Notes: generated by a model from the sequence alone, not told the origin. Numbered from the stretch's first letter, positions 1 through 64,000 are shown. The stretch is 64,000 nt of DNA from an uncultured delta proteobacterium (GCA_963706575.1 CAVPNL010000014.1:101838-165837); one strand, 5' to 3'. Translations and numbers: made by a program.

Positions 1-2
1 AG

Positions 3-2597
3 GCTGCTGCGCGAAATAATATCAAAATTCCCCACCTGTGCTATCATCCGGACCTGAAACCCTTCGGCGCCTGCCGTCTGTGCCTGGTGGAAGATGAAAA
101 AACCGGACGGCTGATGGCCTCCTGCGTAACGCCGGTTGCTCCGGAAATGACCATCCAAACCCAAACAGCGCGCATCCTGAGCCATCGCCGCAACATTGTG
201 CGCCTGATGATCGCCGAACATCCGGAGTCCTGCATCGTCTGCAGCAAGGGCAACCGCTGTCAGCTGCGCTGGGTCGCCGCTCAAATGGGCGTTGGCGAAA
301 CCGATCTGTATTCGATGCCCAACTACAAACCGTTGGAGCAGGCAAATCCGTTTATTATCCGAGATCTGAGCAAATGTATTCTGTGCGGCAAATGCATCCG
401 GGCGGACCATGAACTCGTTGCCGTCGGCGCCATCGATTACAACATGAGAGGCTTTGATTCCCGCCCGGCGACCGTTCATGAACAGGGACTTGAGAAATCA
501 AACTGCACGTTCTGCGGCACCTGCGTATCCATGTGCCCGACCGGTGCGCTCTCCGCTAAAAACAGCCAGTACGTCGGCAGCCCGGAAAAAGAATCATTTT
601 CGATCTGCGGTTTTTGCGGCGTCGGCTGCCGCCTGGCGATGGGTCAGTCAGCCAACAAAATCATCGACGTTAACCCTGCGCACCTGGCGGACACCGTCAA
701 TAAAGCCACCCTGTGTGTGCGCGGCCATTTCGCCCATGATTTTTTGAATTCAAGCGACCGCTTAATCGCACCTTTGATGCCCAAAAAAGGAGAAGATGAA
801 AGTATACAGATGGCGCCGGTTCCCTGGGAAGAAGCGCTGGATGTGATCGCCGGTCGTTTGAGCCAGATTAAAGATGAAAACGGCCCGCAAAGCATCGCCT
901 TTATGGGTTCATCAAAATGCAGCAATGAAGAAAATTATCTATTCCAAAAAATTGCCCGCGTGCTAATTGGAACCAATAATATCGATAATGGCGGATATGT
1001 CTCCGGACAGTTCCTGTCGACATTTTTAGATCAAAAAACCGGCGGAGGATGTCGCCTAACGCCGCTCAGTGACCTCGAAAAAGCAGATGTCATTCTGATT
1101 CTGGGTGCCGATCCCAACCACTCCCTTCCGGTCGTCAGTTACTATCTCAAACGCGCGGCCAAACAGGGTACACCGCTGATCGTGGTCGACCCGCGCAAAA
1201 CAGAATTGGTCAGCTTCGCAGCTGAGTGGTTGCGCATCAAACCCCAAACTGATCTGGAACTGCTCAATGCCCTGGCCGCGTTACTGCATGAAAAAAATGC
1301 CTACGACTCGGAATTCATCGATCGGCATGCCGAGGGATTCAGCATCTTCACTTACGGCCTGTCTTCGCTCGATGTGGATAAGGTCAGCCGTGTCAGCGGC
1401 CTGGCGGTGGAACGCTTGAAGGCAACGGCCGAATTTTTAAAAGGAAAACGAATCGCCTTTGTCGTCGGCCATGGTATTTTGCAGCAACGCTATGGTATTC
1501 ACACCATGGGCGCGATTCTCAATCTGTCATTGATGACCGGAAGTCTGGGAACTGAAGGTGCCGGTATTTATGTCCTTGCCAGAGAAAACAACCAGGGCGG
1601 CGCCATGGACATGGGCGCGGTACCGAACCTGCTTCCCGGTCGAATGCCCTTGGATGAGAATGCGGCCAGAAAAACCTGGGAAAAGAACTGGAAGGTAAAA
1701 ATTTCGCCGGATCCCGGCCTCAATATGAGGCGCATCATTGAAGCCGCCGAAAACGGTCAGCTTAAAGCGCTCTATATCATGGGCGAGAATCCACTGCGGT
1801 CTTTACCTCAAACTGAACGCGTTAAGGCCGCAATTGAAAAGCTGGAATTTGTGGTGGTGCAGGATATTCTCAATAATGAGGTCGTCAAACTGGCGGATGT
1901 GGCCTTACCCGGGGCGGCCGCCAGTGAAAAGAGCGGCTCCTTTACCAATATGGAAGGCCGAATCCAGCATTTTTCACCGGTTGTGCCCCCGCCCGGTAAG
2001 GCAAAGCCCGACTGGAAGATCTTGGATCTGCTGGCCACCCGGCTGGGGGCTCCAGAACCCTACGGTACGGTGGAAAAAATCCGTGAAGAGATTTGTCGTC
2101 TGGTTCCGCCTTACGCTCAGATGAATGCAAACGGGCAGAGCTGGCTGAACACATCCAGCCCGATGGCCGCCTTTCACGATGAAGGCGCCGGCAAAATGAT
2201 ATCCTTTTCGCCGGTGGTTTCAACCGCAGATGAACAAAGCGATGCCGACTATCCCTACCAGGCGATATTGGGGACTTTGCGATTCCATTTAGGAAGCGGT
2301 ACCCGTACGATCGCTTCAGGGCGCATTCGCGATTTTGATTTAAACGCTGAGGTGGTCATCTGTGCAGCGGATGCCGAGCAGCTCAAATTAAAAGATGGTG
2401 ATACCGTACAGATAGAATCCCGCTGGGGTGCGATCAAAAGAAAACTGGGCTGCAGCAATCGTGTGGGGCCCGGCCAGCTTTTTGTTCCGCTGGCGGTCAA
2501 CGCCAATGATGCCATGAACCTCATCGACTTGAGTGACCTGGCCGACCCGAAATCCACCGGCTGGAAGACCTGTGCGGTCAGATTAAAAAAGGCATAG
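3..2597 (+). CDS. Formate dehydrogenase alpha / NuoG-like multi-FeS molybdopterin-oxidoreductase-fold subunit (5' partial; catalytic Cys/Sec absent)
   Basis: Frame is open from base 3 (…IPHLCYHPDLKPFGACRLCLVE, 2Fe-2S motif). Also HxxxCxxCx5C, CILCGKC and CTFCGTCVSMCP ferredoxin motifs, CGFCGVGC…LCVRG cluster motif, GSSKCSNEENY, EKSGSFTNMEGRIQ, and a C-terminal molydopterin-dinucleotide-binding-like domain. Confidence 0.85.
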   Translation, partial: AAARNNIKIPHLCYHPDLKPFGACRLCLVEDEKTGRLMASCVTPVAPEMTIQTQTARILSHRRNIVRLMIAEHPESCIVCSKGNRCQLRWVAAQMGVGETDLYSMPNYKPLEQANPFIIRDLSKCILCGKCIRADHELVAVGAIDYNMRGFDSRPATVHEQGLEKSNCTFCGTCVSMCPTGALSAKNSQYVGSPEKESFSICGFCGVGCRLAMGQSANKIIDVNPAHLADTVNKATLCVRGHFAHDFLNSSDRLIAPLMPKKGEDESIQMAPVPWEEALDVIAGRLSQIKDENGPQSIAFMGSSKCSNEENYLFQKIARVLIGTNNIDNGGYVSGQFLSTFLDQKTGGGCRLTPLSDLEKADVILILGADPNHSLPVVSYYLKRAAKQGTPLIVVDPRKTELVSFAAEWLRIKPQTDLELLNALAALLHEKNAYDSEFIDRHAEGFSIFTYGLSSLDVDKVSRVSGLAVERLKATAEFLKGKRIAFVVGHGILQQRYGIHTMGAILNLSLMTGSLGTEGAGIYVLARENNQGGAMDMGAVPNLLPGRMPLDENAARKTWEKNWKVKISPDPGLNMRRIIEAAENGQLKALYIMGENPLRSLPQTERVKAAIEKLEFVVVQDILNNEVVKLADVALPGAAASEKSGSFTNMEGRIQHFSPVVPPPGKAKPDWKILDLLATRLGAPEPYGTVEKIREEICRLVPPYAQMNANGQSWLNTSSPMAAFHDEGAGKMISFSPVVSTADEQSDADYPYQAILGTLRFHLGSGTRTIASGRIRDFDLNAEVVICAADAEQLKLKDGDTVQIESRWGAIKRKLGCSNRVGPGQLFVPLAVNANDAMNLIDLSDLADPKSTGWKTCAVRLKKA

Positions 2598-2635
2598 CGC
2601 ATGGCGCATAAAAGATTGTCATCAAATATTCAGCC

Positions 2636-2663
2636 GTGAACCTTGAACCCTGAACCTTGAACC
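2636..2663 (+). repeat. Heptamer tandem repeat (NTGAACC)x4
   Basis: gtgaacc ttgaacc ctgaacc ttgaacc; the same unit occurs at 13235-13307. Confidence 0.8.
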
Positions 2664-2740
2664 TGTTTGAAATTAGCAACTCGACATATATATGGCTCAA
2701 ATATTAATTTAACCAAAAACGGATCAATAGGGCACACATC

Positions 2741-3214
2741 ATGAAACCACCGGAGATTGATTGGGACAAGATCCACGAAATCATTGAAAAACATAAAGGT
2801 GACAAATGGGGTTTGATTCCCCTGCTGCAGGAAGTACAGGAGCATACCGGTTATATCCCGCCGGAAGCGATCGAACCGATCGCCGAGGCCATGAAACTTT
2901 TCCCGTCCGAAGTTCAGGGGGTGATCACCTTTTATGCGGGATTTACCCTCAAACCCAAAGGGAAATACGTTCTGCGGGTCTGCCGCGGCACGGCCTGCCA
3001 CGTCAAAGGCAGCCGCAGTGTTCTTCGATTGATGCAAAAAGAGCTGGGACTCAAAGAAGGTGAAACCAGCCCGGACTATCAATTTACACTGGAAACGGTT
3101 GCCTGTCTGGGGGCCTGTTTTCTGGCACCCACCATGATGATCAACCGGGATTATTTCGGTAGACTTTCCCCGACTAAGGTCACCAGCGTCCTGGGGGAAT
3201 ATCAAAAAAAATGA
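2741..3214 (+). CDS. NuoE/HydC-like 2Fe-2S subunit
   Basis: LIPLLQEVQEHTGY, VCRGTACHVKG, ACLGACFLAP. Confidence 0.92.
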   Translation: MKPPEIDWDKIHEIIEKHKGDKWGLIPLLQEVQEHTGYIPPEAIEPIAEAMKLFPSEVQGVITFYAGFTLKPKGKYVLRVCRGTACHVKGSRSVLRLMQKELGLKEGETSPDYQFTLETVACLGACFLAPTMMINRDYFGRLSPTKVTSVLGEYQKK

Positions 3215-3282
3215 AGCTTTCCGTCTGCCCCACACGGATCTGAAGCAGGCGGGATATCCGAGCGAAAGGGAGAGCGTGCAAT

Positions 3283-6200
3283 ATGGAGAAGCTTTCATCC
3301 ATCGGAAAGCTGGAGTGGCTCCGCAACAAGATATTGTCCCGCAAAAAAGAAGGGGCCGTCGAAGTCCATGTGTGTATGACCGGCTGCCGGGCATATGGTG
3401 CCGCCGGCGTGCTGGAATCTTTAAAAGACGAGGTCAAGAGCCAGAAGCTCTCGAGCCAGGTGGAAATCCGTGCCACCGGCTGCCACGGTTTTTGTGCCAA
3501 GGCACCGGTGATTGCCATTGAGCCCATGGGGGTTCAATACCAGGAAGTGGAACCGGACGATGCGGCCGAGATCGTCGCTCTGACCTTGAAACGCAGTCAG
3601 CTCATCGACCGCCTGGCCTATCGCCAGCCCAAGACCTTTCAGCCTGTATTTTACCGCAACCAGATCCCCTTTTATGCCAAACAGGAGCGCCGGGTACTGG
3701 CCAACTGCGGCCGTATCGATCCCACCAATATCGAGCACTACATCGCTGCCGGCGGCTATCAGGCGCTGGTCAAAGCCTTGTCGAAGCTGTCGCCCGAACA
3801 GGTGATCGATGAGGTGCAGGCCGCCAAACTCAGGGGTCGCGGCGGCGCCGGATTTCCCACCGGCCTTAAATGGAAATTTGCCCGCCAGGCCGCCGGTCGG
3901 CCCAAATATACCGTCTGCAATGCGGACGAAGGCGATCCCGGCGCATTTATGGATCGCGCCATTTTAGAAGGCGACCCCCATGCCGTGGTGGAAGGGATGC
4001 TGCTGGGCGCCTACGCCATGGGCAGCGAATACGGCTACATCTATGTGCGCGAAGAGTATCCGATTGCGATCGATCATCTAACCATCGCCATCGAGCAGGC
4101 CAATGAACTGGGGCTTCTGGGTGAAAACATTCTGGGCACCGGATTTAACTTCGATCTCTCGCTGAGACTGGGCGCCGGCGCGTTTGTGTGCGGTGAGGAA
4201 ACCGCCCTGATGGCCTCAATCGAAGGCAAGCGCGGCATGCCCCGAGCCCGGCCGCCTTTTCCGGCGCAAGCCGGCATCGACGCCAAGCCCACCAACATCA
4301 ATAACGTGGAAACCTGGGCCAATGTGCCCCTGATCATCAAAAACGGATCGGACTGGTACGGCGAAGTGGGTACCGATGACAGCAAGGGCACCAAAATCTT
4401 TTCCCTGGCCGGCAAGGTCAATAACACCGGTCTGGTAGAAGTGCCCATCGGATCAACCGTCAAAGAGGTCATCTATGATATCGGCGGCGGCATACCCAAG
4501 GGCCGGGCATTTAAAGCGGTCCAGATGGGCGGGCCCGCCGGCGGCTGTGTGCCTCCTCAGTTTTTGAACCTGTCCATCGATTACGACACCGTCCAGCGCA
4601 TCGGGGCCATCATGGGATCGGGCGGTATGGTGGTCATGGATGAAAACAACTGCATGGTTGAAATTGCGCGATTCTTTTTAAGTTTTACCCAGTCAGAATC
4701 CTGCGGTAAATGCGCGCCCTGCCGCCTGGGAACGACCCAGCTGCTGGAAATCCTCACGCGCATCACCCGCGGCCAGGGCCGCATGGAAGATATCGACACC
4801 ATCCGCGAGCTGGGGGAGACCATGACCGAAGCGTCCCTGTGCGGCCTGGGCCAGGCCTGCTCCAAACCGGCCCTTTCCACCATGAAATACTTCCTCAAAG
4901 AATACGAGGACCACATCAAGGAACATCGCTGTGCCGGGGCGGTGTGCGATTCGATGGTCATCTCCGCCTGTCAGCATGCCTGCCCGGCCGGCATCGATGT
5001 GCCCAACTATGTGGCCGCCATCGCCGACGGGGATTACGCCAAATCTGTTGAAATCATCCGGGAACGCAATCCGTTTCCGGCGGTCTGCGGGCGTATCTGT
5101 ATCCACCCCTGCGAATACAAATGCCGCCGCGGTGAGCTCGACCAGCCGGTTGCCATTCGGGCCCTCAAACGCGTGGCTTCAGACTGGTATTTTGAAAATA
5201 TCGGGCCACAAAGAGAGCCGTTTGCCGTCACCCGCCCTCAAAAAGTAGCCGTGGTCGGCGCCGGCCCGTCCGGCTTGACCTGCGCCTATTTTCTGGCCCA
5301 AATGGGTTATCAGACCACGGTTTTCGAAGCCCAGCCGGTGGCGGGCGGCATGCTCGGCATTGCCGTACCCGAGTTCAGGCTGCCGCGTGAGGTGATCGAG
5401 GAGGAGATCCAGTACATTCAAAACTGCGGGGTTGAAATCCGCTACAATTCACCCATTGACGCCAAACACACCTTTAGCGACCTGCTCAATGAGGGCTTCA
5501 GCGCCGTCTTCATTGCCGCCGGGGCCCAGGCCAGCAAACGAATCGGGATCCCCGGTGAAGAAGAGGGCCTCGAGGGTCTTTACTACGGCCTTGAATTTTT
5601 AACCCAGGTCCGCACAGGTAAAAAGGTGCCTTTAAGCGGCAAAACAGTAATTATCGGCGGCGGCAACGTGGCCGTGGATGTTGCGCGCACCGCCCTGAGG
5701 GCCGGTGCGCACGAAGCGCAAATATTCTGTCTGGAACCCCGTGATGAGATGCCGGCCTGGGAACAGGACGTGGACGAGGCCATTGACGAGGGCATCGTTA
5801 TTAATCCCGACCTGTCGCCCAGTAAAATCACCCACGAAGAGGGACGTGTGACCGGAATTGAATTCACACGCTGCATCTGTGTATTTGACGACGAGGGCTG
5901 CTTCAACCCTACCTGTGACCTCGACGACACCCGTTTTGTGGATGCCGACAATGTGATTATCTCCATCGGCCAGGCCGCCGACATGTCTTTTCTGGATGCC
6001 GACAGCAAGCTGGAGCGCGAACTCTGGGGCACACTGGTGGTGGACACCAATACGCTGGCCACCAATGTCCCCGGCGTTTTTGCCGGCGGGGACTTTACCA
6101 CCGGCCCGACTTTTGTCATCCGCGCCATTGCATCCGGCAGACGTGCCGCCATCGCCATTGACAAATATCTGGGGGGTGACAAGAGCCGCGTGTATATCCC

Positions 6201-6414
6201 GGATGAAAAGTCCCCCCGACATGCCGACACCAAACTGGCGCTTGAAAAGGAAAGTACGGAAGATAAACCCCGGGTCGAAGTCGAGTTTGAGGATGCCAAA
6301 GAACGCATAAAAGACTTCCGGGAAGTTGAAAAAGGATTTAGCGAAGAGGAAGCATACAACGAAGCCATCCGCTGCCTCCGATGCGACCTTGAAAAAGAGG
6401 AGAATGGGATATGA
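3283..6414 (+). CDS. NuoF/HydB-like NADH-binding flavoprotein fused to a GltD-like FAD/FeS oxidoreductase domain
   Basis: N-terminal thioredoxin-like 2Fe-2S domain (CMTGC…GCHGFC). NuoF motifs LRGRGGAGFPTG, CNADEGDPGAFMDR, GAGAFVCGEETAL, ESCGKCAPCRLG. GltD motifs CPAGIDVP, CGRICIHPCEYKC, VVGAGPSG, IIGGGNVAVD, EAIRCLRCD. Confidence 0.92.
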   Translation: MEKLSSIGKLEWLRNKILSRKKEGAVEVHVCMTGCRAYGAAGVLESLKDEVKSQKLSSQVEIRATGCHGFCAKAPVIAIEPMGVQYQEVEPDDAAEIVALTLKRSQLIDRLAYRQPKTFQPVFYRNQIPFYAKQERRVLANCGRIDPTNIEHYIAAGGYQALVKALSKLSPEQVIDEVQAAKLRGRGGAGFPTGLKWKFARQAAGRPKYTVCNADEGDPGAFMDRAILEGDPHAVVEGMLLGAYAMGSEYGYIYVREEYPIAIDHLTIAIEQANELGLLGENILGTGFNFDLSLRLGAGAFVCGEETALMASIEGKRGMPRARPPFPAQAGIDAKPTNINNVETWANVPLIIKNGSDWYGEVGTDDSKGTKIFSLAGKVNNTGLVEVPIGSTVKEVIYDIGGGIPKGRAFKAVQMGGPAGGCVPPQFLNLSIDYDTVQRIGAIMGSGGMVVMDENNCMVEIARFFLSFTQSESCGKCAPCRLGTTQLLEILTRITRGQGRMEDIDTIRELGETMTEASLCGLGQACSKPALSTMKYFLKEYEDHIKEHRCAGAVCDSMVISACQHACPAGIDVPNYVAAIADGDYAKSVEIIRERNPFPAVCGRICIHPCEYKCRRGELDQPVAIRALKRVASDWYFENIGPQREPFAVTRPQKVAVVGAGPSGLTCAYFLAQMGYQTTVFEAQPVAGGMLGIAVPEFRLPREVIEEEIQYIQNCGVEIRYNSPIDAKHTFSDLLNEGFSAVFIAAGAQASKRIGIPGEEEGLEGLYYGLEFLTQVRTGKKVPLSGKTVIIGGGNVAVDVARTALRAGAHEAQIFCLEPRDEMPAWEQDVDEAIDEGIVINPDLSPSKITHEEGRVTGIEFTRCICVFDDEGCFNPTCDLDDTRFVDADNVIISIGQAADMSFLDADSKLERELWGTLVVDTNTLATNVPGVFAGGDFTTGPTFVIRAIASGRRAAIAIDKYLGGDKSRVYIPDEKSPRHADTKLALEKESTEDKPRVEVEFEDAKERIKDFREVEKGFSEEEAYNEAIRCLRCDLEKEENGI

Positions 6415-7064
6415 TTCGATCCATAACGCAAAAAAAGCCGGAAAAAGAAATTGAGCGCCTTCTGAAAGGATTCAACCGAATATTCATTATTGGATGCGGA
6501 ACCTGCGTGACGCTCACCCGCACCGGCGGCGAACCTGAAGTACGCGCCATGAAAAAGGAGCTGTCAGAAAAAGGCAAAATGGTCACCGGTCAAACGGTGG
6601 TTCCGGTCGCCTGCGATAATTTAACCCGCGAATTTCTGAGCGATTTCGGTGAACAGATCGACCAGGCCGATGCCCTGCTGATCATGACCTGCGCTTTTGG
6701 CGTTCAAACCATTGCCCGACAGTTAAAAAAGATGGTGGTCCCAGCCCTGGACACCCTTTTTATCGGCAAGGAAACGGCCGTGGGCTTATTTGATGAGATC
6801 TGCACCCAGTGCGGCACCTGCATTATCGGTGAAACCGGCGGCATCTGCCCCGTGACAAACTGTCACAAGGGTCTGGTCAACGGGCCCTGCGGCGGAACCA
6901 ACCACGGCAAATGCGAAATTGACGTCGACAAAGACTGTGTCTGGACCTTGATTTATAATCGCCTTCAGGAGCTGGGGCGACTGGATTCCATGCGAACATA
7001 TCAAAAACCCCGCAATCACCAGGGAGAGCCCAAACCTGGTAAATTCAAGCTTCCTGAAGCTTGA
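6411..7064 (+). CDS. metV: Methylenetetrahydrofolate reductase small (Cys-rich) subunit MetV
   Basis: IIGCGTC, CTQCGTCIIGETGGICPVTNCHKGLVNGPCGG…CE…CVW; ATGA overlap with the upstream gene; directly precedes metF. Confidence 0.9.
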   Translation: MIRSITQKKPEKEIERLLKGFNRIFIIGCGTCVTLTRTGGEPEVRAMKKELSEKGKMVTGQTVVPVACDNLTREFLSDFGEQIDQADALLIMTCAFGVQTIARQLKKMVVPALDTLFIGKETAVGLFDEICTQCGTCIIGETGGICPVTNCHKGLVNGPCGGTNHGKCEIDVDKDCVWTLIYNRLQELGRLDSMRTYQKPRNHQGEPKPGKFKLPEA

Positions 7065-7070
7065 ATTTAG

Positions 7071-7099
7071 GTAATGGTTATTGGTTATTCGTTAATTGG
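7071..7099 (+). repeat. Heptamer-like tandem repeat (GTTATTG type)
   Basis: gtaatg gttattg gttattc gttaattgg; a similar run lies at ~17685-17714. Confidence 0.55.
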
Positions 7100-7169
7100 C
7101 AAAAAAAATCGAAGATAAATGAATTTCCGTGGTTTATTGACGGACCTAAAATAGAAGGGAAGTTTTACG

Positions 7170-8057
7170 ATGCCTACCAAATTCAAAGAGGCCCTTGAAT
7201 CCGGTAAATTTGTAGTCACCAGCGAGGTGGCACCCCCCAAGGGGACAAACCTTGAAAAATTTGAACACCACATTGACCTGTTAAAAGATAAGGTCGACGC
7301 CATGAATGTCACCGACCACCAGAGCTCGGTGATGCGCTATCCTTCTCTGGGTGGCTGCCTTAAGGTCAAAGAAGGAGGCGGAGAAGTCATTTTACAGATG
7401 ACCTGCCGGGACCGCAACCGACTCGCTTTGCAGGCCGACCTTCTTTTTGCATCCTATATGGGCATTCAAAACGTATTGTGTTTAACCGGGGACTCGATCA
7501 TCCTGGGTGATCACAAAGACGCCAAAAGTGTTTTTGACCTGGATTCCAGCCAGCTGCTGGAAACCATCCGAACTCTGGAAAACGGCAAAGATCTTGGCGG
7601 CAACGATCTGGACGGTGCGGTTTCATTCTGCGCCGGTGCCATCGTAACGCCTGAAGCTGATCCGCTCGAACCGCAACTGATCAAATTCGAAAAAAAGATC
7701 GAGGCCGGCGCCGAATTCATTCAGACCCAGGCCGTTTATGACCTTGATAAGTTCAAGGAGTTTATGGATTACGCCCGGCAGTTTAAAACAAAAATCCTGG
7801 CGGGTATAATTCTGCTGACATCGGCCCCCATGGCGCGCTTCATGAATAAAAACATCGCCGGGGTCTTTGTCCCACAGGATTTAATCGATGAAATGGCATC
7901 AGCACCTAAAGGCCAGGCCATAACCAAAGGCATCGAAATCGCCGGACGCATGATCAAACGCATCCATGAAGAGAAGATGTGCGACGGCGTGCACATCATG
8001 GCCATCGGCAAAGAGGAACTGGTGCCGGATATCATGCAGGCCGCCGGCCTAGTTTAA
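7170..8057 (+). CDS. metF: Methylenetetrahydrofolate reductase MetF
   Basis: EVAPPKG, NVTDHQ, QMTCRDRNRLALQ, LCLTGD, KKIEAGAEFIQTQ, DGVHIM. Confidence 0.95.
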   Translation: MPTKFKEALESGKFVVTSEVAPPKGTNLEKFEHHIDLLKDKVDAMNVTDHQSSVMRYPSLGGCLKVKEGGGEVILQMTCRDRNRLALQADLLFASYMGIQNVLCLTGDSIILGDHKDAKSVFDLDSSQLLETIRTLENGKDLGGNDLDGAVSFCAGAIVTPEADPLEPQLIKFEKKIEAGAEFIQTQAVYDLDKFKEFMDYARQFKTKILAGIILLTSAPMARFMNKNIAGVFVPQDLIDEMASAPKGQAITKGIEIAGRMIKRIHEEKMCDGVHIMAIGKEELVPDIMQAAGLV

Positions 8058-8082
8058 ATTGAGGAGTGGAGCGGTTCTCAAC

Positions 8083-8153
8083 GTCAGGCCCGCGCAGGCG
8101 GGCATCCAGTCATGAAATAAACAGTTCTGGATTCCCGCCTGCGCGGGCCTGAC
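8083..8153. repeat. REP-like palindrome (27-bp arms, 1 mismatch), GTCA…CCCGCGNAGGCGGG…ATCCAG family; probable RNA hairpin after metF
   Basis: GTCAGGCCCGCGCAGGCGGGCATCCAG…CTGGATTCCCGCCTGCGCGGGCCTGAC. Confidence 0.85.
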
Positions 8154-8341
8154 AAGCTTGAAAAGAATAAACTCTCCAACCGCTGAGTTTAAATTAAAAG
8201 CACTCTCATGTTGCGCACTTTATCCAGTTGCCTGTTAGCCTATCGGAAAATCTTTCCACCCTATAACCTCTTTACACTTCAGCCACTTTTTTGCTATTTA
8301 GAGCCAGACCACAAAACCAAAACTCTATTCATGGTGAGAAG

Positions 8342-9319
8342 ATGATTGCAAAAATACAATTCAGAAATTCGGTTGTCATCGGCTTGCTTATGGTTCTGAT
8401 AATATTAGCAGGCTTTCCGGCAAGCCTGTTCGCTCAAGATGCCCAATCGGCGAACTCTTTAAAAGTTGCACTACTGCCCATTTTAGATACCCTGCCCTTC
8501 CACGCCGCCCAGGCCAAAGGCTATTTTGACCGCTATGGTGTTTCCGTCACAGGTGTGCCGGTAGGCAGTGGTCTGGAAAGAGATCAACTCATGCAGGCCG
8601 GCGCCATTGACGGCATGCTCAACGAAATGGCCACGACGGCCAATTTCAATCGCGAACGGGTCCAGGTCCAGATTATTTTATCTGCCCGTAAAGCCTATCC
8701 GCATTATCCCCTGTTTCGTATTTTGGCGGCACCCGGCAGCGGCTTAACCTCCCCGAAAGATTTAAAAGGGATTCCGATCGGCGTCTCTAAAAATACCATC
8801 ATTGAATACGTAACAGACCGCTTGCTGGCGGCCAATGGGTTGACCCCGAATCAGATTGTAAAAAAATCCATTCCGGTCATACCAGAGCGATATCAATTAC
8901 TATTACAGGGCCAGGTAAAAGCCGCCACCCTGCCGGATCCACTGGCCAAAAGCGCCCTTGAAGCCGGCGCCGGTGTCGTGATCGACGATTCAGCACATCC
9001 GCAATACAGTGTCAGCGTTTTGAGCTTCAGCATTCAGGCTTTAGAAAACAAAGCAGATACGGTTCGACGGTTTATCAAGGCCTGGAATCAAGCAGCGCAG
9101 GATATCAACGCCGATCCCGAAGCACATCGCCGCCTTTTGCTTCAAAAAATCCGGGTGCCTAAAAACATTCAGCAAATTTACCGTATTCCGCCGTTCCCCG
9201 TTCGGGAGGTGCCCAGTGTCGAACAATGGGCAGATGTGATGAAATGGATGCTATCAAAAAAGCTGTTGAAGGCACCACTTCCGTATAAAGAATCCATTAC
9301 CACCCAATACCTGCCATGA
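8342..9319 (+). CDS. ABC transporter substrate-binding protein (NitT/TauT/SsuA-like)
   Basis: Signal peptide; LPILDTLPFHAAQAKGYF, DLKGIPIGVSKNT, AATLPDP; followed by ATPase and permease. Confidence 0.85.
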   Translation: MIAKIQFRNSVVIGLLMVLIILAGFPASLFAQDAQSANSLKVALLPILDTLPFHAAQAKGYFDRYGVSVTGVPVGSGLERDQLMQAGAIDGMLNEMATTANFNRERVQVQIILSARKAYPHYPLFRILAAPGSGLTSPKDLKGIPIGVSKNTIIEYVTDRLLAANGLTPNQIVKKSIPVIPERYQLLLQGQVKAATLPDPLAKSALEAGAGVVIDDSAHPQYSVSVLSFSIQALENKADTVRRFIKAWNQAAQDINADPEAHRRLLLQKIRVPKNIQQIYRIPPFPVREVPSVEQWADVMKWMLSKKLLKAPLPYKESITTQYLP

Positions 9320-9357
9320 GGGCCTGAGGGAGAAATAGGTAAAAAAATTACTATCCG

Positions 9358-10137
9358 ATGATTTCAATTAACGATCTAACCTTTGCCTACAGCGGGCAAC
9401 CGCCTTTATTTCAAGATTATTGTTTGCATGTCAACCGTGGTGAGGCACTTTCAATCATCGGTCCTTCCGGATGCGGCAAAACAACCCTGCTATATTTGCT
9501 GGCCGGCTTGCGCCACCCCCAATCCGGCAAGATAATTATCGGCGACAAACCGATTTCCCGCCCCCGGCCGCGCAGCGGGCTGGTGCTGCAGGATCACGGC
9601 TTATTGCCCTGGCAAACGGTAAGAGAAAATGCCCGCCTGGGGCTTACCATCTGGGGATTTTACGGATCAGACGGCCGGCACGCCCCGGCAGACGAGAAGC
9701 TGGTTCCAAACCAAGCCGATCAACGAGTCGATGACTGGCTCAAAAAACTGGGGATCGAGGGTCTGAAAAATCAATATCCGCTGCAACTATCCCGCGGGCA
9801 GCGCCAACGCACAGCCATCGCGCGCACGCTGGCGATGCGACCGGATTTACTTTTGATGGATGAGCCTTTTTCAGCCCTGGATGCCCCCACCCGTGAGGAT
9901 CTGCAAAACTTCATCGTCACGTTACACGATGAATCTGATTTAACCTATATCATCGTCACCCATAACATCGAGGTCGCCGTTGTCATGGGCAAAAAAATTT
10001 TGGTATTAAAGAAAGGCTGCAATCAAAAGGCTCAAATCATGGACAATGCCTGTGCCGGATTCACCGATGGCCGCATGCAGGCTGAGTTTCAAATGCAATG
10101 TGAAGATTTGCGCAAACTTCTAGGCTCAATGACATGA
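9358..10137 (+). CDS. ABC transporter ATP-binding protein (NitT/TauT type)
   Basis: GPSGCGKTT, LLPWQTVREN, LSRGQRQR, LLLMDEPFSALD. Confidence 0.92.
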   Translation: MISINDLTFAYSGQPPLFQDYCLHVNRGEALSIIGPSGCGKTTLLYLLAGLRHPQSGKIIIGDKPISRPRPRSGLVLQDHGLLPWQTVRENARLGLTIWGFYGSDGRHAPADEKLVPNQADQRVDDWLKKLGIEGLKNQYPLQLSRGQRQRTAIARTLAMRPDLLLMDEPFSALDAPTREDLQNFIVTLHDESDLTYIIVTHNIEVAVVMGKKILVLKKGCNQKAQIMDNACAGFTDGRMQAEFQMQCEDLRKLLGSMT

Positions 10138-10892
10138 GACGCAGGTTAAACATACGCGCAGCCCTCATCGGGCTGTTAATGTTTTTTGCCATCTGGCAAC
10201 TGCTGGCCTGGATCATCCACCGACCCATCATGCCCTCACCGCTTCAGGTGCTTCCGATATTCGGAGCCTCCTTATTCGGCGACCTGGGGATTCACTTTTT
10301 AGCGAGTACCGGACGTGTGTTGGCTGCCATCGGTCTGGCGGTTGTCACTGCGGTACCCATCGGATTGGGTCTGGGTCAGGTTCCAAAAGTCAATCGCATC
10401 TTTGCCCCCCTGATTGCCATCGTCTATCCGATCCCCAAAATTGTGTTTTTGCCGGTCATCTATGTTCTGATGGGCATCACCGATATTTCCAAAATTTTTT
10501 TAATAGCGATTATTATTTTTTTCCAGATTCTGGTCGTTGTCAGGGATGAAGCCGCAAATCTGCATCCGGAATTGATTCTGTCGGTGCGCTCGCTGGGTGC
10601 CGGCCGCCGGGCACTATTCCGCTATGTTTACTTTCCGGCATCGCTGCCGGCAGTCCTGACAGCCCTGCGCGTCTCCGCCGGAACCGCCATTGCGGTGCTG
10701 TTTATCGCCGAACAATCTTTAACCACTTACGGTTTGGGATATTATATCGTTGTCGAAACTTATCAGGTGTTGAGATACCCAGAGATGTATGCCGGCATCC
10801 TGGCCATGAGCCTGCTGGGTTTGGTGCTTTATTTTATGATCTACAATATGGAACTGAAGGTAAATCGCTATCGAGGGGAAGAACACAATTAA
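10134..10892 (+). CDS. ABC transporter permease (NitT/TauT type)
   Basis: Multiple TM segments; YPIPKIVFLP; EAA-like RSLGAGR; ATGA overlap with the ATPase gene. Confidence 0.92.
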   Translation: MRRRLNIRAALIGLLMFFAIWQLLAWIIHRPIMPSPLQVLPIFGASLFGDLGIHFLASTGRVLAAIGLAVVTAVPIGLGLGQVPKVNRIFAPLIAIVYPIPKIVFLPVIYVLMGITDISKIFLIAIIIFFQILVVVRDEAANLHPELILSVRSLGAGRRALFRYVYFPASLPAVLTALRVSAGTAIAVLFIAEQSLTTYGLGYYIVVETYQVLRYPEMYAGILAMSLLGLVLYFMIYNMELKVNRYRGEEHN

Positions 10893-10928
10893 ATGGAGGG
10901 ATCGACGGAGCTTATACCTTTCAAGTTT

Positions 10929-11014
10929 GTCATTCCCGCGAAGCCTGTCGCCGCGCAGGTGGGGAGCGGGAATCCAGAAACATGGCCTGGATACCCGCCT
11001 GACGCGGGTATGAC
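10929..11014. repeat. REP-like palindrome, second copy of the 8083 family
   Basis: GTCATTCCCGCG…GCGGGAATCCAG…CTGGATACCCGCCTGACGCGGGTATGAC. Confidence 0.8.
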
Positions 11015-11047
11015 GGTAATAAAGGCTCCCTGGCTCCTGCTATTGAT

Positions 11048-11959
11048 ATGATCGAAAAAAACTCTGGGAACATTTCAAAAATGGATGCCTGGATGCTGGC
11101 GGCCCGGCCGCGCACGCTTCCGGCGGCCGTGGCGCCGGTGCTGGTCGGCACCGCTATGGCAATCGCCGACAAGCATTTTGCGTGGCCGCCGGCCGCGGCC
11201 GCTTTAGCGGTGGCATTACTGCTGCAAATCGGTGTCAATCTGGCAAATGATTATTTCGATTACGTCAAGGGCATCGATACCCAGGACCGTCAGGGGCCGC
11301 CCCGGGTAACGCAGAGTGGGCTTATTCCGGCCAAACAGGTAAGGGCCGGTATGCTGGTTACCATCATTCTGAGTGTCATCCCGGGCCTCTACCTGGCAAG
11401 CGTTGGTGGCTGGCCGGTTATTTTGATCGGATTTTTCAGTTTCGGTGCGGCGCTGGCCTATAGCGGCGGGCCTTTTCCACTGGCGTCCCATGGGCTCGGT
11501 GACCTTTTCGTCTTCATTTTTTTCGGACTGGTGGCGGTGGGCGGCACCTATTACGTCCAAGCGCTGCGTTTAACGCCGATGGTCTGGTTGATGGGGGCAG
11601 TTCAAGGGCTGCTGATCACCGCCATTCTGGTTGTTAATAACCTGAGAGACATTCAAACGGATCGCCGCAGTGGCAAGCGTACCCTGGCGGTTATGATCGG
11701 TGAGCGCGGGTCCAGGATTGAATACCTGCTGTTGCTCTGCACGGCCTACGCAATACCCATCATCCTCTGGTTGGGCGGGCGAAGTTCGGTCTGGGTGATT
11801 CTGCCGGTTTTTTCCCTGCCCCTGGCGATTTCTTTAATGCGCCTCGTCTGGTCAGATTCAAGCGGTACGATCCTAAATAAGGCGCTGGCAAACACCGCCA
11901 GATTGGCACTGATTTTTAGTTTGCTCTTATCCATCGGCCTGATTTTCTCGTTTAGGTAG
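11048..11959 (+). CDS. menA: 1,4-dihydroxy-2-naphthoate polyprenyltransferase
   Basis: AARPRTLPAA, NLANDYFDYVKGID, LVVNNLRDIQTD…GKRTLAV (UbiA-family MenA motifs). Confidence 0.93.
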   Translation: MIEKNSGNISKMDAWMLAARPRTLPAAVAPVLVGTAMAIADKHFAWPPAAAALAVALLLQIGVNLANDYFDYVKGIDTQDRQGPPRVTQSGLIPAKQVRAGMLVTIILSVIPGLYLASVGGWPVILIGFFSFGAALAYSGGPFPLASHGLGDLFVFIFFGLVAVGGTYYVQALRLTPMVWLMGAVQGLLITAILVVNNLRDIQTDRRSGKRTLAVMIGERGSRIEYLLLLCTAYAIPIILWLGGRSSVWVILPVFSLPLAISLMRLVWSDSSGTILNKALANTARLALIFSLLLSIGLIFSFR

Positions 11960-12023
11960 AAGGGGCTCGCCCGGCAATGCACTTCGCAAAAATTGTAGAT
12001 CCCTTTCAAAATCATTAAATAAC

Positions 12024-12067
12024 AAGTGACTAAAGTGAACTAAAGCTGGAAGTGACTAAAGTTAAGG
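12024..12067 (+). repeat. Short-period tandem repeat (AAGTG(A/C)CTA-type units)
   Basis: aagtgactaaagtgaactaaag…aagtgactaaagttaagg; same family as 17979-18110 and 22082-22126. Confidence 0.75.
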
Positions 12068-12133
12068 AAGAAAGATATTTTTTAGAGCTTAAATTAGATG
12101 CATCCAATACCAATTCAGTTTCCCTGGTAAACA

Positions 12134-13216
12134 TCAAACCAAAATCACACATTTTTCCGGATTTAAAAATATATAGAGTTCCTGTCCTTCTTCCTGCGGC
12201 AGATTGTGGGGAACCTGCACCCGGATCATGGTGTCATTTACGCTGACAAAAAAGAATAAAAAGTTGCCCAGATAGGCCTTGTGGACAATCTTGCCCTTGA
12301 ACACATTTTCCATGGCCTGGGGCGGTTCGGCAAATACGTCTACATCCTCGGGTCGTATCGATGCATATACTTTTGCGCCGGGTGCCGCGGCCGTGCTGTC
12401 TGGCGTCATACACACCATCTTATCGCTGAATTCGGTCCGCACGGAAACCGCATTCCGGTCCTGCAAAACTTCGATGACTTCCCCGGACATAAAGTTCATG
12501 GTGCCGATGAAATCGGCCACAAAGCGATTGGCGGGTTTTTTATAAATGTCCTGGGGATGGCCGATTTGCACCACGTTGCCTGAATCCATGACGGCGATAC
12601 GGTCCGAGATTACCATGGCTTCGGCCTGGTCGTGGGTGACATAAACCGCTGTGATGCCCATGCGTCTGACCAGGCTTTTGATTTCAAATCTTAATTCTTC
12701 TCTGAGCTTGGCATCCAGATTGCTCAGCGGTTCATCCAAGAGCAAAACTTTGGGATTGGTTACCAGTGCGCGTGCAAGTGCCACCCGTTGTTGCTGGCCG
12801 CCGCTCAATTGAGCCGGATATCTGTCCTCCAGGCCGGCCAACCCCACCAGCTCCAATACCTGCTCGGCCCGTTCCCGGATTTTTGGCTTTGGTATCTTCT
12901 GAAGTTTCAAACCGTAAACAATATTGCTGAATACCTTCATGTGCGGCCAGACAGCATAGTTTTGGAACACCATACCGATTCCCCGTTTTGCCGGCGGGAC
13001 AAATCCTTGCGATAGCATCGGCTGGCCGTCAATAATGATGTCGCCTTCTTCCGGTTTCTCCAATCCGGCGATGCAGCGCAAGGTGGTTGTTTTGCCGCAT
13101 CCGCTGGGCCCCAGCAGCGTCAGCATTTCTCCCTTGTTGATTTCAAGCTGGATGCGATTAATGGCCACAACGTCCTTGAAGCGCTTGAACAAGTTTTGGA
13201 TCTCGATAAATGCCAT
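12134..13216 (-). CDS. ABC transporter ATP-binding protein (FbpC/PotA class, TOBE domain)
   Basis: GPSGCGKTT, LSGGQQQRVALAR, LLLDEPLSNLD, YVTHDQAEA. Confidence 0.95.
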   Translation of the reverse strand: MAFIEIQNLFKRFKDVVAINRIQLEINKGEMLTLLGPSGCGKTTTLRCIAGLEKPEEGDIIIDGQPMLSQGFVPPAKRGIGMVFQNYAVWPHMKVFSNIVYGLKLQKIPKPKIRERAEQVLELVGLAGLEDRYPAQLSGGQQQRVALARALVTNPKVLLLDEPLSNLDAKLREELRFEIKSLVRRMGITAVYVTHDQAEAMVISDRIAVMDSGNVVQIGHPQDIYKKPANRFVADFIGTMNFMSGEVIEVLQDRNAVSVRTEFSDKMVCMTPDSTAAAPGAKVYASIRPEDVDVFAEPPQAMENVFKGKIVHKAYLGNFLFFFVSVNDTMIRVQVPHNLPQEEGQELYIFLNPEKCVILV

Positions 13217-13234
13217 TCAGTTTGTCTCCTTGCT

Positions 13235-13307
13235 GGGTTCAAGGTTCCCCGTTCAACGTTCAGGGTTATTTCAACCTTGAACCTCTGAACCCTGAACCTT
13301 TGAACCC
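13235..13307. repeat. Inverted array of GGTTCA/TGAACC heptamer-like repeats
   Basis: gggttcaaggttcc…gttcagggtt on the left arm; ttgaacctctgaaccctgaacctttgaaccc on the right arm. Confidence 0.75.
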
Positions 13308-14984
13308 TTATTTTTCCCCCGCCCCCCAGGCAGCTTTGAGGACGCCGCCGCCGATTCTGGATATGATCAGCAGAAGGATAAAGGTGATCACAATCATCAG
13401 AAACGCCATAGCGGCGGCAATTCCGAACTCCATGCCGCGATGCCAGTTCAAATAGATTCCGATGGGCAAGGTTTCCCACCCGCCGCGATAAAGGAATATC
13501 GCGGTCGAGATCTCCTGGAACGCCATGATGAAAAACATCACCACGCCCACCAGCACCCCTTTGAGCAGCAAAGGCAAAGAGATATGAAAAAACGTTCTGA
13601 CTTTACCTGCGCCCGAAACTTCGGAGGCCTCCTCGAGCGACGGATCCAGCTGCAGGTAAGAGGAATGCGCCATCCGCAAAAAATACGGCAGCCGTCGTGT
13701 AAACAGGGCCAACGGCATGATTATCCAGTACGTGGCTATGGGTATGCGGTCCCAAAATGCCAGGAGATAAGCCACGCCGATGGCGATACCCGGAAACGCC
13801 AGCATCAGTGTGATCACAAAGTCGAGTGCATCCCGGCCCGCAACACGGGTGCGCACGATGATGTAGGCGGCCGGAAGCCCGAAGGCGATCCCGAAAACCA
13901 GAGCAATCCCGCTGAAGAGGAAGGAGTTTTTTATCAGGCCCGGGCTTTCCAGCAGGATGAGCCTGAAATTTTCGAGCGTCCAATAGGTTGGAAATACCTC
14001 AAAGGTCCATCTTCTGGAAAAAGCGGCTAACCCCAGCACGATCGGAATCAGCAGAACGAGGATGGCGATAAAAATCATGTATACATACGCCCCTGATTTC
14101 ACCAGTGGGCTCGGTTCGATGACCCGGCCTTCAGAGGTGGTCCCTTTCGAAAGACCGGTATACTTTCTCTTCTCGACCCACCACCTGGCGAATAAAAAGA
14201 GGCTAATGCACACAACCGCAGAAACAACCACGGCCACAATCCCCATGTATTTGCGATGCATGTCGGTAAAATGATAGGCGATATTAATGTACGAAACCGA
14301 AGGCAAATAATCCACCTGCCCCAGAATCAACGGCGTCAGCCAGTCGGTGAAGGGCCACAGAAACACGAGGACGGCGCCCGCCATATAACTCGGCGTGCAG
14401 AGCGGCAGGGTAATCGTGAAAAATCTCCTGAAACCGCTGGCGCCCTCGACTTCGGCGGCTTCTTCAAAGGAGGGGTCGATGTTGCTGAAGCCGGCCGAAA
14501 GACCGAGGACGATAAAAGGGAGCATGTGCAGGGACTGTATAAATACCAGACCGTGCCGCCCGTAGATGAAATTGATGGGCTTTTCGATCAACCCCATATC
14601 CATAAGGAGCAGATTCAGGGTTCCATACTTGCCGAAAAAAATGATAAATGCAAATACGCCCGCGAACGCGGGTAAAACGATCGGTAACAGGATCAGGGCT
14701 GTGAAAATGGTCTTACCCCAGTGCCGGTATCTCGCCAGAATGTAGGCCAGGGGCACGCCAAACACGGTGGTCGTTACAAGCAACAGCGTGCTCAGGAGCA
14801 AGGTGTTTCCAAAAGTTTTTAAATAATAGGTGTCCTGGAAAAATTCTAAATAATTTTGGATGCCCCAGCTGTCAGTTCCGGAGATTTTGAAGCTTTCCAA
14901 TACCACAATTGACAGCGGATAAAGCACGAAAAAACCAATAATCAGCCACAGGAATGCTGCCAGATAGTAATTGCCACGCGACAT
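13308..14984 (-). CDS. ABC transporter permease (FbpB-like, two permease domains)
   Basis: Two EAA loops (EEAAEVEGASG, EEASEVSGAG) and many TM segments. The ATG at 14984 has a GAAGGA RBS. Confidence 0.92.
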   Translation of the reverse strand: MSRGNYYLAAFLWLIIGFFVLYPLSIVVLESFKISGTDSWGIQNYLEFFQDTYYLKTFGNTLLLSTLLLVTTTVFGVPLAYILARYRHWGKTIFTALILLPIVLPAFAGVFAFIIFFGKYGTLNLLLMDMGLIEKPINFIYGRHGLVFIQSLHMLPFIVLGLSAGFSNIDPSFEEAAEVEGASGFRRFFTITLPLCTPSYMAGAVLVFLWPFTDWLTPLILGQVDYLPSVSYINIAYHFTDMHRKYMGIVAVVVSAVVCISLFLFARWWVEKRKYTGLSKGTTSEGRVIEPSPLVKSGAYVYMIFIAILVLLIPIVLGLAAFSRRWTFEVFPTYWTLENFRLILLESPGLIKNSFLFSGIALVFGIAFGLPAAYIIVRTRVAGRDALDFVITLMLAFPGIAIGVAYLLAFWDRIPIATYWIIMPLALFTRRLPYFLRMAHSSYLQLDPSLEEASEVSGAGKVRTFFHISLPLLLKGVLVGVVMFFIMAFQEISTAIFLYRGGWETLPIGIYLNWHRGMEFGIAAAMAFLMIVITFILLLIISRIGGGVLKAAWGAGEK

Positions 14985-15029
14985 ATCACATCCTTCTGGG
15001 TCTGCTGCGTGATCTATGATCAAGCGATG

Positions 15030-15085
15030 GCCTGCCCTGTTAAGTTCTCGTTAGGTATCGCTGAGAGATATTTAACAGGGCAGGC
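15030..15085. repeat. Intercistronic inverted repeat (14-bp arms)
   Basis: GCCTGCCCTGTTAA…TTAACAGGGCAGGC between the binding-protein and permease genes. Confidence 0.75.
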
Positions 15086-15131
15086 TGGAATATCAAGTTC
15101 AGATCGTTTTGGGTCGATTCGGGTAATTTCG

Positions 15132-16553
15132 CTACCCGGGTCGCCGACGCAACGCGATGACCACTGCTACAACTGAAACCAAAAGGGCTATTATGAGTAA
15201 CACGATAATTCCAGTTGGTATCTCTGCTTTAGGAGCGGCTGCAGGGGCAGCAGCAACCGCAGCAGCAGGGATCGCGCGGGCCTCCGCTGCAGCCAGACGG
15301 GCTGCCGCATAGGCACCATCTATCTCGAAAAGCTTGCGGGCTTCCTTTATTTTCGCCTCAGCCTTTGTGACATCTTTCTGCTGGCCCCTGGCCACCTCAA
15401 TTTCTCCCTCAACCTCCTCAATCAGGAACAGGCTGCCTTTCAGTTCCCCCCATTTGCGATAGATTTCGAATTCGTATTTCTTATTGACTTCGTCCCATCG
15501 CTTGGTCGCCAGATCCAGGTCATATTCGATGAAGTCGACTTTCAAATCCCAGAACGAGTCAACTCCCAGCGCCTTCTTGGCATGGGTGGCCATTTCGAGA
15601 CCTTCTTTTTCCCACTCGGAGAATTTAATGTCCGTCCTGGCTGCGAAGTAACGGCCCTCCAGAACGTATTTTTGTCCGTCCATGCTGAACAACCAGTCCA
15701 GAAAGATTTTGCCGACCTCTTCGTTGGGTGCGCCTTTCAGCAAAGCCACGGCCTCCGGAACCAGGATTGTTTTTTCCGGGAGCAAATCCCGTACCGGAAA
15801 ACCATCTTTGCGCGCAGCCATTGCGTTCATTTGCGGCTGTGCAATCCCGATGGGAACTTCACCACGGGCCGTCAATTGAGTCGTATCGGTACTGCCGGTG
15901 GAAAAACGGGCCAGCTGCGCTGCCAGCAATCTGAGATATTTCCAGGCTTCCTCTTCTCCAAATGCCTGCAGGAGAATTTCTATGGTTTCGTGCATGGTGC
16001 CGGAGGCGTAAGGCAGGGTATGCACGACATTTCCCCTGTAAATGGGATTGAGAAGATCGTGCCAAGTTTTTGGCGGCGGCAGTCTTAGCTTTTTCAAAAC
16101 CTTTTCGTTGTATAGATTGGTAACAATCCAGGGCGCGAAACAGGTCCATAAATCACCTTCATCTTTTACTTTCATACCGTGCCATTCGGCGGGAACTTTA
16201 TCCCAATCCTTTGGTCTGTATGGGACAATCAGTCCCTCCTTTTTTAAAACCTCATGCGCCGGGGCGCCGGCGCCCAGAAAAATATCGGCATCCGGTTTGC
16301 CGCCCCATGCTCTGACTTTGTCCAGACAGACCGGCCATCCGCCCGGCCGCACGAAAGTGATGTCCACGTCCTTGTCATAGGTCTTTTTATAGTATTCCTT
16401 GAAACCTTTGGTCAGACTGGCAGATAATTCTTTGTAAACGGGACCGACCCAGCCGATTTTGTCCGCAGCCTGCGCTTCCACCGCAAAAGTCAGCAGCAAC
16501 AGTGCCATTGAAAAAATAGAAAAAATTGTTATGGCCAGGATCTTCTTTTTCAT
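15132..16553 (-). CDS. ABC transporter substrate-binding protein (Fe3+/phosphonate/thiamine class) with C-terminal linker and TM anchor
   Basis: Signal peptide; KPDADIFLG, PPPKTWHDLLNPIYRG, KIFLDWLFSMDGQ; C-terminal Ala/Pro linker, hydrophobic helix and RRR; GGAGG RBS. Confidence 0.88.
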   Translation of the reverse strand: MKKKILAITIFSIFSMALLLLTFAVEAQAADKIGWVGPVYKELSASLTKGFKEYYKKTYDKDVDITFVRPGGWPVCLDKVRAWGGKPDADIFLGAGAPAHEVLKKEGLIVPYRPKDWDKVPAEWHGMKVKDEGDLWTCFAPWIVTNLYNEKVLKKLRLPPPKTWHDLLNPIYRGNVVHTLPYASGTMHETIEILLQAFGEEEAWKYLRLLAAQLARFSTGSTDTTQLTARGEVPIGIAQPQMNAMAARKDGFPVRDLLPEKTILVPEAVALLKGAPNEEVGKIFLDWLFSMDGQKYVLEGRYFAARTDIKFSEWEKEGLEMATHAKKALGVDSFWDLKVDFIEYDLDLATKRWDEVNKKYEFEIYRKWGELKGSLFLIEEVEGEIEVARGQQKDVTKAEAKIKEARKLFEIDGAYAAARLAAAEARAIPAAAVAAAPAAAPKAEIPTGIIVLLIIALLVSVVAVVIALRRRPG

Positions 16554-17057
16554 TTTGACCTCCTTTTTTGTGATCGGATCACATTTAAAAAAATGTCTTT
16601 ATCCTCAATGACCTCCTGTTGTGAGTTTTTTCTCAATTGATCTATAGCCAGAAACTTTACGAACAATTCCTTTCGGCCCTCACCTCCTTTCTTCGTTTTC
16701 ATCGGTTAGAATGGAAACATAAACAATACAGACATTTTAGAAATCTGAACAAATATAAAGTCCATAAGTTTATAGAATTGGTGCTTAAAAAGGCGGAAGG
16801 TATCAAATAGGGAGAAATTGTTAACTCTGTATTTAAAAAAAAAATGCAAAATTTATCTTGGACAAAACCCGTGTATATTCTAAACAGCACGCGCTTTTTT
16901 TTCGAGTAAAAGCAGTTAAATGAAAGAGGTAATGAATAGTGTATACAGGTAAATAGTGAAAATGCAAAGCGGCGTCAAGGATGAAAAATAATTAGGCCAG
17001 GAGATAAACATCGGCGGGAATAAATCTCATTAGCGAAATGTGGCAGAAAAACAAAAT

Positions 17058-17076
17058 GGGGGGCAAAATGCCCCCC
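17058..17076 (-). terminator. Rho-independent terminator after the zraP-like gene
   Basis: GGGGGGCA-AAA-TGCCCCCC hairpin followed by a T-rich run on the minus strand. Confidence 0.7.
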
Positions 17077-17108
17077 GGATGATTTTATTGTCAGTTAAAT
17101 TTCAAGGA

Positions 17109-17642
17109 TTAATTCCAGCAGCTGCCGGGGCCATAACCGCCACCGCCGCCATACATTCCGCGCCCCATTCCCCTGCCGCGGGGTCCGTAGCCGTCACCTC
17201 TGTATCCAGACCGCGGAAAATCTTTTCCCATCTTGATACGATGATCAAGGCGTTTTTGATCCAGCTGGCTTTCAAGATTGGAAATTTCCTTCTGAATCCC
17301 GGCGGCTTTTTTGGCGTCCGGTTCCGGTTTGGCCAGCTCGCTGCGCAGTTCAAGTTCCTTTTGATAAAGATTCTCTCTGAGATCGGATGTGGCTTCGAAA
17401 AAACGCTGACGTTCTTTGTCCAGTTTGGCGATGTCCTCGTCGCTCAGATCACTCTGATATCCCTGTCCACCATAGCCCCGGGGGCCTTGCCCCCAGCCGC
17501 CATGCATCCCATAGCCGGGACCCATATGATAGCCACCGCCGCCGTATCCTCTGCCCCAGCCGGCGAAAGAAGTAGCGGCAATCGCAAAAACGGCCACAAT
17601 AGCCAACACCATAAAAATCGTTCCTGTTTTGTTAAAATTCAT
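17109..17642 (-). CDS. zraP: Periplasmic Spy/CpxP/ZraP-family protein
   Basis: Signal peptide, Gly/Met-rich termini, helical core LRENLYQKELELRSELAKPEPD…IQKEISNL; divergent from a sensor kinase and sigma54 response regulator. Confidence 0.8.
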   Translation of the reverse strand: MNFNKTGTIFMVLAIVAVFAIAATSFAGWGRGYGGGGYHMGPGYGMHGGWGQGPRGYGGQGYQSDLSDEDIAKLDKERQRFFEATSDLRENLYQKELELRSELAKPEPDAKKAAGIQKEISNLESQLDQKRLDHRIKMGKDFPRSGYRGDGYGPRGRGMGRGMYGGGGGYGPGSCWN

Positions 17643-17790
17643 TTTTTTACCTCCATCTTTCAAAATTTCATATGAAATTTTGAATTGTTATTTGTTATTG
17701 GTTATCAGTTATTGGAATCTATGATTCTCTTATTCAATATTTTCCATAATTTTAATTTAAATCGAAATTCATTTAGTTGTTACTTTATAT

Positions 17791-17806
17791 CGCAAGTCCC
17801 GTGCCA
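17791..17806 (-). promoter_or_regulatory. sigma54 -24/-12 promoter for the zraP-like gene
   Basis: Minus strand reads TGGCACGGGACTTGCG (TGGCAC-N5-TTGC). Confidence 0.85.
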
Positions 17807-17923
17807 TAATCGTATGAGCGAACTAAAATTTTTATAACATATTGATTTTAAATAAATAATTACTATGTTTAGATGAGCATTGACAAAAAAATCCAATTTC
17901 ATTGGTTGAATAAAACCAAATAA

Positions 17924-17973
17924 TGGATACTATGTACCCAGTCGGGTTTTAATAATTGGGTATTTTATACACA
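17924..17973. promoter_or_regulatory. Putative pair of enhancer (UAS) palindromes for the ZraR-like activator
   Basis: TGGATA-N5-TACCCA (17924) and TGGGTA-N5-TACACA (17957), 33 bp apart, between the two sigma54 promoters. Confidence 0.55.
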
Positions 17974-17978
17974 AATTC

Positions 17979-18110
17979 AAAGTGCCTAAAATGCCTAAAA
18001 TGAGCTAAAGTGCCTAAAGTTAAGGTATCGCTATGCTCTATCTCTTATTATAAAAATGAAAGAATTCCAAAACTTTAGGCATTTTAGCGCACTTTAGTTC
18101 ACTTTAAACT
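17979..18110. repeat. Inverted array of AAGTGCCTA/TAGGCATTT-type short repeats
   Basis: aagtgcctaaaatgcctaaaatgagctaaagtgcctaaagt … actttaggcattttagcgcactttagttcacttt. Confidence 0.8.
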
Positions 18111-18117
18111 TATCAAG

Positions 18118-18133
18118 TGGCACCTGATTTGCT
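18118..18133 (+). promoter_or_regulatory. sigma54 -24/-12 promoter directly upstream of the zraS-like gene
   Basis: TGGCACCTGATTTGCT matches the TGGCAC-N5-TTGC consensus. Confidence 0.75.
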
Positions 18134-18146
18134 CTAACAATCCGCC

Positions 18147-19931
18147 ATGTTTACCAAATCAAAAAATAAAAAATTCTGGGCCGGGGTCCCACCCTGGGTA
18201 TTGATCGGGGCTGTGGCCGTACTTCTGCCCATTGTTGTTTTTGTTACCGTTGAAAACATCAACCGTCAGAAAGAAAAGAGCATCCATCTCCTGTTGGAAA
18301 AAGGCGCTGCCTTGATCCGATCCTTTGAAGCCGGCACCCGCACCGGGATGATGGGCAGGCAATGGAGTGGATTTCAACTTCAACAACTGCTTGCCGAGAC
18401 GGCCCAACAACCTGATATCGTTTATCTCATGGTGACCGATGAGACCGGTAAAGCCATCGCTCATAACAGCCCTGAGCAAATCGGCCGCATCCATGGCGCT
18501 GAATTGGATCTTAAACAAATATCCGGCGCCAAAGACTTACAATGGCGCCAGATCAACCAACCCGATGGCCAAAACGTATTTGAGGTGTATCGAAAATTCA
18601 TCCCTTCCGGCCCGCCGGGGGGAAAGGGCATGATGCGACGTCACATGCAGATGATGGGACGTCAATCGAAATCAGGCTGGCAGGAAAATGAAAATATCTC
18701 GGATCTGGCCCAGATTATATTCGTGGGACTGGACATGAGTCCCATTGAAGAAGCCCATAGGGCAGATGTGCGACACGCTGTTATCATGGGCGCGATTTTA
18801 CTGCTGGTGGGCTTTGCCGGATTCACGCTGCTGTTTCTGGTTCAAAGTTATCGGTCCACGCGGGCATCCCTTACCAGGATAAAAGTCTTTTCCGATAACG
18901 TCGTGGAAAATGTGCCTATTGGCCTCTTGGCGCTGGATCATCAGGGAAAAATTGCCGCTTTCAACAGAGGTGCGGAGACTATCCTGCAGCTGAGCGCCCC
19001 GCAAGTCATCGGTCAGGCGGCCGACCGTATCATTCCGGCTGAACTGCTCGCTGAAATCAATCATTCTAAAAACCAGGCGGATGTCATCGAAAAGGAGATC
19101 GAATGTAAAATATCTGACGTGAAAATGGTCCCGTTGGAAATCGGGGCCAGCAGCCTTAAAGATGAAAATGATGTTTTCCTCGGCAATGTCCTGCTGTTTA
19201 AAGACTTAACCGAAGTCCGCACACTCAGACGGGAGGTTGCCCGGAGCCAGCGACTGGCCTCGGTGGGCAGACTGGCGGCCGGGGTTGCCCACGAAATCCG
19301 CAATCCCTTGAGTTCCATTAAAGGATTCGCCACCTATTTTAAGGAAAGATATCCCGATCGACCGGATGACCAGCAGACCGCCGATATCATGATCCAGGAA
19401 GTCGACCGCCTCAACCGGGTCGTGGGGCAGCTCCTGGAATTTGCCAAGCCAGTCCCGGTAAAGCCAAAACCGGTTTCGTTGCAGGCGCTGCTGAATGACT
19501 CAATCAAGCTGATAAGAGACCGGGCAGCCGAGAAGAACATCTCGATCCAAACTCAAAATAACACCCGGATGGATGAAGTGCGGATCGATCCCGATCGCAT
19601 CAATCAGGTTCTGTTAAATCTGTATTTGAACGCAATTGACTCCATGGAAAGTGGCGGTGAGTTGAAGGTGGAGATTTCCTCTGATGGACAACGCCGCAAT
19701 GTCATTATTCAGGTTTCAGACACCGGTCGTGGAATCAGTCGGGAAAATTTATCCAAAATCTTTGAACCTTACTTTACCACAAAATCAACCGGCACCGGAT
19801 TAGGGTTGGCGATTGCTCACAATATCGTAGAAGCAATGGGCGGCAAGATAACCGTTGTGAGCGACAAGGAAGTCGGAACTACTTTTACCGTTGCTTTACC
19901 CAATTCGGAAGAAAATAAAAAACATGAATGA
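18147..19931 (+). CDS. zraS: Membrane sensor histidine kinase (ZraS/HydH-like, with PAS)
   Basis: 2 TM segments; KGAALIRSFEAGTRTGMMG; AHEIRNPL; NLYLNA; DTGRG; FTTKSTGTGLGL. Confidence 0.85.
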   Translation: MFTKSKNKKFWAGVPPWVLIGAVAVLLPIVVFVTVENINRQKEKSIHLLLEKGAALIRSFEAGTRTGMMGRQWSGFQLQQLLAETAQQPDIVYLMVTDETGKAIAHNSPEQIGRIHGAELDLKQISGAKDLQWRQINQPDGQNVFEVYRKFIPSGPPGGKGMMRRHMQMMGRQSKSGWQENENISDLAQIIFVGLDMSPIEEAHRADVRHAVIMGAILLLVGFAGFTLLFLVQSYRSTRASLTRIKVFSDNVVENVPIGLLALDHQGKIAAFNRGAETILQLSAPQVIGQAADRIIPAELLAEINHSKNQADVIEKEIECKISDVKMVPLEIGASSLKDENDVFLGNVLLFKDLTEVRTLRREVARSQRLASVGRLAAGVAHEIRNPLSSIKGFATYFKERYPDRPDDQQTADIMIQEVDRLNRVVGQLLEFAKPVPVKPKPVSLQALLNDSIKLIRDRAAEKNISIQTQNNTRMDEVRIDPDRINQVLLNLYLNAIDSMESGGELKVEISSDGQRRNVIIQVSDTGRGISRENLSKIFEPYFTTKSTGTGLGLAIAHNIVEAMGGKITVVSDKEVGTTFTVALPNSEENKKHE

Positions 19932-21300
19932 ACAAAATACCGTTTTAGTTGTGGATGATGATAGCGCCCATCGCACGATGCTCAGGACCCTGATCGGCGG
20001 CTGGGGATATGCCGTCTCAGAAACAGATGACGGGTCCACTGCCGTTGAAAAAATCAAAGAAACCGCTTTTGATCTGGTCTTAATGGATGTCCGTATGGTC
20101 AAGGTTTCCGGCTTGGAAGCGCTTGAAACCATCAAAGCGGTTAATCCCGCAATACCGGTGATCATCATGACCGCCTATTCCTCGGTTGAAACCGCTGTGA
20201 AAGCCTTAAAACAGGGGGCCCATGACTACCTCACCAAACCGCTTGACTTTGACAAACTGCGCCTGACAATCGAACGGGCCATGGAGCATAGCCGGCTGAA
20301 AGAAGAAAACCGCTTGCTGCGCGAAACTCTGGGACAACAATTTGACAGCCAAAACATCATCGGTAAAAGCCCCGCCATGCTAAAACTTTTAGAAACGGTG
20401 TCCCAGGTGGCACCGTCAGAGGCCACTGTTTTAATTTCGGGTGAATCCGGCACCGGCAAAGAGCTGATCGCCGGCGCCATTCATTTTAACAGCCTGCGAA
20501 AAGACGGCCCCTTTGTAAAGATCAATTGTGCGGCCATTACGGAAACGCTGCTGGAATCAGAGCTTTTCGGACACGAAAAAGGCGCCTTTACCGGTGCCGA
20601 CCGCCGCAAAGAGGGACGGTTTAGCCAGGCCCACGGCGGTACACTGTTGCTCGATGAAGTCAGTGAAATGTCGCTCATGATGCAGGTAAAATTGCTGCGG
20701 GCCCTGCAGGAAAGAGAATTTAACCGCGTTGGCGGCGAGGCCACCGTTCAGGTTGACGTGCGCGTGATCGCCGCCACCAACAAGGACCTGATGGAACAAA
20801 TCAATGACGGGGCCTTTCGTGAAGATCTTTACTACCGCTTGAATGTGATCGAACTCGAAGTTCCGCCATTATCGCACAGAAAGGAAGATATCCCGCTGCT
20901 GGCCCAGCATTTTCTTGAAACATTTGTCGCCAAAAACCGCAAAGAGATCAAAGGATTCACCCCCAAGGCGATGGACAATCTGATCCGTTATGACTGGCCG
21001 GGAAATGTCCGGGAATTGATGAACGCGGTTGAACGTGGCGTTGTCCTGGCACGAACGGCTTATCTGGACGTCACCGACTTTTCGTTTATGCAAAATTCGA
21101 TGCTTCAAACGGATCAGGATTCGGCCGATTCAGCGGCGCTTTCCGTAAAAGGTGATGTGCCCCTTGAGGAAATCGAAAAGGCCGCCATTTTAAGCACCCT
21201 GCAAGCAGCCGGCGGCAATAAAAGTGAAGCGGCACGCCGCCTCGGAATCACCCGCAAGACACTACATAAAAAGTTGAAAGCTTACGGCGAGATGCCATAA
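19924..21300 (+). CDS. zraR: sigma54-dependent response regulator (ZraR/HydG-like)
   Basis: Receiver domain; GESGTGKE; ESELFGHEKGAFTGA; LLLDE; WPGNVREL; Fis-type HTH. Confidence 0.88.
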   Translation: MNEQNTVLVVDDDSAHRTMLRTLIGGWGYAVSETDDGSTAVEKIKETAFDLVLMDVRMVKVSGLEALETIKAVNPAIPVIIMTAYSSVETAVKALKQGAHDYLTKPLDFDKLRLTIERAMEHSRLKEENRLLRETLGQQFDSQNIIGKSPAMLKLLETVSQVAPSEATVLISGESGTGKELIAGAIHFNSLRKDGPFVKINCAAITETLLESELFGHEKGAFTGADRRKEGRFSQAHGGTLLLDEVSEMSLMMQVKLLRALQEREFNRVGGEATVQVDVRVIAATNKDLMEQINDGAFREDLYYRLNVIELEVPPLSHRKEDIPLLAQHFLETFVAKNRKEIKGFTPKAMDNLIRYDWPGNVRELMNAVERGVVLARTAYLDVTDFSFMQNSMLQTDQDSADSAALSVKGDVPLEEIEKAAILSTLQAAGGNKSEAARRLGITRKTLHKKLKAYGEMP

Positions 21301-21371
21301 GGTCTGCAATTTAGTCCTTGATGCCTTTGTCTTTTTTCAAAAATAAATAAATGCATTGCTCTCATCCGGGT

Positions 21372-21432
21372 GCATAGCGCATAGCGTCCATTTCCCGATG
21401 TCATCATCGCTATGCGCTATGCCCTTTGCCCT
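21372..21432. repeat. Inverted heptamer array (GCATAGC / GCTATGC)
   Basis: gcatagcgcatagcg…cgctatgcgctatgc; related units at 2592-2610. Confidence 0.65.
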
Positions 21433-21492
21433 TTACATAAATGTCGGAGTCCTTATAATATAGAAAAATTTTAAACAAGAATGAGGAATTCG

Positions 21493-22080
21493 ATGGATCA
21501 AACGAATGTTCATATCATTCGCTGTTCCGATTGCGGAGCGGCCAACCGAATACCGGCTGACAGAATCGGTGTGGCCGCCAAATGCGGCAAATGCCATGCC
21601 CTCCTGCCGACAGACCAAAAGAAAGCCGCACCGGGGGAAGTATTTAAAATGCGCTGCACCGAGTGCGGGACGAAAAATAAAATTCCGGCAGACAAAATTG
21701 AGGCCGGCGGTAAATGCGGCAAATGCGGTTCTTTGCTTAAAACCGGGGAATTGTTCGAACCCCAGCCCGTAATGGTGACCGATGGTAATTTTGACCTCAA
21801 GGTATTGAAGTCCCCTCTGCCGGTGCTGGTATTCGCCTGGGCGCCCTGGTGTCCGACTTGTGGATCGGTAACGCCCATCATCGATGAATTCGCCGCTGAA
21901 GCCAAAGGAAAGGTGCGGGTAGGAAAAATAAACGTTGACGCCAACCCTATGCTGTCATCTAAATTCAACATCCTGAGCGTGCCGTTTTTGTTTATTTTTG
22001 ATAACGGGCAGATGAAAGAGAGTATGGCGGGGGGGCTGCAGAAACATGAACTAATGATGAAAATGGCCCCCTACATTTAG
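21493..22080 (+). CDS. Thioredoxin (TrxC-like) with two N-terminal zinc-ribbon repeats
   Basis: CSDC…CGKC and CTEC…CGKC, then WAPWCPTC in a thioredoxin fold. Confidence 0.85.
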   Translation: MDQTNVHIIRCSDCGAANRIPADRIGVAAKCGKCHALLPTDQKKAAPGEVFKMRCTECGTKNKIPADKIEAGGKCGKCGSLLKTGELFEPQPVMVTDGNFDLKVLKSPLPVLVFAWAPWCPTCGSVTPIIDEFAAEAKGKVRVGKINVDANPMLSSKFNILSVPFLFIFDNGQMKESMAGGLQKHELMMKMAPYI

Positions 22081-22081
22081 A

Positions 22082-22126
22082 AAAATGCCTAAAGTGAACT
22101 AAAATGAGCTAAAGTGCCTAAAGTTA
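22082..22126 (+). repeat. Short-period tandem repeat (same family as 17979)
   Basis: aaaatgcctaaagtgaactaaaatgagctaaagtgcctaaagtta. Confidence 0.75.
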
Positions 22127-22186
22127 AAAAATTAAAGAAAATTGTGCTTTAAAATTTTCGTGTTTTCGTGATTAATTGAAATTCAA

Positions 22187-23092
22187 ATGGACTCAAAAAA
22201 TGAACAGGTGGCGGAGAAGATTATTGCAATCCTGCAGGGCGGGTTGACGCTGAATGCGGATATGCAGCATTATATCGATTCAACATTTTCCAATCCTTGC
22301 GTCAGCGAGTTTGAAGCGTTATTGAAAGATGAATCCAGCTGTGAAACGGATTCGCTGATGGAGCTGCTCTTTTTCCCGGATGAATCCGTGCAGCTGCAAT
22401 TGGAGGAAATGATCGAAGATACGCATTTTCAACGCCGGGACGAAGAGGAAATTAAAAAGCGCGTCTGTTCAACAGCCATTCAAACTCAAATTCGCTTTTC
22501 TGACGGCCGGGGTACGTTGGAAAAGAGGGTTGCGCCTTCGAATGCAGCCCAGTTTATTGAACACCTGAATCTGTCAAGGTGCCTGGATCCGAAACTCAGA
22601 TCGGCTGTCGCCCGGCATGTTCACCAGGGGCTTCAAACCCGCTGCAAAGTCAGGCTCCGCAACGCCAGACCCATCACATCACCCAATAAAATTTCATTCC
22701 TGCAAACGGTTTTTAAAAATCTGCAAATCGATAACGATGATTTTTTTGAGCATCTCGATTTTGCCGTAAGCTTTATGGATGAGCTCAAGGATGAGGCGGA
22801 TATGTTCCAGGCGCTGATGGCCCGAAAGAAACGCTATATCCGGAGTTTGCAAAAAGCCAAAAAATTAGATAACAAGCTAACCCAGCACAATGTGGAAACT
22901 CTTTTGCTAAGAGGCGAGTGCGTATCTTCAATTGACAAGGCCGATGCCCGTAAAAAGATTCAAATAATTGATCGCATCAGTCTGGCAGTTTTTGGAAAGA
23001 CCGAGTTTGTTGATTTGATGCCGGCGAGTGAGCAATCCATTATCCTGGAAGGCAAGGACGATATCGACAAGCTGATCGAAAAATTCAATTAG
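22187..23092 (+). CDS. Hypothetical protein
   Basis: 301-codon ORF ending 10 bp before lolA; no recognised motif. Confidence 0.7.
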   Translation: MDSKNEQVAEKIIAILQGGLTLNADMQHYIDSTFSNPCVSEFEALLKDESSCETDSLMELLFFPDESVQLQLEEMIEDTHFQRRDEEEIKKRVCSTAIQTQIRFSDGRGTLEKRVAPSNAAQFIEHLNLSRCLDPKLRSAVARHVHQGLQTRCKVRLRNARPITSPNKISFLQTVFKNLQIDNDDFFEHLDFAVSFMDELKDEADMFQALMARKKRYIRSLQKAKKLDNKLTQHNVETLLLRGECVSSIDKADARKKIQIIDRISLAVFGKTEFVDLMPASEQSIILEGKDDIDKLIEKFN

Positions 23093-23102
23093 GGGATTAA
23101 AT

Positions 23103-23807
23103 ATGAAATATCGAAGCGGTATTTTTGTTCTTTATGTATTTGTACTGATCGGCGTTCTAATACCATTGGGTGTTGGCGGGCTGCAAAATGTGAAGGCCGC
23201 ATCTGAAACCAGCCCTCTTACGGTGGACCAGATCCTGGAACAGGTCGAAAATAAATACAACAATTCAAAATTTAGTGCGGATTTTATCCAGAATTCCTTT
23301 CTCAAAGCGATGGATATCACAGATTTTGCATCAGGAAAGGTCTTCATTAAATATCCTGGCAAGATGCGCTGGGAATATGAAAAACCCAACAGACAAATCT
23401 ATATTACTGACGGAGAAAATTTGTGGGTCTATAGACCCGAAGAGAACCAGGTTCAAACCGGTAAGGCCCCTGAATTTTTCAAAGGCGGCAAAGGCGCCAG
23501 TTTTCTTTCAGACATCCGTCTGATCCGGCAAAAATTTGATATTTCTCTGAAACCGGGTCCGCCGGAGGAAAGCGACCTGTTCCATCACCTAAAATTGATA
23601 CCGCGTGAAAAAACATTGGATATCACGGAAGTACGCCTGATGGTATCCAAACAAACCTATAACGTACTGCAGGTGATGACCTTAGATTTTTACGGAAATG
23701 AAAACCGCATCGATCTGATTAATTTCGTCTTTGGTGGTAATCTGGATGAATCGCTTTTCAGCTTCGAAATCCCGGCCGGGGTGGATGTTGTGCAGATCGA
23801 TGAGTGA
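23103..23807 (+). CDS. lolA: Outer-membrane lipoprotein carrier protein
   Basis: FSADFIQ…SGKVFIKYPGKMRWEYEKP…DGENLWVY…F-F-IPAGVDV. Confidence 0.88.
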   Translation: MKYRSGIFVLYVFVLIGVLIPLGVGGLQNVKAASETSPLTVDQILEQVENKYNNSKFSADFIQNSFLKAMDITDFASGKVFIKYPGKMRWEYEKPNRQIYITDGENLWVYRPEENQVQTGKAPEFFKGGKGASFLSDIRLIRQKFDISLKPGPPEESDLFHHLKLIPREKTLDITEVRLMVSKQTYNVLQVMTLDFYGNENRIDLINFVFGGNLDESLFSFEIPAGVDVVQIDE

Positions 23808-23855
23808 AATCAGGAAATCCCTTGGCGTCTTTGCGTGAGGCCAAAAGCGGGTGTT

Positions 23856-24599
23856 TTAGAGCGCATTGACGATTTCCTCAGGTATATCTGCGTTCGTGTG
23901 AACCTTCTGGACATCATCGCAGTCTTCCAAGGCCTCCATGAGCCTGACCATCTGCTCGGCTTCTTTACCTTTCAAAAAGGTAGTTGATTGCGGCAGCATG
24001 GTCACTTCAGCCACGATATAGGGAATGGAAGCTGCGTCAATAGCTGCTTTGACCCCCTCAAAATCTTCGGGCGCGGTGATCACTTCAAAATTGCTGTCGT
24101 CCTCGCGAATATCCTCGGCCCCGGCTTCCAATGCTGCCTCCATCAGTGTTTCTTCATCCACGGCTTTACTTTCAACTGCGATATAGCCCTTTTTATCGAA
24201 CATCCAGGCCACACATCCGTTTTCACCCATATTGCCGCCGGCTTTGCTGAATATATAGCGGATATCGGCTACCGTTCGATTCTTGTTGTCCGTAAGGGAT
24301 TCGATCAGCACGGCCGCCCCCCCGGGGCCATAACCCTCATAAATGCTTTCTTCATAATTGACGCCCTCTAACTCGCCGGTGCCCTTTTTGACGGCCCGTT
24401 CAATATTATCCTTGGGCATGTTTTCGCTTCTGGCAGCCAGAACGGCGGTTCTCAGGCGCGGATTGGCATCCGCGTCACCGCCGCCCATGCGGGCGGCAAC
24501 CGTAATTTCTTTAATCAGTTTCGTAAAAATCTTGCCCCGTTTGGCATCTGTAGCGGCTTTTTTATGTTTAATACTTGACCATTTGCTGTGACCCGACAT
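23856..24599 (-). CDS. yebC: YebC/PmpR family protein
   Basis: [35 protein letters not shown]. Confidence 0.96.
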
Positions 24600-24673
24600 A
24601 ATGCCTCCTAACTAGACCACATAATGTTTTTATAATTTAATGATAGATAAGCGCTTTCTTCTTTCTCGAAAAC

Positions 24674-24803
24674 GGAATAATGGAATAATGGTTTTGAATG
24701 TATTTATCAATTTATTAATTTTCCCGATAAGACAACCCAAGGGGGAGGTATCAAACCACTCATCCATTTCCCCAGAACCCATTATTCCGTATTCCAGATT
24801 CCA
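24674..24803. repeat. Inverted array of GGAATAAT/ATTATTCC octamer repeats
   Basis: ggaataatggaataatgg … cccattattccgtattccagattcca. Confidence 0.65.
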
Positions 24804-24839
24804 CCTGGCCTACTGACCTGTGGAATTTTATCGTTTAAA

Positions 24840-25457
24840 CTATCTCTTTTTGAGACCCATACCGACGACAAAGATCTCTTTGCTTTCTTTGCGGCTGCTG
24901 AGGGGTTTGAAAATCTTATTACGCTTAAATCGATTTCTGACCATATCCGAAAATTCTTTGAATTCTTCACCCTGAAAAATCTTGCATATAAACGACCCGC
25001 CGGGCTTCAACACCATTTCAGCAATACCCAGGGCGGCCTGACATAATTGAAAGGAACGGGCAGCATCCAGCCCTTTATTGCCGGTGGTCGCCGGCGCCAT
25101 GTCGCTTAAAACCACGTCAAATCGGTTCCCCAGTTCTTGCTTATTAAGCCATGCCCGGTCAATAGTCAGAATATCAGCAGTGAGCGTTTCCGTTTGGGGC
25201 GGTAGCTTTATAGGAATCGCTTTCAGGTCGATGCCTAAAACCCTGCCGCGTCTGCCGGTCAGCTCGGCAGCGTAAAGCAACCAGGAACCCGGTGAACACC
25301 CCAGATCGAGCACCCGGTCGCCTTTTTTTATCAAACGAAATTTTTTTTGGGCTTCTTTTAGCTTAAACACCGATCGGGCCGGATAACGTTCTTTTTTCGC
25401 GCGCTCTGTATAGTGATCCGTCCAACGCTGATGTTTTTTTGAGCCAACGTGCTTCAT
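24840..25457 (-). CDS. rlmE: 23S rRNA Um2552 methyltransferase
   Basis: YPARSVFKL, VLDLGCSPGSW, VVLSDMAP, KIFQG, KPLSSRKESKE. Confidence 0.93.
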   Translation of the reverse strand: MKHVGSKKHQRWTDHYTERAKKERYPARSVFKLKEAQKKFRLIKKGDRVLDLGCSPGSWLLYAAELTGRRGRVLGIDLKAIPIKLPPQTETLTADILTIDRAWLNKQELGNRFDVVLSDMAPATTGNKGLDAARSFQLCQAALGIAEMVLKPGGSFICKIFQGEEFKEFSDMVRNRFKRNKIFKPLSSRKESKEIFVVGMGLKKR

Positions 25458-25459
25458 TG

Positions 25460-26827
25460 TCAAAAAAGCTTCTCTATCGCCTCGGGCACTGTTTTTATGC
25501 CCGCGACTTCAATTCCGTCAATATCGGGAATGCGCTTTAAGTTGCCGTTCGGCACCAGGCAGCGACTAAAGCCCATTTTTTTAACCTCGGCAAGTCGGAT
25601 GTCAACCTGACCGATCGCCCGGACTTCTCCGGCAAGACCCACCTCACCCAGCACGACCGTACCGTCCGGAACGGGTTTGTCAAGAAAGCTGGAAGCAATC
25701 GCCGAAACGATGGCCATATCCACCGCCGGTTCGATCACCCTGACCCCGCCGGCCACATTCATGAAAATATCATATCCCATCAGGTGCATGCCGAGTTGTT
25801 TTTCCATAACCGCTGCCAGCAAGGCGACCCGGTTGGAATCCAGTCCCAGAATGGTTCGCCGGGGCGTACCGAAGCTGGTGCTGCTGGCCAGGGCCTGCAG
25901 TTCGACCAGAATCGGCCGCGTGCCTTCCATACTGGCGGTAACCGCTGAGCCCGGCGCATTCGCAGGCCGCTCAGATAAAAACACAGCCGATGGATTGGCG
26001 ACCTCATCCAGGCCCTGATCTTTCATTTCAAAGACCCCGATTTCGTTAGTGGAGCCAAATCTATTTTTAACCGCGCGTAGAATGCGGAAGATATGATTGC
26101 GGTCTCCTTCAAAATACAAAACCGTATCGACCATATGCTCCAGAAGTTTGGGGCCTGCAATGGCGCCGTCTTTGGTCACGTGACCGACCAGCAGCGTGGG
26201 TATGCCGGTTTTTTTGGCCATCATCATCAAACGGACCGTGGATTCCCGAACCTGGCTGACGCTTCCGGGGGCTGAAGTCAGTTCAGTGCTGTACATGGTT
26301 TGAATCGAATCAATGACCAGGACCTGCGGAGGGTCAGCTTGAATCATCCCCAGAATCGCATCTATTTCGACCTCGGAAACCACCATTAATTTGGATGCGA
26401 CCGTATCCAGGCGCTGGCTCCGCAAGCGGATCTGCTGATTGGACTCCTCGCCGGATACATACAGAACTTTATGGCCCTGATTCGCCAGTCCGTAGAGCGC
26501 CTGCAGCATCAGCGTTGATTTGCCGATTCCCGGATCTCCACCGATCAAAACGAGCGTTCCCGGCACCAGACCGCCGCCGAGCACCCTGTCAAATTCCCGG
26601 ATATCTGTTAAGAGGCGGTTTTCCGTTTCCAGCTCGATCGAATCAATCGCCACAGGGGTTGACTGCTGATTTTTCAGCGAGCGGTGGGCATCTCGAAAAG
26701 ACCGGGCGGCCGACCGTTCCTCCACAATGGAGTCCCAGGTGCCGCAGTCCGGGCATTTACCCATCCATTTGGGAGTCTGGTAGCCACAGGTTTGGCAGCA
26801 GTAGATTATTTTGGTGCTTTTTTTCAC
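25460..26827 (-). CDS. radA: DNA repair protein RadA/Sms
   Basis: CQTCG…KWMGKCPDC zinc finger, GDPGIGKST, KNRFG; GTG start. Confidence 0.97.
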   Translation of the reverse strand: MKKSTKIIYCCQTCGYQTPKWMGKCPDCGTWDSIVEERSAARSFRDAHRSLKNQQSTPVAIDSIELETENRLLTDIREFDRVLGGGLVPGTLVLIGGDPGIGKSTLMLQALYGLANQGHKVLYVSGEESNQQIRLRSQRLDTVASKLMVVSEVEIDAILGMIQADPPQVLVIDSIQTMYSTELTSAPGSVSQVRESTVRLMMMAKKTGIPTLLVGHVTKDGAIAGPKLLEHMVDTVLYFEGDRNHIFRILRAVKNRFGSTNEIGVFEMKDQGLDEVANPSAVFLSERPANAPGSAVTASMEGTRPILVELQALASSTSFGTPRRTILGLDSNRVALLAAVMEKQLGMHLMGYDIFMNVAGGVRVIEPAVDMAIVSAIASSFLDKPVPDGTVVLGEVGLAGEVRAIGQVDIRLAEVKKMGFSRCLVPNGNLKRIPDIDGIEVAGIKTVPEAIEKLF

Positions 26828-26963
26828 GATAGAAACTTACCAATAAATATGTTACTATTTTGAGATGGGTTCTAAATAACATGGGATATAAATGCAATCA
26901 AGCGGGTTGTATCCAGCTCAACAAACGCGATTTTTGTGATTTGAGATCCTATCTGGGGTGATT

Positions 26964-27854
26964 ATGATACGGCATAGCTATAAACGTGGAACGAATTGGA
27001 TTATTTTCGCTGTCATCGTGCTGGTTGTTGGACATTTAATTGCGGCTGAATCCGGGGCTGCTGTCGAATCCAGCCAGAAGCCGCTATCTTCTGTTCAAAA
27101 ACTCTTGATCGCCGACGGCTTTGACCCGACGAAAATAAAGCGGCTGTACAGCCGGCCGCAAGTATCCTTCGAAGCCGATGGTGTCATACTGCTTTTTACT
27201 TATAAAGAAGCCCAGGTGGATTACGGCCAGTTTACAAATAAATGGTCCATCCGCAAAGCCAAAGAATATATTCAGAAAAATAAAGCCGATCTTACGCGCA
27301 TTGAAAAAGCATACGGTGTCGATAAAAAGGTCATCACCGCGATTCTGCTGGTTGAAACCGGGCTGGGGGCCTCGGTGGGAACGCGCTCGGCCCTAAATAC
27401 ACTTTCAACAATGGCGGCTTTGAGGGATCCGGTGGTTCGAAACAAATTATGGGATTTGATCCCGGATTCAAAGAAAATTTCAAGAAAAAAATTCGAAAAG
27501 AAGGCAGCAAGCCGCTCCAAGTGGGCTTATGAAGAACTTAAAGCCTTATTAAAATATTCCGCCCGGGAAGGCGTGGATCCGGTATCGATTCCCGGCTCGT
27601 TTGCCGGTGCGGTGGGCGTTGCCCAATTTATGCCCACCAGCATTCTGGCCTACGGCAAGGACGGAAACGACGACGGAATGGTTGATATGCTCAATCACGC
27701 CGACTCGATGGCCAGTATCGCCAATTTTCTCAAAAACCATGGATGGCGCCCGGGGCAAAGCCGCAAAAAAGCTGAAAAAATTATCCATCATTACAACCAC
27801 AGCAGCTATTACGTAAACACCATCTTAAAAATCTCCAGCCGCCTGAAGGGCTAA
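26964..27854 (+). CDS. mltB: Lytic murein transglycosylase B family
   Basis: AILLVET, GSFAGAVGVAQFMPTS, DGNDDGMVD, SIANFLKNHGW, YNHS. Confidence 0.85.
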   Translation: MIRHSYKRGTNWIIFAVIVLVVGHLIAAESGAAVESSQKPLSSVQKLLIADGFDPTKIKRLYSRPQVSFEADGVILLFTYKEAQVDYGQFTNKWSIRKAKEYIQKNKADLTRIEKAYGVDKKVITAILLVETGLGASVGTRSALNTLSTMAALRDPVVRNKLWDLIPDSKKISRKKFEKKAASRSKWAYEELKALLKYSAREGVDPVSIPGSFAGAVGVAQFMPTSILAYGKDGNDDGMVDMLNHADSMASIANFLKNHGWRPGQSRKKAEKIIHHYNHSSYYVNTILKISSRLKG

Positions 27855-27921
27855 TACATTAATTTTGCACGAGCCGGAGGCTTTCATATTCTCATTAATT
27901 TTCATGCAGGATTAAGGTAAG

Positions 27922-28134
27922 ATGACTTTGAAACTGCTCGGCATATTTTTGGCTTTATGTATTCCCTTTTTCGCTGCCACCGTCTGGGCCATCATCGATG
28001 TGGCCCAAAAAGATTTTGGCACTGCCGGCAAAAAGGCGCAGTGGTGGATTATTGCCTCGGTGCCCTTTGTCGGATTTATTGTGTATTTGATTTTTGGTTT
28101 TCGCAAAGGGAAGAAACCAGAGACCGGCGCCTAA
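27922..28134 (+). CDS. Small membrane protein (PLDc N-terminal domain-like)
   Basis: WAIID…K..WW…VPFVGFIVYLIFG pattern. Confidence 0.75.
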   Translation: MTLKLLGIFLALCIPFFAATVWAIIDVAQKDFGTAGKKAQWWIIASVPFVGFIVYLIFGFRKGKKPETGA

Positions 28135-28158
28135 TCAGCCGGCGTTCGTAAATAACGA

Positions 28159-28188
28159 TTGACAACAAACACGTTAATTTAATACTTT
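28159..28188 (+). promoter_or_regulatory. sigma70 promoter of tRNA-Glu
   Basis: TTGACA at 28159, followed by an AT-rich -10 region (AATACTTT) just upstream of the tRNA. Confidence 0.6.
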
Positions 28189-28202
28189 AAGCCCGATCGA
28201 AC

Positions 28203-28277
28203 GGTCCCATCGTCTAGTGGTTAGGACGCCGGCCTCTCACGCCGGTAACGGGGGTTCGAATCCCCCTGGGATCACCA
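28203..28277 (+). tRNA. tRNA-Glu (anticodon CTC)
   Basis: GGTCCCA/TGGGATC acceptor stem, CCGGC-CT-CTC-AC-GCCGG anticodon arm, GGTTCGAATCC T-arm, encoded CCA. Confidence 0.97.
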
Positions 28278-28287
28278 GATAAAAATG

Positions 28288-28317
28288 AGCGCCTCAAAGC
28301 TGAGGCGCTTTTTATTT
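28288..28317 (+). terminator. Rho-independent terminator after tRNA-Glu
   Basis: AGCGCCTCA-AAGC-TGAGGCGCT followed by TTTTATT. Confidence 0.85.
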
Positions 28318-28393
28318 GGGGTGGTTAGGATGTCCCCAAATTGCCCACTCCCGCCAAATATATTATCGAATGCGATGAATAGTGTAACTGCGG

Positions 28394-30271
28394 TTAAATA
28401 ATCAGCCGGACGCCTCCCAAATCCCCCAAGCCATATATAAAATGCGTTCCAGGGGAACCGATAAACATCAGGTTGACAGGAATATTCCACTTTAGCGACA
28501 ATTCGCGGATGAGGTCTGGACCGAATGTTCCGGTTATAACCACGAATTCGATCTCGATTGTGGGATAGGCCTCATTGAGAAATTTCAAGTCTTTTTTAAG
28601 TTTTTTCGGCACTTCATCTTTATTTTTCACTACGGTCACAACTTTGACTCGATTGGTGTGTTCATTCTGCTTTACATACAACATGGCGTTATTAAGGTTG
28701 GCCAGGTTGTCCCCTCTTGTAAAAAAGACGACTTGCTGTGAATTAATTTCATCGATTTTAGTACGAATCGATTGGGCGGTAGACGTCATGCGTTTGATAA
28801 AAAATTTAAGGACCGCCCGTACCAGGAAGAGACCGGCCTCCAACAGCGTAATGCGGCCGAGCATGATGGCTATCACTAGCACCGCCGGGATAAAATATTC
28901 CAGAAAAACAGCAAGGTAATGCGGATTCATGATGGCGTTGCCGATCAGTCCGGTCAAAACTGCAGAAATGGCGATCAGCACCGCAGATAGAGGCGCCTCC
29001 ACCGGACGTGGAAGACCGGCACGCTTGGTTTTCAAGAAGATATTACCAAGCCCAAAAAGTACCATGACGGATAAAAAAGAAATCGTGTAGACCGCGGCAA
29101 GGGCTTTCAGCTCCCCTCGTGTGATCAGTAAAACCGACACCGAAAGAATGAAAAACGAAGCAATAATCCGATGTGTCGTCCCGCGCAGGTTGGTTTTCAA
29201 TAAATACTGCGGGAGGCATCGATCCAGCGTCATACGCCTTATCAAACCATTGACTCCCACAAAGCTGGTCAATACCGCCCCGCTGAGCACCAGCGCTGCA
29301 TCGACAGATATGAGATTCGCGAGCCAAATGCCGCCGGATAAATTGCCCAAGTGAGCGAGCAGGGCCTCCTGATGTGCGCCGACATGCCTGATTGGTACCA
29401 GAGCAAGCGCAAGCAGCGCTATGCCAGGATTAAAAACGGTTACGGCAACCCACATATTTCGCAGCGTCTTGGGGAACACCCCTTCGGCTTGTTCTTCCAC
29501 ATAATTGGCCGAACTCTCAAATCCGGAAATCCCCAGCAAAGAAGCAGAAAAGCCAAAAAACAGGGCCATAACCAGCCCGCCTTCCACAGGGGTGGCAATA
29601 TTCAGGTTGAAGGTGTCGAGTCCGTGTGTGACGACGAAAGCGATACTCATAACGAGTAGCAATGTCAACGTGCTCAGATGGAATATAAAGATGATAATTG
29701 CTACCCTGGCACTTTCGGTGATACCGATGATAGTCAGTAGCATGAAAAAAGCGAGCACACCGATGGTTGCGCCGGTGACCGGCAGTGATTGCCATATCGT
29801 ATGCACATAATGCATGGCCTCGCTAGCGGATATCACTGCTGTTGCCATATAGGAAAGGATTGTCAGGCAGGCAGCAATAGAGGCTTTGAATTTACTCGTG
29901 GTGTTCAGCAGGGCATTGTAGGCACCACCGTTCAGGGGAAGTGCACCCACGACCTCGGCATAGATGGATCGAAAAAGATACAGCACTCCTGCGACAATCA
30001 GCAGAGCGAGAGGCGCCCACCGTCCGGCATAAATGATCGCCAGCGCGGAAACATATAGACATGATGAGGTGATGTCATTTCCGCAGATGGCCGTTGCCGG
30101 GAGTTGCCCCATTCCGCCTTTTTTGTGTTCAGTGATGCTTTTGAGGGCACCTTCCACAGCACTGTTTTGCTCGGTATTATCGCCTCGCTGCGGATAATGG
30201 ATCTCGGCACGGTAGGTTTTAGGTACTATGGACAGGGTATTTGGCTTATTATGCGAATTTGATTTTGACAT
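28394..30271 (-). CDS. APC-family amino acid/solute permease with cytoplasmic C-terminal domain
   Basis: ATAICGNDITSSCLY, LPLNGGAYNALLN, GISGFESSAN, many TM segments. Confidence 0.88.
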   Translation of the reverse strand: MSKSNSHNKPNTLSIVPKTYRAEIHYPQRGDNTEQNSAVEGALKSITEHKKGGMGQLPATAICGNDITSSCLYVSALAIIYAGRWAPLALLIVAGVLYLFRSIYAEVVGALPLNGGAYNALLNTTSKFKASIAACLTILSYMATAVISASEAMHYVHTIWQSLPVTGATIGVLAFFMLLTIIGITESARVAIIIFIFHLSTLTLLLVMSIAFVVTHGLDTFNLNIATPVEGGLVMALFFGFSASLLGISGFESSANYVEEQAEGVFPKTLRNMWVAVTVFNPGIALLALALVPIRHVGAHQEALLAHLGNLSGGIWLANLISVDAALVLSGAVLTSFVGVNGLIRRMTLDRCLPQYLLKTNLRGTTHRIIASFFILSVSVLLITRGELKALAAVYTISFLSVMVLFGLGNIFLKTKRAGLPRPVEAPLSAVLIAISAVLTGLIGNAIMNPHYLAVFLEYFIPAVLVIAIMLGRITLLEAGLFLVRAVLKFFIKRMTSTAQSIRTKIDEINSQQVVFFTRGDNLANLNNAMLYVKQNEHTNRVKVVTVVKNKDEVPKKLKKDLKFLNEAYPTIEIEFVVITGTFGPDLIRELSLKWNIPVNLMFIGSPGTHFIYGLGDLGGVRLII

Positions 30272-30549
30272 AATAGAAATTAATTTTCACGGTTTATCAA
30301 ATGCCGGTATAATTGAAATCTCATGAAAAATCGCAAAAATCCAGATATTGTAATCTGATATTACATGTTTTGAGGGCCGGTCAATTTAGCATAGATCTTG
30401 GAGATATTTGTAATTTTTGGAATTGAAAATATTTGAGATTACCAGAAGGTATATGCAATTATTTACGGTTGACACCGTGATATTTGGTTTTTTTTTAATT
30501 TGGAACGCTTAATTCAGATCCATAATCCGAGTATAGAAATAACAATATT

Positions 30550-31356
30550 TCAATCTCCAGTGTCGAAGGGAACAAGATTAACGCGAACTTCTTTGATGTC
30601 ATCGATATTTTTAAGGGCATCTTTGATCCTATCCGTGACCTCCTCCTCCAAAGAAAGCGCCGTCTCTAGTTTTACATTGACAACGGAGTTACGACACTGC
30701 ACTTCTGCATCAGGAAAGCTTTCAAATATGGCTGCATGCGCCTTGGCAGCCAGATAGGAATCCTTGATCTTCATCAAAGATTCCGGAGTGGTTTGAAAAC
30801 AGGGTCGCCCGGCAAGGTCGGTTAGGATTTCAACCGCGTCATTTACTTTAATATTATCGATATGTAGCACAATATCATAAAGGCTGGTATCTTTGGTATC
30901 AATTCGGTAAAGGTACATACCCCACTTGCGTCTCTCATCATCATCTTTTTTTAGTATATAGCGGGCCTCTTTATCAGAAATCTTCTCACGTCGCATTTCC
31001 TCCTTGATTCGATCTTCGATATTGGCGATGATTCTCACCTTTAAAATGTTGGGAATTCCTTGGATAAAAAAATGACCGGCCAGCCCGTGATAGACCACGT
31101 TGTCTTTTTGAATGTGTTCTAAAAATGCTTCCCGGATAAAGAGAATATACTTTTCTTTCCCATGCTGGAAACGATCGAAAAAAGACGGCGCATCATGAAT
31201 TGCGCGTATAAGCTTTACTTCCGGGATATTGAAATGCGTCGAAGCTTCCAAAAGGATATCTCTGGAAACACATTCATATTTCAATTCCCGCGCCAGGTTC
31301 TCGGCCGTCTCCTTGCCCTTACTGTAGGACCCCCTGGAAATCGTAATTATACCCAT
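30550..31356 (-). CDS. Cytidylate kinase-like family protein
   Basis: IITISRGSYSKGKE, NVVYHGLAGH, DEERRKW…LY…YD. Confidence 0.85.
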   Translation of the reverse strand: MGIITISRGSYSKGKETAENLARELKYECVSRDILLEASTHFNIPEVKLIRAIHDAPSFFDRFQHGKEKYILFIREAFLEHIQKDNVVYHGLAGHFFIQGIPNILKVRIIANIEDRIKEEMRREKISDKEARYILKKDDDERRKWGMYLYRIDTKDTSLYDIVLHIDNIKVNDAVEILTDLAGRPCFQTTPESLMKIKDSYLAAKAHAAIFESFPDAEVQCRNSVVNVKLETALSLEEEVTDRIKDALKNIDDIKEVRVNLVPFDTGD

Positions 31357-31377
31357 CTTATGCTCCTCTCAGTTGCT

Positions 31378-31531
31378 TAGAAGTGGTTTCAAAACCCCAT
31401 CTAAGGCCCAATGGCCGCGTTGCATGCCTCCGATAAATGCTCACATACCCATGTATGCTGAGAACAACGACTTTCTCGATCGGCCTGCGCCTTGCCCTTG
31501 AACCTGATCTGAGATTTTGAAACCACTTCTA
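31378..31531. mobile_element. MITE-like element (~154 bp) with 17-bp perfect terminal inverted repeats
   Basis: TAGAAGTGGTTTCAAAA … TTTTGAAACCACTTCTA; internal hairpin (catacccatgtatg); no ORF. Confidence 0.75.
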
Positions 31532-31664
31532 GACATTTCCTTGTCTTTTGTTTTCAAAAATCCATCGAAAAATCGACCATCGAACGCATTGCATTCGAAC
31601 GGTGCCTCAAGGGACCGCCGTTATACATTTGCGGGCGCGCGCCTTAAGGACATCGCTCAATCCT

Positions 31665-32159
31665 CTACTTTTCCTCGCTGTCCAGCCGAGCCATGGCCCT
31701 CAGCAACCCCAAAGGAGATCCACCTATTGACAGCTTCTGAATTTCTTCGATTCGCTTCTGGTTATGCTCGAATTTTTTATTAAGCCTGGCCTCATAGGCC
31801 TCCTTGATAACCTCAACGAGTTTTTCAAAGTCATAAGGCTTTTCCAGGTATTTAAATGCACCTAGTTTGGTGCACTCCACAGCCGAATCGACCGTGGCAT
31901 GACCGGTCAGCATGATGATTTCAAGATACTTGTGCTTTTCTTTCAATGTTTTCAGTACTTGGGCGCCATCCATTCCGGGCATTTTAAAGTCAACGACCGC
32001 CACATCGAAAAGGCCTTTTTCAGTCGATGCGATGGCTTCCTGACCGTTAGTTGCGGTTGTGACGTCAAAGTCTTTTAGCTCAAGCCGTTTGGCAACCCAC
32101 AATAAGAATTTAACCTCGTCATCAACCAAAAGGAGCTTTATTTTGTTCGCGGCACTCAT
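31665..32159 (-). CDS. Response regulator (receiver with short C-terminal tail)
   Basis: LLLVDDE, VVDFKMPGMDG, LTGH, YLEKP; ATG at 32159 has a GGAGG RBS. Confidence 0.9.
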   Translation of the reverse strand: MSAANKIKLLLVDDEVKFLLWVAKRLELKDFDVTTATNGQEAIASTEKGLFDVAVVDFKMPGMDGAQVLKTLKEKHKYLEIIMLTGHATVDSAVECTKLGAFKYLEKPYDFEKLVEVIKEAYEARLNKKFEHNQKRIEEIQKLSIGGSPLGLLRAMARLDSEEK

Positions 32160-32263
32160 GATATCCTCCTTGCTTTTTGAAATAAATGGGTGATAGCCTG
32201 TTGCCATTTTCCAGCGTCCTGACTCCGCGATTCGGTGCCGGACGCACGCCCTATCTGTTTAGA

Positions 32264-32932
32264 TCAATGCTCTCGCCCAGCTTCGAAATTTTCAGGCACG
32301 ATCAGGTCGAAGCTTTTTAAATCACCGGCCTCACGAATATCAACACCGATCGAGGCCGCAATTTTATTCGTTTTGTCGGATGCAAATGACCGGGCATTGT
32401 TCGACCCGAAACCCGAAAAGGTGATGTGTGCGCAGCCGTTGGGTTGCGGATGAATCGCAACTCGAATCTGTCCGTCCGGGCCGGCTGACTCAAATGCAAA
32501 AGCAAGCGCCTGATATATGAGATTTTGGAGTCGAAACGGACATGTGGAAACCATCGGTGCAGCCTCAGGCACCGAGTCAAAACGGACCTTGCAGCCAAAG
32601 CTTAAAAATTCGCCAAGCGCAATTATCAGATCGACAACGTCGACGAGATTCACCTTTTTGATGGGGTCATCCGCGCTATGGGAAAACGTATTCATTTGCT
32701 TGATGGTGGTAAAACCCCGCTGAATCTCTTCGATAATATCCTGGCTGCAGGTCTTGAGCATTTCCAACTCAATCTTTTGCCCCCTTGTCACCATTTCCGT
32801 CAGATCCTGCAAAAGACCCGCTGCCTCGGAAATTATGGCCAGTATGTTTTTGAGTTCGTGGGAAATGCTGGCATTGACTTTGCCGAAAAAGGCCAGGTCA
32901 TCATTATTTTTAAAATCGATCGTGTTGTTCAT
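32264..32932 (-). CDS. Cytoplasmic HisKA protein with degenerate ATPase domain
   Basis: FFGKVNASISHELKNILAII H-box; no recognisable N/G1/G2 boxes. Confidence 0.75.
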   Translation of the reverse strand: MNNTIDFKNNDDLAFFGKVNASISHELKNILAIISEAAGLLQDLTEMVTRGQKIELEMLKTCSQDIIEEIQRGFTTIKQMNTFSHSADDPIKKVNLVDVVDLIIALGEFLSFGCKVRFDSVPEAAPMVSTCPFRLQNLIYQALAFAFESAGPDGQIRVAIHPQPNGCAHITFSGFGSNNARSFASDKTNKIAASIGVDIREAGDLKSFDLIVPENFEAGREH

Positions 32933-33031
32933 GGTGCCTCCGCTATTATTGTATTGTGCCGATCATGCGGCCGATTTACATCTTTTCCGCCATACCGCAA
33001 ATCGCCTTCTGCTGACCGGCGAACGGTCAAT

Positions 33032-33382
33032 CTATCCGGTTACCTCCCGCAGAATCGTTATCAGTTCATCAATTTGTATCGGTTTCGCCAGATAATATGT
33101 TGCATTTACCGATCCTGTTTCGTAGTCGGTTTTAGACCCATGACCGGTCAAAAAGATAATTTTCATGCCGGGTTCCAATTCTTTCAATTTCCGCTCCAGC
33201 TCGATACCCCCGATACCCGGCATTTTGACATCCAGTATGGCCACATCGTACCTTTGCGACTTGGCTTTTACGATGGCATCTTCACCCGTAAATACAGGAT
33301 CTATGTCGATTCCCCGCAATGCAAGTCTTTTGGCCAGCATCGTTGCGAACTTGCTTTCATCATCTACTAGTAGAACCTTCAT
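33032..33382 (-). CDS. Single-domain response regulator
   Basis: [31 protein letters not shown]. True start is 33382, inside the longer listed ORF. Confidence 0.88.
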   Translation of the reverse strand: MKVLLVDDESKFATMLAKRLALRGIDIDPVFTGEDAIVKAKSQRYDVAILDVKMPGIGGIELERKLKELEPGMKIIFLTGHGSKTDYETGSVNATYYLAKPIQIDELITILREVTG

Positions 33383-35141
33383 TTTTAATGATCTCCTCCG
33401 AAATCCGGGTTGGCAGCGTAATGGTAAAGGTCGTGCCTTCATCGACTTTACTGATGACGGTAATGTCACCGTGAAGCTTTTTGACCAGACCGTAAGTGAT
33501 CGCAAGCCCCAGCCCGGTGCCCTTGTTGCTTTCTTTTGTGGTAAAAAAAGGTTCGAAAATTTTCGGCAGCGTCTCCTCCGGCATGCCGCAGCCATTATCA
33601 CTGATGGTGATGCGGACCTTATCGGCTCCTGCGAATGACGCTGCGATATCCAGGTTGCAGCCGTTGTCCACCGCCTGAAAGGCGTTGTTTACCAGGTTCA
33701 CCAGGATCTGCTGCAGCTTGCCCCGGTCGGTTTCGATCGGGGGCATGTTCTCCGGCACGTCCACGTAAACCTTTATATTCCGGTAGACCGCCTCTTTATT
33801 GTGAAAAACGAGCGTATCTGAAATAACCTCTTTCAGATTCACCTCTTTAATCTTGACCTCAAATTTGCGGGCAAATCCGAGAAGTTGTCCGGTAATCGCG
33901 CCGCAGCGTTCGACCGCATCCAGAATGTCATCGATGTAGCCGATCAATTCGTCATCTTGGCTGAACTGTTTCTTGAGAACAAACAGATCTTTCACATACC
34001 CGGCGGTTTCGTTGATCAGGGCCAGGGGGTTGTTGATCTCGTGGGCGACGCCGGCCGCCAGCTGGCCGATGGATGCAAGCTGGTTGCTCTGTTCCATCAT
34101 CGCCATGGTCTCGGCTTTGGCCTTGTCCGCCCGATAAAGCTTGTTGATTATGAACGTACAAGTGATGATGATTACGATCAAGATGGCCAATATGCACAAA
34201 CCAACAAACCAGTTGATGTTCGAGCGCAACTGCTGCCAAACCTGCATCATCCCGGCTTTTTGCTTGATCACCATGAGAATAAATGGGGTGTCCGCAATTT
34301 GGGTAGATATATACGCATAGCCCATAATGATGGACCGCATTTGATCATCTTCAGTCATGGCTACTTGAGTTCTCTGGGAATAAGCTGGCACCGGCAAGGA
34401 CATCTTTTGAAAGATATCGCCGTAGAATCTGGAGGGCGTCTGGACGATGCCGGAGCGGTTGATGAGAAAAATTTCCGCATGGGCACCGGTTTCGTAGGTA
34501 GACAGGGTATGTATCAATCGTTCCGTTTCCAGCGTGGCCCGCAGGAGAAAAAACGAACCGTCGGGCCGGTATGACTTGACAGCAATGATGATATGAGGAA
34601 CATCACGATAACCGCGAAAAATTTCACTAACATAAAAATGGTGTTTCTGGCATTCAATAAACCAGCGCTGGTTGCTGTAGTCCCGGCCCTCAAGGTTGAA
34701 AGGACCGGCATACGCAACCTGGGTGCCGGTATGGGCGATTACGTTCAGATCCGTCAGTCCACCGAATCCCAATTTCAAGTTTCGCAGGATCTCCGCCAAA
34801 TGATCGAGGTCGGTCAGCTGATCATACGCAATTTCATTCACGGTGAATCGCAGGGCAGCCAGCCGCTCTTCCAAAAAAAAGGTCACCGCTCGCCTGGCGT
34901 TGGAAGCCAGCCGCTCCGCGCGCAGCGTTAGCTCCGAATCCACGGACTTTTGAAGCAGCTGGTAATGAATAATGGTGACCACCAGCAAGGGCACCAGGGC
35001 TGTGACAACCAGCACAGAGATACCAATCGCCCAGATCTTACGATAATCCGTAAAGGTGAAATAAGGATCCAGGTGCTTATCATCTATAGGATTAAATTCG
35101 GGCCATATCGCCCCGAATATTTGGCGGAGTTTTTCAATCAT
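33360..35141 (-). CDS. Membrane sensor histidine kinase (Cache-like periplasmic domain)
   Basis: 2 TM segments; [24 protein letters not shown]…GTGLGL. Confidence 0.92.
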
Positions 35142-35508
35142 GCTGCATTTTCCCGATCTCAGCCAAAATGGTCATCAATTCATCAATACCCACCGGTTTG
35201 TGCATAAAAGCGTTTGCACCTTGCTGCATGCATTCCTGTCGATCTTTTTCCGTCCCATGCCCTGTCACAATAATAACGGGTGTCCTTTCATCGTTCTTTC
35301 TGATGCGCGTCAGGACTTCGGTACCATAAATATCCGGAAGGTGAAGGTCCAACAAAATGAGGTGAAATTTTTTTCGTTTTAGAATTTTAAGCGCTTCTTG
35401 TCCCCTATAGCATGCATCACAGTTGCATCCTCTCAGATTCAACCTCCTGGCCAACATATCTGCAAATCGCTTTTCGTCATCGACGATTAATAGATTATAT
35501 TGTTTCAT
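35134..35508 (-). CDS. Single-domain response regulator
   Basis: LIVDDE, LLDLHLPD, VTGHG, FMHKP. Confidence 0.9.
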   Translation of the reverse strand: MKQYNLLIVDDEKRFADMLARRLNLRGCNCDACYRGQEALKILKRKKFHLILLDLHLPDIYGTEVLTRIRKNDERTPVIIVTGHGTEKDRQECMQQGANAFMHKPVGIDELMTILAEIGKMQHD

Positions 35509-35610
35509 AACGAGACATATTTTTGTTGACTGTTTAAAATTATTGTTCTATATAACAACATATATATCATTAGGTTTCATTTGTAAACACTTTTCTGAAA
35601 GGTTGATTAA

Positions 35611-36588
35611 ATGGTAAACTTTCGAGCTCGCTCAATCGGTTGGTTGTTTGGATTCCTGATGATTTTCGTCTCGAACTGCCCCGCAGCCTGGGCAACTGCA
35701 GAACAGGTGACAGCCGGCGCCGCCGCCCACCCCTGGTGGTTCTGGCCAATTATCCTCTTTTTTTTCTGCCTGGTTTTAGGCATTCTGGCCGTCATGGCCG
35801 GCGTCGGGGGCGGCGTCCTTTACGTTCCGCTGGTCAGCGGATTTTTCCCTTTTCACATTGATTTTGTCAGAGGAGTCGGGCTCATGGTCGCCCTTGCCGG
35901 TGCACTTGCTGCGGGCCCCGGCCTGCTGCGGCGCAACCTCGCCAACCTGCGGCTTGCCCTGCCGGTGGCCCTGGTTGCCTCCACCTTTTCCATTTTAGGG
36001 GCAATGCTGGGGCTATACCTGTCGGCTTTGAATCCCGATATCATTCAAATTTGCCTGGGGGTGACCATTGTGGGCATCGCCATCCTGTTGCTGGTTTCAA
36101 AGAATACAGAAAAACCGGTGGTGAACAGGCAGGATGCCATCGGGCTGGCATTGGGACTTGGAGGGGCCTATTGGGACGATGGGGCGCGCGAAAGCGTGGA
36201 ATGGAAAACCCATCGAACTTTATTGGGCCTGTGTATGTTTATCCTGGTCGGTTTGCTGGCCGGCATGTTCGGACTTGGTGCGGGATGGGCAAACGTGCCG
36301 GTGCTCAACCTCCTGATGGGTGCTCCCCTGAAGGTGTCGGTGGCCACCAGCAAGTTTTTACTGTCCATTACCGATACATCGGCCGCCTGGATATACATGA
36401 ACAGAGGCTGTGTCATTCCCCTGATCGGCGTTCCCTCCATTGTCGGCTTGATGCTGGGCTCCCTGATTGGCGTCAAAATTCTCGCCGTTGCCAAGCCCAA
36501 AATGATTCGATACATGGTGATTGCCGTTCTATTTTTTGCCGGATTGAAAGCCATCGACAAAGGATGGGGCCTTGGGTTTTTAGGATAA
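35611..36588 (+). CDS. TauE/SafE family (sulfite exporter-like) membrane protein
   Basis: AGVGGGVLYVP, AGMFGLGAGWANVP…PLKVSVATS. Confidence 0.9.
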   Translation: MVNFRARSIGWLFGFLMIFVSNCPAAWATAEQVTAGAAAHPWWFWPIILFFFCLVLGILAVMAGVGGGVLYVPLVSGFFPFHIDFVRGVGLMVALAGALAAGPGLLRRNLANLRLALPVALVASTFSILGAMLGLYLSALNPDIIQICLGVTIVGIAILLLVSKNTEKPVVNRQDAIGLALGLGGAYWDDGARESVEWKTHRTLLGLCMFILVGLLAGMFGLGAGWANVPVLNLLMGAPLKVSVATSKFLLSITDTSAAWIYMNRGCVIPLIGVPSIVGLMLGSLIGVKILAVAKPKMIRYMVIAVLFFAGLKAIDKGWGLGFLG

Positions 36589-36621
36589 CCATGTGACTAT
36601 CTAACTGCGGAGTTGAATATT

Positions 36622-37050
36622 ATGAATACCCAAAACAAAGAAGACCTCCAACCCTCACAGGAACAAATCATCTATGCCAACTTGTTGATTATCGGTGTAT
36701 GGGCCGGTATTATCATCCTTGTGGCAACTTACGCGATATATGTCACCGGAATACTGCCTGCCCATGTCGACATGTCTCTAATCCCCAAGCTCTGGGGTAA
36801 GGGCGTTAATGAATATCTGGAAATGACTCATTCGCCCCATGGGTGGGGGTGGATCGTCTTGCTGTCCAAAGGGGACTTTCTCAACTATATCGGTTTTGCG
36901 TTCCTTGCTTTGATGACAATTGTCTGTTACCTGGTTTTGGTAAGGGGCTATAGCCGTCAAAAAGACTGGGTGTTTGCTGCTATTGCTGTCCTGGAAATTG
37001 TCGTGTTGTCTGTGGCAGCATCCGGAATTTTGGGCGCCGGGGGCCATTGA
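36622..37050 (+). CDS. DUF1634-like membrane protein (TauE partner)
   Basis: EQIIYANLL…GWGW…GDFLNY…SG; lies directly after TauE. Confidence 0.75.
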   Translation: MNTQNKEDLQPSQEQIIYANLLIIGVWAGIIILVATYAIYVTGILPAHVDMSLIPKLWGKGVNEYLEMTHSPHGWGWIVLLSKGDFLNYIGFAFLALMTIVCYLVLVRGYSRQKDWVFAAIAVLEIVVLSVAASGILGAGGH

Positions 37051-37161
37051 GGGTCCACCATGACATAGGGGTGCATCCACAAATCGGCTCGTTTGCCGAT
37101 GTTAATTGCGGCAAACGGTTTAACCCAGATCGCTCCATCTAGGATTGAAGAAAGGTGAAAT

Positions 37162-37968
37162 ATGAAAGCAAAGAAAATAAATATCCTGCTGGTAGATGAC
37201 AACCAAAAATTCTTGAAATCTATTGCTGAAAGGACCCGTCTGAAAGGCTTTAATGTCTTCACGGCTTCCAGCGGGAAGCAGGCAATAGAGATAGCCCAAA
37301 AGCAACCGATACATGTGGCCGTGGTCGATCAAAGAATGCCTGATATGGAGGGTTTGGTGGTTATCACAAAACTGAAAGGGTTAATCCCGGATATCCAAAC
37401 GATCCTGTTGACGGGCCATGGAGATGAAAAGCTCAAAGAAGCCAGCGAAGCCCTTAATTCAACCTATTTTGACAAGCAGGACATGGGTAAATTCTGGGCC
37501 TTTTTGTCGAACCTGCCGTTAGGCAACATCAATATTCTTCTGGTGGACGACAACCCGAAATTCCTCAATACGCTGGCGGAGCGGATCCGGCTGAAAGGCT
37601 ATGAGCCCTATACGGCATTAAATGGACAGGAGGCAATTGATATTACAAAGACCACCAAAATTCATATGGCAGTTGTTGATCAGAGAATGCCCGATATGGA
37701 TGGTCTGGTGGTGATCACGAAGCTTAAAAAAATTGATGCCGATATCCAGACCCTTCTATTAACCGGCCACGGAGATGAAAAGCTTAAAGAAGCCACGGAA
37801 GCGCTTAACTCATCCTATTTTGAAAAAGAGGATATGGGTAAATTCTGGGGATTTGTGAGAAAGGTGCTGCAAGGCCTCGAAACCTCCATGGCGGCAGCAG
37901 GAATGGCTACCGGCGGCGACATAGAGGATGCCGTCGATATCGAATCACATCATGACAAAAAGAAATAA
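37162..37968 (+). CDS. Tandem double-receiver protein
   Basis: Two near-identical receiver domains (ILLVDDN…VVDQRMPDM…LLTGHGDEKLKEA…DMGKFW). Confidence 0.9.
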   Translation: MKAKKINILLVDDNQKFLKSIAERTRLKGFNVFTASSGKQAIEIAQKQPIHVAVVDQRMPDMEGLVVITKLKGLIPDIQTILLTGHGDEKLKEASEALNSTYFDKQDMGKFWAFLSNLPLGNINILLVDDNPKFLNTLAERIRLKGYEPYTALNGQEAIDITKTTKIHMAVVDQRMPDMDGLVVITKLKKIDADIQTLLLTGHGDEKLKEATEALNSSYFEKEDMGKFWGFVRKVLQGLETSMAAAGMATGGDIEDAVDIESHHDKKK

Positions 37969-37977
37969 TTTGAAAAA

Positions 37978-39486
37978 ATGGCCAACACAACCCTGAAAAT
38001 TCTATTGGTAGATGATGAGGAAAAGTTTTTAAATTCCATTGCGGAACGCTTGAGGCTTCTGGGTTTCGATCCGCTCAAAGCGTCAAATGGTCGCCAAGCT
38101 CTGGAGCTTGCGAGAAACACCCGCATTGATCTGGCAATCGTGGATTTAAAAATGCCCGATATGGATGGGCTTGTAACGATCACCAAGTTAAAGGAAATCT
38201 ACCCGGAATTAAGATCGGTTCTGCTGACCGGGCATGGCAGTGAGAAAGTAAAACAGGCAACCGAAGCCCTCAAAGCCGACTATTTCGAAAAGGACCAGAT
38301 GGAAGCATTCTGGGACTTTGTTAAAAAGAGCAATAGAAGCGGCAACACCATCGTTATCCGACCGCCCTCGGCAACCCTGCCCGCCGGCAGTAATGATCAG
38401 GAAGATTTTTACGATCCGGGCACAATAGAGATAGTGTCCGACCGCAAATCATTAACAAATATGCCGGCACCTTCCGAAACCGATAAAAAAAATAATGAAA
38501 CCGCTCCCGCCGGTCGGCTCCGAATGATCGGTGAAACCCTGGCGATGCAGGAATTGAGAAGAGATATCGAAAGATTGGCGGCTTTGGATTGCACGTTGAT
38601 CATTCGCGGCGAAACAGGCACCGGCAAGGAATTGGCCGCCCGGATTATTCACAATTCAAGTGCCCGCAAAAATAGCCGATTTGTGGCAATCAACTGCGGC
38701 TGTTTCAGCAATGATCTGCTCATTGAAGAGCTTTTTGGGCGCGGCAATGATACCCCGCCCGGAGCTTCCCAGACAAGCGGAACCATTACCGGACCTGATT
38801 CGGGAGGTACCATTCTGCTGGATCAGATAGAGGATATGTCTCCGAAGATGCAGCTATCCATGTTGAAGATAATCGATAGTAAAGAAATATCCCTGCAGGA
38901 TGGTGTTCATGATTTTCCATTGGATGTTCGTATACTGGCGGCCAGCCGCTACGACCTCGGCAAACTGGTTGAAGAAGGAAAATTCAGAGAGGAGCTGTAT
39001 TATCGTTTGAATGTACTTGAACTGTTTATCCCACCCCTCAGAGAGCGCAGGGACGACATCCCACCCCTATGCGGCTATTTTATCCATAAATTTACGAAAG
39101 AATTTGAAAAGGCGGTTGAATATATCTCAGAAGAAGTGATTTCTACATTTATGTCTTATGATTTCCCGGGTAATGTCCGCGAACTTGAACACATCATCGA
39201 GCGCGCCGTCATCCTCGCCGATGGAAATACCATAGAATTGAAACATCTTCCCAGACGCTTTCACCAGGCTGATTCTCCACCCTTGGATGCAACCAGAACA
39301 TTCATGACGTTGGCTGAGATGGAAAAGAAATACATTCTCGAGGTGTTAGAGGCAACCGGAGGCAACAAATCCAAAACTACCGAGCTATTGGGCATCAGCC
39401 GGACAGCTTTGTGGAGAAAACTAAAACAATTCAAGGAAGACAAGCATCGTGCAACTCCGGTAAATAAAGGCAAGCAGACGAAATAG
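37978..39486 (+). CDS. NtrC-like regulator (receiver-AAA+-Fis HTH) with degenerate GAFTGA and Walker B
   Basis: GETGTGKE; ELFGRGNDTPPGA in place of ELFGH.KGAFTGA; ILLDQ; FPGNVREL; HTH. Confidence 0.88.
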   Translation: MANTTLKILLVDDEEKFLNSIAERLRLLGFDPLKASNGRQALELARNTRIDLAIVDLKMPDMDGLVTITKLKEIYPELRSVLLTGHGSEKVKQATEALKADYFEKDQMEAFWDFVKKSNRSGNTIVIRPPSATLPAGSNDQEDFYDPGTIEIVSDRKSLTNMPAPSETDKKNNETAPAGRLRMIGETLAMQELRRDIERLAALDCTLIIRGETGTGKELAARIIHNSSARKNSRFVAINCGCFSNDLLIEELFGRGNDTPPGASQTSGTITGPDSGGTILLDQIEDMSPKMQLSMLKIIDSKEISLQDGVHDFPLDVRILAASRYDLGKLVEEGKFREELYYRLNVLELFIPPLRERRDDIPPLCGYFIHKFTKEFEKAVEYISEEVISTFMSYDFPGNVRELEHIIERAVILADGNTIELKHLPRRFHQADSPPLDATRTFMTLAEMEKKYILEVLEATGGNKSKTTELLGISRTALWRKLKQFKEDKHRATPVNKGKQTK

Positions 39487-39551
39487 CGCTGACACCCAGT
39501 GGTGGTATGTGGTGCATAACGACATAAATCATAAAGTAGATTTAGGATTTA

Positions 39552-39743
39552 GGGACGTTGTTGACTAAGTTGACTAACCTGTTCTTCGAAGTGTTTTCGA
39601 TATGACCGAGGTGGAAATCCCTAATCTTTTTGCAGTCTCGGCAAAATCATCTCACCTTACCCGGCGCCTTATTCTATAGTTCCCTTTCATCGTTCTCCTC
39701 CATATGATCAGTAGAATTTAGTACAATTAGTCAACAACGTCCC
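39552..39743. mobile_element. MITE / internally deleted transposon remnant (192 bp)
   Basis: GGGACGTTGTTGACTAA … TTAGTCAACAACGTCCC, flanked by TA on both sides. The minus strand encodes an HTH-like tail, FAETAKRLGISTSVISKTLRRTG*. Confidence 0.75.
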
Positions 39744-39795
39744 TAAATTTATTTGTTTAATTATAACCGCGAACAGTTGCAATTCGGTCATTTCA

Positions 39796-40150
39796 CTACC
39801 GGAAAACCCTCAGAGAACTCATCCCCCCATCGACATGGATAATTTGTCCGGTAATTCAAGCGCCGGTATCGGATAGCAAATACGCTGCCAGCTGAGCGAT
39901 ATCTTGGGGTGACCCGATCCGTTTAAGCGGATGCCGTTCAGCCGATGCCTGACGTTTTTCCTCACTGGATAAAAGATTGTGCGCCAGGGGTGTATCCGTT
40001 AGAGAAGGGGCAATTGCATTCACCCGGATGCGGGGAGCGAAATCGGCAGCCAACGACCGGGTGAGCCCTTCGACAGCCGCTTTGGCGCTGGCCACCGATG
40101 TATGAAACGCCATGCCAATTATTACCGCCACTGTACTGAACAGAACAGCG
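39796..40150 (-). pseudogene. Short-chain dehydrogenase/reductase, 5'-truncated, with in-frame TGA
   Basis: VLFSTVA…SAKAAVEGLTRSLAA…RVNAIAPSLTDT…GA*ITGQIIHVDGG. The Rossmann N-terminus is absent; TGA sits where Trp is expected. Confidence 0.85.
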
Positions 40151-40233
40151 GTTATACGGCCGTTTAAGTCGGACCAAGAGCATGCACCGATTGAAGATCA
40201 AGCTGAATTCAGTGAGTTGCAGCACCATCTTTT

Positions 40234-40301
40234 TAATAGTTTTTTCCTATCATTATACTGCATTTTTTTCCTTATTGATTTATGGGTTCAAATGCTAACA
40301 T
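40234..40301 (+). promoter_or_regulatory. Conserved operator-promoter, copy 1 (upstream of DUF2062-MFS-DUF1295)
   Basis: TAATAGTTTTTTCCTATCATTATAC; TTGATT begins 41 bp after the motif start; TGcTAACAT -10-like element. Confidence 0.7.
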
Positions 40302-40400
40302 TTTACTTTAAAGTAACAGGCAAAATTTGGATGTACCTAAATTGCCTCTGCGAGATCTTTTAATCTTAAAAAAATATCTTGCGTTATCCCAGAAATCAAG

Positions 40401-40901
40401 ATGCGGAACAAAACGATGCCAACATTCTGGACAAGAAAAATTACTGAGCCCTTAATGGGCTTTCTGACGCAGGGCTTGAGTAGCCAAAAATTGGCGCTCA
40501 GTCTTGCTTTTGGGATCACCCTCGGCACCTTTCCGCTGCTCGGTGTGACGACAATTTTATGCACGCTGGCAGCGCTCATCCTCAAGCTTAATCTGCCTGT
40601 GATTCAATTTGCAAATTACCTGGTATATCCGCTGCAGATCCTGCTGCTGGTACCATACTACCACCTTGGAAACCTGCTTTTTGACGTTCAGCAAAACATA
40701 GACTTTAACACCCTTAGGAACATGCTGACAGGAAGTACGCTCAAGGAGATGATAACTATGTTAGTAGAATCAACGCTTTATGCCGTCGGCGCCTGGCTTT
40801 TGATAAGTCCACTGGCTATGGTATTGCTTTATACGGGTCTTAAACCGGCCTTGATTAGGCTTAATTTTTCATCGTCCCGACTTAAATTTTACCGGCGCTA
40901 G
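40401..40901 (+). CDS. DUF2062 family membrane protein
   Basis: QGLSSQKLALSLAFGITLGTFPLLG…LNLPVIQFANY…P. Confidence 0.8.
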   Translation: MRNKTMPTFWTRKITEPLMGFLTQGLSSQKLALSLAFGITLGTFPLLGVTTILCTLAALILKLNLPVIQFANYLVYPLQILLLVPYYHLGNLLFDVQQNIDFNTLRNMLTGSTLKEMITMLVESTLYAVGAWLLISPLAMVLLYTGLKPALIRLNFSSSRLKFYRR

Positions 40902-40905
40902 GCCT

Positions 40906-42318
40906 ATGAGCATTATGCCAGACAACGCTACATCCCGGGTTCCACTGCTCAAGAAAATTGCCTACGCGGTGCCGGCCTTTTTTCTGGCGGTGGTCGGCAT
41001 CCCTATCTATGTCTACATTCCAAAATTTTACACGGATGTGGTCGGAGTTGACATTGCCATCCTGGGTTATATTCTCTTTAGCGTTCGCATTTTCGATGCC
41101 GTAACGGATCCGGCACTGGGTTATCTGTCCGATCGAACACGAACCCGGATGGGCCGGCGACGGCCTTACATCGCGGTGGGTTCCGTATTTGTGGCGCTGA
41201 CGATGTTTATGCTATTCAATCCGCCTCGCGTTTCCGCGTCCCTCGAAACGGCCTGGTTTGCAGGGTGTATCTATGCCCTGTTTTTATGCTGGACGGCAGT
41301 TGTGGTTCCCTACGAATCACTTGGGCCTGAGATTACCTTCGATTACGATGAGCGCACAACTCTTTTTGGAATGCGCGACGGGTTTCTCATCGCCGGAACG
41401 CTGGCAGCGGCAAGTTCCCCGGCAGTCGTGCAGTGGCTTTTCGACCTTGCGGGAGACACCGATGGTGAGCGGGCCAAATTCTTCTGGATAGCGGTGATCT
41501 ACGCGCCGCTGCTGATCGTATCCTGCGGGTGGTGTGTGCTGGCAATCAGAGAACTCCCGCGAGGGCCTGTGTTCCGCACAACCACCATCTGGCGCGGGCT
41601 TCACCAAATAGGACGCAATCGGCCCTTTTTAGTCCTTCTGATTGCCTACACTGTGAGCGCCATTGGAAACAACCTGCCGGCAACACTGATTCTTTATTAT
41701 GTCGAGTACGTGCTGCAATCCAAAATGGCCGATGCCTTCTTGCTGCTTTACTTCATTACCGGGATTATCTTTTTGCCGGGCTGGATCATCATGGCGCGCC
41801 GAACCGGGAAAAAGGCGGCCTGGCTGACCTCCATGGCCGTTAACACCGGTGCCTTTATGGCTGTCTTTTTTCTCGGTCCGGGAGACGCGGTTATCTATGG
41901 CGTCCTGGTATTTTTGTCCGGAATCGGTTTCGGTGCAACCCTGGCTATCCCGTCGTCGATCCAGGCCGATGTTATTGACTATGATGAACTTCTGACCGGT
42001 GAACGACGGGAAGGGCAATACATTGGTTTGTGGTCGATTGCAAAAAAGTTCGCTGCTGCGGTCGGGGTTGGAGCCAGCTTGTCGATTCTAGGTTTGGTGG
42101 GCTATACCCCCAACATTGAGCAATCTGAGCAGGTGCAGTTGACGCTGCGAACGCTTTATGCTTTGGTCCCCTCGATTTGCAACATCATCGCATTCTTCAT
42201 TGCGTTGGCGTATCCGATCAGCAGCAGCCTCCATAGGGACATACGAATGGCAATCGCCCAGCGGCAAAAAGGCCGCCCGGTTACCAACCCTTTAAACCCG
42301 GCTCAAACCCTGACTTAG
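40906..42318 (+). CDS. MFS transporter (GPH/MelB-like)
   Basis: RIFDAVTDPALGYLSDRTRTRMGRRRPY, DVIDYDELLTGERREG. Confidence 0.9.
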   Translation: MSIMPDNATSRVPLLKKIAYAVPAFFLAVVGIPIYVYIPKFYTDVVGVDIAILGYILFSVRIFDAVTDPALGYLSDRTRTRMGRRRPYIAVGSVFVALTMFMLFNPPRVSASLETAWFAGCIYALFLCWTAVVVPYESLGPEITFDYDERTTLFGMRDGFLIAGTLAAASSPAVVQWLFDLAGDTDGERAKFFWIAVIYAPLLIVSCGWCVLAIRELPRGPVFRTTTIWRGLHQIGRNRPFLVLLIAYTVSAIGNNLPATLILYYVEYVLQSKMADAFLLLYFITGIIFLPGWIIMARRTGKKAAWLTSMAVNTGAFMAVFFLGPGDAVIYGVLVFLSGIGFGATLAIPSSIQADVIDYDELLTGERREGQYIGLWSIAKKFAAAVGVGASLSILGLVGYTPNIEQSEQVQLTLRTLYALVPSICNIIAFFIALAYPISSSLHRDIRMAIAQRQKGRPVTNPLNPAQTLT

Positions 42319-42340
42319 ATGAATAAACGGAGGAAACACC

Positions 42341-43136
42341 ATGCAGACCGCAATCACAACTATGGGATGGAATCTTGCCGTTATCGTTGCAATGATGATC
42401 ATCGGATGGCTGATCAGCCTCCGGTACCGGAATGTGACCATCGTGGATAGTTTGTGGGGACTTGGCTTCGTGTTGATTGTCTGGATTACATTTTCTCTAT
42501 CAGAAGGTTTTCCGGGCCGCAAGACACTGATTGCGGTGCTGGTAACGGTATGGGGAATGAGACTGAGTATTTACCTTAGCAGAGCGAAACTGGGGAGCCG
42601 CTGAAGACCCCCGCTATGGCGAATGGCGCAAGAAGAGTGGTGAACGATTCCGGGTCGTAAGCCTTTACAAGGTATTTTTGTTGCAGGCGATCTTTTTGTG
42701 GGTCATTGCCCTGGTGCTGCAGTATGGCCAGCTTTCACCGACACCGGACCACTTCGTCTGGCTGGATGTGTTGGGCGTGTTCATCTGGGTAATCGGTTTT
42801 TTCTTCGAAGCGGTCGGCGACTGGCAGCTGGCCCAGTTTAAAGCGGATCCGGCCAATAAAAGCCGCGTCATGGATCGGGGACTGTGGGCCTATTCCCGCC
42901 ATCCCAATTATTTCGGCGAGTTTCTCATCTGGTGGGGATTGTTTCTGATAACCCTGTCCACTCCCAACAGCTGGTGGACGGTTATCAGTCCGTTGATCAT
43001 TACCGCCGTGCTGCTGAAAATGACCGGCATTCCGTTAACAGAAGGGACCATAGTGAAAACCCGCCCGGGATACGAGGACTACATCAAACGCACAAGTGCA
43101 TTTGTACCCTGGTTCACCAGGAAGAAGGTCCCGTGA
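42341..43136 (+). CDS. DUF1295 (steroid 5-alpha-reductase-like) membrane protein, frameshifted near 42582
   Basis: IVDSLWGLGF…WGMRL, then after a +1 shift RNWGAAEDPRY…GLWAYSRHPNYFGE. Either a pseudogene or a sequence error. Confidence 0.8.
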
Positions 43137-43414
43137 GCCAGCTGATTGAGCTGACCCAGGCCCTTGCCCGGTTTATCGAGGAGATGCGGCAAAGCCAGAT
43201 AGCTGTCCAGACGCAGAAACCCCAAGCCTGGCTCGGAAATCTAGATCGGCAGCGCCCAGAAATTATGCCGATCATGGAGGGCGTCTATGGCGCGGCTGAT
43301 GCAGACCGCTGGCTATAGCGCTGGCGGATTTTCTTTATGGCCTGTGCGGAGCTGTGGGGGTATCGTATCGGTCATGAATGGCTGGTATCCCACTATCTTC
43401 TGGGCAAACGATAA
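43133..43414 (+). pseudogene. Internally deleted SAM-dependent (Cfa-like) methyltransferase remnant
   Basis: GTG start overlaps the DUF1295 stop. IAVQTQ motif is fused directly to C-terminal AWL.NLD…[26 protein letters not shown]; in-frame TAG at 43316. Confidence 0.75.
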
Positions 43415-43507
43415 TCACGCTGTTAGATCTTACCATGTTCAATCATAAAATAAAAAGAACGACTCTTTGAATTCTCTAAACCATTTTATTTTTGCGAAAG
43501 GTCAGCC

Positions 43508-44428
43508 ATGATTCGTTGGGGTTTGTGTTGTATTTTCCGTGAAGAGCCCATAAGGTTTCGCCGTGCGACAGCAAAGTTTTACAATAAGCTATCTCCAGAA
43601 GATCGGATGCGCCGCCTCTCCGATGTTTGCATGCATAATGCCAGATCTCTGTTCAAAGCCCTTCAATTTTGCCGGCGTAACGGTGTTAACGCCTTCCGGA
43701 TCAACAGCCAGATTTTGCCGCTCAAAACGCATCCGCAACTCGGTTATGCGATAGAAGCGTTGCCCCAATCGGCTGTGATTGTAAATGCATTCAAAAAATG
43801 CGGAACCTACTGCCGCCAACACAATCTGCGCACGAGCTTCCATCCTGATCAGTTTATCTTGTTATCATCCCTGAATCCGGACGTCACCCGCCGCTCGATT
43901 GCCGATCTACAATATCAGACAGAGGTCGCCGAATGGGTCAACGCCGATGTCATCAATATTCATGCCGGTGGGGCTTACGGCAGCAAGAATAAAACCCTGC
44001 AGCGCCTGGTTAAGCAAATTCGGAATTTACCGCAAAACGTTCGCAGCCGTCTGACCCTGGAAAACGATGATCGACTGTATACACCTCGAGACCTGCTGCC
44101 GGTTTGTGAAAAATTGGGAATCCCGCTGGTATACGACCGGCATCACCATCGCTGCCTGCCCGACGGTCGGAATGTCGCAGACACGACCCAACGGGCTCTG
44201 AAAACCTGGAACCGTGAGCCGCTTTTTCATATTTCAAGTCCCCTGAGGCCTTGGGGGAATGGGAATCCGAGAAATCATCATGACTATATCAATCCTGAGG
44301 ACTTTCCTGAATACTGGCTGAACCTTGATATTACCGTTGAAGTCGAGGCAAAAGCCAAGGAGCTCGCCGTGCTCAAACTGATGAGAGATATTAAGATCAT
44401 GCACAAAAAATTGAGAAAATCTGTTTGA
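43508..44428 (+). CDS. uvsE: UV DNA damage endonuclease
   Basis: GLCC, FRINSQILPL.THP, SFHPDQF, INIHAGGAYG, RLTLENDD, YDRHHH, HISS, HHDYI, VEAKAKE. Confidence 0.92.
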   Translation: MIRWGLCCIFREEPIRFRRATAKFYNKLSPEDRMRRLSDVCMHNARSLFKALQFCRRNGVNAFRINSQILPLKTHPQLGYAIEALPQSAVIVNAFKKCGTYCRQHNLRTSFHPDQFILLSSLNPDVTRRSIADLQYQTEVAEWVNADVINIHAGGAYGSKNKTLQRLVKQIRNLPQNVRSRLTLENDDRLYTPRDLLPVCEKLGIPLVYDRHHHRCLPDGRNVADTTQRALKTWNREPLFHISSPLRPWGNGNPRNHHDYINPEDFPEYWLNLDITVEVEAKAKELAVLKLMRDIKIMHKKLRKSV

Positions 44429-44703
44429 CCACCGTACGATACGATGAAGATATCCCCAGCCCGCAAGACATTTACTGCTACTCAGATCCTGGAATTGCAT
44501 GAGATCGCATCATGCAAACTCGGGGTCAAAAACTTCGTTGCTTGACTCATCATTGCCCCGAGATCTTTTAAAGTTGTCTGTTATTTTAGCGAGTGAGTCC
44601 CTAAACAAGATGATTGACTTGTTTGGCGTATTTCTCTATCTAATGAATCGAAAGTACTCCGTAACAGCGGCGGCGACCCCGAAAATTAGAAAGAGGTCAT
44701 AAA

Positions 44704-45378
44704 ATGGACATTTCCATCCGAATTGGCGGTGAGGCCGGCCAGGGGATTCAGTCTATCAGATCGATTATTGCCAAAACGTTTGTGCGACACGATTTTTATG
44801 TGTTCATCAATCAGGATTTTGCGTCGCGCATCCGCGGCGGGCACAATTTTGATCAGGTTCGAATTTCGAATGATCCGGTGCATGCTCTCGCTGATAAAGT
44901 TCATATTCTGATTGCTCTGGACAAAGAAACGACCCGCCAGGATATCGACTGCCTGGCCGAAAACGGTGTCATGATATTCGATGGCGAAGAAATTGATTAT
45001 ACATCCGAAAATTCCAATCACTTCTCCGTTCCCTTTGCTCAAATTGCCTCAGAGGCCGGTAAAAGCAAAATCATGATCAATTCGGTGGCAATCGGCGCGA
45101 CCATTGCTTTGATGGGGTTTGAGCTGCAGCCGATGCTGGACTGCCTGCAGGAGCAATTTCAGCAAAAGGGCTCCGAGACGGTAGAAAATAATCAAAAAAG
45201 CGCGACTGCCGGATATGACTTTGTTCGGCGGAATTTGAAAACAGAACCGCCTTTCAAGGTGCCGCCTGCAAAATGGGTTCGTCAAAAGATGCTGCTCACC
45301 GGCAGTCACGCCATGGCCTTGGGTGCGATGGCTTCAGGCTTGAAATTTTATTCCGGTTATCCCATATCGCTCCCATAA
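44704..45378 (+). pseudogene. 2-oxoacid:ferredoxin oxidoreductase alpha subunit, 3'-truncated
   Basis: IGGEAGQGIQS, SRIRGGHN, FYSGYPIS, then stop at 224 aa where the convergent cfa 3' end lies; the alpha domain is mostly missing. Confidence 0.8.
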
Positions 45379-46703
45379 CCGGCTGACATTGCTTTGGCAA
45401 AAGCACGCCAATACCTCGTTATCAGGTCTGCCCCCCCGGCAGAGAGCCCCGCCGGCACAACGGTTTTACAAACAGCATCTGCACATCGCCGATATATCTT
45501 TCAGCAAAACCGCCCTCGCAATAGCAGAGGTAATATTCCCACATCCGGATGAAAGGTGTCTGAAAATCCTAAAGCCCGGACCTTTTCGATGTTGGCAAAA
45601 AAACGTCGGCGCCATTCACGCAGGGTTCTGGCGTAATGCGGAGTGATATCCTCCAAGTGAACGAGCCGCAGGTCCGTCGCCCTGGCAATGGCGTTGCTGA
45701 TGGCGGTGATCGAGGGAATGCAGCTGCCCGGAAAAATATAACGTTTGATAAAATCAACCGATCGTTTGTGGCGATCGAATATCTGATCGCCGATGGTTAT
45801 TGCTTGCAGCGCCATCATGCCGTTATCTTTCAGCAACCGGCTGCATGTTTGGAAAAAGGTTGGCAAATATTGGTGGCCGACGGCCTCGATCATTTCAATG
45901 GAGACCAGTTTGTCGAATTTTCCGCTAAGATCGCGGTAGTCCTTTTTTAACAGGGTGATGCGATCTTCCAGCCCCGCTGCGTTGATGCGGTTTTGGGCAA
46001 ATTGGTGCTGTTCGTCGGAGATGGTGGTGGTGGTCACGTGCACCCCGTAGTTTCGGGCCGCATGCACGGCAAAGCCTCCCCAGCCGGTGCCGATTTCCAC
46101 GATCCGGTCGCCGGGTGTAAGCTGCAGCTTGCGGCAAATTCGATCGTATTTGGCCTCAGATGCTTCCCTGAGGGTGCTGTTTGCCTGTTCGAATATTCCA
46201 CAAGAATAGGTCATGGTGTCATCGAGAAACAGCGCATAAAAATCATTTCCCAGATCATAGTGGGCCAGAATATTCTTTTGGCTGCCCGCCTTCGTATTCT
46301 TTCTGACATAATGATAGAATTTGTAAAACGGAGCCGTCAGGCGCGCCAACCCTTTTTCCAGGTCTTCAAATGCTTTTTGGTTCAGGGCCAAAATGCGCAT
46401 GACCATCGTCAAATCGTCTGCCGACCACAATCCCTCCATGTAGGCCTCGGCAGCGCCAATACTGCCGCCAAAAAAAATACGCGTGTATAATTGCGGATGA
46501 TGAACGCTAATTACGGCCTGCAAAGAAAACCGATCCGAATCCTTACCGAAGTGATGACGATGACTATTTTCGATAAGTGTGATCCAGCCATGCGCCAATC
46601 TTTTTAGCAGCGATAATACTGCTCGGCGCGCGATGCGATCCAAACGCCGCTCTTTAAGCTCATTTAAATCAGGGGCCTCAGCGGGAATAATGAGTTCGGT
46701 CAT
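45334..46703 (-). CDS. cfa: Cyclopropane-fatty-acyl-phospholipid synthase family methyltransferase (frameshift near 45553)
   Basis: HYDLGNDFY, MTYSC, EIGTGWG, SIEMIEAVG, FIKRYIFPG. After an extra T, FIRMWEYYLCYCEGGF.ER.IG continues in another frame; 3' end uncertain. Confidence 0.88.
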
Positions 46704-47483
46704 TTAGGATCCCCTTCGATTATGGGATCTCTTTTTTTCGGATGGGAAAAAAAAGGTGTCCTTTTTAGAATCAGCCGCAATGCCTGCCAGTAAATCATGG
46801 CAATCACTTTGCCGGTCATCATCGGATATCGCAGGAGCACCCGTGTCAGGGACGATCGCGTGATTTCCCGGCGGTAAAGCGCAAGGCTGGCGTCAAAAAG
46901 CTTTTCTTCTCCCTGGTAATCTATCATGTGCACCCGCAGGGAATCCCCCGGCTCGCGAAAGCGCCAATCGTAGTGAATATCCATATCGATAAACGGTGAT
47001 ACATGAAATGACTTTGCCATCTGATGGCGCCGCCAGTGTTTAACGGGATGCTCATTTTGTTCGGCGCCTAAAACATAACAGTGGCGCTCTCTCCAGGGGG
47101 TGTTATGAATTTCCACGACGATGGTCTCCACTCTGGTATCTGCCGGATCATAGCAGTAATAAAAACTGGCCGGATTGAAACAATGACCAAAATATTTCAA
47201 ATGGGCCAGCAGGCGAATCGGACCGTTCGGTCGACTGCCTAGCTGATCCTCAACAAGATCTGCGTACCGTCTGATCCAGCGGAATCGCCGGATTTCCAAA
47301 GTGATCCCGGCGGCGAAAACAGGCAATATTGAACCGTTCGTAAGACCACAGTGGATGAATATCAAACAGGGTCGGCAATTCGGCCAAATCGAGAAACATG
47401 AAAAATAGGCGATATTGAAACATGTTCGCTCGCGGCCTGAATCGCCGGTGCCGAATGCTCCCTTCATATATGCAACTATGCAT
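46700..47483 (-). CDS. DUF1365 family protein (frameshift near 47261)
   Basis: IYEGSIRHRRFRP…F.Y, joined to FNPASFYYCY…EIHNTPW.ERH.Y…KSFHVSPF…IYWQALRL..K. Confidence 0.85.
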
Positions 47484-47594
47484 GGTTCATTTCGCGATAA
47501 GTGGTCAAACAGTCAATTCGTTGAATACATATCATAAAAATAACCATAAAATTCCAGAGGTCAGCAATACGACTTTGATTATCGGCGTTCTTTT

Positions 47595-48839
47595 CTAAAG
47601 GCTTTTGCCAAAGTGCTTACATACCTCCAGCGCGCTGACAACGCCATCTTCATGGAAGCCATAACCCCAGTAAGCACCGGCGTAGTAAGTGCGATTAACC
47701 CCGTTTATTTCCTGGTGACTGTGTCTTGCCGAAAGACTCTCGGGATTATACACAGGATGATGATACATCAACTCCCGGTAAATGGTGGCCGGATCAATGG
47801 CTTTAGCCAAATTTAGCGAAACGCAAAGTTCCTTCGGTGCGCCGATACTTTGCAAGATGTTCATATCGTAAGTGACGGCGACACGGCCGAGATCCTCTTT
47901 TGGAATGTGATAATTCCAGCTGGCCCATGCTGCTTTTTTGCTGGGAAGCAAAGATTCATCGCAATGCAACACGGCCTGATTTTCCTGATAGGGGATAACG
48001 CCCAGAATATTCTTTTCGGTATCCGTTGGATCATCCAGCAGGGCTAACGCCTGGTCACTGTGAGCGGCAATGACCACCTGGTCGAATTTTTCGGCCACTT
48101 CATTTTGCGGTTGAATTTCAACCGCGTCCGGATACCGTCGAACCGATGCGACCGGACAGTTTAACCGGATCTGATCGGCATAGGGCTGGGTTATCGGTTT
48201 GATATATTGCCGCGACCGGCCTTTTATTGTGAGCCACTGGGGCTGGTCTTTGACGTTCAGAAACCCGTGATTTTTAAAAAATTGGGCAAAATAACGCGCC
48301 GGAAATTCATTGAATTTGACCGGATCCGCCGACCAAACGGCTTCACCCATGGGAATAATGAAATGCTGCACAAAGGCCTGGGAGTAAGCCTTGCCGGTTA
48401 GAAATGCAGCCAGTGTCAGTTGATAATCATCTGATTCCAATAGCGCTTCGGCATCCCGTTTGAAGCGCATGACATCCCACAGCATGCGATAAAAGGACGG
48501 CCGCAGCAGGTTGCGGCGTTGAATGAAAAGGGAATTAAGGGTGCTGGGACTGAATTCCAGACCGGTTTTCTCGCATTGCACGCTGAAGCTCATGACCGAG
48601 TCTTGCCAGCCCACGCCTAGGCGTTTCATCAGCTTCACGAAATTCGGATAGGTCCTTTCATTGAAAACGATGAATCCCGTATCCACCGCATACTGTTGCC
48701 CGTTGAGGGACACGTCCACGGTATGGGTGTGCCCGCCGACATAGTTATTGGCTTCGTAGACGACGACCTCGTGATCTTCACTGAGTAAATAGGCCGAGGT
48801 CATGCCTGAAATCCCGGTGCCGATGATGGCGATTCGCAT
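47595..48839 (-). CDS. FAD-dependent oxidoreductase (amine-oxidase-like; cfa/DUF1365-associated)
   Basis: IAIIGTGISG, GGHTHT, VDTGFIVFNERTYPNF, AWASWNY, GAYWGYGFHEDG. Confidence 0.92.
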   Translation of the reverse strand: MRIAIIGTGISGMTSAYLLSEDHEVVVYEANNYVGGHTHTVDVSLNGQQYAVDTGFIVFNERTYPNFVKLMKRLGVGWQDSVMSFSVQCEKTGLEFSPSTLNSLFIQRRNLLRPSFYRMLWDVMRFKRDAEALLESDDYQLTLAAFLTGKAYSQAFVQHFIIPMGEAVWSADPVKFNEFPARYFAQFFKNHGFLNVKDQPQWLTIKGRSRQYIKPITQPYADQIRLNCPVASVRRYPDAVEIQPQNEVAEKFDQVVIAAHSDQALALLDDPTDTEKNILGVIPYQENQAVLHCDESLLPSKKAAWASWNYHIPKEDLGRVAVTYDMNILQSIGAPKELCVSLNLAKAIDPATIYRELMYHHPVYNPESLSARHSHQEINGVNRTYYAGAYWGYGFHEDGVVSALEVCKHFGKSL

Positions 48840-48877
48840 TTCTTGCCCTCCAGCGGGTCCCTCAAATATCCGCCGAA

Positions 48878-49852
48878 CTACATTTGGGTTGATGCTTCCG
48901 CGATGATACGGTTCTTATGGAGCACGTGCTCGGGAACGGGACGCAGATCCCTGACGATACCCAGCCAGGACATAAAAACCAGCAAGTAATAGGTAATGTC
49001 AATTTCCCACCGGAAAAAACCCTGGCGGGCGGAAACGGCATAGTGATGATGATTGTTGTGCCACCCTTCTCCCAAAGTGATCAGAGCGAGCAGCGCATTG
49101 TTGCGACTGGTATCGGACGTGTTGTAACGCCGGCTACCGTAGATGTGGTCAAAGGAGTTGATCGTCACCGTCGCGTGCAACAACACGACGGTGGAGACGA
49201 AAAATCCCCAGATGACCAGTTGCATTCCATTGGTCCCCAGTTGGGGCGCGAAGCGTTCGAGGATTTCACCGCAAACAAACAAAGCCAGGGCCAGCAGGAT
49301 GGGGATGACCGTGTCAAAACGGTTCAGCCAGCGTAGTTCCGGAAATTGGGCCCATTCGGCAACGAATTTGTACTTGGTAGGAAAATTGGACCTGGAGGTT
49401 AACCAGCCGATATGGCTCCACCAGAACCCGTGACGGCTGGGTGAGTGCACATCCTGCTCTTGATCTGTAAAGCGATGATGATGGCGATGATGGGAGGCCC
49501 ACCACAGAGGGCCGCGCTGGACCGACGCATTGCCCACTACCCCGAAGACAAACTGCCAGAAACGATTGGTCTTGAAAGCTTTATGGGAGAAGTAGCGATG
49601 GTAAAAACCGGTGATGGCAAACATACGGACGATGTAGAGCAGCAGGGCCACCATCACCGCTGTCCAGCTCCAGCCGACCCAGAAGACACCCAGGCACATC
49701 AGATGTAAAAAAATAAGCGGAACAATGCGCCACCAGTCCACTTTTTTAAAGTCTCCGGTTGGCATGGATTCGATATGTGCTTCTGCATCAAACCAGCGGA
49801 TGACGGCCAGCGCCGGCGCAGAAGACAAAATAGATTTTATGAATCTGGCCAT
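48878..49852 (-). CDS. Membrane acyl-CoA/acyl-lipid desaturase (delta-9 type)
   Basis: His boxes YHRYFSH, HRHHH, GEGWHNNHH. Confidence 0.92.
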   Translation of the reverse strand: MARFIKSILSSAPALAVIRWFDAEAHIESMPTGDFKKVDWWRIVPLIFLHLMCLGVFWVGWSWTAVMVALLLYIVRMFAITGFYHRYFSHKAFKTNRFWQFVFGVVGNASVQRGPLWWASHHRHHHRFTDQEQDVHSPSRHGFWWSHIGWLTSRSNFPTKYKFVAEWAQFPELRWLNRFDTVIPILLALALFVCGEILERFAPQLGTNGMQLVIWGFFVSTVVLLHATVTINSFDHIYGSRRYNTSDTSRNNALLALITLGEGWHNNHHHYAVSARQGFFRWEIDITYYLLVFMSWLGIVRDLRPVPEHVLHKNRIIAEASTQM

Positions 49853-50033
49853 TTTTGGGGCAGCTCCTGGAAATATGTTCGATGAACTTAACCATGAATT
49901 TGAGACAAAATCAATAGTGCAATCCTCCTTGGCGAACATGCCCTTGACCATCGACCAAAAGCGGTTGCAACTTTTCTAGGGATGATATATTTGTTACGCG
50001 ATTGGATTTTGCAGAATCAGGAAGCAAATCCCA

Positions 50034-50936
50034 ATGAAGAACAAAAACGATACCAACACCCGCAGTGTGGAACCACTGAGTTTCTCAGATGCGCTGGCCC
50101 GAACCGTGCTCAATTCGTTATCGGCACATATCGCGATCTTAGATAAAAACGGCGTTATTCTCGAGACCAACAATGCATGGCAAACGTATGCCGTTAACAG
50201 CGGCATGCCGGAGACCTACGACCATAGAGGGATCAATTATCTTGAAATCTGTGATGCGACCACCGGCAGCGAGGCCGCGGGCGCAGCCAAAGTCGCCCAG
50301 GGTATCCGGGCGGTGATACGCGGCGACTTGGAAGAGTTTTTATTTGACTATCCCTGCCATTCAGAGGACGGCCCGCACTGGTACTACATGCGAACCATTC
50401 GCATGGCGGGTCCGGGCCCCATCCGAGTGGTGGTCAGCCACGAGGAAATTACGGCCTTGAAGCTGACTGAAGAAGCCTTGAAAAAGAGTCAGGAAGAACT
50501 TTTCGAACAAAAGCAAAGTCTGGAAGAAGTCAATATCGCCCTGAAAGTCCTGCTAAAACAGCGCGAGGCGGACAAGCTGGAACTGGAAAAAAAAGTCTTA
50601 ACCAATGTCAAAGATCTCGTGCTGCCGTATGTCGAAAAATTAAAAAAATCACGGCTGAAACCCAAGGACAAGACGCTGGTAGAGATCATTGATACGCACC
50701 TGAATGATGTGATATCCCCCCTGCTGCAACACTTTGCCAATGCCAAAATTTTGTTGACGCCCCAGGAGATGCAGGTGGCCGGTCTGGTCAAAGACGGCAA
50801 AACGAGCAAGGAAATCGCCGATATCCTGAATGTTTCTGAAACCACGGTCAATTTTCACCGCAAAAACCTGCGCGTTAAATTCGGCTTGACCAATCAAACG
50901 ACCAATCTGCGGTCTTACCTACTTTCTATTTCCTGA
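50034..50936 (+). CDS. PAS-domain LuxR-family transcriptional regulator
   Basis: PAS domain (LNSLSAHIAILDKNG…NYLEIC…YPCHS…WY), coiled coil, LTPQEMQVA…GKTSKEIA…TVNFHRKNLR HTH. Confidence 0.88.
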   Translation: MKNKNDTNTRSVEPLSFSDALARTVLNSLSAHIAILDKNGVILETNNAWQTYAVNSGMPETYDHRGINYLEICDATTGSEAAGAAKVAQGIRAVIRGDLEEFLFDYPCHSEDGPHWYYMRTIRMAGPGPIRVVVSHEEITALKLTEEALKKSQEELFEQKQSLEEVNIALKVLLKQREADKLELEKKVLTNVKDLVLPYVEKLKKSRLKPKDKTLVEIIDTHLNDVISPLLQHFANAKILLTPQEMQVAGLVKDGKTSKEIADILNVSETTVNFHRKNLRVKFGLTNQTTNLRSYLLSIS

Positions 50937-50972
50937 CAGCGCTAATCGTAATATCCTTTTCGATCAAATAGG

Positions 50973-51041
50973 TAATAGGTATTTCCTATCATTAGACTCC
51001 GAATTCTCTCCCATTGCGTTTTTTGCTTTTGTGCATAAGTT
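50973..51041 (+). promoter_or_regulatory. Conserved operator-promoter, copy 2 (upstream of methyltransferase-lipocalin)
   Basis: TAATAGGTATTTCCTATCATTAGAC; TTGCGT begins 41 bp after the motif start; then TGTGCATAAGTT. Confidence 0.75.
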
Positions 51042-51161
51042 TAAGCTGCTATCGAAAACCTTCGAAAACTGATTCAACTTCACTTCCAAGCCGGCTCCCG
51101 GCCGCATACATGATGAAGTTGGTACATAATAAATCCGAATTCAAGGGCAGAAAGAATACCG

Positions 51162-52379
51162 ATGTTAGATACGAACCGAATTACTTCAGACAGTGTGTTA
51201 GATTTGATATTTAACCTCAAATGGAAAAGTAATCGTGCCGTGCACACTGACAGTTACCAGGCCAGCCGGGTAAACATGTGGCGCGATTTATTGCCGCCGG
51301 TGCTGTTGGATACTTTACTGAACAAAGAGGCAGGTGAACGGGTGCAAGTGCCACTCGAAGATGGTGAGGCTGTTAAAGCTTTCACGAAACAAAACTTATT
51401 CGACATCCATTGTACCCAATTTGACCGCCAGGCTAGCACGGATGTGGTTAGCGAGCCCCGCCTGGGGCGTTTTTATCCTAAAGGGCTGTTGAAGGGAATT
51501 GCCGGAATATTCAGGGCTAATGTCCAGCCATTCCGATGTGTTGGACTAAACAACGGCCATATGACGGTCGATTTCAACCATCCGCTGGCCGGTAAAAATC
51601 TTCATCTTTCTGTCGTCATCGGAAAAGTGGGGCTTAGGAGCGTCGAGCGTGGCGGGACGTGTATCGACTGGATGGAAACCCTGACCAACGGGCCCGGCAT
51701 GCAGGCCCGTTGGCAAAATCAGAAGACGGATTATTTCTCCGACGACGCCTTCGGGCGGGATGACGACCAACCCGATGAAAATTTTTACCGCAAACCTAGA
51801 TTTGTCTACCATATCGATGACACCGCTTGCGAGATGGTGAGAAACACGTACGGGCGCTTTTTGACTGATGGGATGCAGGTTCTGGATTTAATGAGCAGCT
51901 GGCAGTCACACATTCCCGCCAATTTACATTTGGATCGACTTGTCGGCCTAGGGCTCAATGAAGATGAACTCAAGAGAAATTCGCATCTGAGTGAATTCCG
52001 GGTTCACGATCTGAATGCCGACCCCGCGCTGCCATTCGAATCCAACACCTTTGATGCAGTCGTCAACACGGTATCCGTTGAATATTTAACTGACCCCTTG
52101 GCAGTCTTCAGGGAGGTTTCACGGATTTTGCGACCGGATGGCTATTTCATCGTTACCTTTTCAAATCGATGGTTTCCGACCAAGGCCATTAAGATCTGGC
52201 CGACACTTCATGAATTTGAGCGTATGGGACTGGTGCTGGAATACTTTTTGCGCGCAGGTGAATTTAAAGACCTTCAAACCTATTCCATCCGGGGACTGCC
52301 ACGGCCACATGATGACAAATATTTTCCGGAGCTGTTGTATTCCGATCCGGTCTATGCCGTATGGGGAAGGAAACAATAA
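51162..52379 (+). CDS. Fusion of an SlyD/FKBP-like N-terminal region and a class I SAM-dependent methyltransferase
   Basis: VDFNHPLAGKNL (SlyD-like); FYRKPRFVYHID, VLDLMSSWQSH, VSVEYL, FSNRWFPTKA. Confidence 0.8.
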   Translation: MLDTNRITSDSVLDLIFNLKWKSNRAVHTDSYQASRVNMWRDLLPPVLLDTLLNKEAGERVQVPLEDGEAVKAFTKQNLFDIHCTQFDRQASTDVVSEPRLGRFYPKGLLKGIAGIFRANVQPFRCVGLNNGHMTVDFNHPLAGKNLHLSVVIGKVGLRSVERGGTCIDWMETLTNGPGMQARWQNQKTDYFSDDAFGRDDDQPDENFYRKPRFVYHIDDTACEMVRNTYGRFLTDGMQVLDLMSSWQSHIPANLHLDRLVGLGLNEDELKRNSHLSEFRVHDLNADPALPFESNTFDAVVNTVSVEYLTDPLAVFREVSRILRPDGYFIVTFSNRWFPTKAIKIWPTLHEFERMGLVLEYFLRAGEFKDLQTYSIRGLPRPHDDKYFPELLYSDPVYAVWGRKQ

Positions 52380-52415
52380 CGAATGATAGATATCGTTCGT
52401 AATGGTGACCATGAA

Positions 52416-53354
52416 ATGAATCCGACAATAATTGCATCAATTTTGGGGATGGTAATAATCCTCTCTGGTTGCACAGGAGTTCCCGATGGATTGGAACCTG
52501 TAACCGGTTTCGAGGCTGACCGATATCTGGGAAAATGGTATGAAATCGCCAGACTCGACCATTCCTTTGAACGCGAATTGAGCAATGTCAGCGCCACCTA
52601 CACGCGAGGGGAGAACGGGAATATCCGGGTTAGGAACAGGGGTTTCAATGCCAAAACCGCGACCTGGAAGCAGATCGAGGGGCGGGCCCGCTTCATTGAA
52701 GACGATACCGTTGGCAGCCTGAAGGTTTCATTTTTCGGGCCTTTTTACGGCGGGTATCATATCATCGCGTTAGACCGGCAAAACTACAGTTATGCAATGG
52801 TGGCCGGACCGAGCAATTCGTATCTCTGGATACTGTCCAGGCGTAAGACGCTGGATGAATCGATTTATGCAAAATTGGTTTCCCAGGCCGATGCTTGGGG
52901 TTTTGATACCAGACAGCTGATCAGGGTTGAGCATAATCTGCCCGACGAAAGGGTGCAGCTTGCAGAAAATACCATCAAGACCGATTCAAAGGAAAATATC
53001 AAAATGATAACCTCCTGCCCATCAACACCCAATTGTGTGTCTTCCATCGACAGAGATCGCAAGCATTTTATCGAGCCGCTGCGCTTCGCGGGCAGCGTCA
53101 AAGATGCAAAGTACAGGCTGCTGAATATTCTCTCTGAACTTAAACGGGCTCGGATCGTGACAATTGAAAATGATTTTATTGAGGCCGAGTTTACTTCTTT
53201 TGTTTTCCGCTTCGTCGATGATGTCGAATTTTACTTTGATGATCGCCATAAGATCATTCATGTAAAATCGGCTTCACGATTAGGATATTCCGATCTGGGG
53301 GTCAACCGTCGTCGAGTAGAAAAAATTCGCAAACGCTTTAACCAAAAGGAATAA
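52416..53354 (+). CDS. blc: Lipocalin Blc (lipoprotein) fused to DUF1499
   Basis: Lipobox ILSGC; YLGKWYEIARLDHSFE; LKVSFFGPFY; YLWILSR; then CPSTPNCVSS…FVDDVEF…SASRLGYSDLGVNRRR. Confidence 0.85.
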   Translation: MNPTIIASILGMVIILSGCTGVPDGLEPVTGFEADRYLGKWYEIARLDHSFERELSNVSATYTRGENGNIRVRNRGFNAKTATWKQIEGRARFIEDDTVGSLKVSFFGPFYGGYHIIALDRQNYSYAMVAGPSNSYLWILSRRKTLDESIYAKLVSQADAWGFDTRQLIRVEHNLPDERVQLAENTIKTDSKENIKMITSCPSTPNCVSSIDRDRKHFIEPLRFAGSVKDAKYRLLNILSELKRARIVTIENDFIEAEFTSFVFRFVDDVEFYFDDRHKIIHVKSASRLGYSDLGVNRRRVEKIRKRFNQKE

Positions 53355-53356
53355 AA

Positions 53357-53536
53357 ATGGCCCCCAAAAATAAAAACACCTACTTTATCGTCAAAGACAA
53401 ACATGGCAATGACCTTCTTTGTCCGTTGCATACGGTTAAGAACAAGAATGCTGTTTTTGATTCGGAGTTCAATGAGTGCGTCGAAAAAGATGTGGTGGAG
53501 AGATATTCCGGCAATATTGACATTGAATCCCATTAG
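53357..53536 (+). CDS. Small hypothetical protein (59 aa; below the ORF-track cutoff)
   Basis: AAGGA RBS; ATG 2 bp after the blc stop; MAPKNKNTYFIVKDKHGNDLLCPL…CVEKDVVERYSGNIDIESH. Confidence 0.65.
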   Translation: MAPKNKNTYFIVKDKHGNDLLCPLHTVKNKNAVFDSEFNECVEKDVVERYSGNIDIESH

Positions 53537-53544
53537 CGGGCACA

Positions 53545-53770
53545 TTATTTCCTGCCGGATTTTTTCGGTTCGGCTTCCCCGGCTCCGCGGGTTCGAGTTT
53601 TTTGACGCATTTCATCCTGGCGCATGGGCATGGCATCGATCAGGTCAAAAACGTCCTGCAGGTGCGTTCGATCCTGGCGGTTCAGCTTTATGCTGCCATC
53701 TTTGCCGACCAGGATGAGGCTGAATGTATTGTGGGGTATTGCAAAGCGATCGCGAATCTTTTCCGGTTTA
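53545..53770 (-). pseudogene. DUF4174-like protein, C-terminal remnant
   Basis: …IRDRFAIPHNTFSLILVGKDGSIKL…VFDLIDAMPMRQDEM; upstream in-frame stop with no ATG/GTG/TTG start. Confidence 0.65.
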
Positions 53771-53892
53771 CCGAATGGCAGTTTTTTACCCTTATTTTGC
53801 CCTTAAAGATTGTTTATTGCAAATTAGCAGATGTGTATAACTATTAATATGATGATGTTAAAAAAAATCTACTAAAAAATCAGGAGCTAATT

Positions 53893-54129
53893 ATGAAAGT
53901 AAATTTAAAATGTTTTGCGACTCTGGTAAACCCAGACAGGTGCGATTTTAAAGAAAGTACCCCATACGATCTGGGAGACGGCCAAACTGTTAAAGATCTG
54001 GTTCAACGCGCGGGGATTGCCGGAGAAGACGTGAAGATCGCTTTTGTGAACAGCCGGATAGTAGATTTCGGTACAGTCCTATCCGACGGGGACCGGGTTG
54101 GGCTGGCCCCGGCTGTCGGGGGGATGTAA
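53893..54129 (+). CDS. MoaD/ThiS family sulfur-carrier-like protein
   Basis: MKVNLKCFATL…AFVN…LSDGDRVGLAPAVGGM. Confidence 0.85.
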   Translation: MKVNLKCFATLVNPDRCDFKESTPYDLGDGQTVKDLVQRAGIAGEDVKIAFVNSRIVDFGTVLSDGDRVGLAPAVGGM

Positions 54130-54187
54130 ACCCTATCCGTAAACGCAATAACCATACTAAAACCTAATATAAGAAAGGAGATGTCAC

Positions 54188-54499
54188 ATGGACGTTCAAG
54201 ATTATTGCAAAAGCATGGAAACCGAAATGACCGCCTGGAAGGCCAAGCTTTATGATGTTACGCGAAAGGTCGACAAACTGGGAACAGCTGAAAAAGAGAG
54301 GGTCCTGCCCAATATCGAAGACCTTCACATGTTACTTGAAGAAATGTCGGACCGGGTGGAGAAATTGAAAAACGAATGCCCCTCTGATTGGAGCCCAATC
54401 AAAAACGAGATTGAAGAGGGTAGTATCGATATGCGTGGAAAGTTCGAAGAAACGATGGAATATATCGGCAAAGCCGCACCGGTTTCGATTCCGGGATAA
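54188..54499 (+). CDS. Hypothetical helical protein
   Basis: AAGGAG RBS; 103 aa; DYC…WKAKLYD…ECP.DWS. Confidence 0.75.
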   Translation: MDVQDYCKSMETEMTAWKAKLYDVTRKVDKLGTAEKERVLPNIEDLHMLLEEMSDRVEKLKNECPSDWSPIKNEIEEGSIDMRGKFEETMEYIGKAAPVSIPG

Positions 54500-54641
54500 A
54501 CTTGCAGCGACCCGGTTTGTTGCTCAGGCTTTGAAAAGCAAACCAATTGGCGTCTCGTAAAGTTGCAGTGATAAGGTGCCACTCAAATAGCAGGCGCGGA
54601 TGGAGAAATCCGCGCTTGTTTTTTTATGACATAAAGTATAT

Positions 54642-55844
54642 TTACGGCGCCTTGCAGGACATTGCCTCCTCGATGTCCTTTTCCGTGATACCCAGAAGAT
54701 GAAAAACATGGTTGAAATGGGCCTTGGACAAGGCCACGTTGGCAACCCGGTCCAATCCCTTCTTGGCATTATAGGCGATACCCAACCCCGCCTGAGTCAG
54801 CATTAATGAATCATTGGCACCATCGCCGATGGCGACCACCTGGTCGAGTGGAATGCCCGCATCACATGCCACCTGGTTGATGAGACGGGCTTTTTGAGCA
54901 GCGTTGACGATATCTCCCTTAACCTTTCCGGTCAGGGTGCCGTCTTTGATCTCCAAACGGTTGGCGAAGGCAAAATCCAGATTGAATTTATCCTTCAGCG
55001 ATTCGGCAAAGATATCGAATCCTCCAGAAACGATCCCCAATTTGAACCCGAGCCATTTGAGGGTTGTCAAAAGCTCCTCCGCCCCCTGGGAAAGCGTCAT
55101 TTGATTTCTGATCTCCATCACATCTGCGAGTGGCAGACCCCTGAGCATGGCCACCCGTTGCCTGAGAGATTCTTCAAAATCAAAGTCGCCGCGCATAGCC
55201 TTATCCGTGATTCTGGCAACTTCCCGATGGACACCCATTTTGCGGGCCATTTCATCAATGCCCTCCATTGCCACCAGGGTGCTGTCCATATCAAAGCATA
55301 TCATGCGCTTGTTTTTGCGATGTGCAACCATATTTTGAACGGATAGGTCAACATTTAAATCGCGGCTTTTTCCCATCATGCGGCTTTTCAGACGGTCTAG
55401 ATTTTTGACTTCGACGATGTCTACAATCATTTCAAAAGAACGAGCGCCGTGATGCGTTTGGCTGAATAACATCTCGATATTTGCATTTTCCTCTGCCAGC
55501 ACTTTTGACAGATCAGCGATGGCGCGCGTATCGCCGAAATAGGTGAGGACCAGTCGTTTGCGAAGGTCTATTCTTTTAATTTGATCCGGCGCAAGCAGTT
55601 GGAAGTTGAGTGTAAGATTGAGTTGATTGGCCTCGAAAAGAAGGTCTTTGATGGCGCTGTCTTTGGATTGATTCGTTGCTTCAAATTTTAACAAAAAGTG
55701 CAGTCCGATGGTTTGTTGCAGCGAAGCCTGTTGAATGTCCTTTATTTCAATTTGGTGATTTTGCAGCACTTTCGCAAAAGCAGCTATAATTCCGGGACGA
55801 TCAGGTCCGGAGATGTTGACGAGTAGCAAGTTTTCTTCTGCCAT
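54642..55844 (-). CDS. serB: Phosphoserine phosphatase with two ACT domains
   Basis: GPDRPGI (ACT); FDMDSTL; AMRGDFDFEESL..RV; SGGF; AIGDGAND. Confidence 0.93.
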   Translation of the reverse strand: MAEENLLLVNISGPDRPGIIAAFAKVLQNHQIEIKDIQQASLQQTIGLHFLLKFEATNQSKDSAIKDLLFEANQLNLTLNFQLLAPDQIKRIDLRKRLVLTYFGDTRAIADLSKVLAEENANIEMLFSQTHHGARSFEMIVDIVEVKNLDRLKSRMMGKSRDLNVDLSVQNMVAHRKNKRMICFDMDSTLVAMEGIDEMARKMGVHREVARITDKAMRGDFDFEESLRQRVAMLRGLPLADVMEIRNQMTLSQGAEELLTTLKWLGFKLGIVSGGFDIFAESLKDKFNLDFAFANRLEIKDGTLTGKVKGDIVNAAQKARLINQVACDAGIPLDQVVAIGDGANDSLMLTQAGLGIAYNAKKGLDRVANVALSKAHFNHVFHLLGITEKDIEEAMSCKAP

Positions 55845-55932
55845 ACCATAGCTCCTTATTAAAAGAATTCATTCGGTTAGGGCATTGGCGGCCGCCGTAT
55901 TGAACCGATAATGAAGTAATTTTCCGGAAGAC

Positions 55933-56976
55933 TCATGTGACATGGACAACGATGGCATGTTCCCGGATGCCGTTGTTCCCATAGCCCAATACGTTCCAGT
56001 GGGCGGTCTCAGGCTGTGGGTTTCCGCTGTTATCGGTTGCGCGGGCCATTATCGTGAATTCGCCTGCCTGTTGAACATCCCACAAATACTCCCAATGTCG
56101 CCAGGCATAGGTTTCTTGAGGGCCGATCAAGCTTGCCGGCTGCCACGTTCGGCCGTCATCAACCGATATGTCGACCGCCTGAATGCCGGCTTCGCCGGCA
56201 TAGGCGGCACCGCGAATCGGCACGATGCCTGCCGGAAGTGTTTCATCATTTGCCGGCTCAACAATAATTGATTTGACACTGATGTTTTTAACGACTTCAC
56301 CGGATTTTGAATCTTCGCCTTTCTGAAAAATGCGGTATACCTTGTCCATAAAAAAACCTTCATGCGGTTGATCAAGCACCTTGATCTTGTGAAGCCACTT
56401 GACACAGTTGGCGCCGGTCCAGCCCAAAGCCAGCGCGCGCAGGGGGTAGCCGTGTTTGAGCGGCAGGGGTTGTCCATTCATCTCGTAGGCAAGCAGGGTG
56501 GAGTCAATGGCTTTTTCCAGCGGAATGCTGCGGATAAATTTTATTGCGGCCGATCCCAGAGGCTTATCTAAACCTTCAAAGCTGACATGTCGGGCACCTT
56601 TTCTAAGTTCGGCCTTAGCGATCAAATCTCTGAACCGGATGCCTCCCCAGATTGCATTGCCCACGCCGCCAATCGTCCAGGGATTACCGGAAGCTTTTTC
56701 TTCAAGTAAAGAGCGACTGTTGCCGGAGCATTCCAGGGTGTTGACCACCTCCACTTTCGGCATGCGCCGGATTTCCTCGAAGGTCAAGGTCAGCTTGTGT
56801 CTCACCAGGCCTTCAATGCTCAGCTTCCACGATGAAAGCTTGATCGGCCTTTGCATGATCTGGCCCTGATTGCGCTTAAAGAATACCGCATTATCGGTGG
56901 TCCAGGTGCGAAGCGATTCGATCGGTGTTTCGGCATTGAGGGGTTTTTCCGTCATGACCCGCATTTTTTTCTTCAT
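55933..56976 (-). CDS. Sulfite oxidase family molybdopterin enzyme (no signal peptide)
   Basis: PLNAETP, LECSGN, IRSIP, LAYEMNGQPLPLKHGYPLR, CVKWL, RATD..GNPQP…WN..GY. Confidence 0.9.
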   Translation of the reverse strand: MKKKMRVMTEKPLNAETPIESLRTWTTDNAVFFKRNQGQIMQRPIKLSSWKLSIEGLVRHKLTLTFEEIRRMPKVEVVNTLECSGNSRSLLEEKASGNPWTIGGVGNAIWGGIRFRDLIAKAELRKGARHVSFEGLDKPLGSAAIKFIRSIPLEKAIDSTLLAYEMNGQPLPLKHGYPLRALALGWTGANCVKWLHKIKVLDQPHEGFFMDKVYRIFQKGEDSKSGEVVKNISVKSIIVEPANDETLPAGIVPIRGAAYAGEAGIQAVDISVDDGRTWQPASLIGPQETYAWRHWEYLWDVQQAGEFTIMARATDNSGNPQPETAHWNVLGYGNNGIREHAIVVHVT

Positions 56977-57097
56977 AGCGGCACCTCTGAAATCAATAAT
57001 TATAGATGATTCATATTCTTACTATAAAAAGCGAATTGCTTTAACACTTCTTTATTCCCCCTTATCCATGCGGTCCCATTTGCGATCTATATGCGGT

Positions 57098-58639
57098 TCA
57101 CCGCGTGCGTGCCGGCGGCAAGGCGCAAGTGGTATGCAGTTTGGGTGTAAATCGTTCAGGACCATATATGATGGGCCTGTTGATGGATTTGGCAATGGCT
57201 TTGAGCATGCCGAAAAAAATCCACTGATGGAAGGGATAAAGCCCGTACCAGTACAGCATGCCGAATATGCCTTTGGGTAAAAACCGCGAGAGCATCTGCA
57301 ATTCCACCTGAGCGCTGCCAATGGGGGTGATTTGAAATTCGAGCAATGCATCTCCCGGTGTTTTCATTTCCGCCACCAGCAGCAAACGCCGGGGTGCCTC
57401 GACTTCCAAAACCCGCCAGAAATCCAAAGCGTCACCGACGCCAATCTCAGAAGGATGACGGCGTCCCCGCCGCAGCCCGACACCGCCCACCAGCCGGTCT
57501 ATGATGCCCCGCAAGCGCCACAGAAAGTTGCCGAAGTACCAGCCGGTTTTACCGCCGATGCGACAGACGGATTGCCAGACATCTGCGGCGGTTGCCTGCA
57601 GTTTTACGCGATAACCGCAGCTCATGATGGTTCCGCCGGCCCAATCGGCGTCGCCGCAGTGGGCCCATTCAGGTTCCAGCAAATTGCCGGCATCCATCCA
57701 GCAGGTATCCACCTGCTCTTGCTGGATGCGATCCAGCGCCAACCGGATCGCTTCACGGCAGGTCAGCAATTTCTGCGGAATAATCGACTGAATCCGATTT
57801 TCGGTGCAGACCGCATCGCTGGTCAATCCTTCCGTCAACGGCAGCGCTATTGATTTGGGAACCGGGCTGATCAGATGGATCCACAGGGCACTTAGGGTGG
57901 GAGTGAGAACCGGTACCGGTATGATCAACCGCTTGGCAAGATGCGCCTCCTCGGCATAGATATCCAACAAATCACGATAGGTCAGAATGTCCGGACCGCC
58001 GATATCGTAGGTTTGACCAACGGTTTGGTCATGTTCAAGGCAGCCGATCAGATAGGTGATGACATTGCGGATGGCGATCGGCTGATTTAATGACCGCACC
58101 CAACGGGGCGTGGTCATGATCGGCAGACGTTCAACCAGGTAACGCAGAATTTCAAAAGAGGCACTGCCCGATCCCAGGATCATGGGCGTCCGTAGATCCG
58201 TTGTGGGGACCGCACCGGACTGCAAAATCTCGGCCACCTCGATGCGCGATTGCAGGTGTTTGCTCAAGGATGCCTGCTTGGCCTCCGCCAATCCGCCCAG
58301 GTATATCATTCTTTCCAGCCCTGTGGCGGCGGCGGCTTCCACCATGTGGCGCGCGGCCCGCCGGTCGGCCTCAACGAACTTTTTTTTCTGGGCAATCATG
58401 GAGTGGACCAGGTAATAGGCGGCCCAGCATCCAGCGGCTGCTTTTTTAAGGGATTCAAGGTCAAGAACATCCCCCTGGACCAACTCCACCTGATCATGAT
58501 GGGCCCAGGGGCGGCAGGCCACTTTTGCCAGGGTACGGCCCATGGCCCGCACCCGATACCCTGCATCGAGCAAGGCCGGAATGAGCCGGCCGCCGACATA
58601 GCCGGTGGCACCGGTGACGAGTATTGGTTTTGAATGCAT
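57098..58639 (-). CDS. Atypical SDR/NAD-binding protein with DUF2867 (YbjT-like)
   Basis: LVTGATGYVGGRL, YYLVHS, LSKHLQSR.EV, GSGSASFE, IGG..GWY, GDALDFWRV, FLPKG..G..YW. Confidence 0.9.
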   Translation of the reverse strand: MHSKPILVTGATGYVGGRLIPALLDAGYRVRAMGRTLAKVACRPWAHHDQVELVQGDVLDLESLKKAAAGCWAAYYLVHSMIAQKKKFVEADRRAARHMVEAAAATGLERMIYLGGLAEAKQASLSKHLQSRIEVAEILQSGAVPTTDLRTPMILGSGSASFEILRYLVERLPIMTTPRWVRSLNQPIAIRNVITYLIGCLEHDQTVGQTYDIGGPDILTYRDLLDIYAEEAHLAKRLIIPVPVLTPTLSALWIHLISPVPKSIALPLTEGLTSDAVCTENRIQSIIPQKLLTCREAIRLALDRIQQEQVDTCWMDAGNLLEPEWAHCGDADWAGGTIMSCGYRVKLQATAADVWQSVCRIGGKTGWYFGNFLWRLRGIIDRLVGGVGLRRGRRHPSEIGVGDALDFWRVLEVEAPRRLLLVAEMKTPGDALLEFQITPIGSAQVELQMLSRFLPKGIFGMLYWYGLYPFHQWIFFGMLKAIAKSINRPIIYGPERFTPKLHTTCALPPARTR

Positions 58640-58765
58640 AACAATCCTTTTGAAATTGGATTTTAGAATTTGTTTCGTATTTCGGCCAATTTTATAAGAT
58701 CAGGCGTGCTTTGAATTTTATCTCTGATTGCACCTGGATCAGCTTTCAAAGACTTTAATCTTTTC

Positions 58766-59716
58766 CTATACGTGAGTTCTCAATTTGAGCTCCACCGGAT
58801 GCGGGTTCAGGTAAGTCTGCATCTTGAGATACGGTTGATCATATTTGCGCACATAATGATTAATCAAGGTAAGCGGAACGATCAGGGGTGCAAACCCCTG
58901 TCGGTACAGCGCGGACACCTCCAGCAGCTCCTGTTTCTCATCTCCGGTTAACTGCTTCTTAAAATAGCCCAGCAGGTGCTGCAACACATTGATATTCTTT
59001 TTTACGGTGGTTTTGAGTTCCAGGGCTTGCATTAGAAGATGCTCATATTGGCTGTAAAGCTCTTTAATGGGCATTTTCTTGCCGCCGGCAACGGTCTTTC
59101 CCATCAGCCGGTAGTGTTTCTGGCTGTGGGACAAAATTAAAAGTTTATTGCATGTATGGAAATTCACAAGGTTTCCCATACTACGCTTTTTTTTGATGCT
59201 ATCCCGCCAGCGTTTCAAGGTAAAAATGCGCTCGATAAAATTTTCTCGAATCTCCGGATTGTGGAGTCGACCGTCATCCTCGACCGGTATGCGCTGAAAA
59301 TGGTCCATATACGCCCGGGCAAACATGCCTACCCCTTTCTTTTCCGGCATTCCCTTTTCGCTGTATACTTTCACCCGTATCATGCCGCTGGAAGGAGAAT
59401 CGCACTTGAAAATAAAGCCACACAGATCTTCTTTTTCGAGTTCTTTTACGCGCTCTTTGGCCCAGCGGGTCATTTGATCGGTGTGATCCGTTTTACTCTT
59501 GAAAGTAATCAGACGGGGGTTTTCAGGATCACCGACCAGACGCATTGATTCCCTGGGAATCCCAAAACCAGCTTCGACTTCGGGGCACACGGGAACGTAT
59601 TCAACAAACTGGCCCAAGGTATCTGTCAAGTATCGATCGCGCTGATGACCGGCATTCCAACGCACATTATTTCCGAGCAGACAGCTGCTGATCCCAAGTC
59701 TTATTTTTTCTTGCAT
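58766..59716 (-). CDS. YbgA family protein (DUF523 + DUF1722)
   Basis: GISSCLLG..VRWNAGH, VCPEVE.G, SPSSG, EDDGRL, FH..NKL..LSHS, YL..QTYLNP.P.EL.LR. Confidence 0.9.
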   Translation of the reverse strand: MQEKIRLGISSCLLGNNVRWNAGHQRDRYLTDTLGQFVEYVPVCPEVEAGFGIPRESMRLVGDPENPRLITFKSKTDHTDQMTRWAKERVKELEKEDLCGFIFKCDSPSSGMIRVKVYSEKGMPEKKGVGMFARAYMDHFQRIPVEDDGRLHNPEIRENFIERIFTLKRWRDSIKKKRSMGNLVNFHTCNKLLILSHSQKHYRLMGKTVAGGKKMPIKELYSQYEHLLMQALELKTTVKKNINVLQHLLGYFKKQLTGDEKQELLEVSALYRQGFAPLIVPLTLINHYVRKYDQPYLKMQTYLNPHPVELKLRTHV

Positions 59717-59870
59717 GCCAAATCTCCTCTCGAGCTGGATGTTCGTTGAACAACAGATAGAAATCGCCGCGTCATTCAGTCGCATCTTTGGTGAAATGTC
59801 ATTTTTTTATAGTCGTATTTATGCTAATTATCAAAACTGACACAAACCACAGAAGGGGTAACAGATAAAT

Positions 59871-60296
59871 ATGTTGGACCAAATGAAAGCCCTGGCCAGA
59901 GAAAAAAACACGTGCGTGCTGGCGACGGATGCCGGCGGAAAACCGTATTGTTCCCTGATGGCTTACGTGACCGACGCATCCTGTCAAGAAATTTACATGG
60001 TGACGCACAGAAACACGCAAAAATACAAAAATCTGATGAAAAATCCTGCGGTCAGTCTGCTGATCGACTCTCGTGAAAAAACACCTCGCAACCGTGTTCA
60101 GGCACTTACGGTGGAAGGATCTTTCCATAAAATCGAGGACGACGCTAAACGAACCCAGATCAGAAGAATGTTGATCAAAACGCATCCGCATCTATCCGAT
60201 TTTATCGATCATGCCGAAGCGGAAATTTTTTGCATTAAAGTCGGTTCGTTCCTGTTACTCAACGGTCTCAGCGAGGCGCATTTTCAGGCGATGTAA
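59871..60296 (+). CDS. Pyridoxamine 5'-phosphate oxidase-like (split-barrel flavin-binding) protein
   Basis: CVLAT…PYCSLMAY…TQKYKNLMKNPAVSLLIDSR. Confidence 0.85.
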   Translation: MLDQMKALAREKNTCVLATDAGGKPYCSLMAYVTDASCQEIYMVTHRNTQKYKNLMKNPAVSLLIDSREKTPRNRVQALTVEGSFHKIEDDAKRTQIRRMLIKTHPHLSDFIDHAEAEIFCIKVGSFLLLNGLSEAHFQAM

Positions 60297-60405
60297 ACCT
60301 GTATTTTAGATAAAAAATTTCTTCAGTCCGTGCGCATTTCGAATCGGATCACCATCCTCCGGCGGCGGACCATCGGGCAAAAGATGGTTATTTTAAAGAC
60401 AGTTT

Positions 60406-62604
60406 TTAGATTTCCCCCGTTCCAATGGTAACGATCCCCAAATAGCCATCCACGGTGATTTTATCTCCGGTTTCAATCAGGGCAGTGGCCTCCGGAATAC
60501 CGGTGACGCACGGCAGCCCGTATTCCCGAGCGATGATGGCCCCATGGATCAGCATGCCGCCCCTGCGCTCCACCACGGCTGAAGCCAGGGGCACCACAAA
60601 CGTCATGTTGGGGTCCACCGCATCGCAGACCAGCACTTCTCCATGTTTGAAATCCGCCAGATCGGCATGTTGCCGAATCAGCCGCGCTCTGCCGTTCGCT
60701 ATACCGGGACCCCCCGGCTGGCCGATCAACTGCCTGGGCTTAATATCAAATGTGGCCCCGGCCTTCATGCGGTAGGGGTTGAGGGTCTCTGCCGAATGAT
60801 CCAGATCGGCTAAGACCGCTTCTAATTCGTTGGCTGTCGAAGCGTCAGGCCCCTTGGATTGCGCGTTTTCAATTCGCTGTCGGGCTTCTCGAATCGCTGC
60901 CAGTAATTGGGCCTCGATTCTGCCCAGGTAAATATTGTCATCATCTCTTAATTGATAGCTGGTGCGGCCCAAATCGAGATACTCGACGGCCTGGGTTCGT
61001 TGATCGCCCGCAAAGCAAGCTAAAAATTTTTCTTTAAGGATTTCCACGTTCGCGGATTTTTGCCGGCCACCTGGGGCGGGAGGATGATTTGCCATTTCAA
61101 GTAAAATTTTGATCAACGGTTCCGAATCCTGAACACACTGGCTCCCACCGGTCACGGCGCAGGAAAGGTCACCAAATTGGCGGATAAAGGTTTCAACTCG
61201 GGTTTGAAAATCAGGGTCGGCCTCGGCATAAAGGCCATTTTGTAATTGCGCTGCCAGCCGGTGATTGTTGCGAATCTGATCAGCCAGATCCTCCAGCATT
61301 CGGTTGCGCTCCAGACTGGCCATTTCCGTTTGGGTCAGCAGGTCGACAAACTCGTAAGGGTCTTCGGGCTGGATGGCATCATTGTATACCTGACCAAATA
61401 ATCGCACACCATGGGCAAACGGGATAAAATCATCCCAATAAACATTGACCCAATGGTGATTGATTTCCCAGCGACGTTTGATTTCTTCTGCCAGGGATCG
61501 ATCGGATAACAGGGATAAGTCGATGGCCGCCAGTTCTTCTGCGGCAGCGATCATACCCGGAATCAGCTCCTGCTCGATTTTTTTTCGCAGCGATTTCAGA
61601 TTCTCAAAACTGCGGTGCAGACTCAAATACCAGCCGCGGTTGTCTTCGGTTTTACCGGTGGAAAGGGTTGTGATGGGTCGTGACTGCAGGACAACCAAAG
61701 ACTGGTCCTTGTATGTCCATTCGACGTCCTGGGGTGCGCCGAAGAAATCTTCCGCCCGGCGCGCCTGACTGAATACTTCCCGGGTTTCTTGTGCGTTCAG
61801 CGGAGGCATCTGGGACATGCTTTCGGGCAACGGGTTCAACTGAACCCCTTGTTCAATCGGAACCATCCAATAGCGGCGGGTCGCCGGTGTGTGGGAAATT
61901 ATCCGATGGGTTTTTCTATCCAGTATCCAGCGATCCGGCTCAACCGTGCCGTCGACCAGCCCCTGATTTAAACCGTAAACGGATTCGATAACACCCTGGG
62001 AGGCATCATTCGGGTTTTGGGTAAATACCACACCGGACCGATCGCCGGGCACAATCGCCTGGATCACCACGGCCATCGTACTTTTTTCAACACTCAAACC
62101 GATTTCCTGGCGATACAGTAAGGCCGCGTCCGACCACAGGGAGGCCCACACTTTGAGGATATGTTCCAGGATCGCATCGATTCCGCTGATGTTAATATAG
62201 GACTCGTGTAACCCGGCAAAAGAAGCTTTGGCGGTGTCTTCCTCCGGGGCGGATGACCGCACAGCCACCGGTTTATCTTTGAAGCGGGACTGAATAACAG
62301 CGTTCAAGCGTTTTGCGATGTTATCCGGGATCTGCTTCCGCAGAAACATGTTGCGGATTCGGGTCGCGCAATCCCAGATCTCCTCCCATCGCATCTCCTT
62401 AAAATCTTTGCGATGCAGTTCAAGCTGGATCCGCTCCCGCAGTCCCGTGCGATCGACGTATTCCTGATAGGCATCGCTGGATATGCATACGGTCTCCGGA
62501 ATCTGAAAGCCGTTCTTGGCCAATAACGCCAGGGCATATCCTTTTCCGCCGACTCGCGGCCGATCTTCATGCTGAATATCTTCTGCGGATATAACCCACT
62601 TCAT
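60406..62604 (-). CDS. PEP-utilising enzyme (PPDK/PEP-synthase ATP-grasp, central domain, C-terminal His-swivel; rifampin-phosphotransferase-like layout)
   Basis: VGGKG, VAVRSSAPEED..ASFAG, PQDVEW, LQSRPIT, GGMLIHGAIIAREYGLP; ATGA overlap with the upstream gene. Confidence 0.88.
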   Translation of the reverse strand: MKWVISAEDIQHEDRPRVGGKGYALALLAKNGFQIPETVCISSDAYQEYVDRTGLRERIQLELHRKDFKEMRWEEIWDCATRIRNMFLRKQIPDNIAKRLNAVIQSRFKDKPVAVRSSAPEEDTAKASFAGLHESYINISGIDAILEHILKVWASLWSDAALLYRQEIGLSVEKSTMAVVIQAIVPGDRSGVVFTQNPNDASQGVIESVYGLNQGLVDGTVEPDRWILDRKTHRIISHTPATRRYWMVPIEQGVQLNPLPESMSQMPPLNAQETREVFSQARRAEDFFGAPQDVEWTYKDQSLVVLQSRPITTLSTGKTEDNRGWYLSLHRSFENLKSLRKKIEQELIPGMIAAAEELAAIDLSLLSDRSLAEEIKRRWEINHHWVNVYWDDFIPFAHGVRLFGQVYNDAIQPEDPYEFVDLLTQTEMASLERNRMLEDLADQIRNNHRLAAQLQNGLYAEADPDFQTRVETFIRQFGDLSCAVTGGSQCVQDSEPLIKILLEMANHPPAPGGRQKSANVEILKEKFLACFAGDQRTQAVEYLDLGRTSYQLRDDDNIYLGRIEAQLLAAIREARQRIENAQSKGPDASTANELEAVLADLDHSAETLNPYRMKAGATFDIKPRQLIGQPGGPGIANGRARLIRQHADLADFKHGEVLVCDAVDPNMTFVVPLASAVVERRGGMLIHGAIIAREYGLPCVTGIPEATALIETGDKITVDGYLGIVTIGTGEI

Positions 62605-63053
62605 TGGTTTAGGTGCAATTCCATGACGTTTTGAAAGTTTTGAACCATAAAGTAGGATTTTGCCGACACCCTGACCAATGCGCAAGACGGTGAACGAACA
62701 AAATCTTCAAGGTGCGGATGTTTTTTCAGATACCGTTCCAGGATCGGCTGCCGTTCCGAGCCGACGACTTCGGTTGCATTGCCGACTACCGTGACGGAAA
62801 CGGCCCGATGGAAATCAACGGTCTGATTGGTACTGCTGTTGACGAGAAGCGCTACCCTGGAGTCGGCTTTTAGATTTTCAAATTTGCGGGTCGTTTTGGG
62901 TGTTACGAAGAAAAGATGCCTCAAATCCTCGGTGGCATAAAATGCAACCAGGCTGGCATACGGCTGTCCTGAACGATGGGTCGCCAGGACTCCGAGATTC
63001 TGAGATTCAAACAGTTTCCTGAGTCGTTGGTGTATGGCTTGCGTTTTATCCAT
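62601..63053 (-). CDS. Pyridoxamine 5'-phosphate oxidase-like protein
   Basis: LGVLAT…PYASLVAF…TRKFENLKADSRVALL. Confidence 0.88.
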   Translation of the reverse strand: MDKTQAIHQRLRKLFESQNLGVLATHRSGQPYASLVAFYATEDLRHLFFVTPKTTRKFENLKADSRVALLVNSSTNQTVDFHRAVSVTVVGNATEVVGSERQPILERYLKKHPHLEDFVRSPSCALVRVSAKSYFMVQNFQNVMELHLNQ

Positions 63054-63258
63054 AAAAACCGCTTATACTGACTCAACGATGATTATTGGCAGCGCTGCAT
63101 TTTTAAAACAGACCACAGTCGACCTGTGGAAAAAAGCCAGGTCACTGAAAGAAGCCGTGAGGTATTGCTCGCGAATCAAAGAGAGCACCCGGGGCGGACT
63201 GTCAAAGGCATTGGACGTCCGCCCAGACCTATCAGAGACGGTTTAAAATGCACTGCGG

Positions 63259-63635
63259 TTACGATCCATCCCCGATGAGCGGCAATTCCTGATCCACCTT
63301 AAAAAATACCAGGAAATTTGGCTTCCTCTTTTTTTATCAGGGTACTGCCTGCGGCGCAAGGACTTAAGCAGATCGGTGTCCTTTTCCTCCCGAATCTTCG
63401 TCAGGAAAAGTCGCTTGCCTTTGTAACCAGGTCCGTCTTCATGGAACAAATAAGCTGCATGGGAGTTGGTTTGAAGGTTAGTATGGGTTAGACGATCGCG
63501 CATAATCATAGCGATGGTACCATCTTCCATGAAGTGCGGTCTGGCATATACGGCGGCATCCACTTTGCCATCATCATCGGCGGTGGCCAATATTCCGACA
63601 CCTTTGTATTTTCAAAGTATTCCTTGAAGGTCCAT
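63259..63635 (-). CDS. Pyridoxamine 5'-phosphate oxidase-like protein with several single-base indels
   Basis: GGAGG RBS and ATG at 63635. Reconstructed as MDLKEYFENTKGVGILATAD…YARPH…RLTHTNLQ…GYKGKRLFL…FLVFFKVDQELPLIG. Confidence 0.7.
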
Positions 63636-63930
63636 GGGATCCTCCTATTGTCCATAGTGTTTTATTGAAATGGGCAAGGCAGGAACCGATCGATCTCTTC
63701 CTTGCTGTTTATGAAGCTCCAGATTCGACCTGTATTGCACGCTTCTACTTTTATCCCTGAACGTCAATTCCCAGATCACAGCCCAGATGGGGATCTTTAT
63801 CTTCACATTCGAAATTTTGCTCACGGGTATCAACATGTCCTTCTTCTCTTTCTTGATCTGATTCAACGTAATCTTGTATTGTGTTCATAATTGGCCTCCT
63901 ATAGTTTTTTTTAAGTGTTTCATGATTAAT

Positions 63931-63999
63931 ACTATATGCACACCCAAAAAATGTGCAACCAGAGAGAATTAGGCGTTTTATGATAGGAAAAACCTATTA
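63931..63999 (-). promoter_or_regulatory. Conserved operator-promoter, copy 3 (reads leftward toward the PNPOx/PEP-utiliser genes)
   Basis: Minus strand: TAATAGGTTTTTCCTATCATAAAAC…AATTCTCTC…TTGCAC (41 bp after the motif start)…TGTGCATATAGT. Confidence 0.75.
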
Positions 64000-64000
64000 T

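Follow-up and report, generated by a model that had tools for sequence, protein, structure and literature searches.

Which protein controls the operator-promoter cassette that recurs across an island of predicted stress genes in an uncultured delta proteobacterium? The window, by which we mean the whole 64,000-nucleotide stretch analysed here (CAVPNL010000014.1:101838-165837), was originally predicted to carry three copies of a 20-mer, at 40234 (+), 50973 (+) and 63999 (-), with a degenerate fourth at 53776, and a PAS-LuxR protein encoded next to the second copy was proposed as their activator. All four copies were found in place. As predicted, the palindrome carries one mismatch in the first copy and is perfect in the second and third, a TTG begins 41 nt past the motif start in each of these and also in the fourth, and the words common to copies 2 and 3 sit at identical offsets (29 and 57). 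The claim of fixed spacing holds within each cassette but not between copies, which lie 10.7 and 13.0 kb apart. All four share one layout, in which a 15-bp ATAGG-N5-CCTAT palindrome is followed by 24 nt, TTG, usually 16 nt, and TAnnnT:

40234..40301 (+): cassette 1; palindrome 40236-40250, -35-like TTGATT 40275-40280, -10-like TAACAT after a 15-nt spacer; 37.8 bits
50034..50936 (+): PAS-LuxR regulator, 300 aa; PAS domain at about residues 20-140, a long helix, LuxR/GerE HTH at 241-289
50973..51041 (+): cassette 2; perfect palindrome 50975-50989, TTGCGT 51014-51019, TAAGTT 51036-51041; 42.0 bits
53776..53845 (+): cassette 4, degenerate; palindrome 53778-53792, TTGCAA 53817-53822; 24.4 bits
63931..63999 (-): cassette 3; perfect palindrome 63997-63983, TTGCAC 63958-63953, TATAGT 63936-63931; 38.1 bits

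Cassette 2 starts 39 nt past the regulator's stop codon, and the window ends where the contig ends, one base past copy 3. The T found in copy 1 is a normal variant (that column is 0.53 G and 0.39 T in 86 sites), and an equivalent of the cassette 4 site is retained in relatives. Provided that the TAnnnT hexamer is the -10, the palindrome would be centred near -66; there is weak support for a possible second half-site overlapping the -35.

The cassette is rare in its own genome and its geometry recurs in others. Under an order-3 Markov model of the 5.67-Mb genome 4.5e-5 exact matches to the 20-mer pattern were expected and four were found, three in the window and the fourth on contig C13, and genome-wide no site lay two or three mismatches from the consensus. 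When intergenic DNA from 65 loci carrying an orthologue of the regulator in other genomes was searched without a seed, TAGG-N5-CCTA was the third most enriched 4-mer inverted repeat. Of 68 oriented palindromes, each allowed a single mismatch at most, 27 had TTG at exactly +24, and no other offset accounted for more than five. A weight matrix trained only on orthologue loci of other genomes (86 sites, this genome left out) gave the consensus T-R-R-Y-A-G-K-T-W-T-T-N-C-C-Y-M-Y-C-A followed by TTG, and 60 of 84 strong sites have TAnnnT at a 16-nt spacer. The matrix scan of the genome suggested by the original prediction ranked the four window copies and two copies on C13 first (24.4-42.0 bits); the next-best site scored 16.8 bits and the peak of a reversed-genome control 16.2 bits. 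The geometry also held in 104 loci collected by protein query alone, from which the training sites had been taken out and in which the palindrome was the sole criterion for picking a site. Of 56 orientations 38 had TTG at +24, about half of the remainder being a real site read in reverse, and 28 of those 38 had TAnnnT at the 16-nt spacer.

The genes around the cassettes are as follows:

40401..43136 (+): DUF2062, MFS_2 transporter and DUF1295 (frameshifted in the assembly), headed by cassette 1
43508..44428 (+): UvdE UV endonuclease, 370 nt past DUF1295; candidate member of the cassette 1 transcript
45440..49951 (-): desaturase, FAD oxidoreductase (UfaD-like), DUF1365 (UfaO-like, frameshifted) and CMAS methyltransferase (cfa/UfaM-like)
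51162..53354 (+): SAM methyltransferase and lipocalin-DUF1499 fusion
53893..54499 (+): MoaD/ThiS-like gene and sll1863-like stress protein gene (sll1863_fam, 35.6 bits, cut-off 35)
57098..63635 (-): PNPOx-like genes, PEP-utiliser, DUF523-DUF1722 and NAD-binding DUF2867 gene, all downstream of cassette 3
63751..63888 (-): unannotated acidic 45-aa ORF with one conserved His and two Cys

That the copies head separate units, as had been proposed, needs one amendment: the first gene after copy 3 is the previously unlisted 45-aa ORF (63888-63751) and not the PNPOx gene. The 45-aa protein belongs to no Pfam or NCBIfam family and is present in 72 of 251 genomes, in up to eight copies that are often in tandem; it is possibly a small metal- or redox-binding peptide. 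At four other loci (L141, L158, L159 and L162; families f6, f10 and f49) the gene right after the site encodes a different small protein, about 64 aa long and containing two cysteines.

Across relatives the commonest first gene after a site is the methyltransferase adjoining the regulator (47 of 84 strong sites, ORFs below 100 aa uncounted), and this SAM methyltransferase is present in 51 of the 65 orthologue loci. Other sites head chalcone-isomerase-like-MFS-DUF1295-cfa units, one of which continues into cydAB; units in which the 45-aa gene is combined with PNPOx, DUF523, DUF2867 and class II photolyase genes; units of a short dehydrogenase and katG; and genes for lipocalin, USP and sll1863-like proteins. 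Genes downstream of sites in relatives include those that encode photolyase, UvdE, KatG, cytochrome bd, lipocalin and USP. The regulon does not take in the whole island, because the desaturase-ufaD-ufaO-cfa operon, which runs divergently from the regulator, mostly lacks the palindrome upstream (found at only 2 of 25 loci, and not in this genome). The roles of this ufa-like operon are assigned at the family level only, by resemblance to the enzymes of PMC7380195; DUF1365 is found in 44 of the 66 regulator genomes and in 28 of the 184 others. Upstream of the operon (49855-49900, -) lies a TTGATT...ATTTCATG-like element common to several relatives, a different promoter type. The island also contains gene fragments, one of a short-chain dehydrogenase (39799-40146) and one of a 2-oxoacid oxidoreductase alpha subunit (44704-45378, 222 of 572 residues), and single-base frameshifts at about 42590, 45558, 47261 and 63626 interrupt DUF1295, cfa, DUF1365 and a PNPOx gene. 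At three of the four places contigs from related organisms are one base shorter, and the frameshifts are either assembly errors or decay of a duplicate. A stand-alone, LOV-like PAS protein of 137 aa that lacks the LOV cysteine is encoded in six of the 65 orthologue neighbourhoods (L061:2849-3262, L069:1380-1793 and four others).

Does the site follow the regulator? The regulator has a GerE HTH at residues 241-289 (PF00196, 58 bits against a cut-off of 23.5), whose recognition helix, T-V/I-N/H-F-H-R-K-N, reads exactly TVNF or a close variant in 27 of 38 aligned orthologues. The helix is nearly invariant among orthologues and different in paralogues, including the closest paralogue in this genome, in a comparison that set aside four more distant NarL-like proteins. 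In the scan of relatives that had been proposed, the site was present at 55 of 65 orthologue loci versus none of 13 paralogue loci; these paralogues share only the C-terminal half, and one truncated orthologue (L135) was left out. Of eight genomes in which the regulator has no site next to it, seven have a site at another place. The original prediction would have been undermined had the motif persisted in relatives lacking the regulator. Across 250 genomes of the order, with the regulator scored as a near full-length orthologue (E<=1e-80), the strict pattern occurred in 48 of 66 genomes with it and 29 of 184 without, the latter near the control level, since the reversed pattern matched 18 of 66 and 23 of 184. 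At least two sites were present in 26 of 66 genomes with the regulator versus 4 of 184 without. By hand count the 48 genomes span 27 families, and in eight families (f1, f10, f12, f23, f35, f40, f62 and f79) the pattern matches only in members having the regulator. Matches checked at eight loci of regulator-free genomes mostly scored low on the matrix (1.5-15 bits).

The 45-aa gene provided a marker free of linkage to the regulator. With loci found by protein search and a threshold of at least 13 bits, a site lay upstream of it at 32 of 38 loci in regulator genomes (108-160 nt away) versus 5 of 28 in genomes without; the window's own locus and three loci without upstream DNA were dropped, and one counted locus had been in training. 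As to the five exceptions, G164 retains two fragments of the orthologue, and G091, G110, G117 and G215 are drafts in which the orthologue was not found. Outside the order, a sample of 301 genomes yielded five orthologues, three of which have an in-register site just past the gene (32.1, 20.1 and 12.9 bits) and two none within 1.5 kb. The regulator's nearest relatives are from records labelled Desulfobacterales. Cultured hosts of an orthologue are Desulfosarcina alkanivorans PL12 and D. variabilis Montpellier, where no site scored within 10 kb of the regulator gene.

Taken together, the co-occurrence across 250 genomes, the unlinked sites, the orthologue-specific recognition helix and the position upstream of a weak -35 support the predicted role of the PAS-LuxR protein as an activator, as far as sequence can. 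An inverted repeat at a fixed position upstream of the -35, co-occurring with the regulator gene, is what would be expected of a LuxR-type activator. The regulator likely switches stress genes on, probably when oxygen or light does damage, because the palindrome precedes stress-protection genes in numerous sulfate reducers and follows the regulator gene across genomes. Our main reading, to which we give a probability of about 0.82, is that a one-component activator binds the palindrome in front of weak sigma70-type promoters, whose genes have a predicted role in protection from oxygen and light damage. The LuxR-type HTH would bind the inverted repeat near -66 as a dimer, and the bound dimer would bring in sigma70-type polymerase at a promoter that is too weak to work unaided.

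Two further contigs of the same genome carry copies of some of these genes. The first 8 kb of C13 (bases 1315-8036) are 92-98% identical to the window at 57-64 kb, reflecting either a true duplication or a second strain in the bin (bin contamination 6.4%). This near-duplicate (G000:C13:1-8400) has different neighbours, and its second, degenerate site precedes a chalcone-isomerase-like gene. On contig C4, 583-618 kb holds a second copy of the stress gene set, including a DPRP photolyase-like gene, in which no palindrome site scores above 6.5 bits. Here C4:585107-586048 encodes a MerR HTH with a B12-binding domain, and the gene is preceded by three tandem TnnACA repeats (C4:586105), one of two such triple repeats in the genome; a double repeat at C4 597765 precedes a sigma70-family gene, an arrangement that suggests a CarH-to-alternative-sigma cascade. 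We call the protein CarH-like, and not CarH, because it scores 113 bits against an NCBIfam CarH cut-off of 400. This genome thus provides an internal control, with the same gene set next to different regulators and different operators. Neither regulator shuts out the other, since the PAS-LuxR gene is also present in 15 of 20 other genomes that have a CarH-like gene; in members of family f30 a CarH-like gene is found 6-8 kb away from the 45-aa gene, which there lacks a good site.

The signal is less certain than the site. The regulator's PAS domain has invariant C73, C108, H109 and H136 and belongs to a subfamily of 11,779 sequence clusters (E<=1e-10), found also in histidine kinases and diguanylate cyclases, that has no solved relative; we know of no ligand for this large family or its conserved Cys/His residues. 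Its top fold matches include VqmA and EL222. With the same site and activator, the PAS domain could be a direct photoreceptor whose chromophore binds C73 or C108, in the way of LOV or PYP proteins, and the genes a light regulon. A PYP domain indeed ties for best fold match, photolyase-type and UV-repair genes recur in the 65 orthologue neighbourhoods (class II photolyase 11, DPRP photolyase-like 5, UvdE 3), the same gene set adjoins the B12-binding CarH-like gene on C4, and in f30 the site-poor 45-aa gene lies near a CarH-like gene. However, heme-PAS and FAD-PAS folds match equally well, and the LOV flavin-binding cysteine motif, GRNCRFLQ, is missing from the alignment, which reads G-x-N-Y-L-x-x-C at that place. 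KatG and cytochrome bd are oxygen-defence genes, and the retention of PAS-LuxR alongside most CarH-like genes is easier to square with a separate input than with a redundant one. We consider direct light unlikely as the input, though it deserves attention, and some signal other than light or redox a little less likely still. Redox or oxygen is the input we favour ahead of direct light, given that the targets include KatG and cytochrome bd and that the regulator often shares its genome with a B12 photoreceptor-like protein; we put this forward tentatively, at somewhat short of even odds. In the most speculative part of this scheme, a pocket of C73, C108 and H136, perhaps with H109, would hold a redox-active metal or cofactor, and the protein would be turned on when the anaerobe meets oxygen or photo-oxidative stress.

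Could another protein bind the palindrome, such as a LuxR paralogue, the response regulators at 37162-39486 or an alternative sigma factor, with PAS-LuxR merely travelling with the island? Sites do occur in six draft genomes without a detected orthologue. G140, a genome with a site, has no full orthologue and encodes a LuxR protein with a different N-terminal sensor and a near-identical recognition helix (L173, on contig C50), and a sigma54 activator ends 750 nt before cassette 1. Yet the paralogue loci are devoid of sites and paralogues are common in genomes without them, none of 84 sites has the -24 GG of sigma54 promoters, the sigma54 activator is not found again in the common neighbour families, unlinked sites follow the regulator, and the exception G164 retains orthologue fragments, all of which make a different binder improbable. 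Poorer still are the chances that the protein binds and represses, or that the copies are relics of a duplicated promoter or small mobile element: the extra words common to copies 2 and 3 and the partial duplication on C13 would fit, but strong conservation across the 86 sites is confined to the palindrome, TTG and TAnnnT columns, with spacers that vary in sequence and keep their length; the site precedes the -35 instead of covering it, and the cassette 2 promoter fails a sigma70 consensus scan.

Oxygen and light sensing by sediment sulfate reducers at the oxic boundary is poorly known. The analysis offers a candidate regulator with a list of targets, defines the operator-promoter geometry exactly and points to cultured hosts that have orthologues; through the site, a conserved 45-aa protein without annotation also came to light. 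Since the regulator now has a predicted site, a simple reporter could be used to test the PAS ligand; if the pocket does read a signal in a novel way, the regulon would be the first direct read-out for that PAS family.

How does the PAS-LuxR system compare with those known to control similar genes? The RpoE regulon of Rhodobacter sphaeroides is tabulated in PMC7074977, and the accessible text of PMC7380195 describes UfaM, the FAD enzyme UfaD and the DUF1365 protein UfaO as making furan fatty acids, with a requirement for oxygen. As far as these sources list them, photolyase, cfa-type methyltransferase, FAD desaturase, DUF1365, sugar/cation symporter and short-chain dehydrogenase are common to both systems at the family level. 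By contrast, RpoE-ChrR pairs an ECF sigma with an anti-sigma, whereas an apparent one-component activator and a palindromic site are found here, in a lineage of anaerobic sulfate reducers whose ufa-like operon mostly lacks the site. That neither RpoE-ChrR nor LitR/CarH would be visible in the window was borne out: no ECF sigma or ChrR anti-sigma was detected among the 30 window ORFs scanned or the common neighbour families, with one Cupin_7 match elsewhere in the genome, but a CarH/LitR-like gene nonetheless lies on C4. The triple TnnACA repeat before that gene matches the CarH operator consensus of tandem 11-bp TnnACA repeats given in the accessible text of PMC9304148. The window cassettes, unlike this operator, are inverted repeats upstream of the -35, no tandem TnnACA repeats occur at 39-64 kb, and profile scans found no MerR HTH or B12-binding domain in the adjacent regulator. 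We found no description of the operator or the regulator in the open-access literature. In joining a PAS sensor and an HTH in one chain the regulator resembles VqmA, EL222 and the heme-PAS factor FG214, the last as far as described in bioRxiv 10.64898/2026.03.15.711900. The system thus appears to resemble RpoE-ChrR and CarH in its apparent protective role and to depart from the features that define them. It may, though we hold this as doubtful, represent a third, undescribed control route for the photolyase/furan-lipid stress gene set in anaerobic sulfate reducers, through a widespread PAS subfamily whose Cys2-His pocket would bind a new redox cofactor or chromophore.
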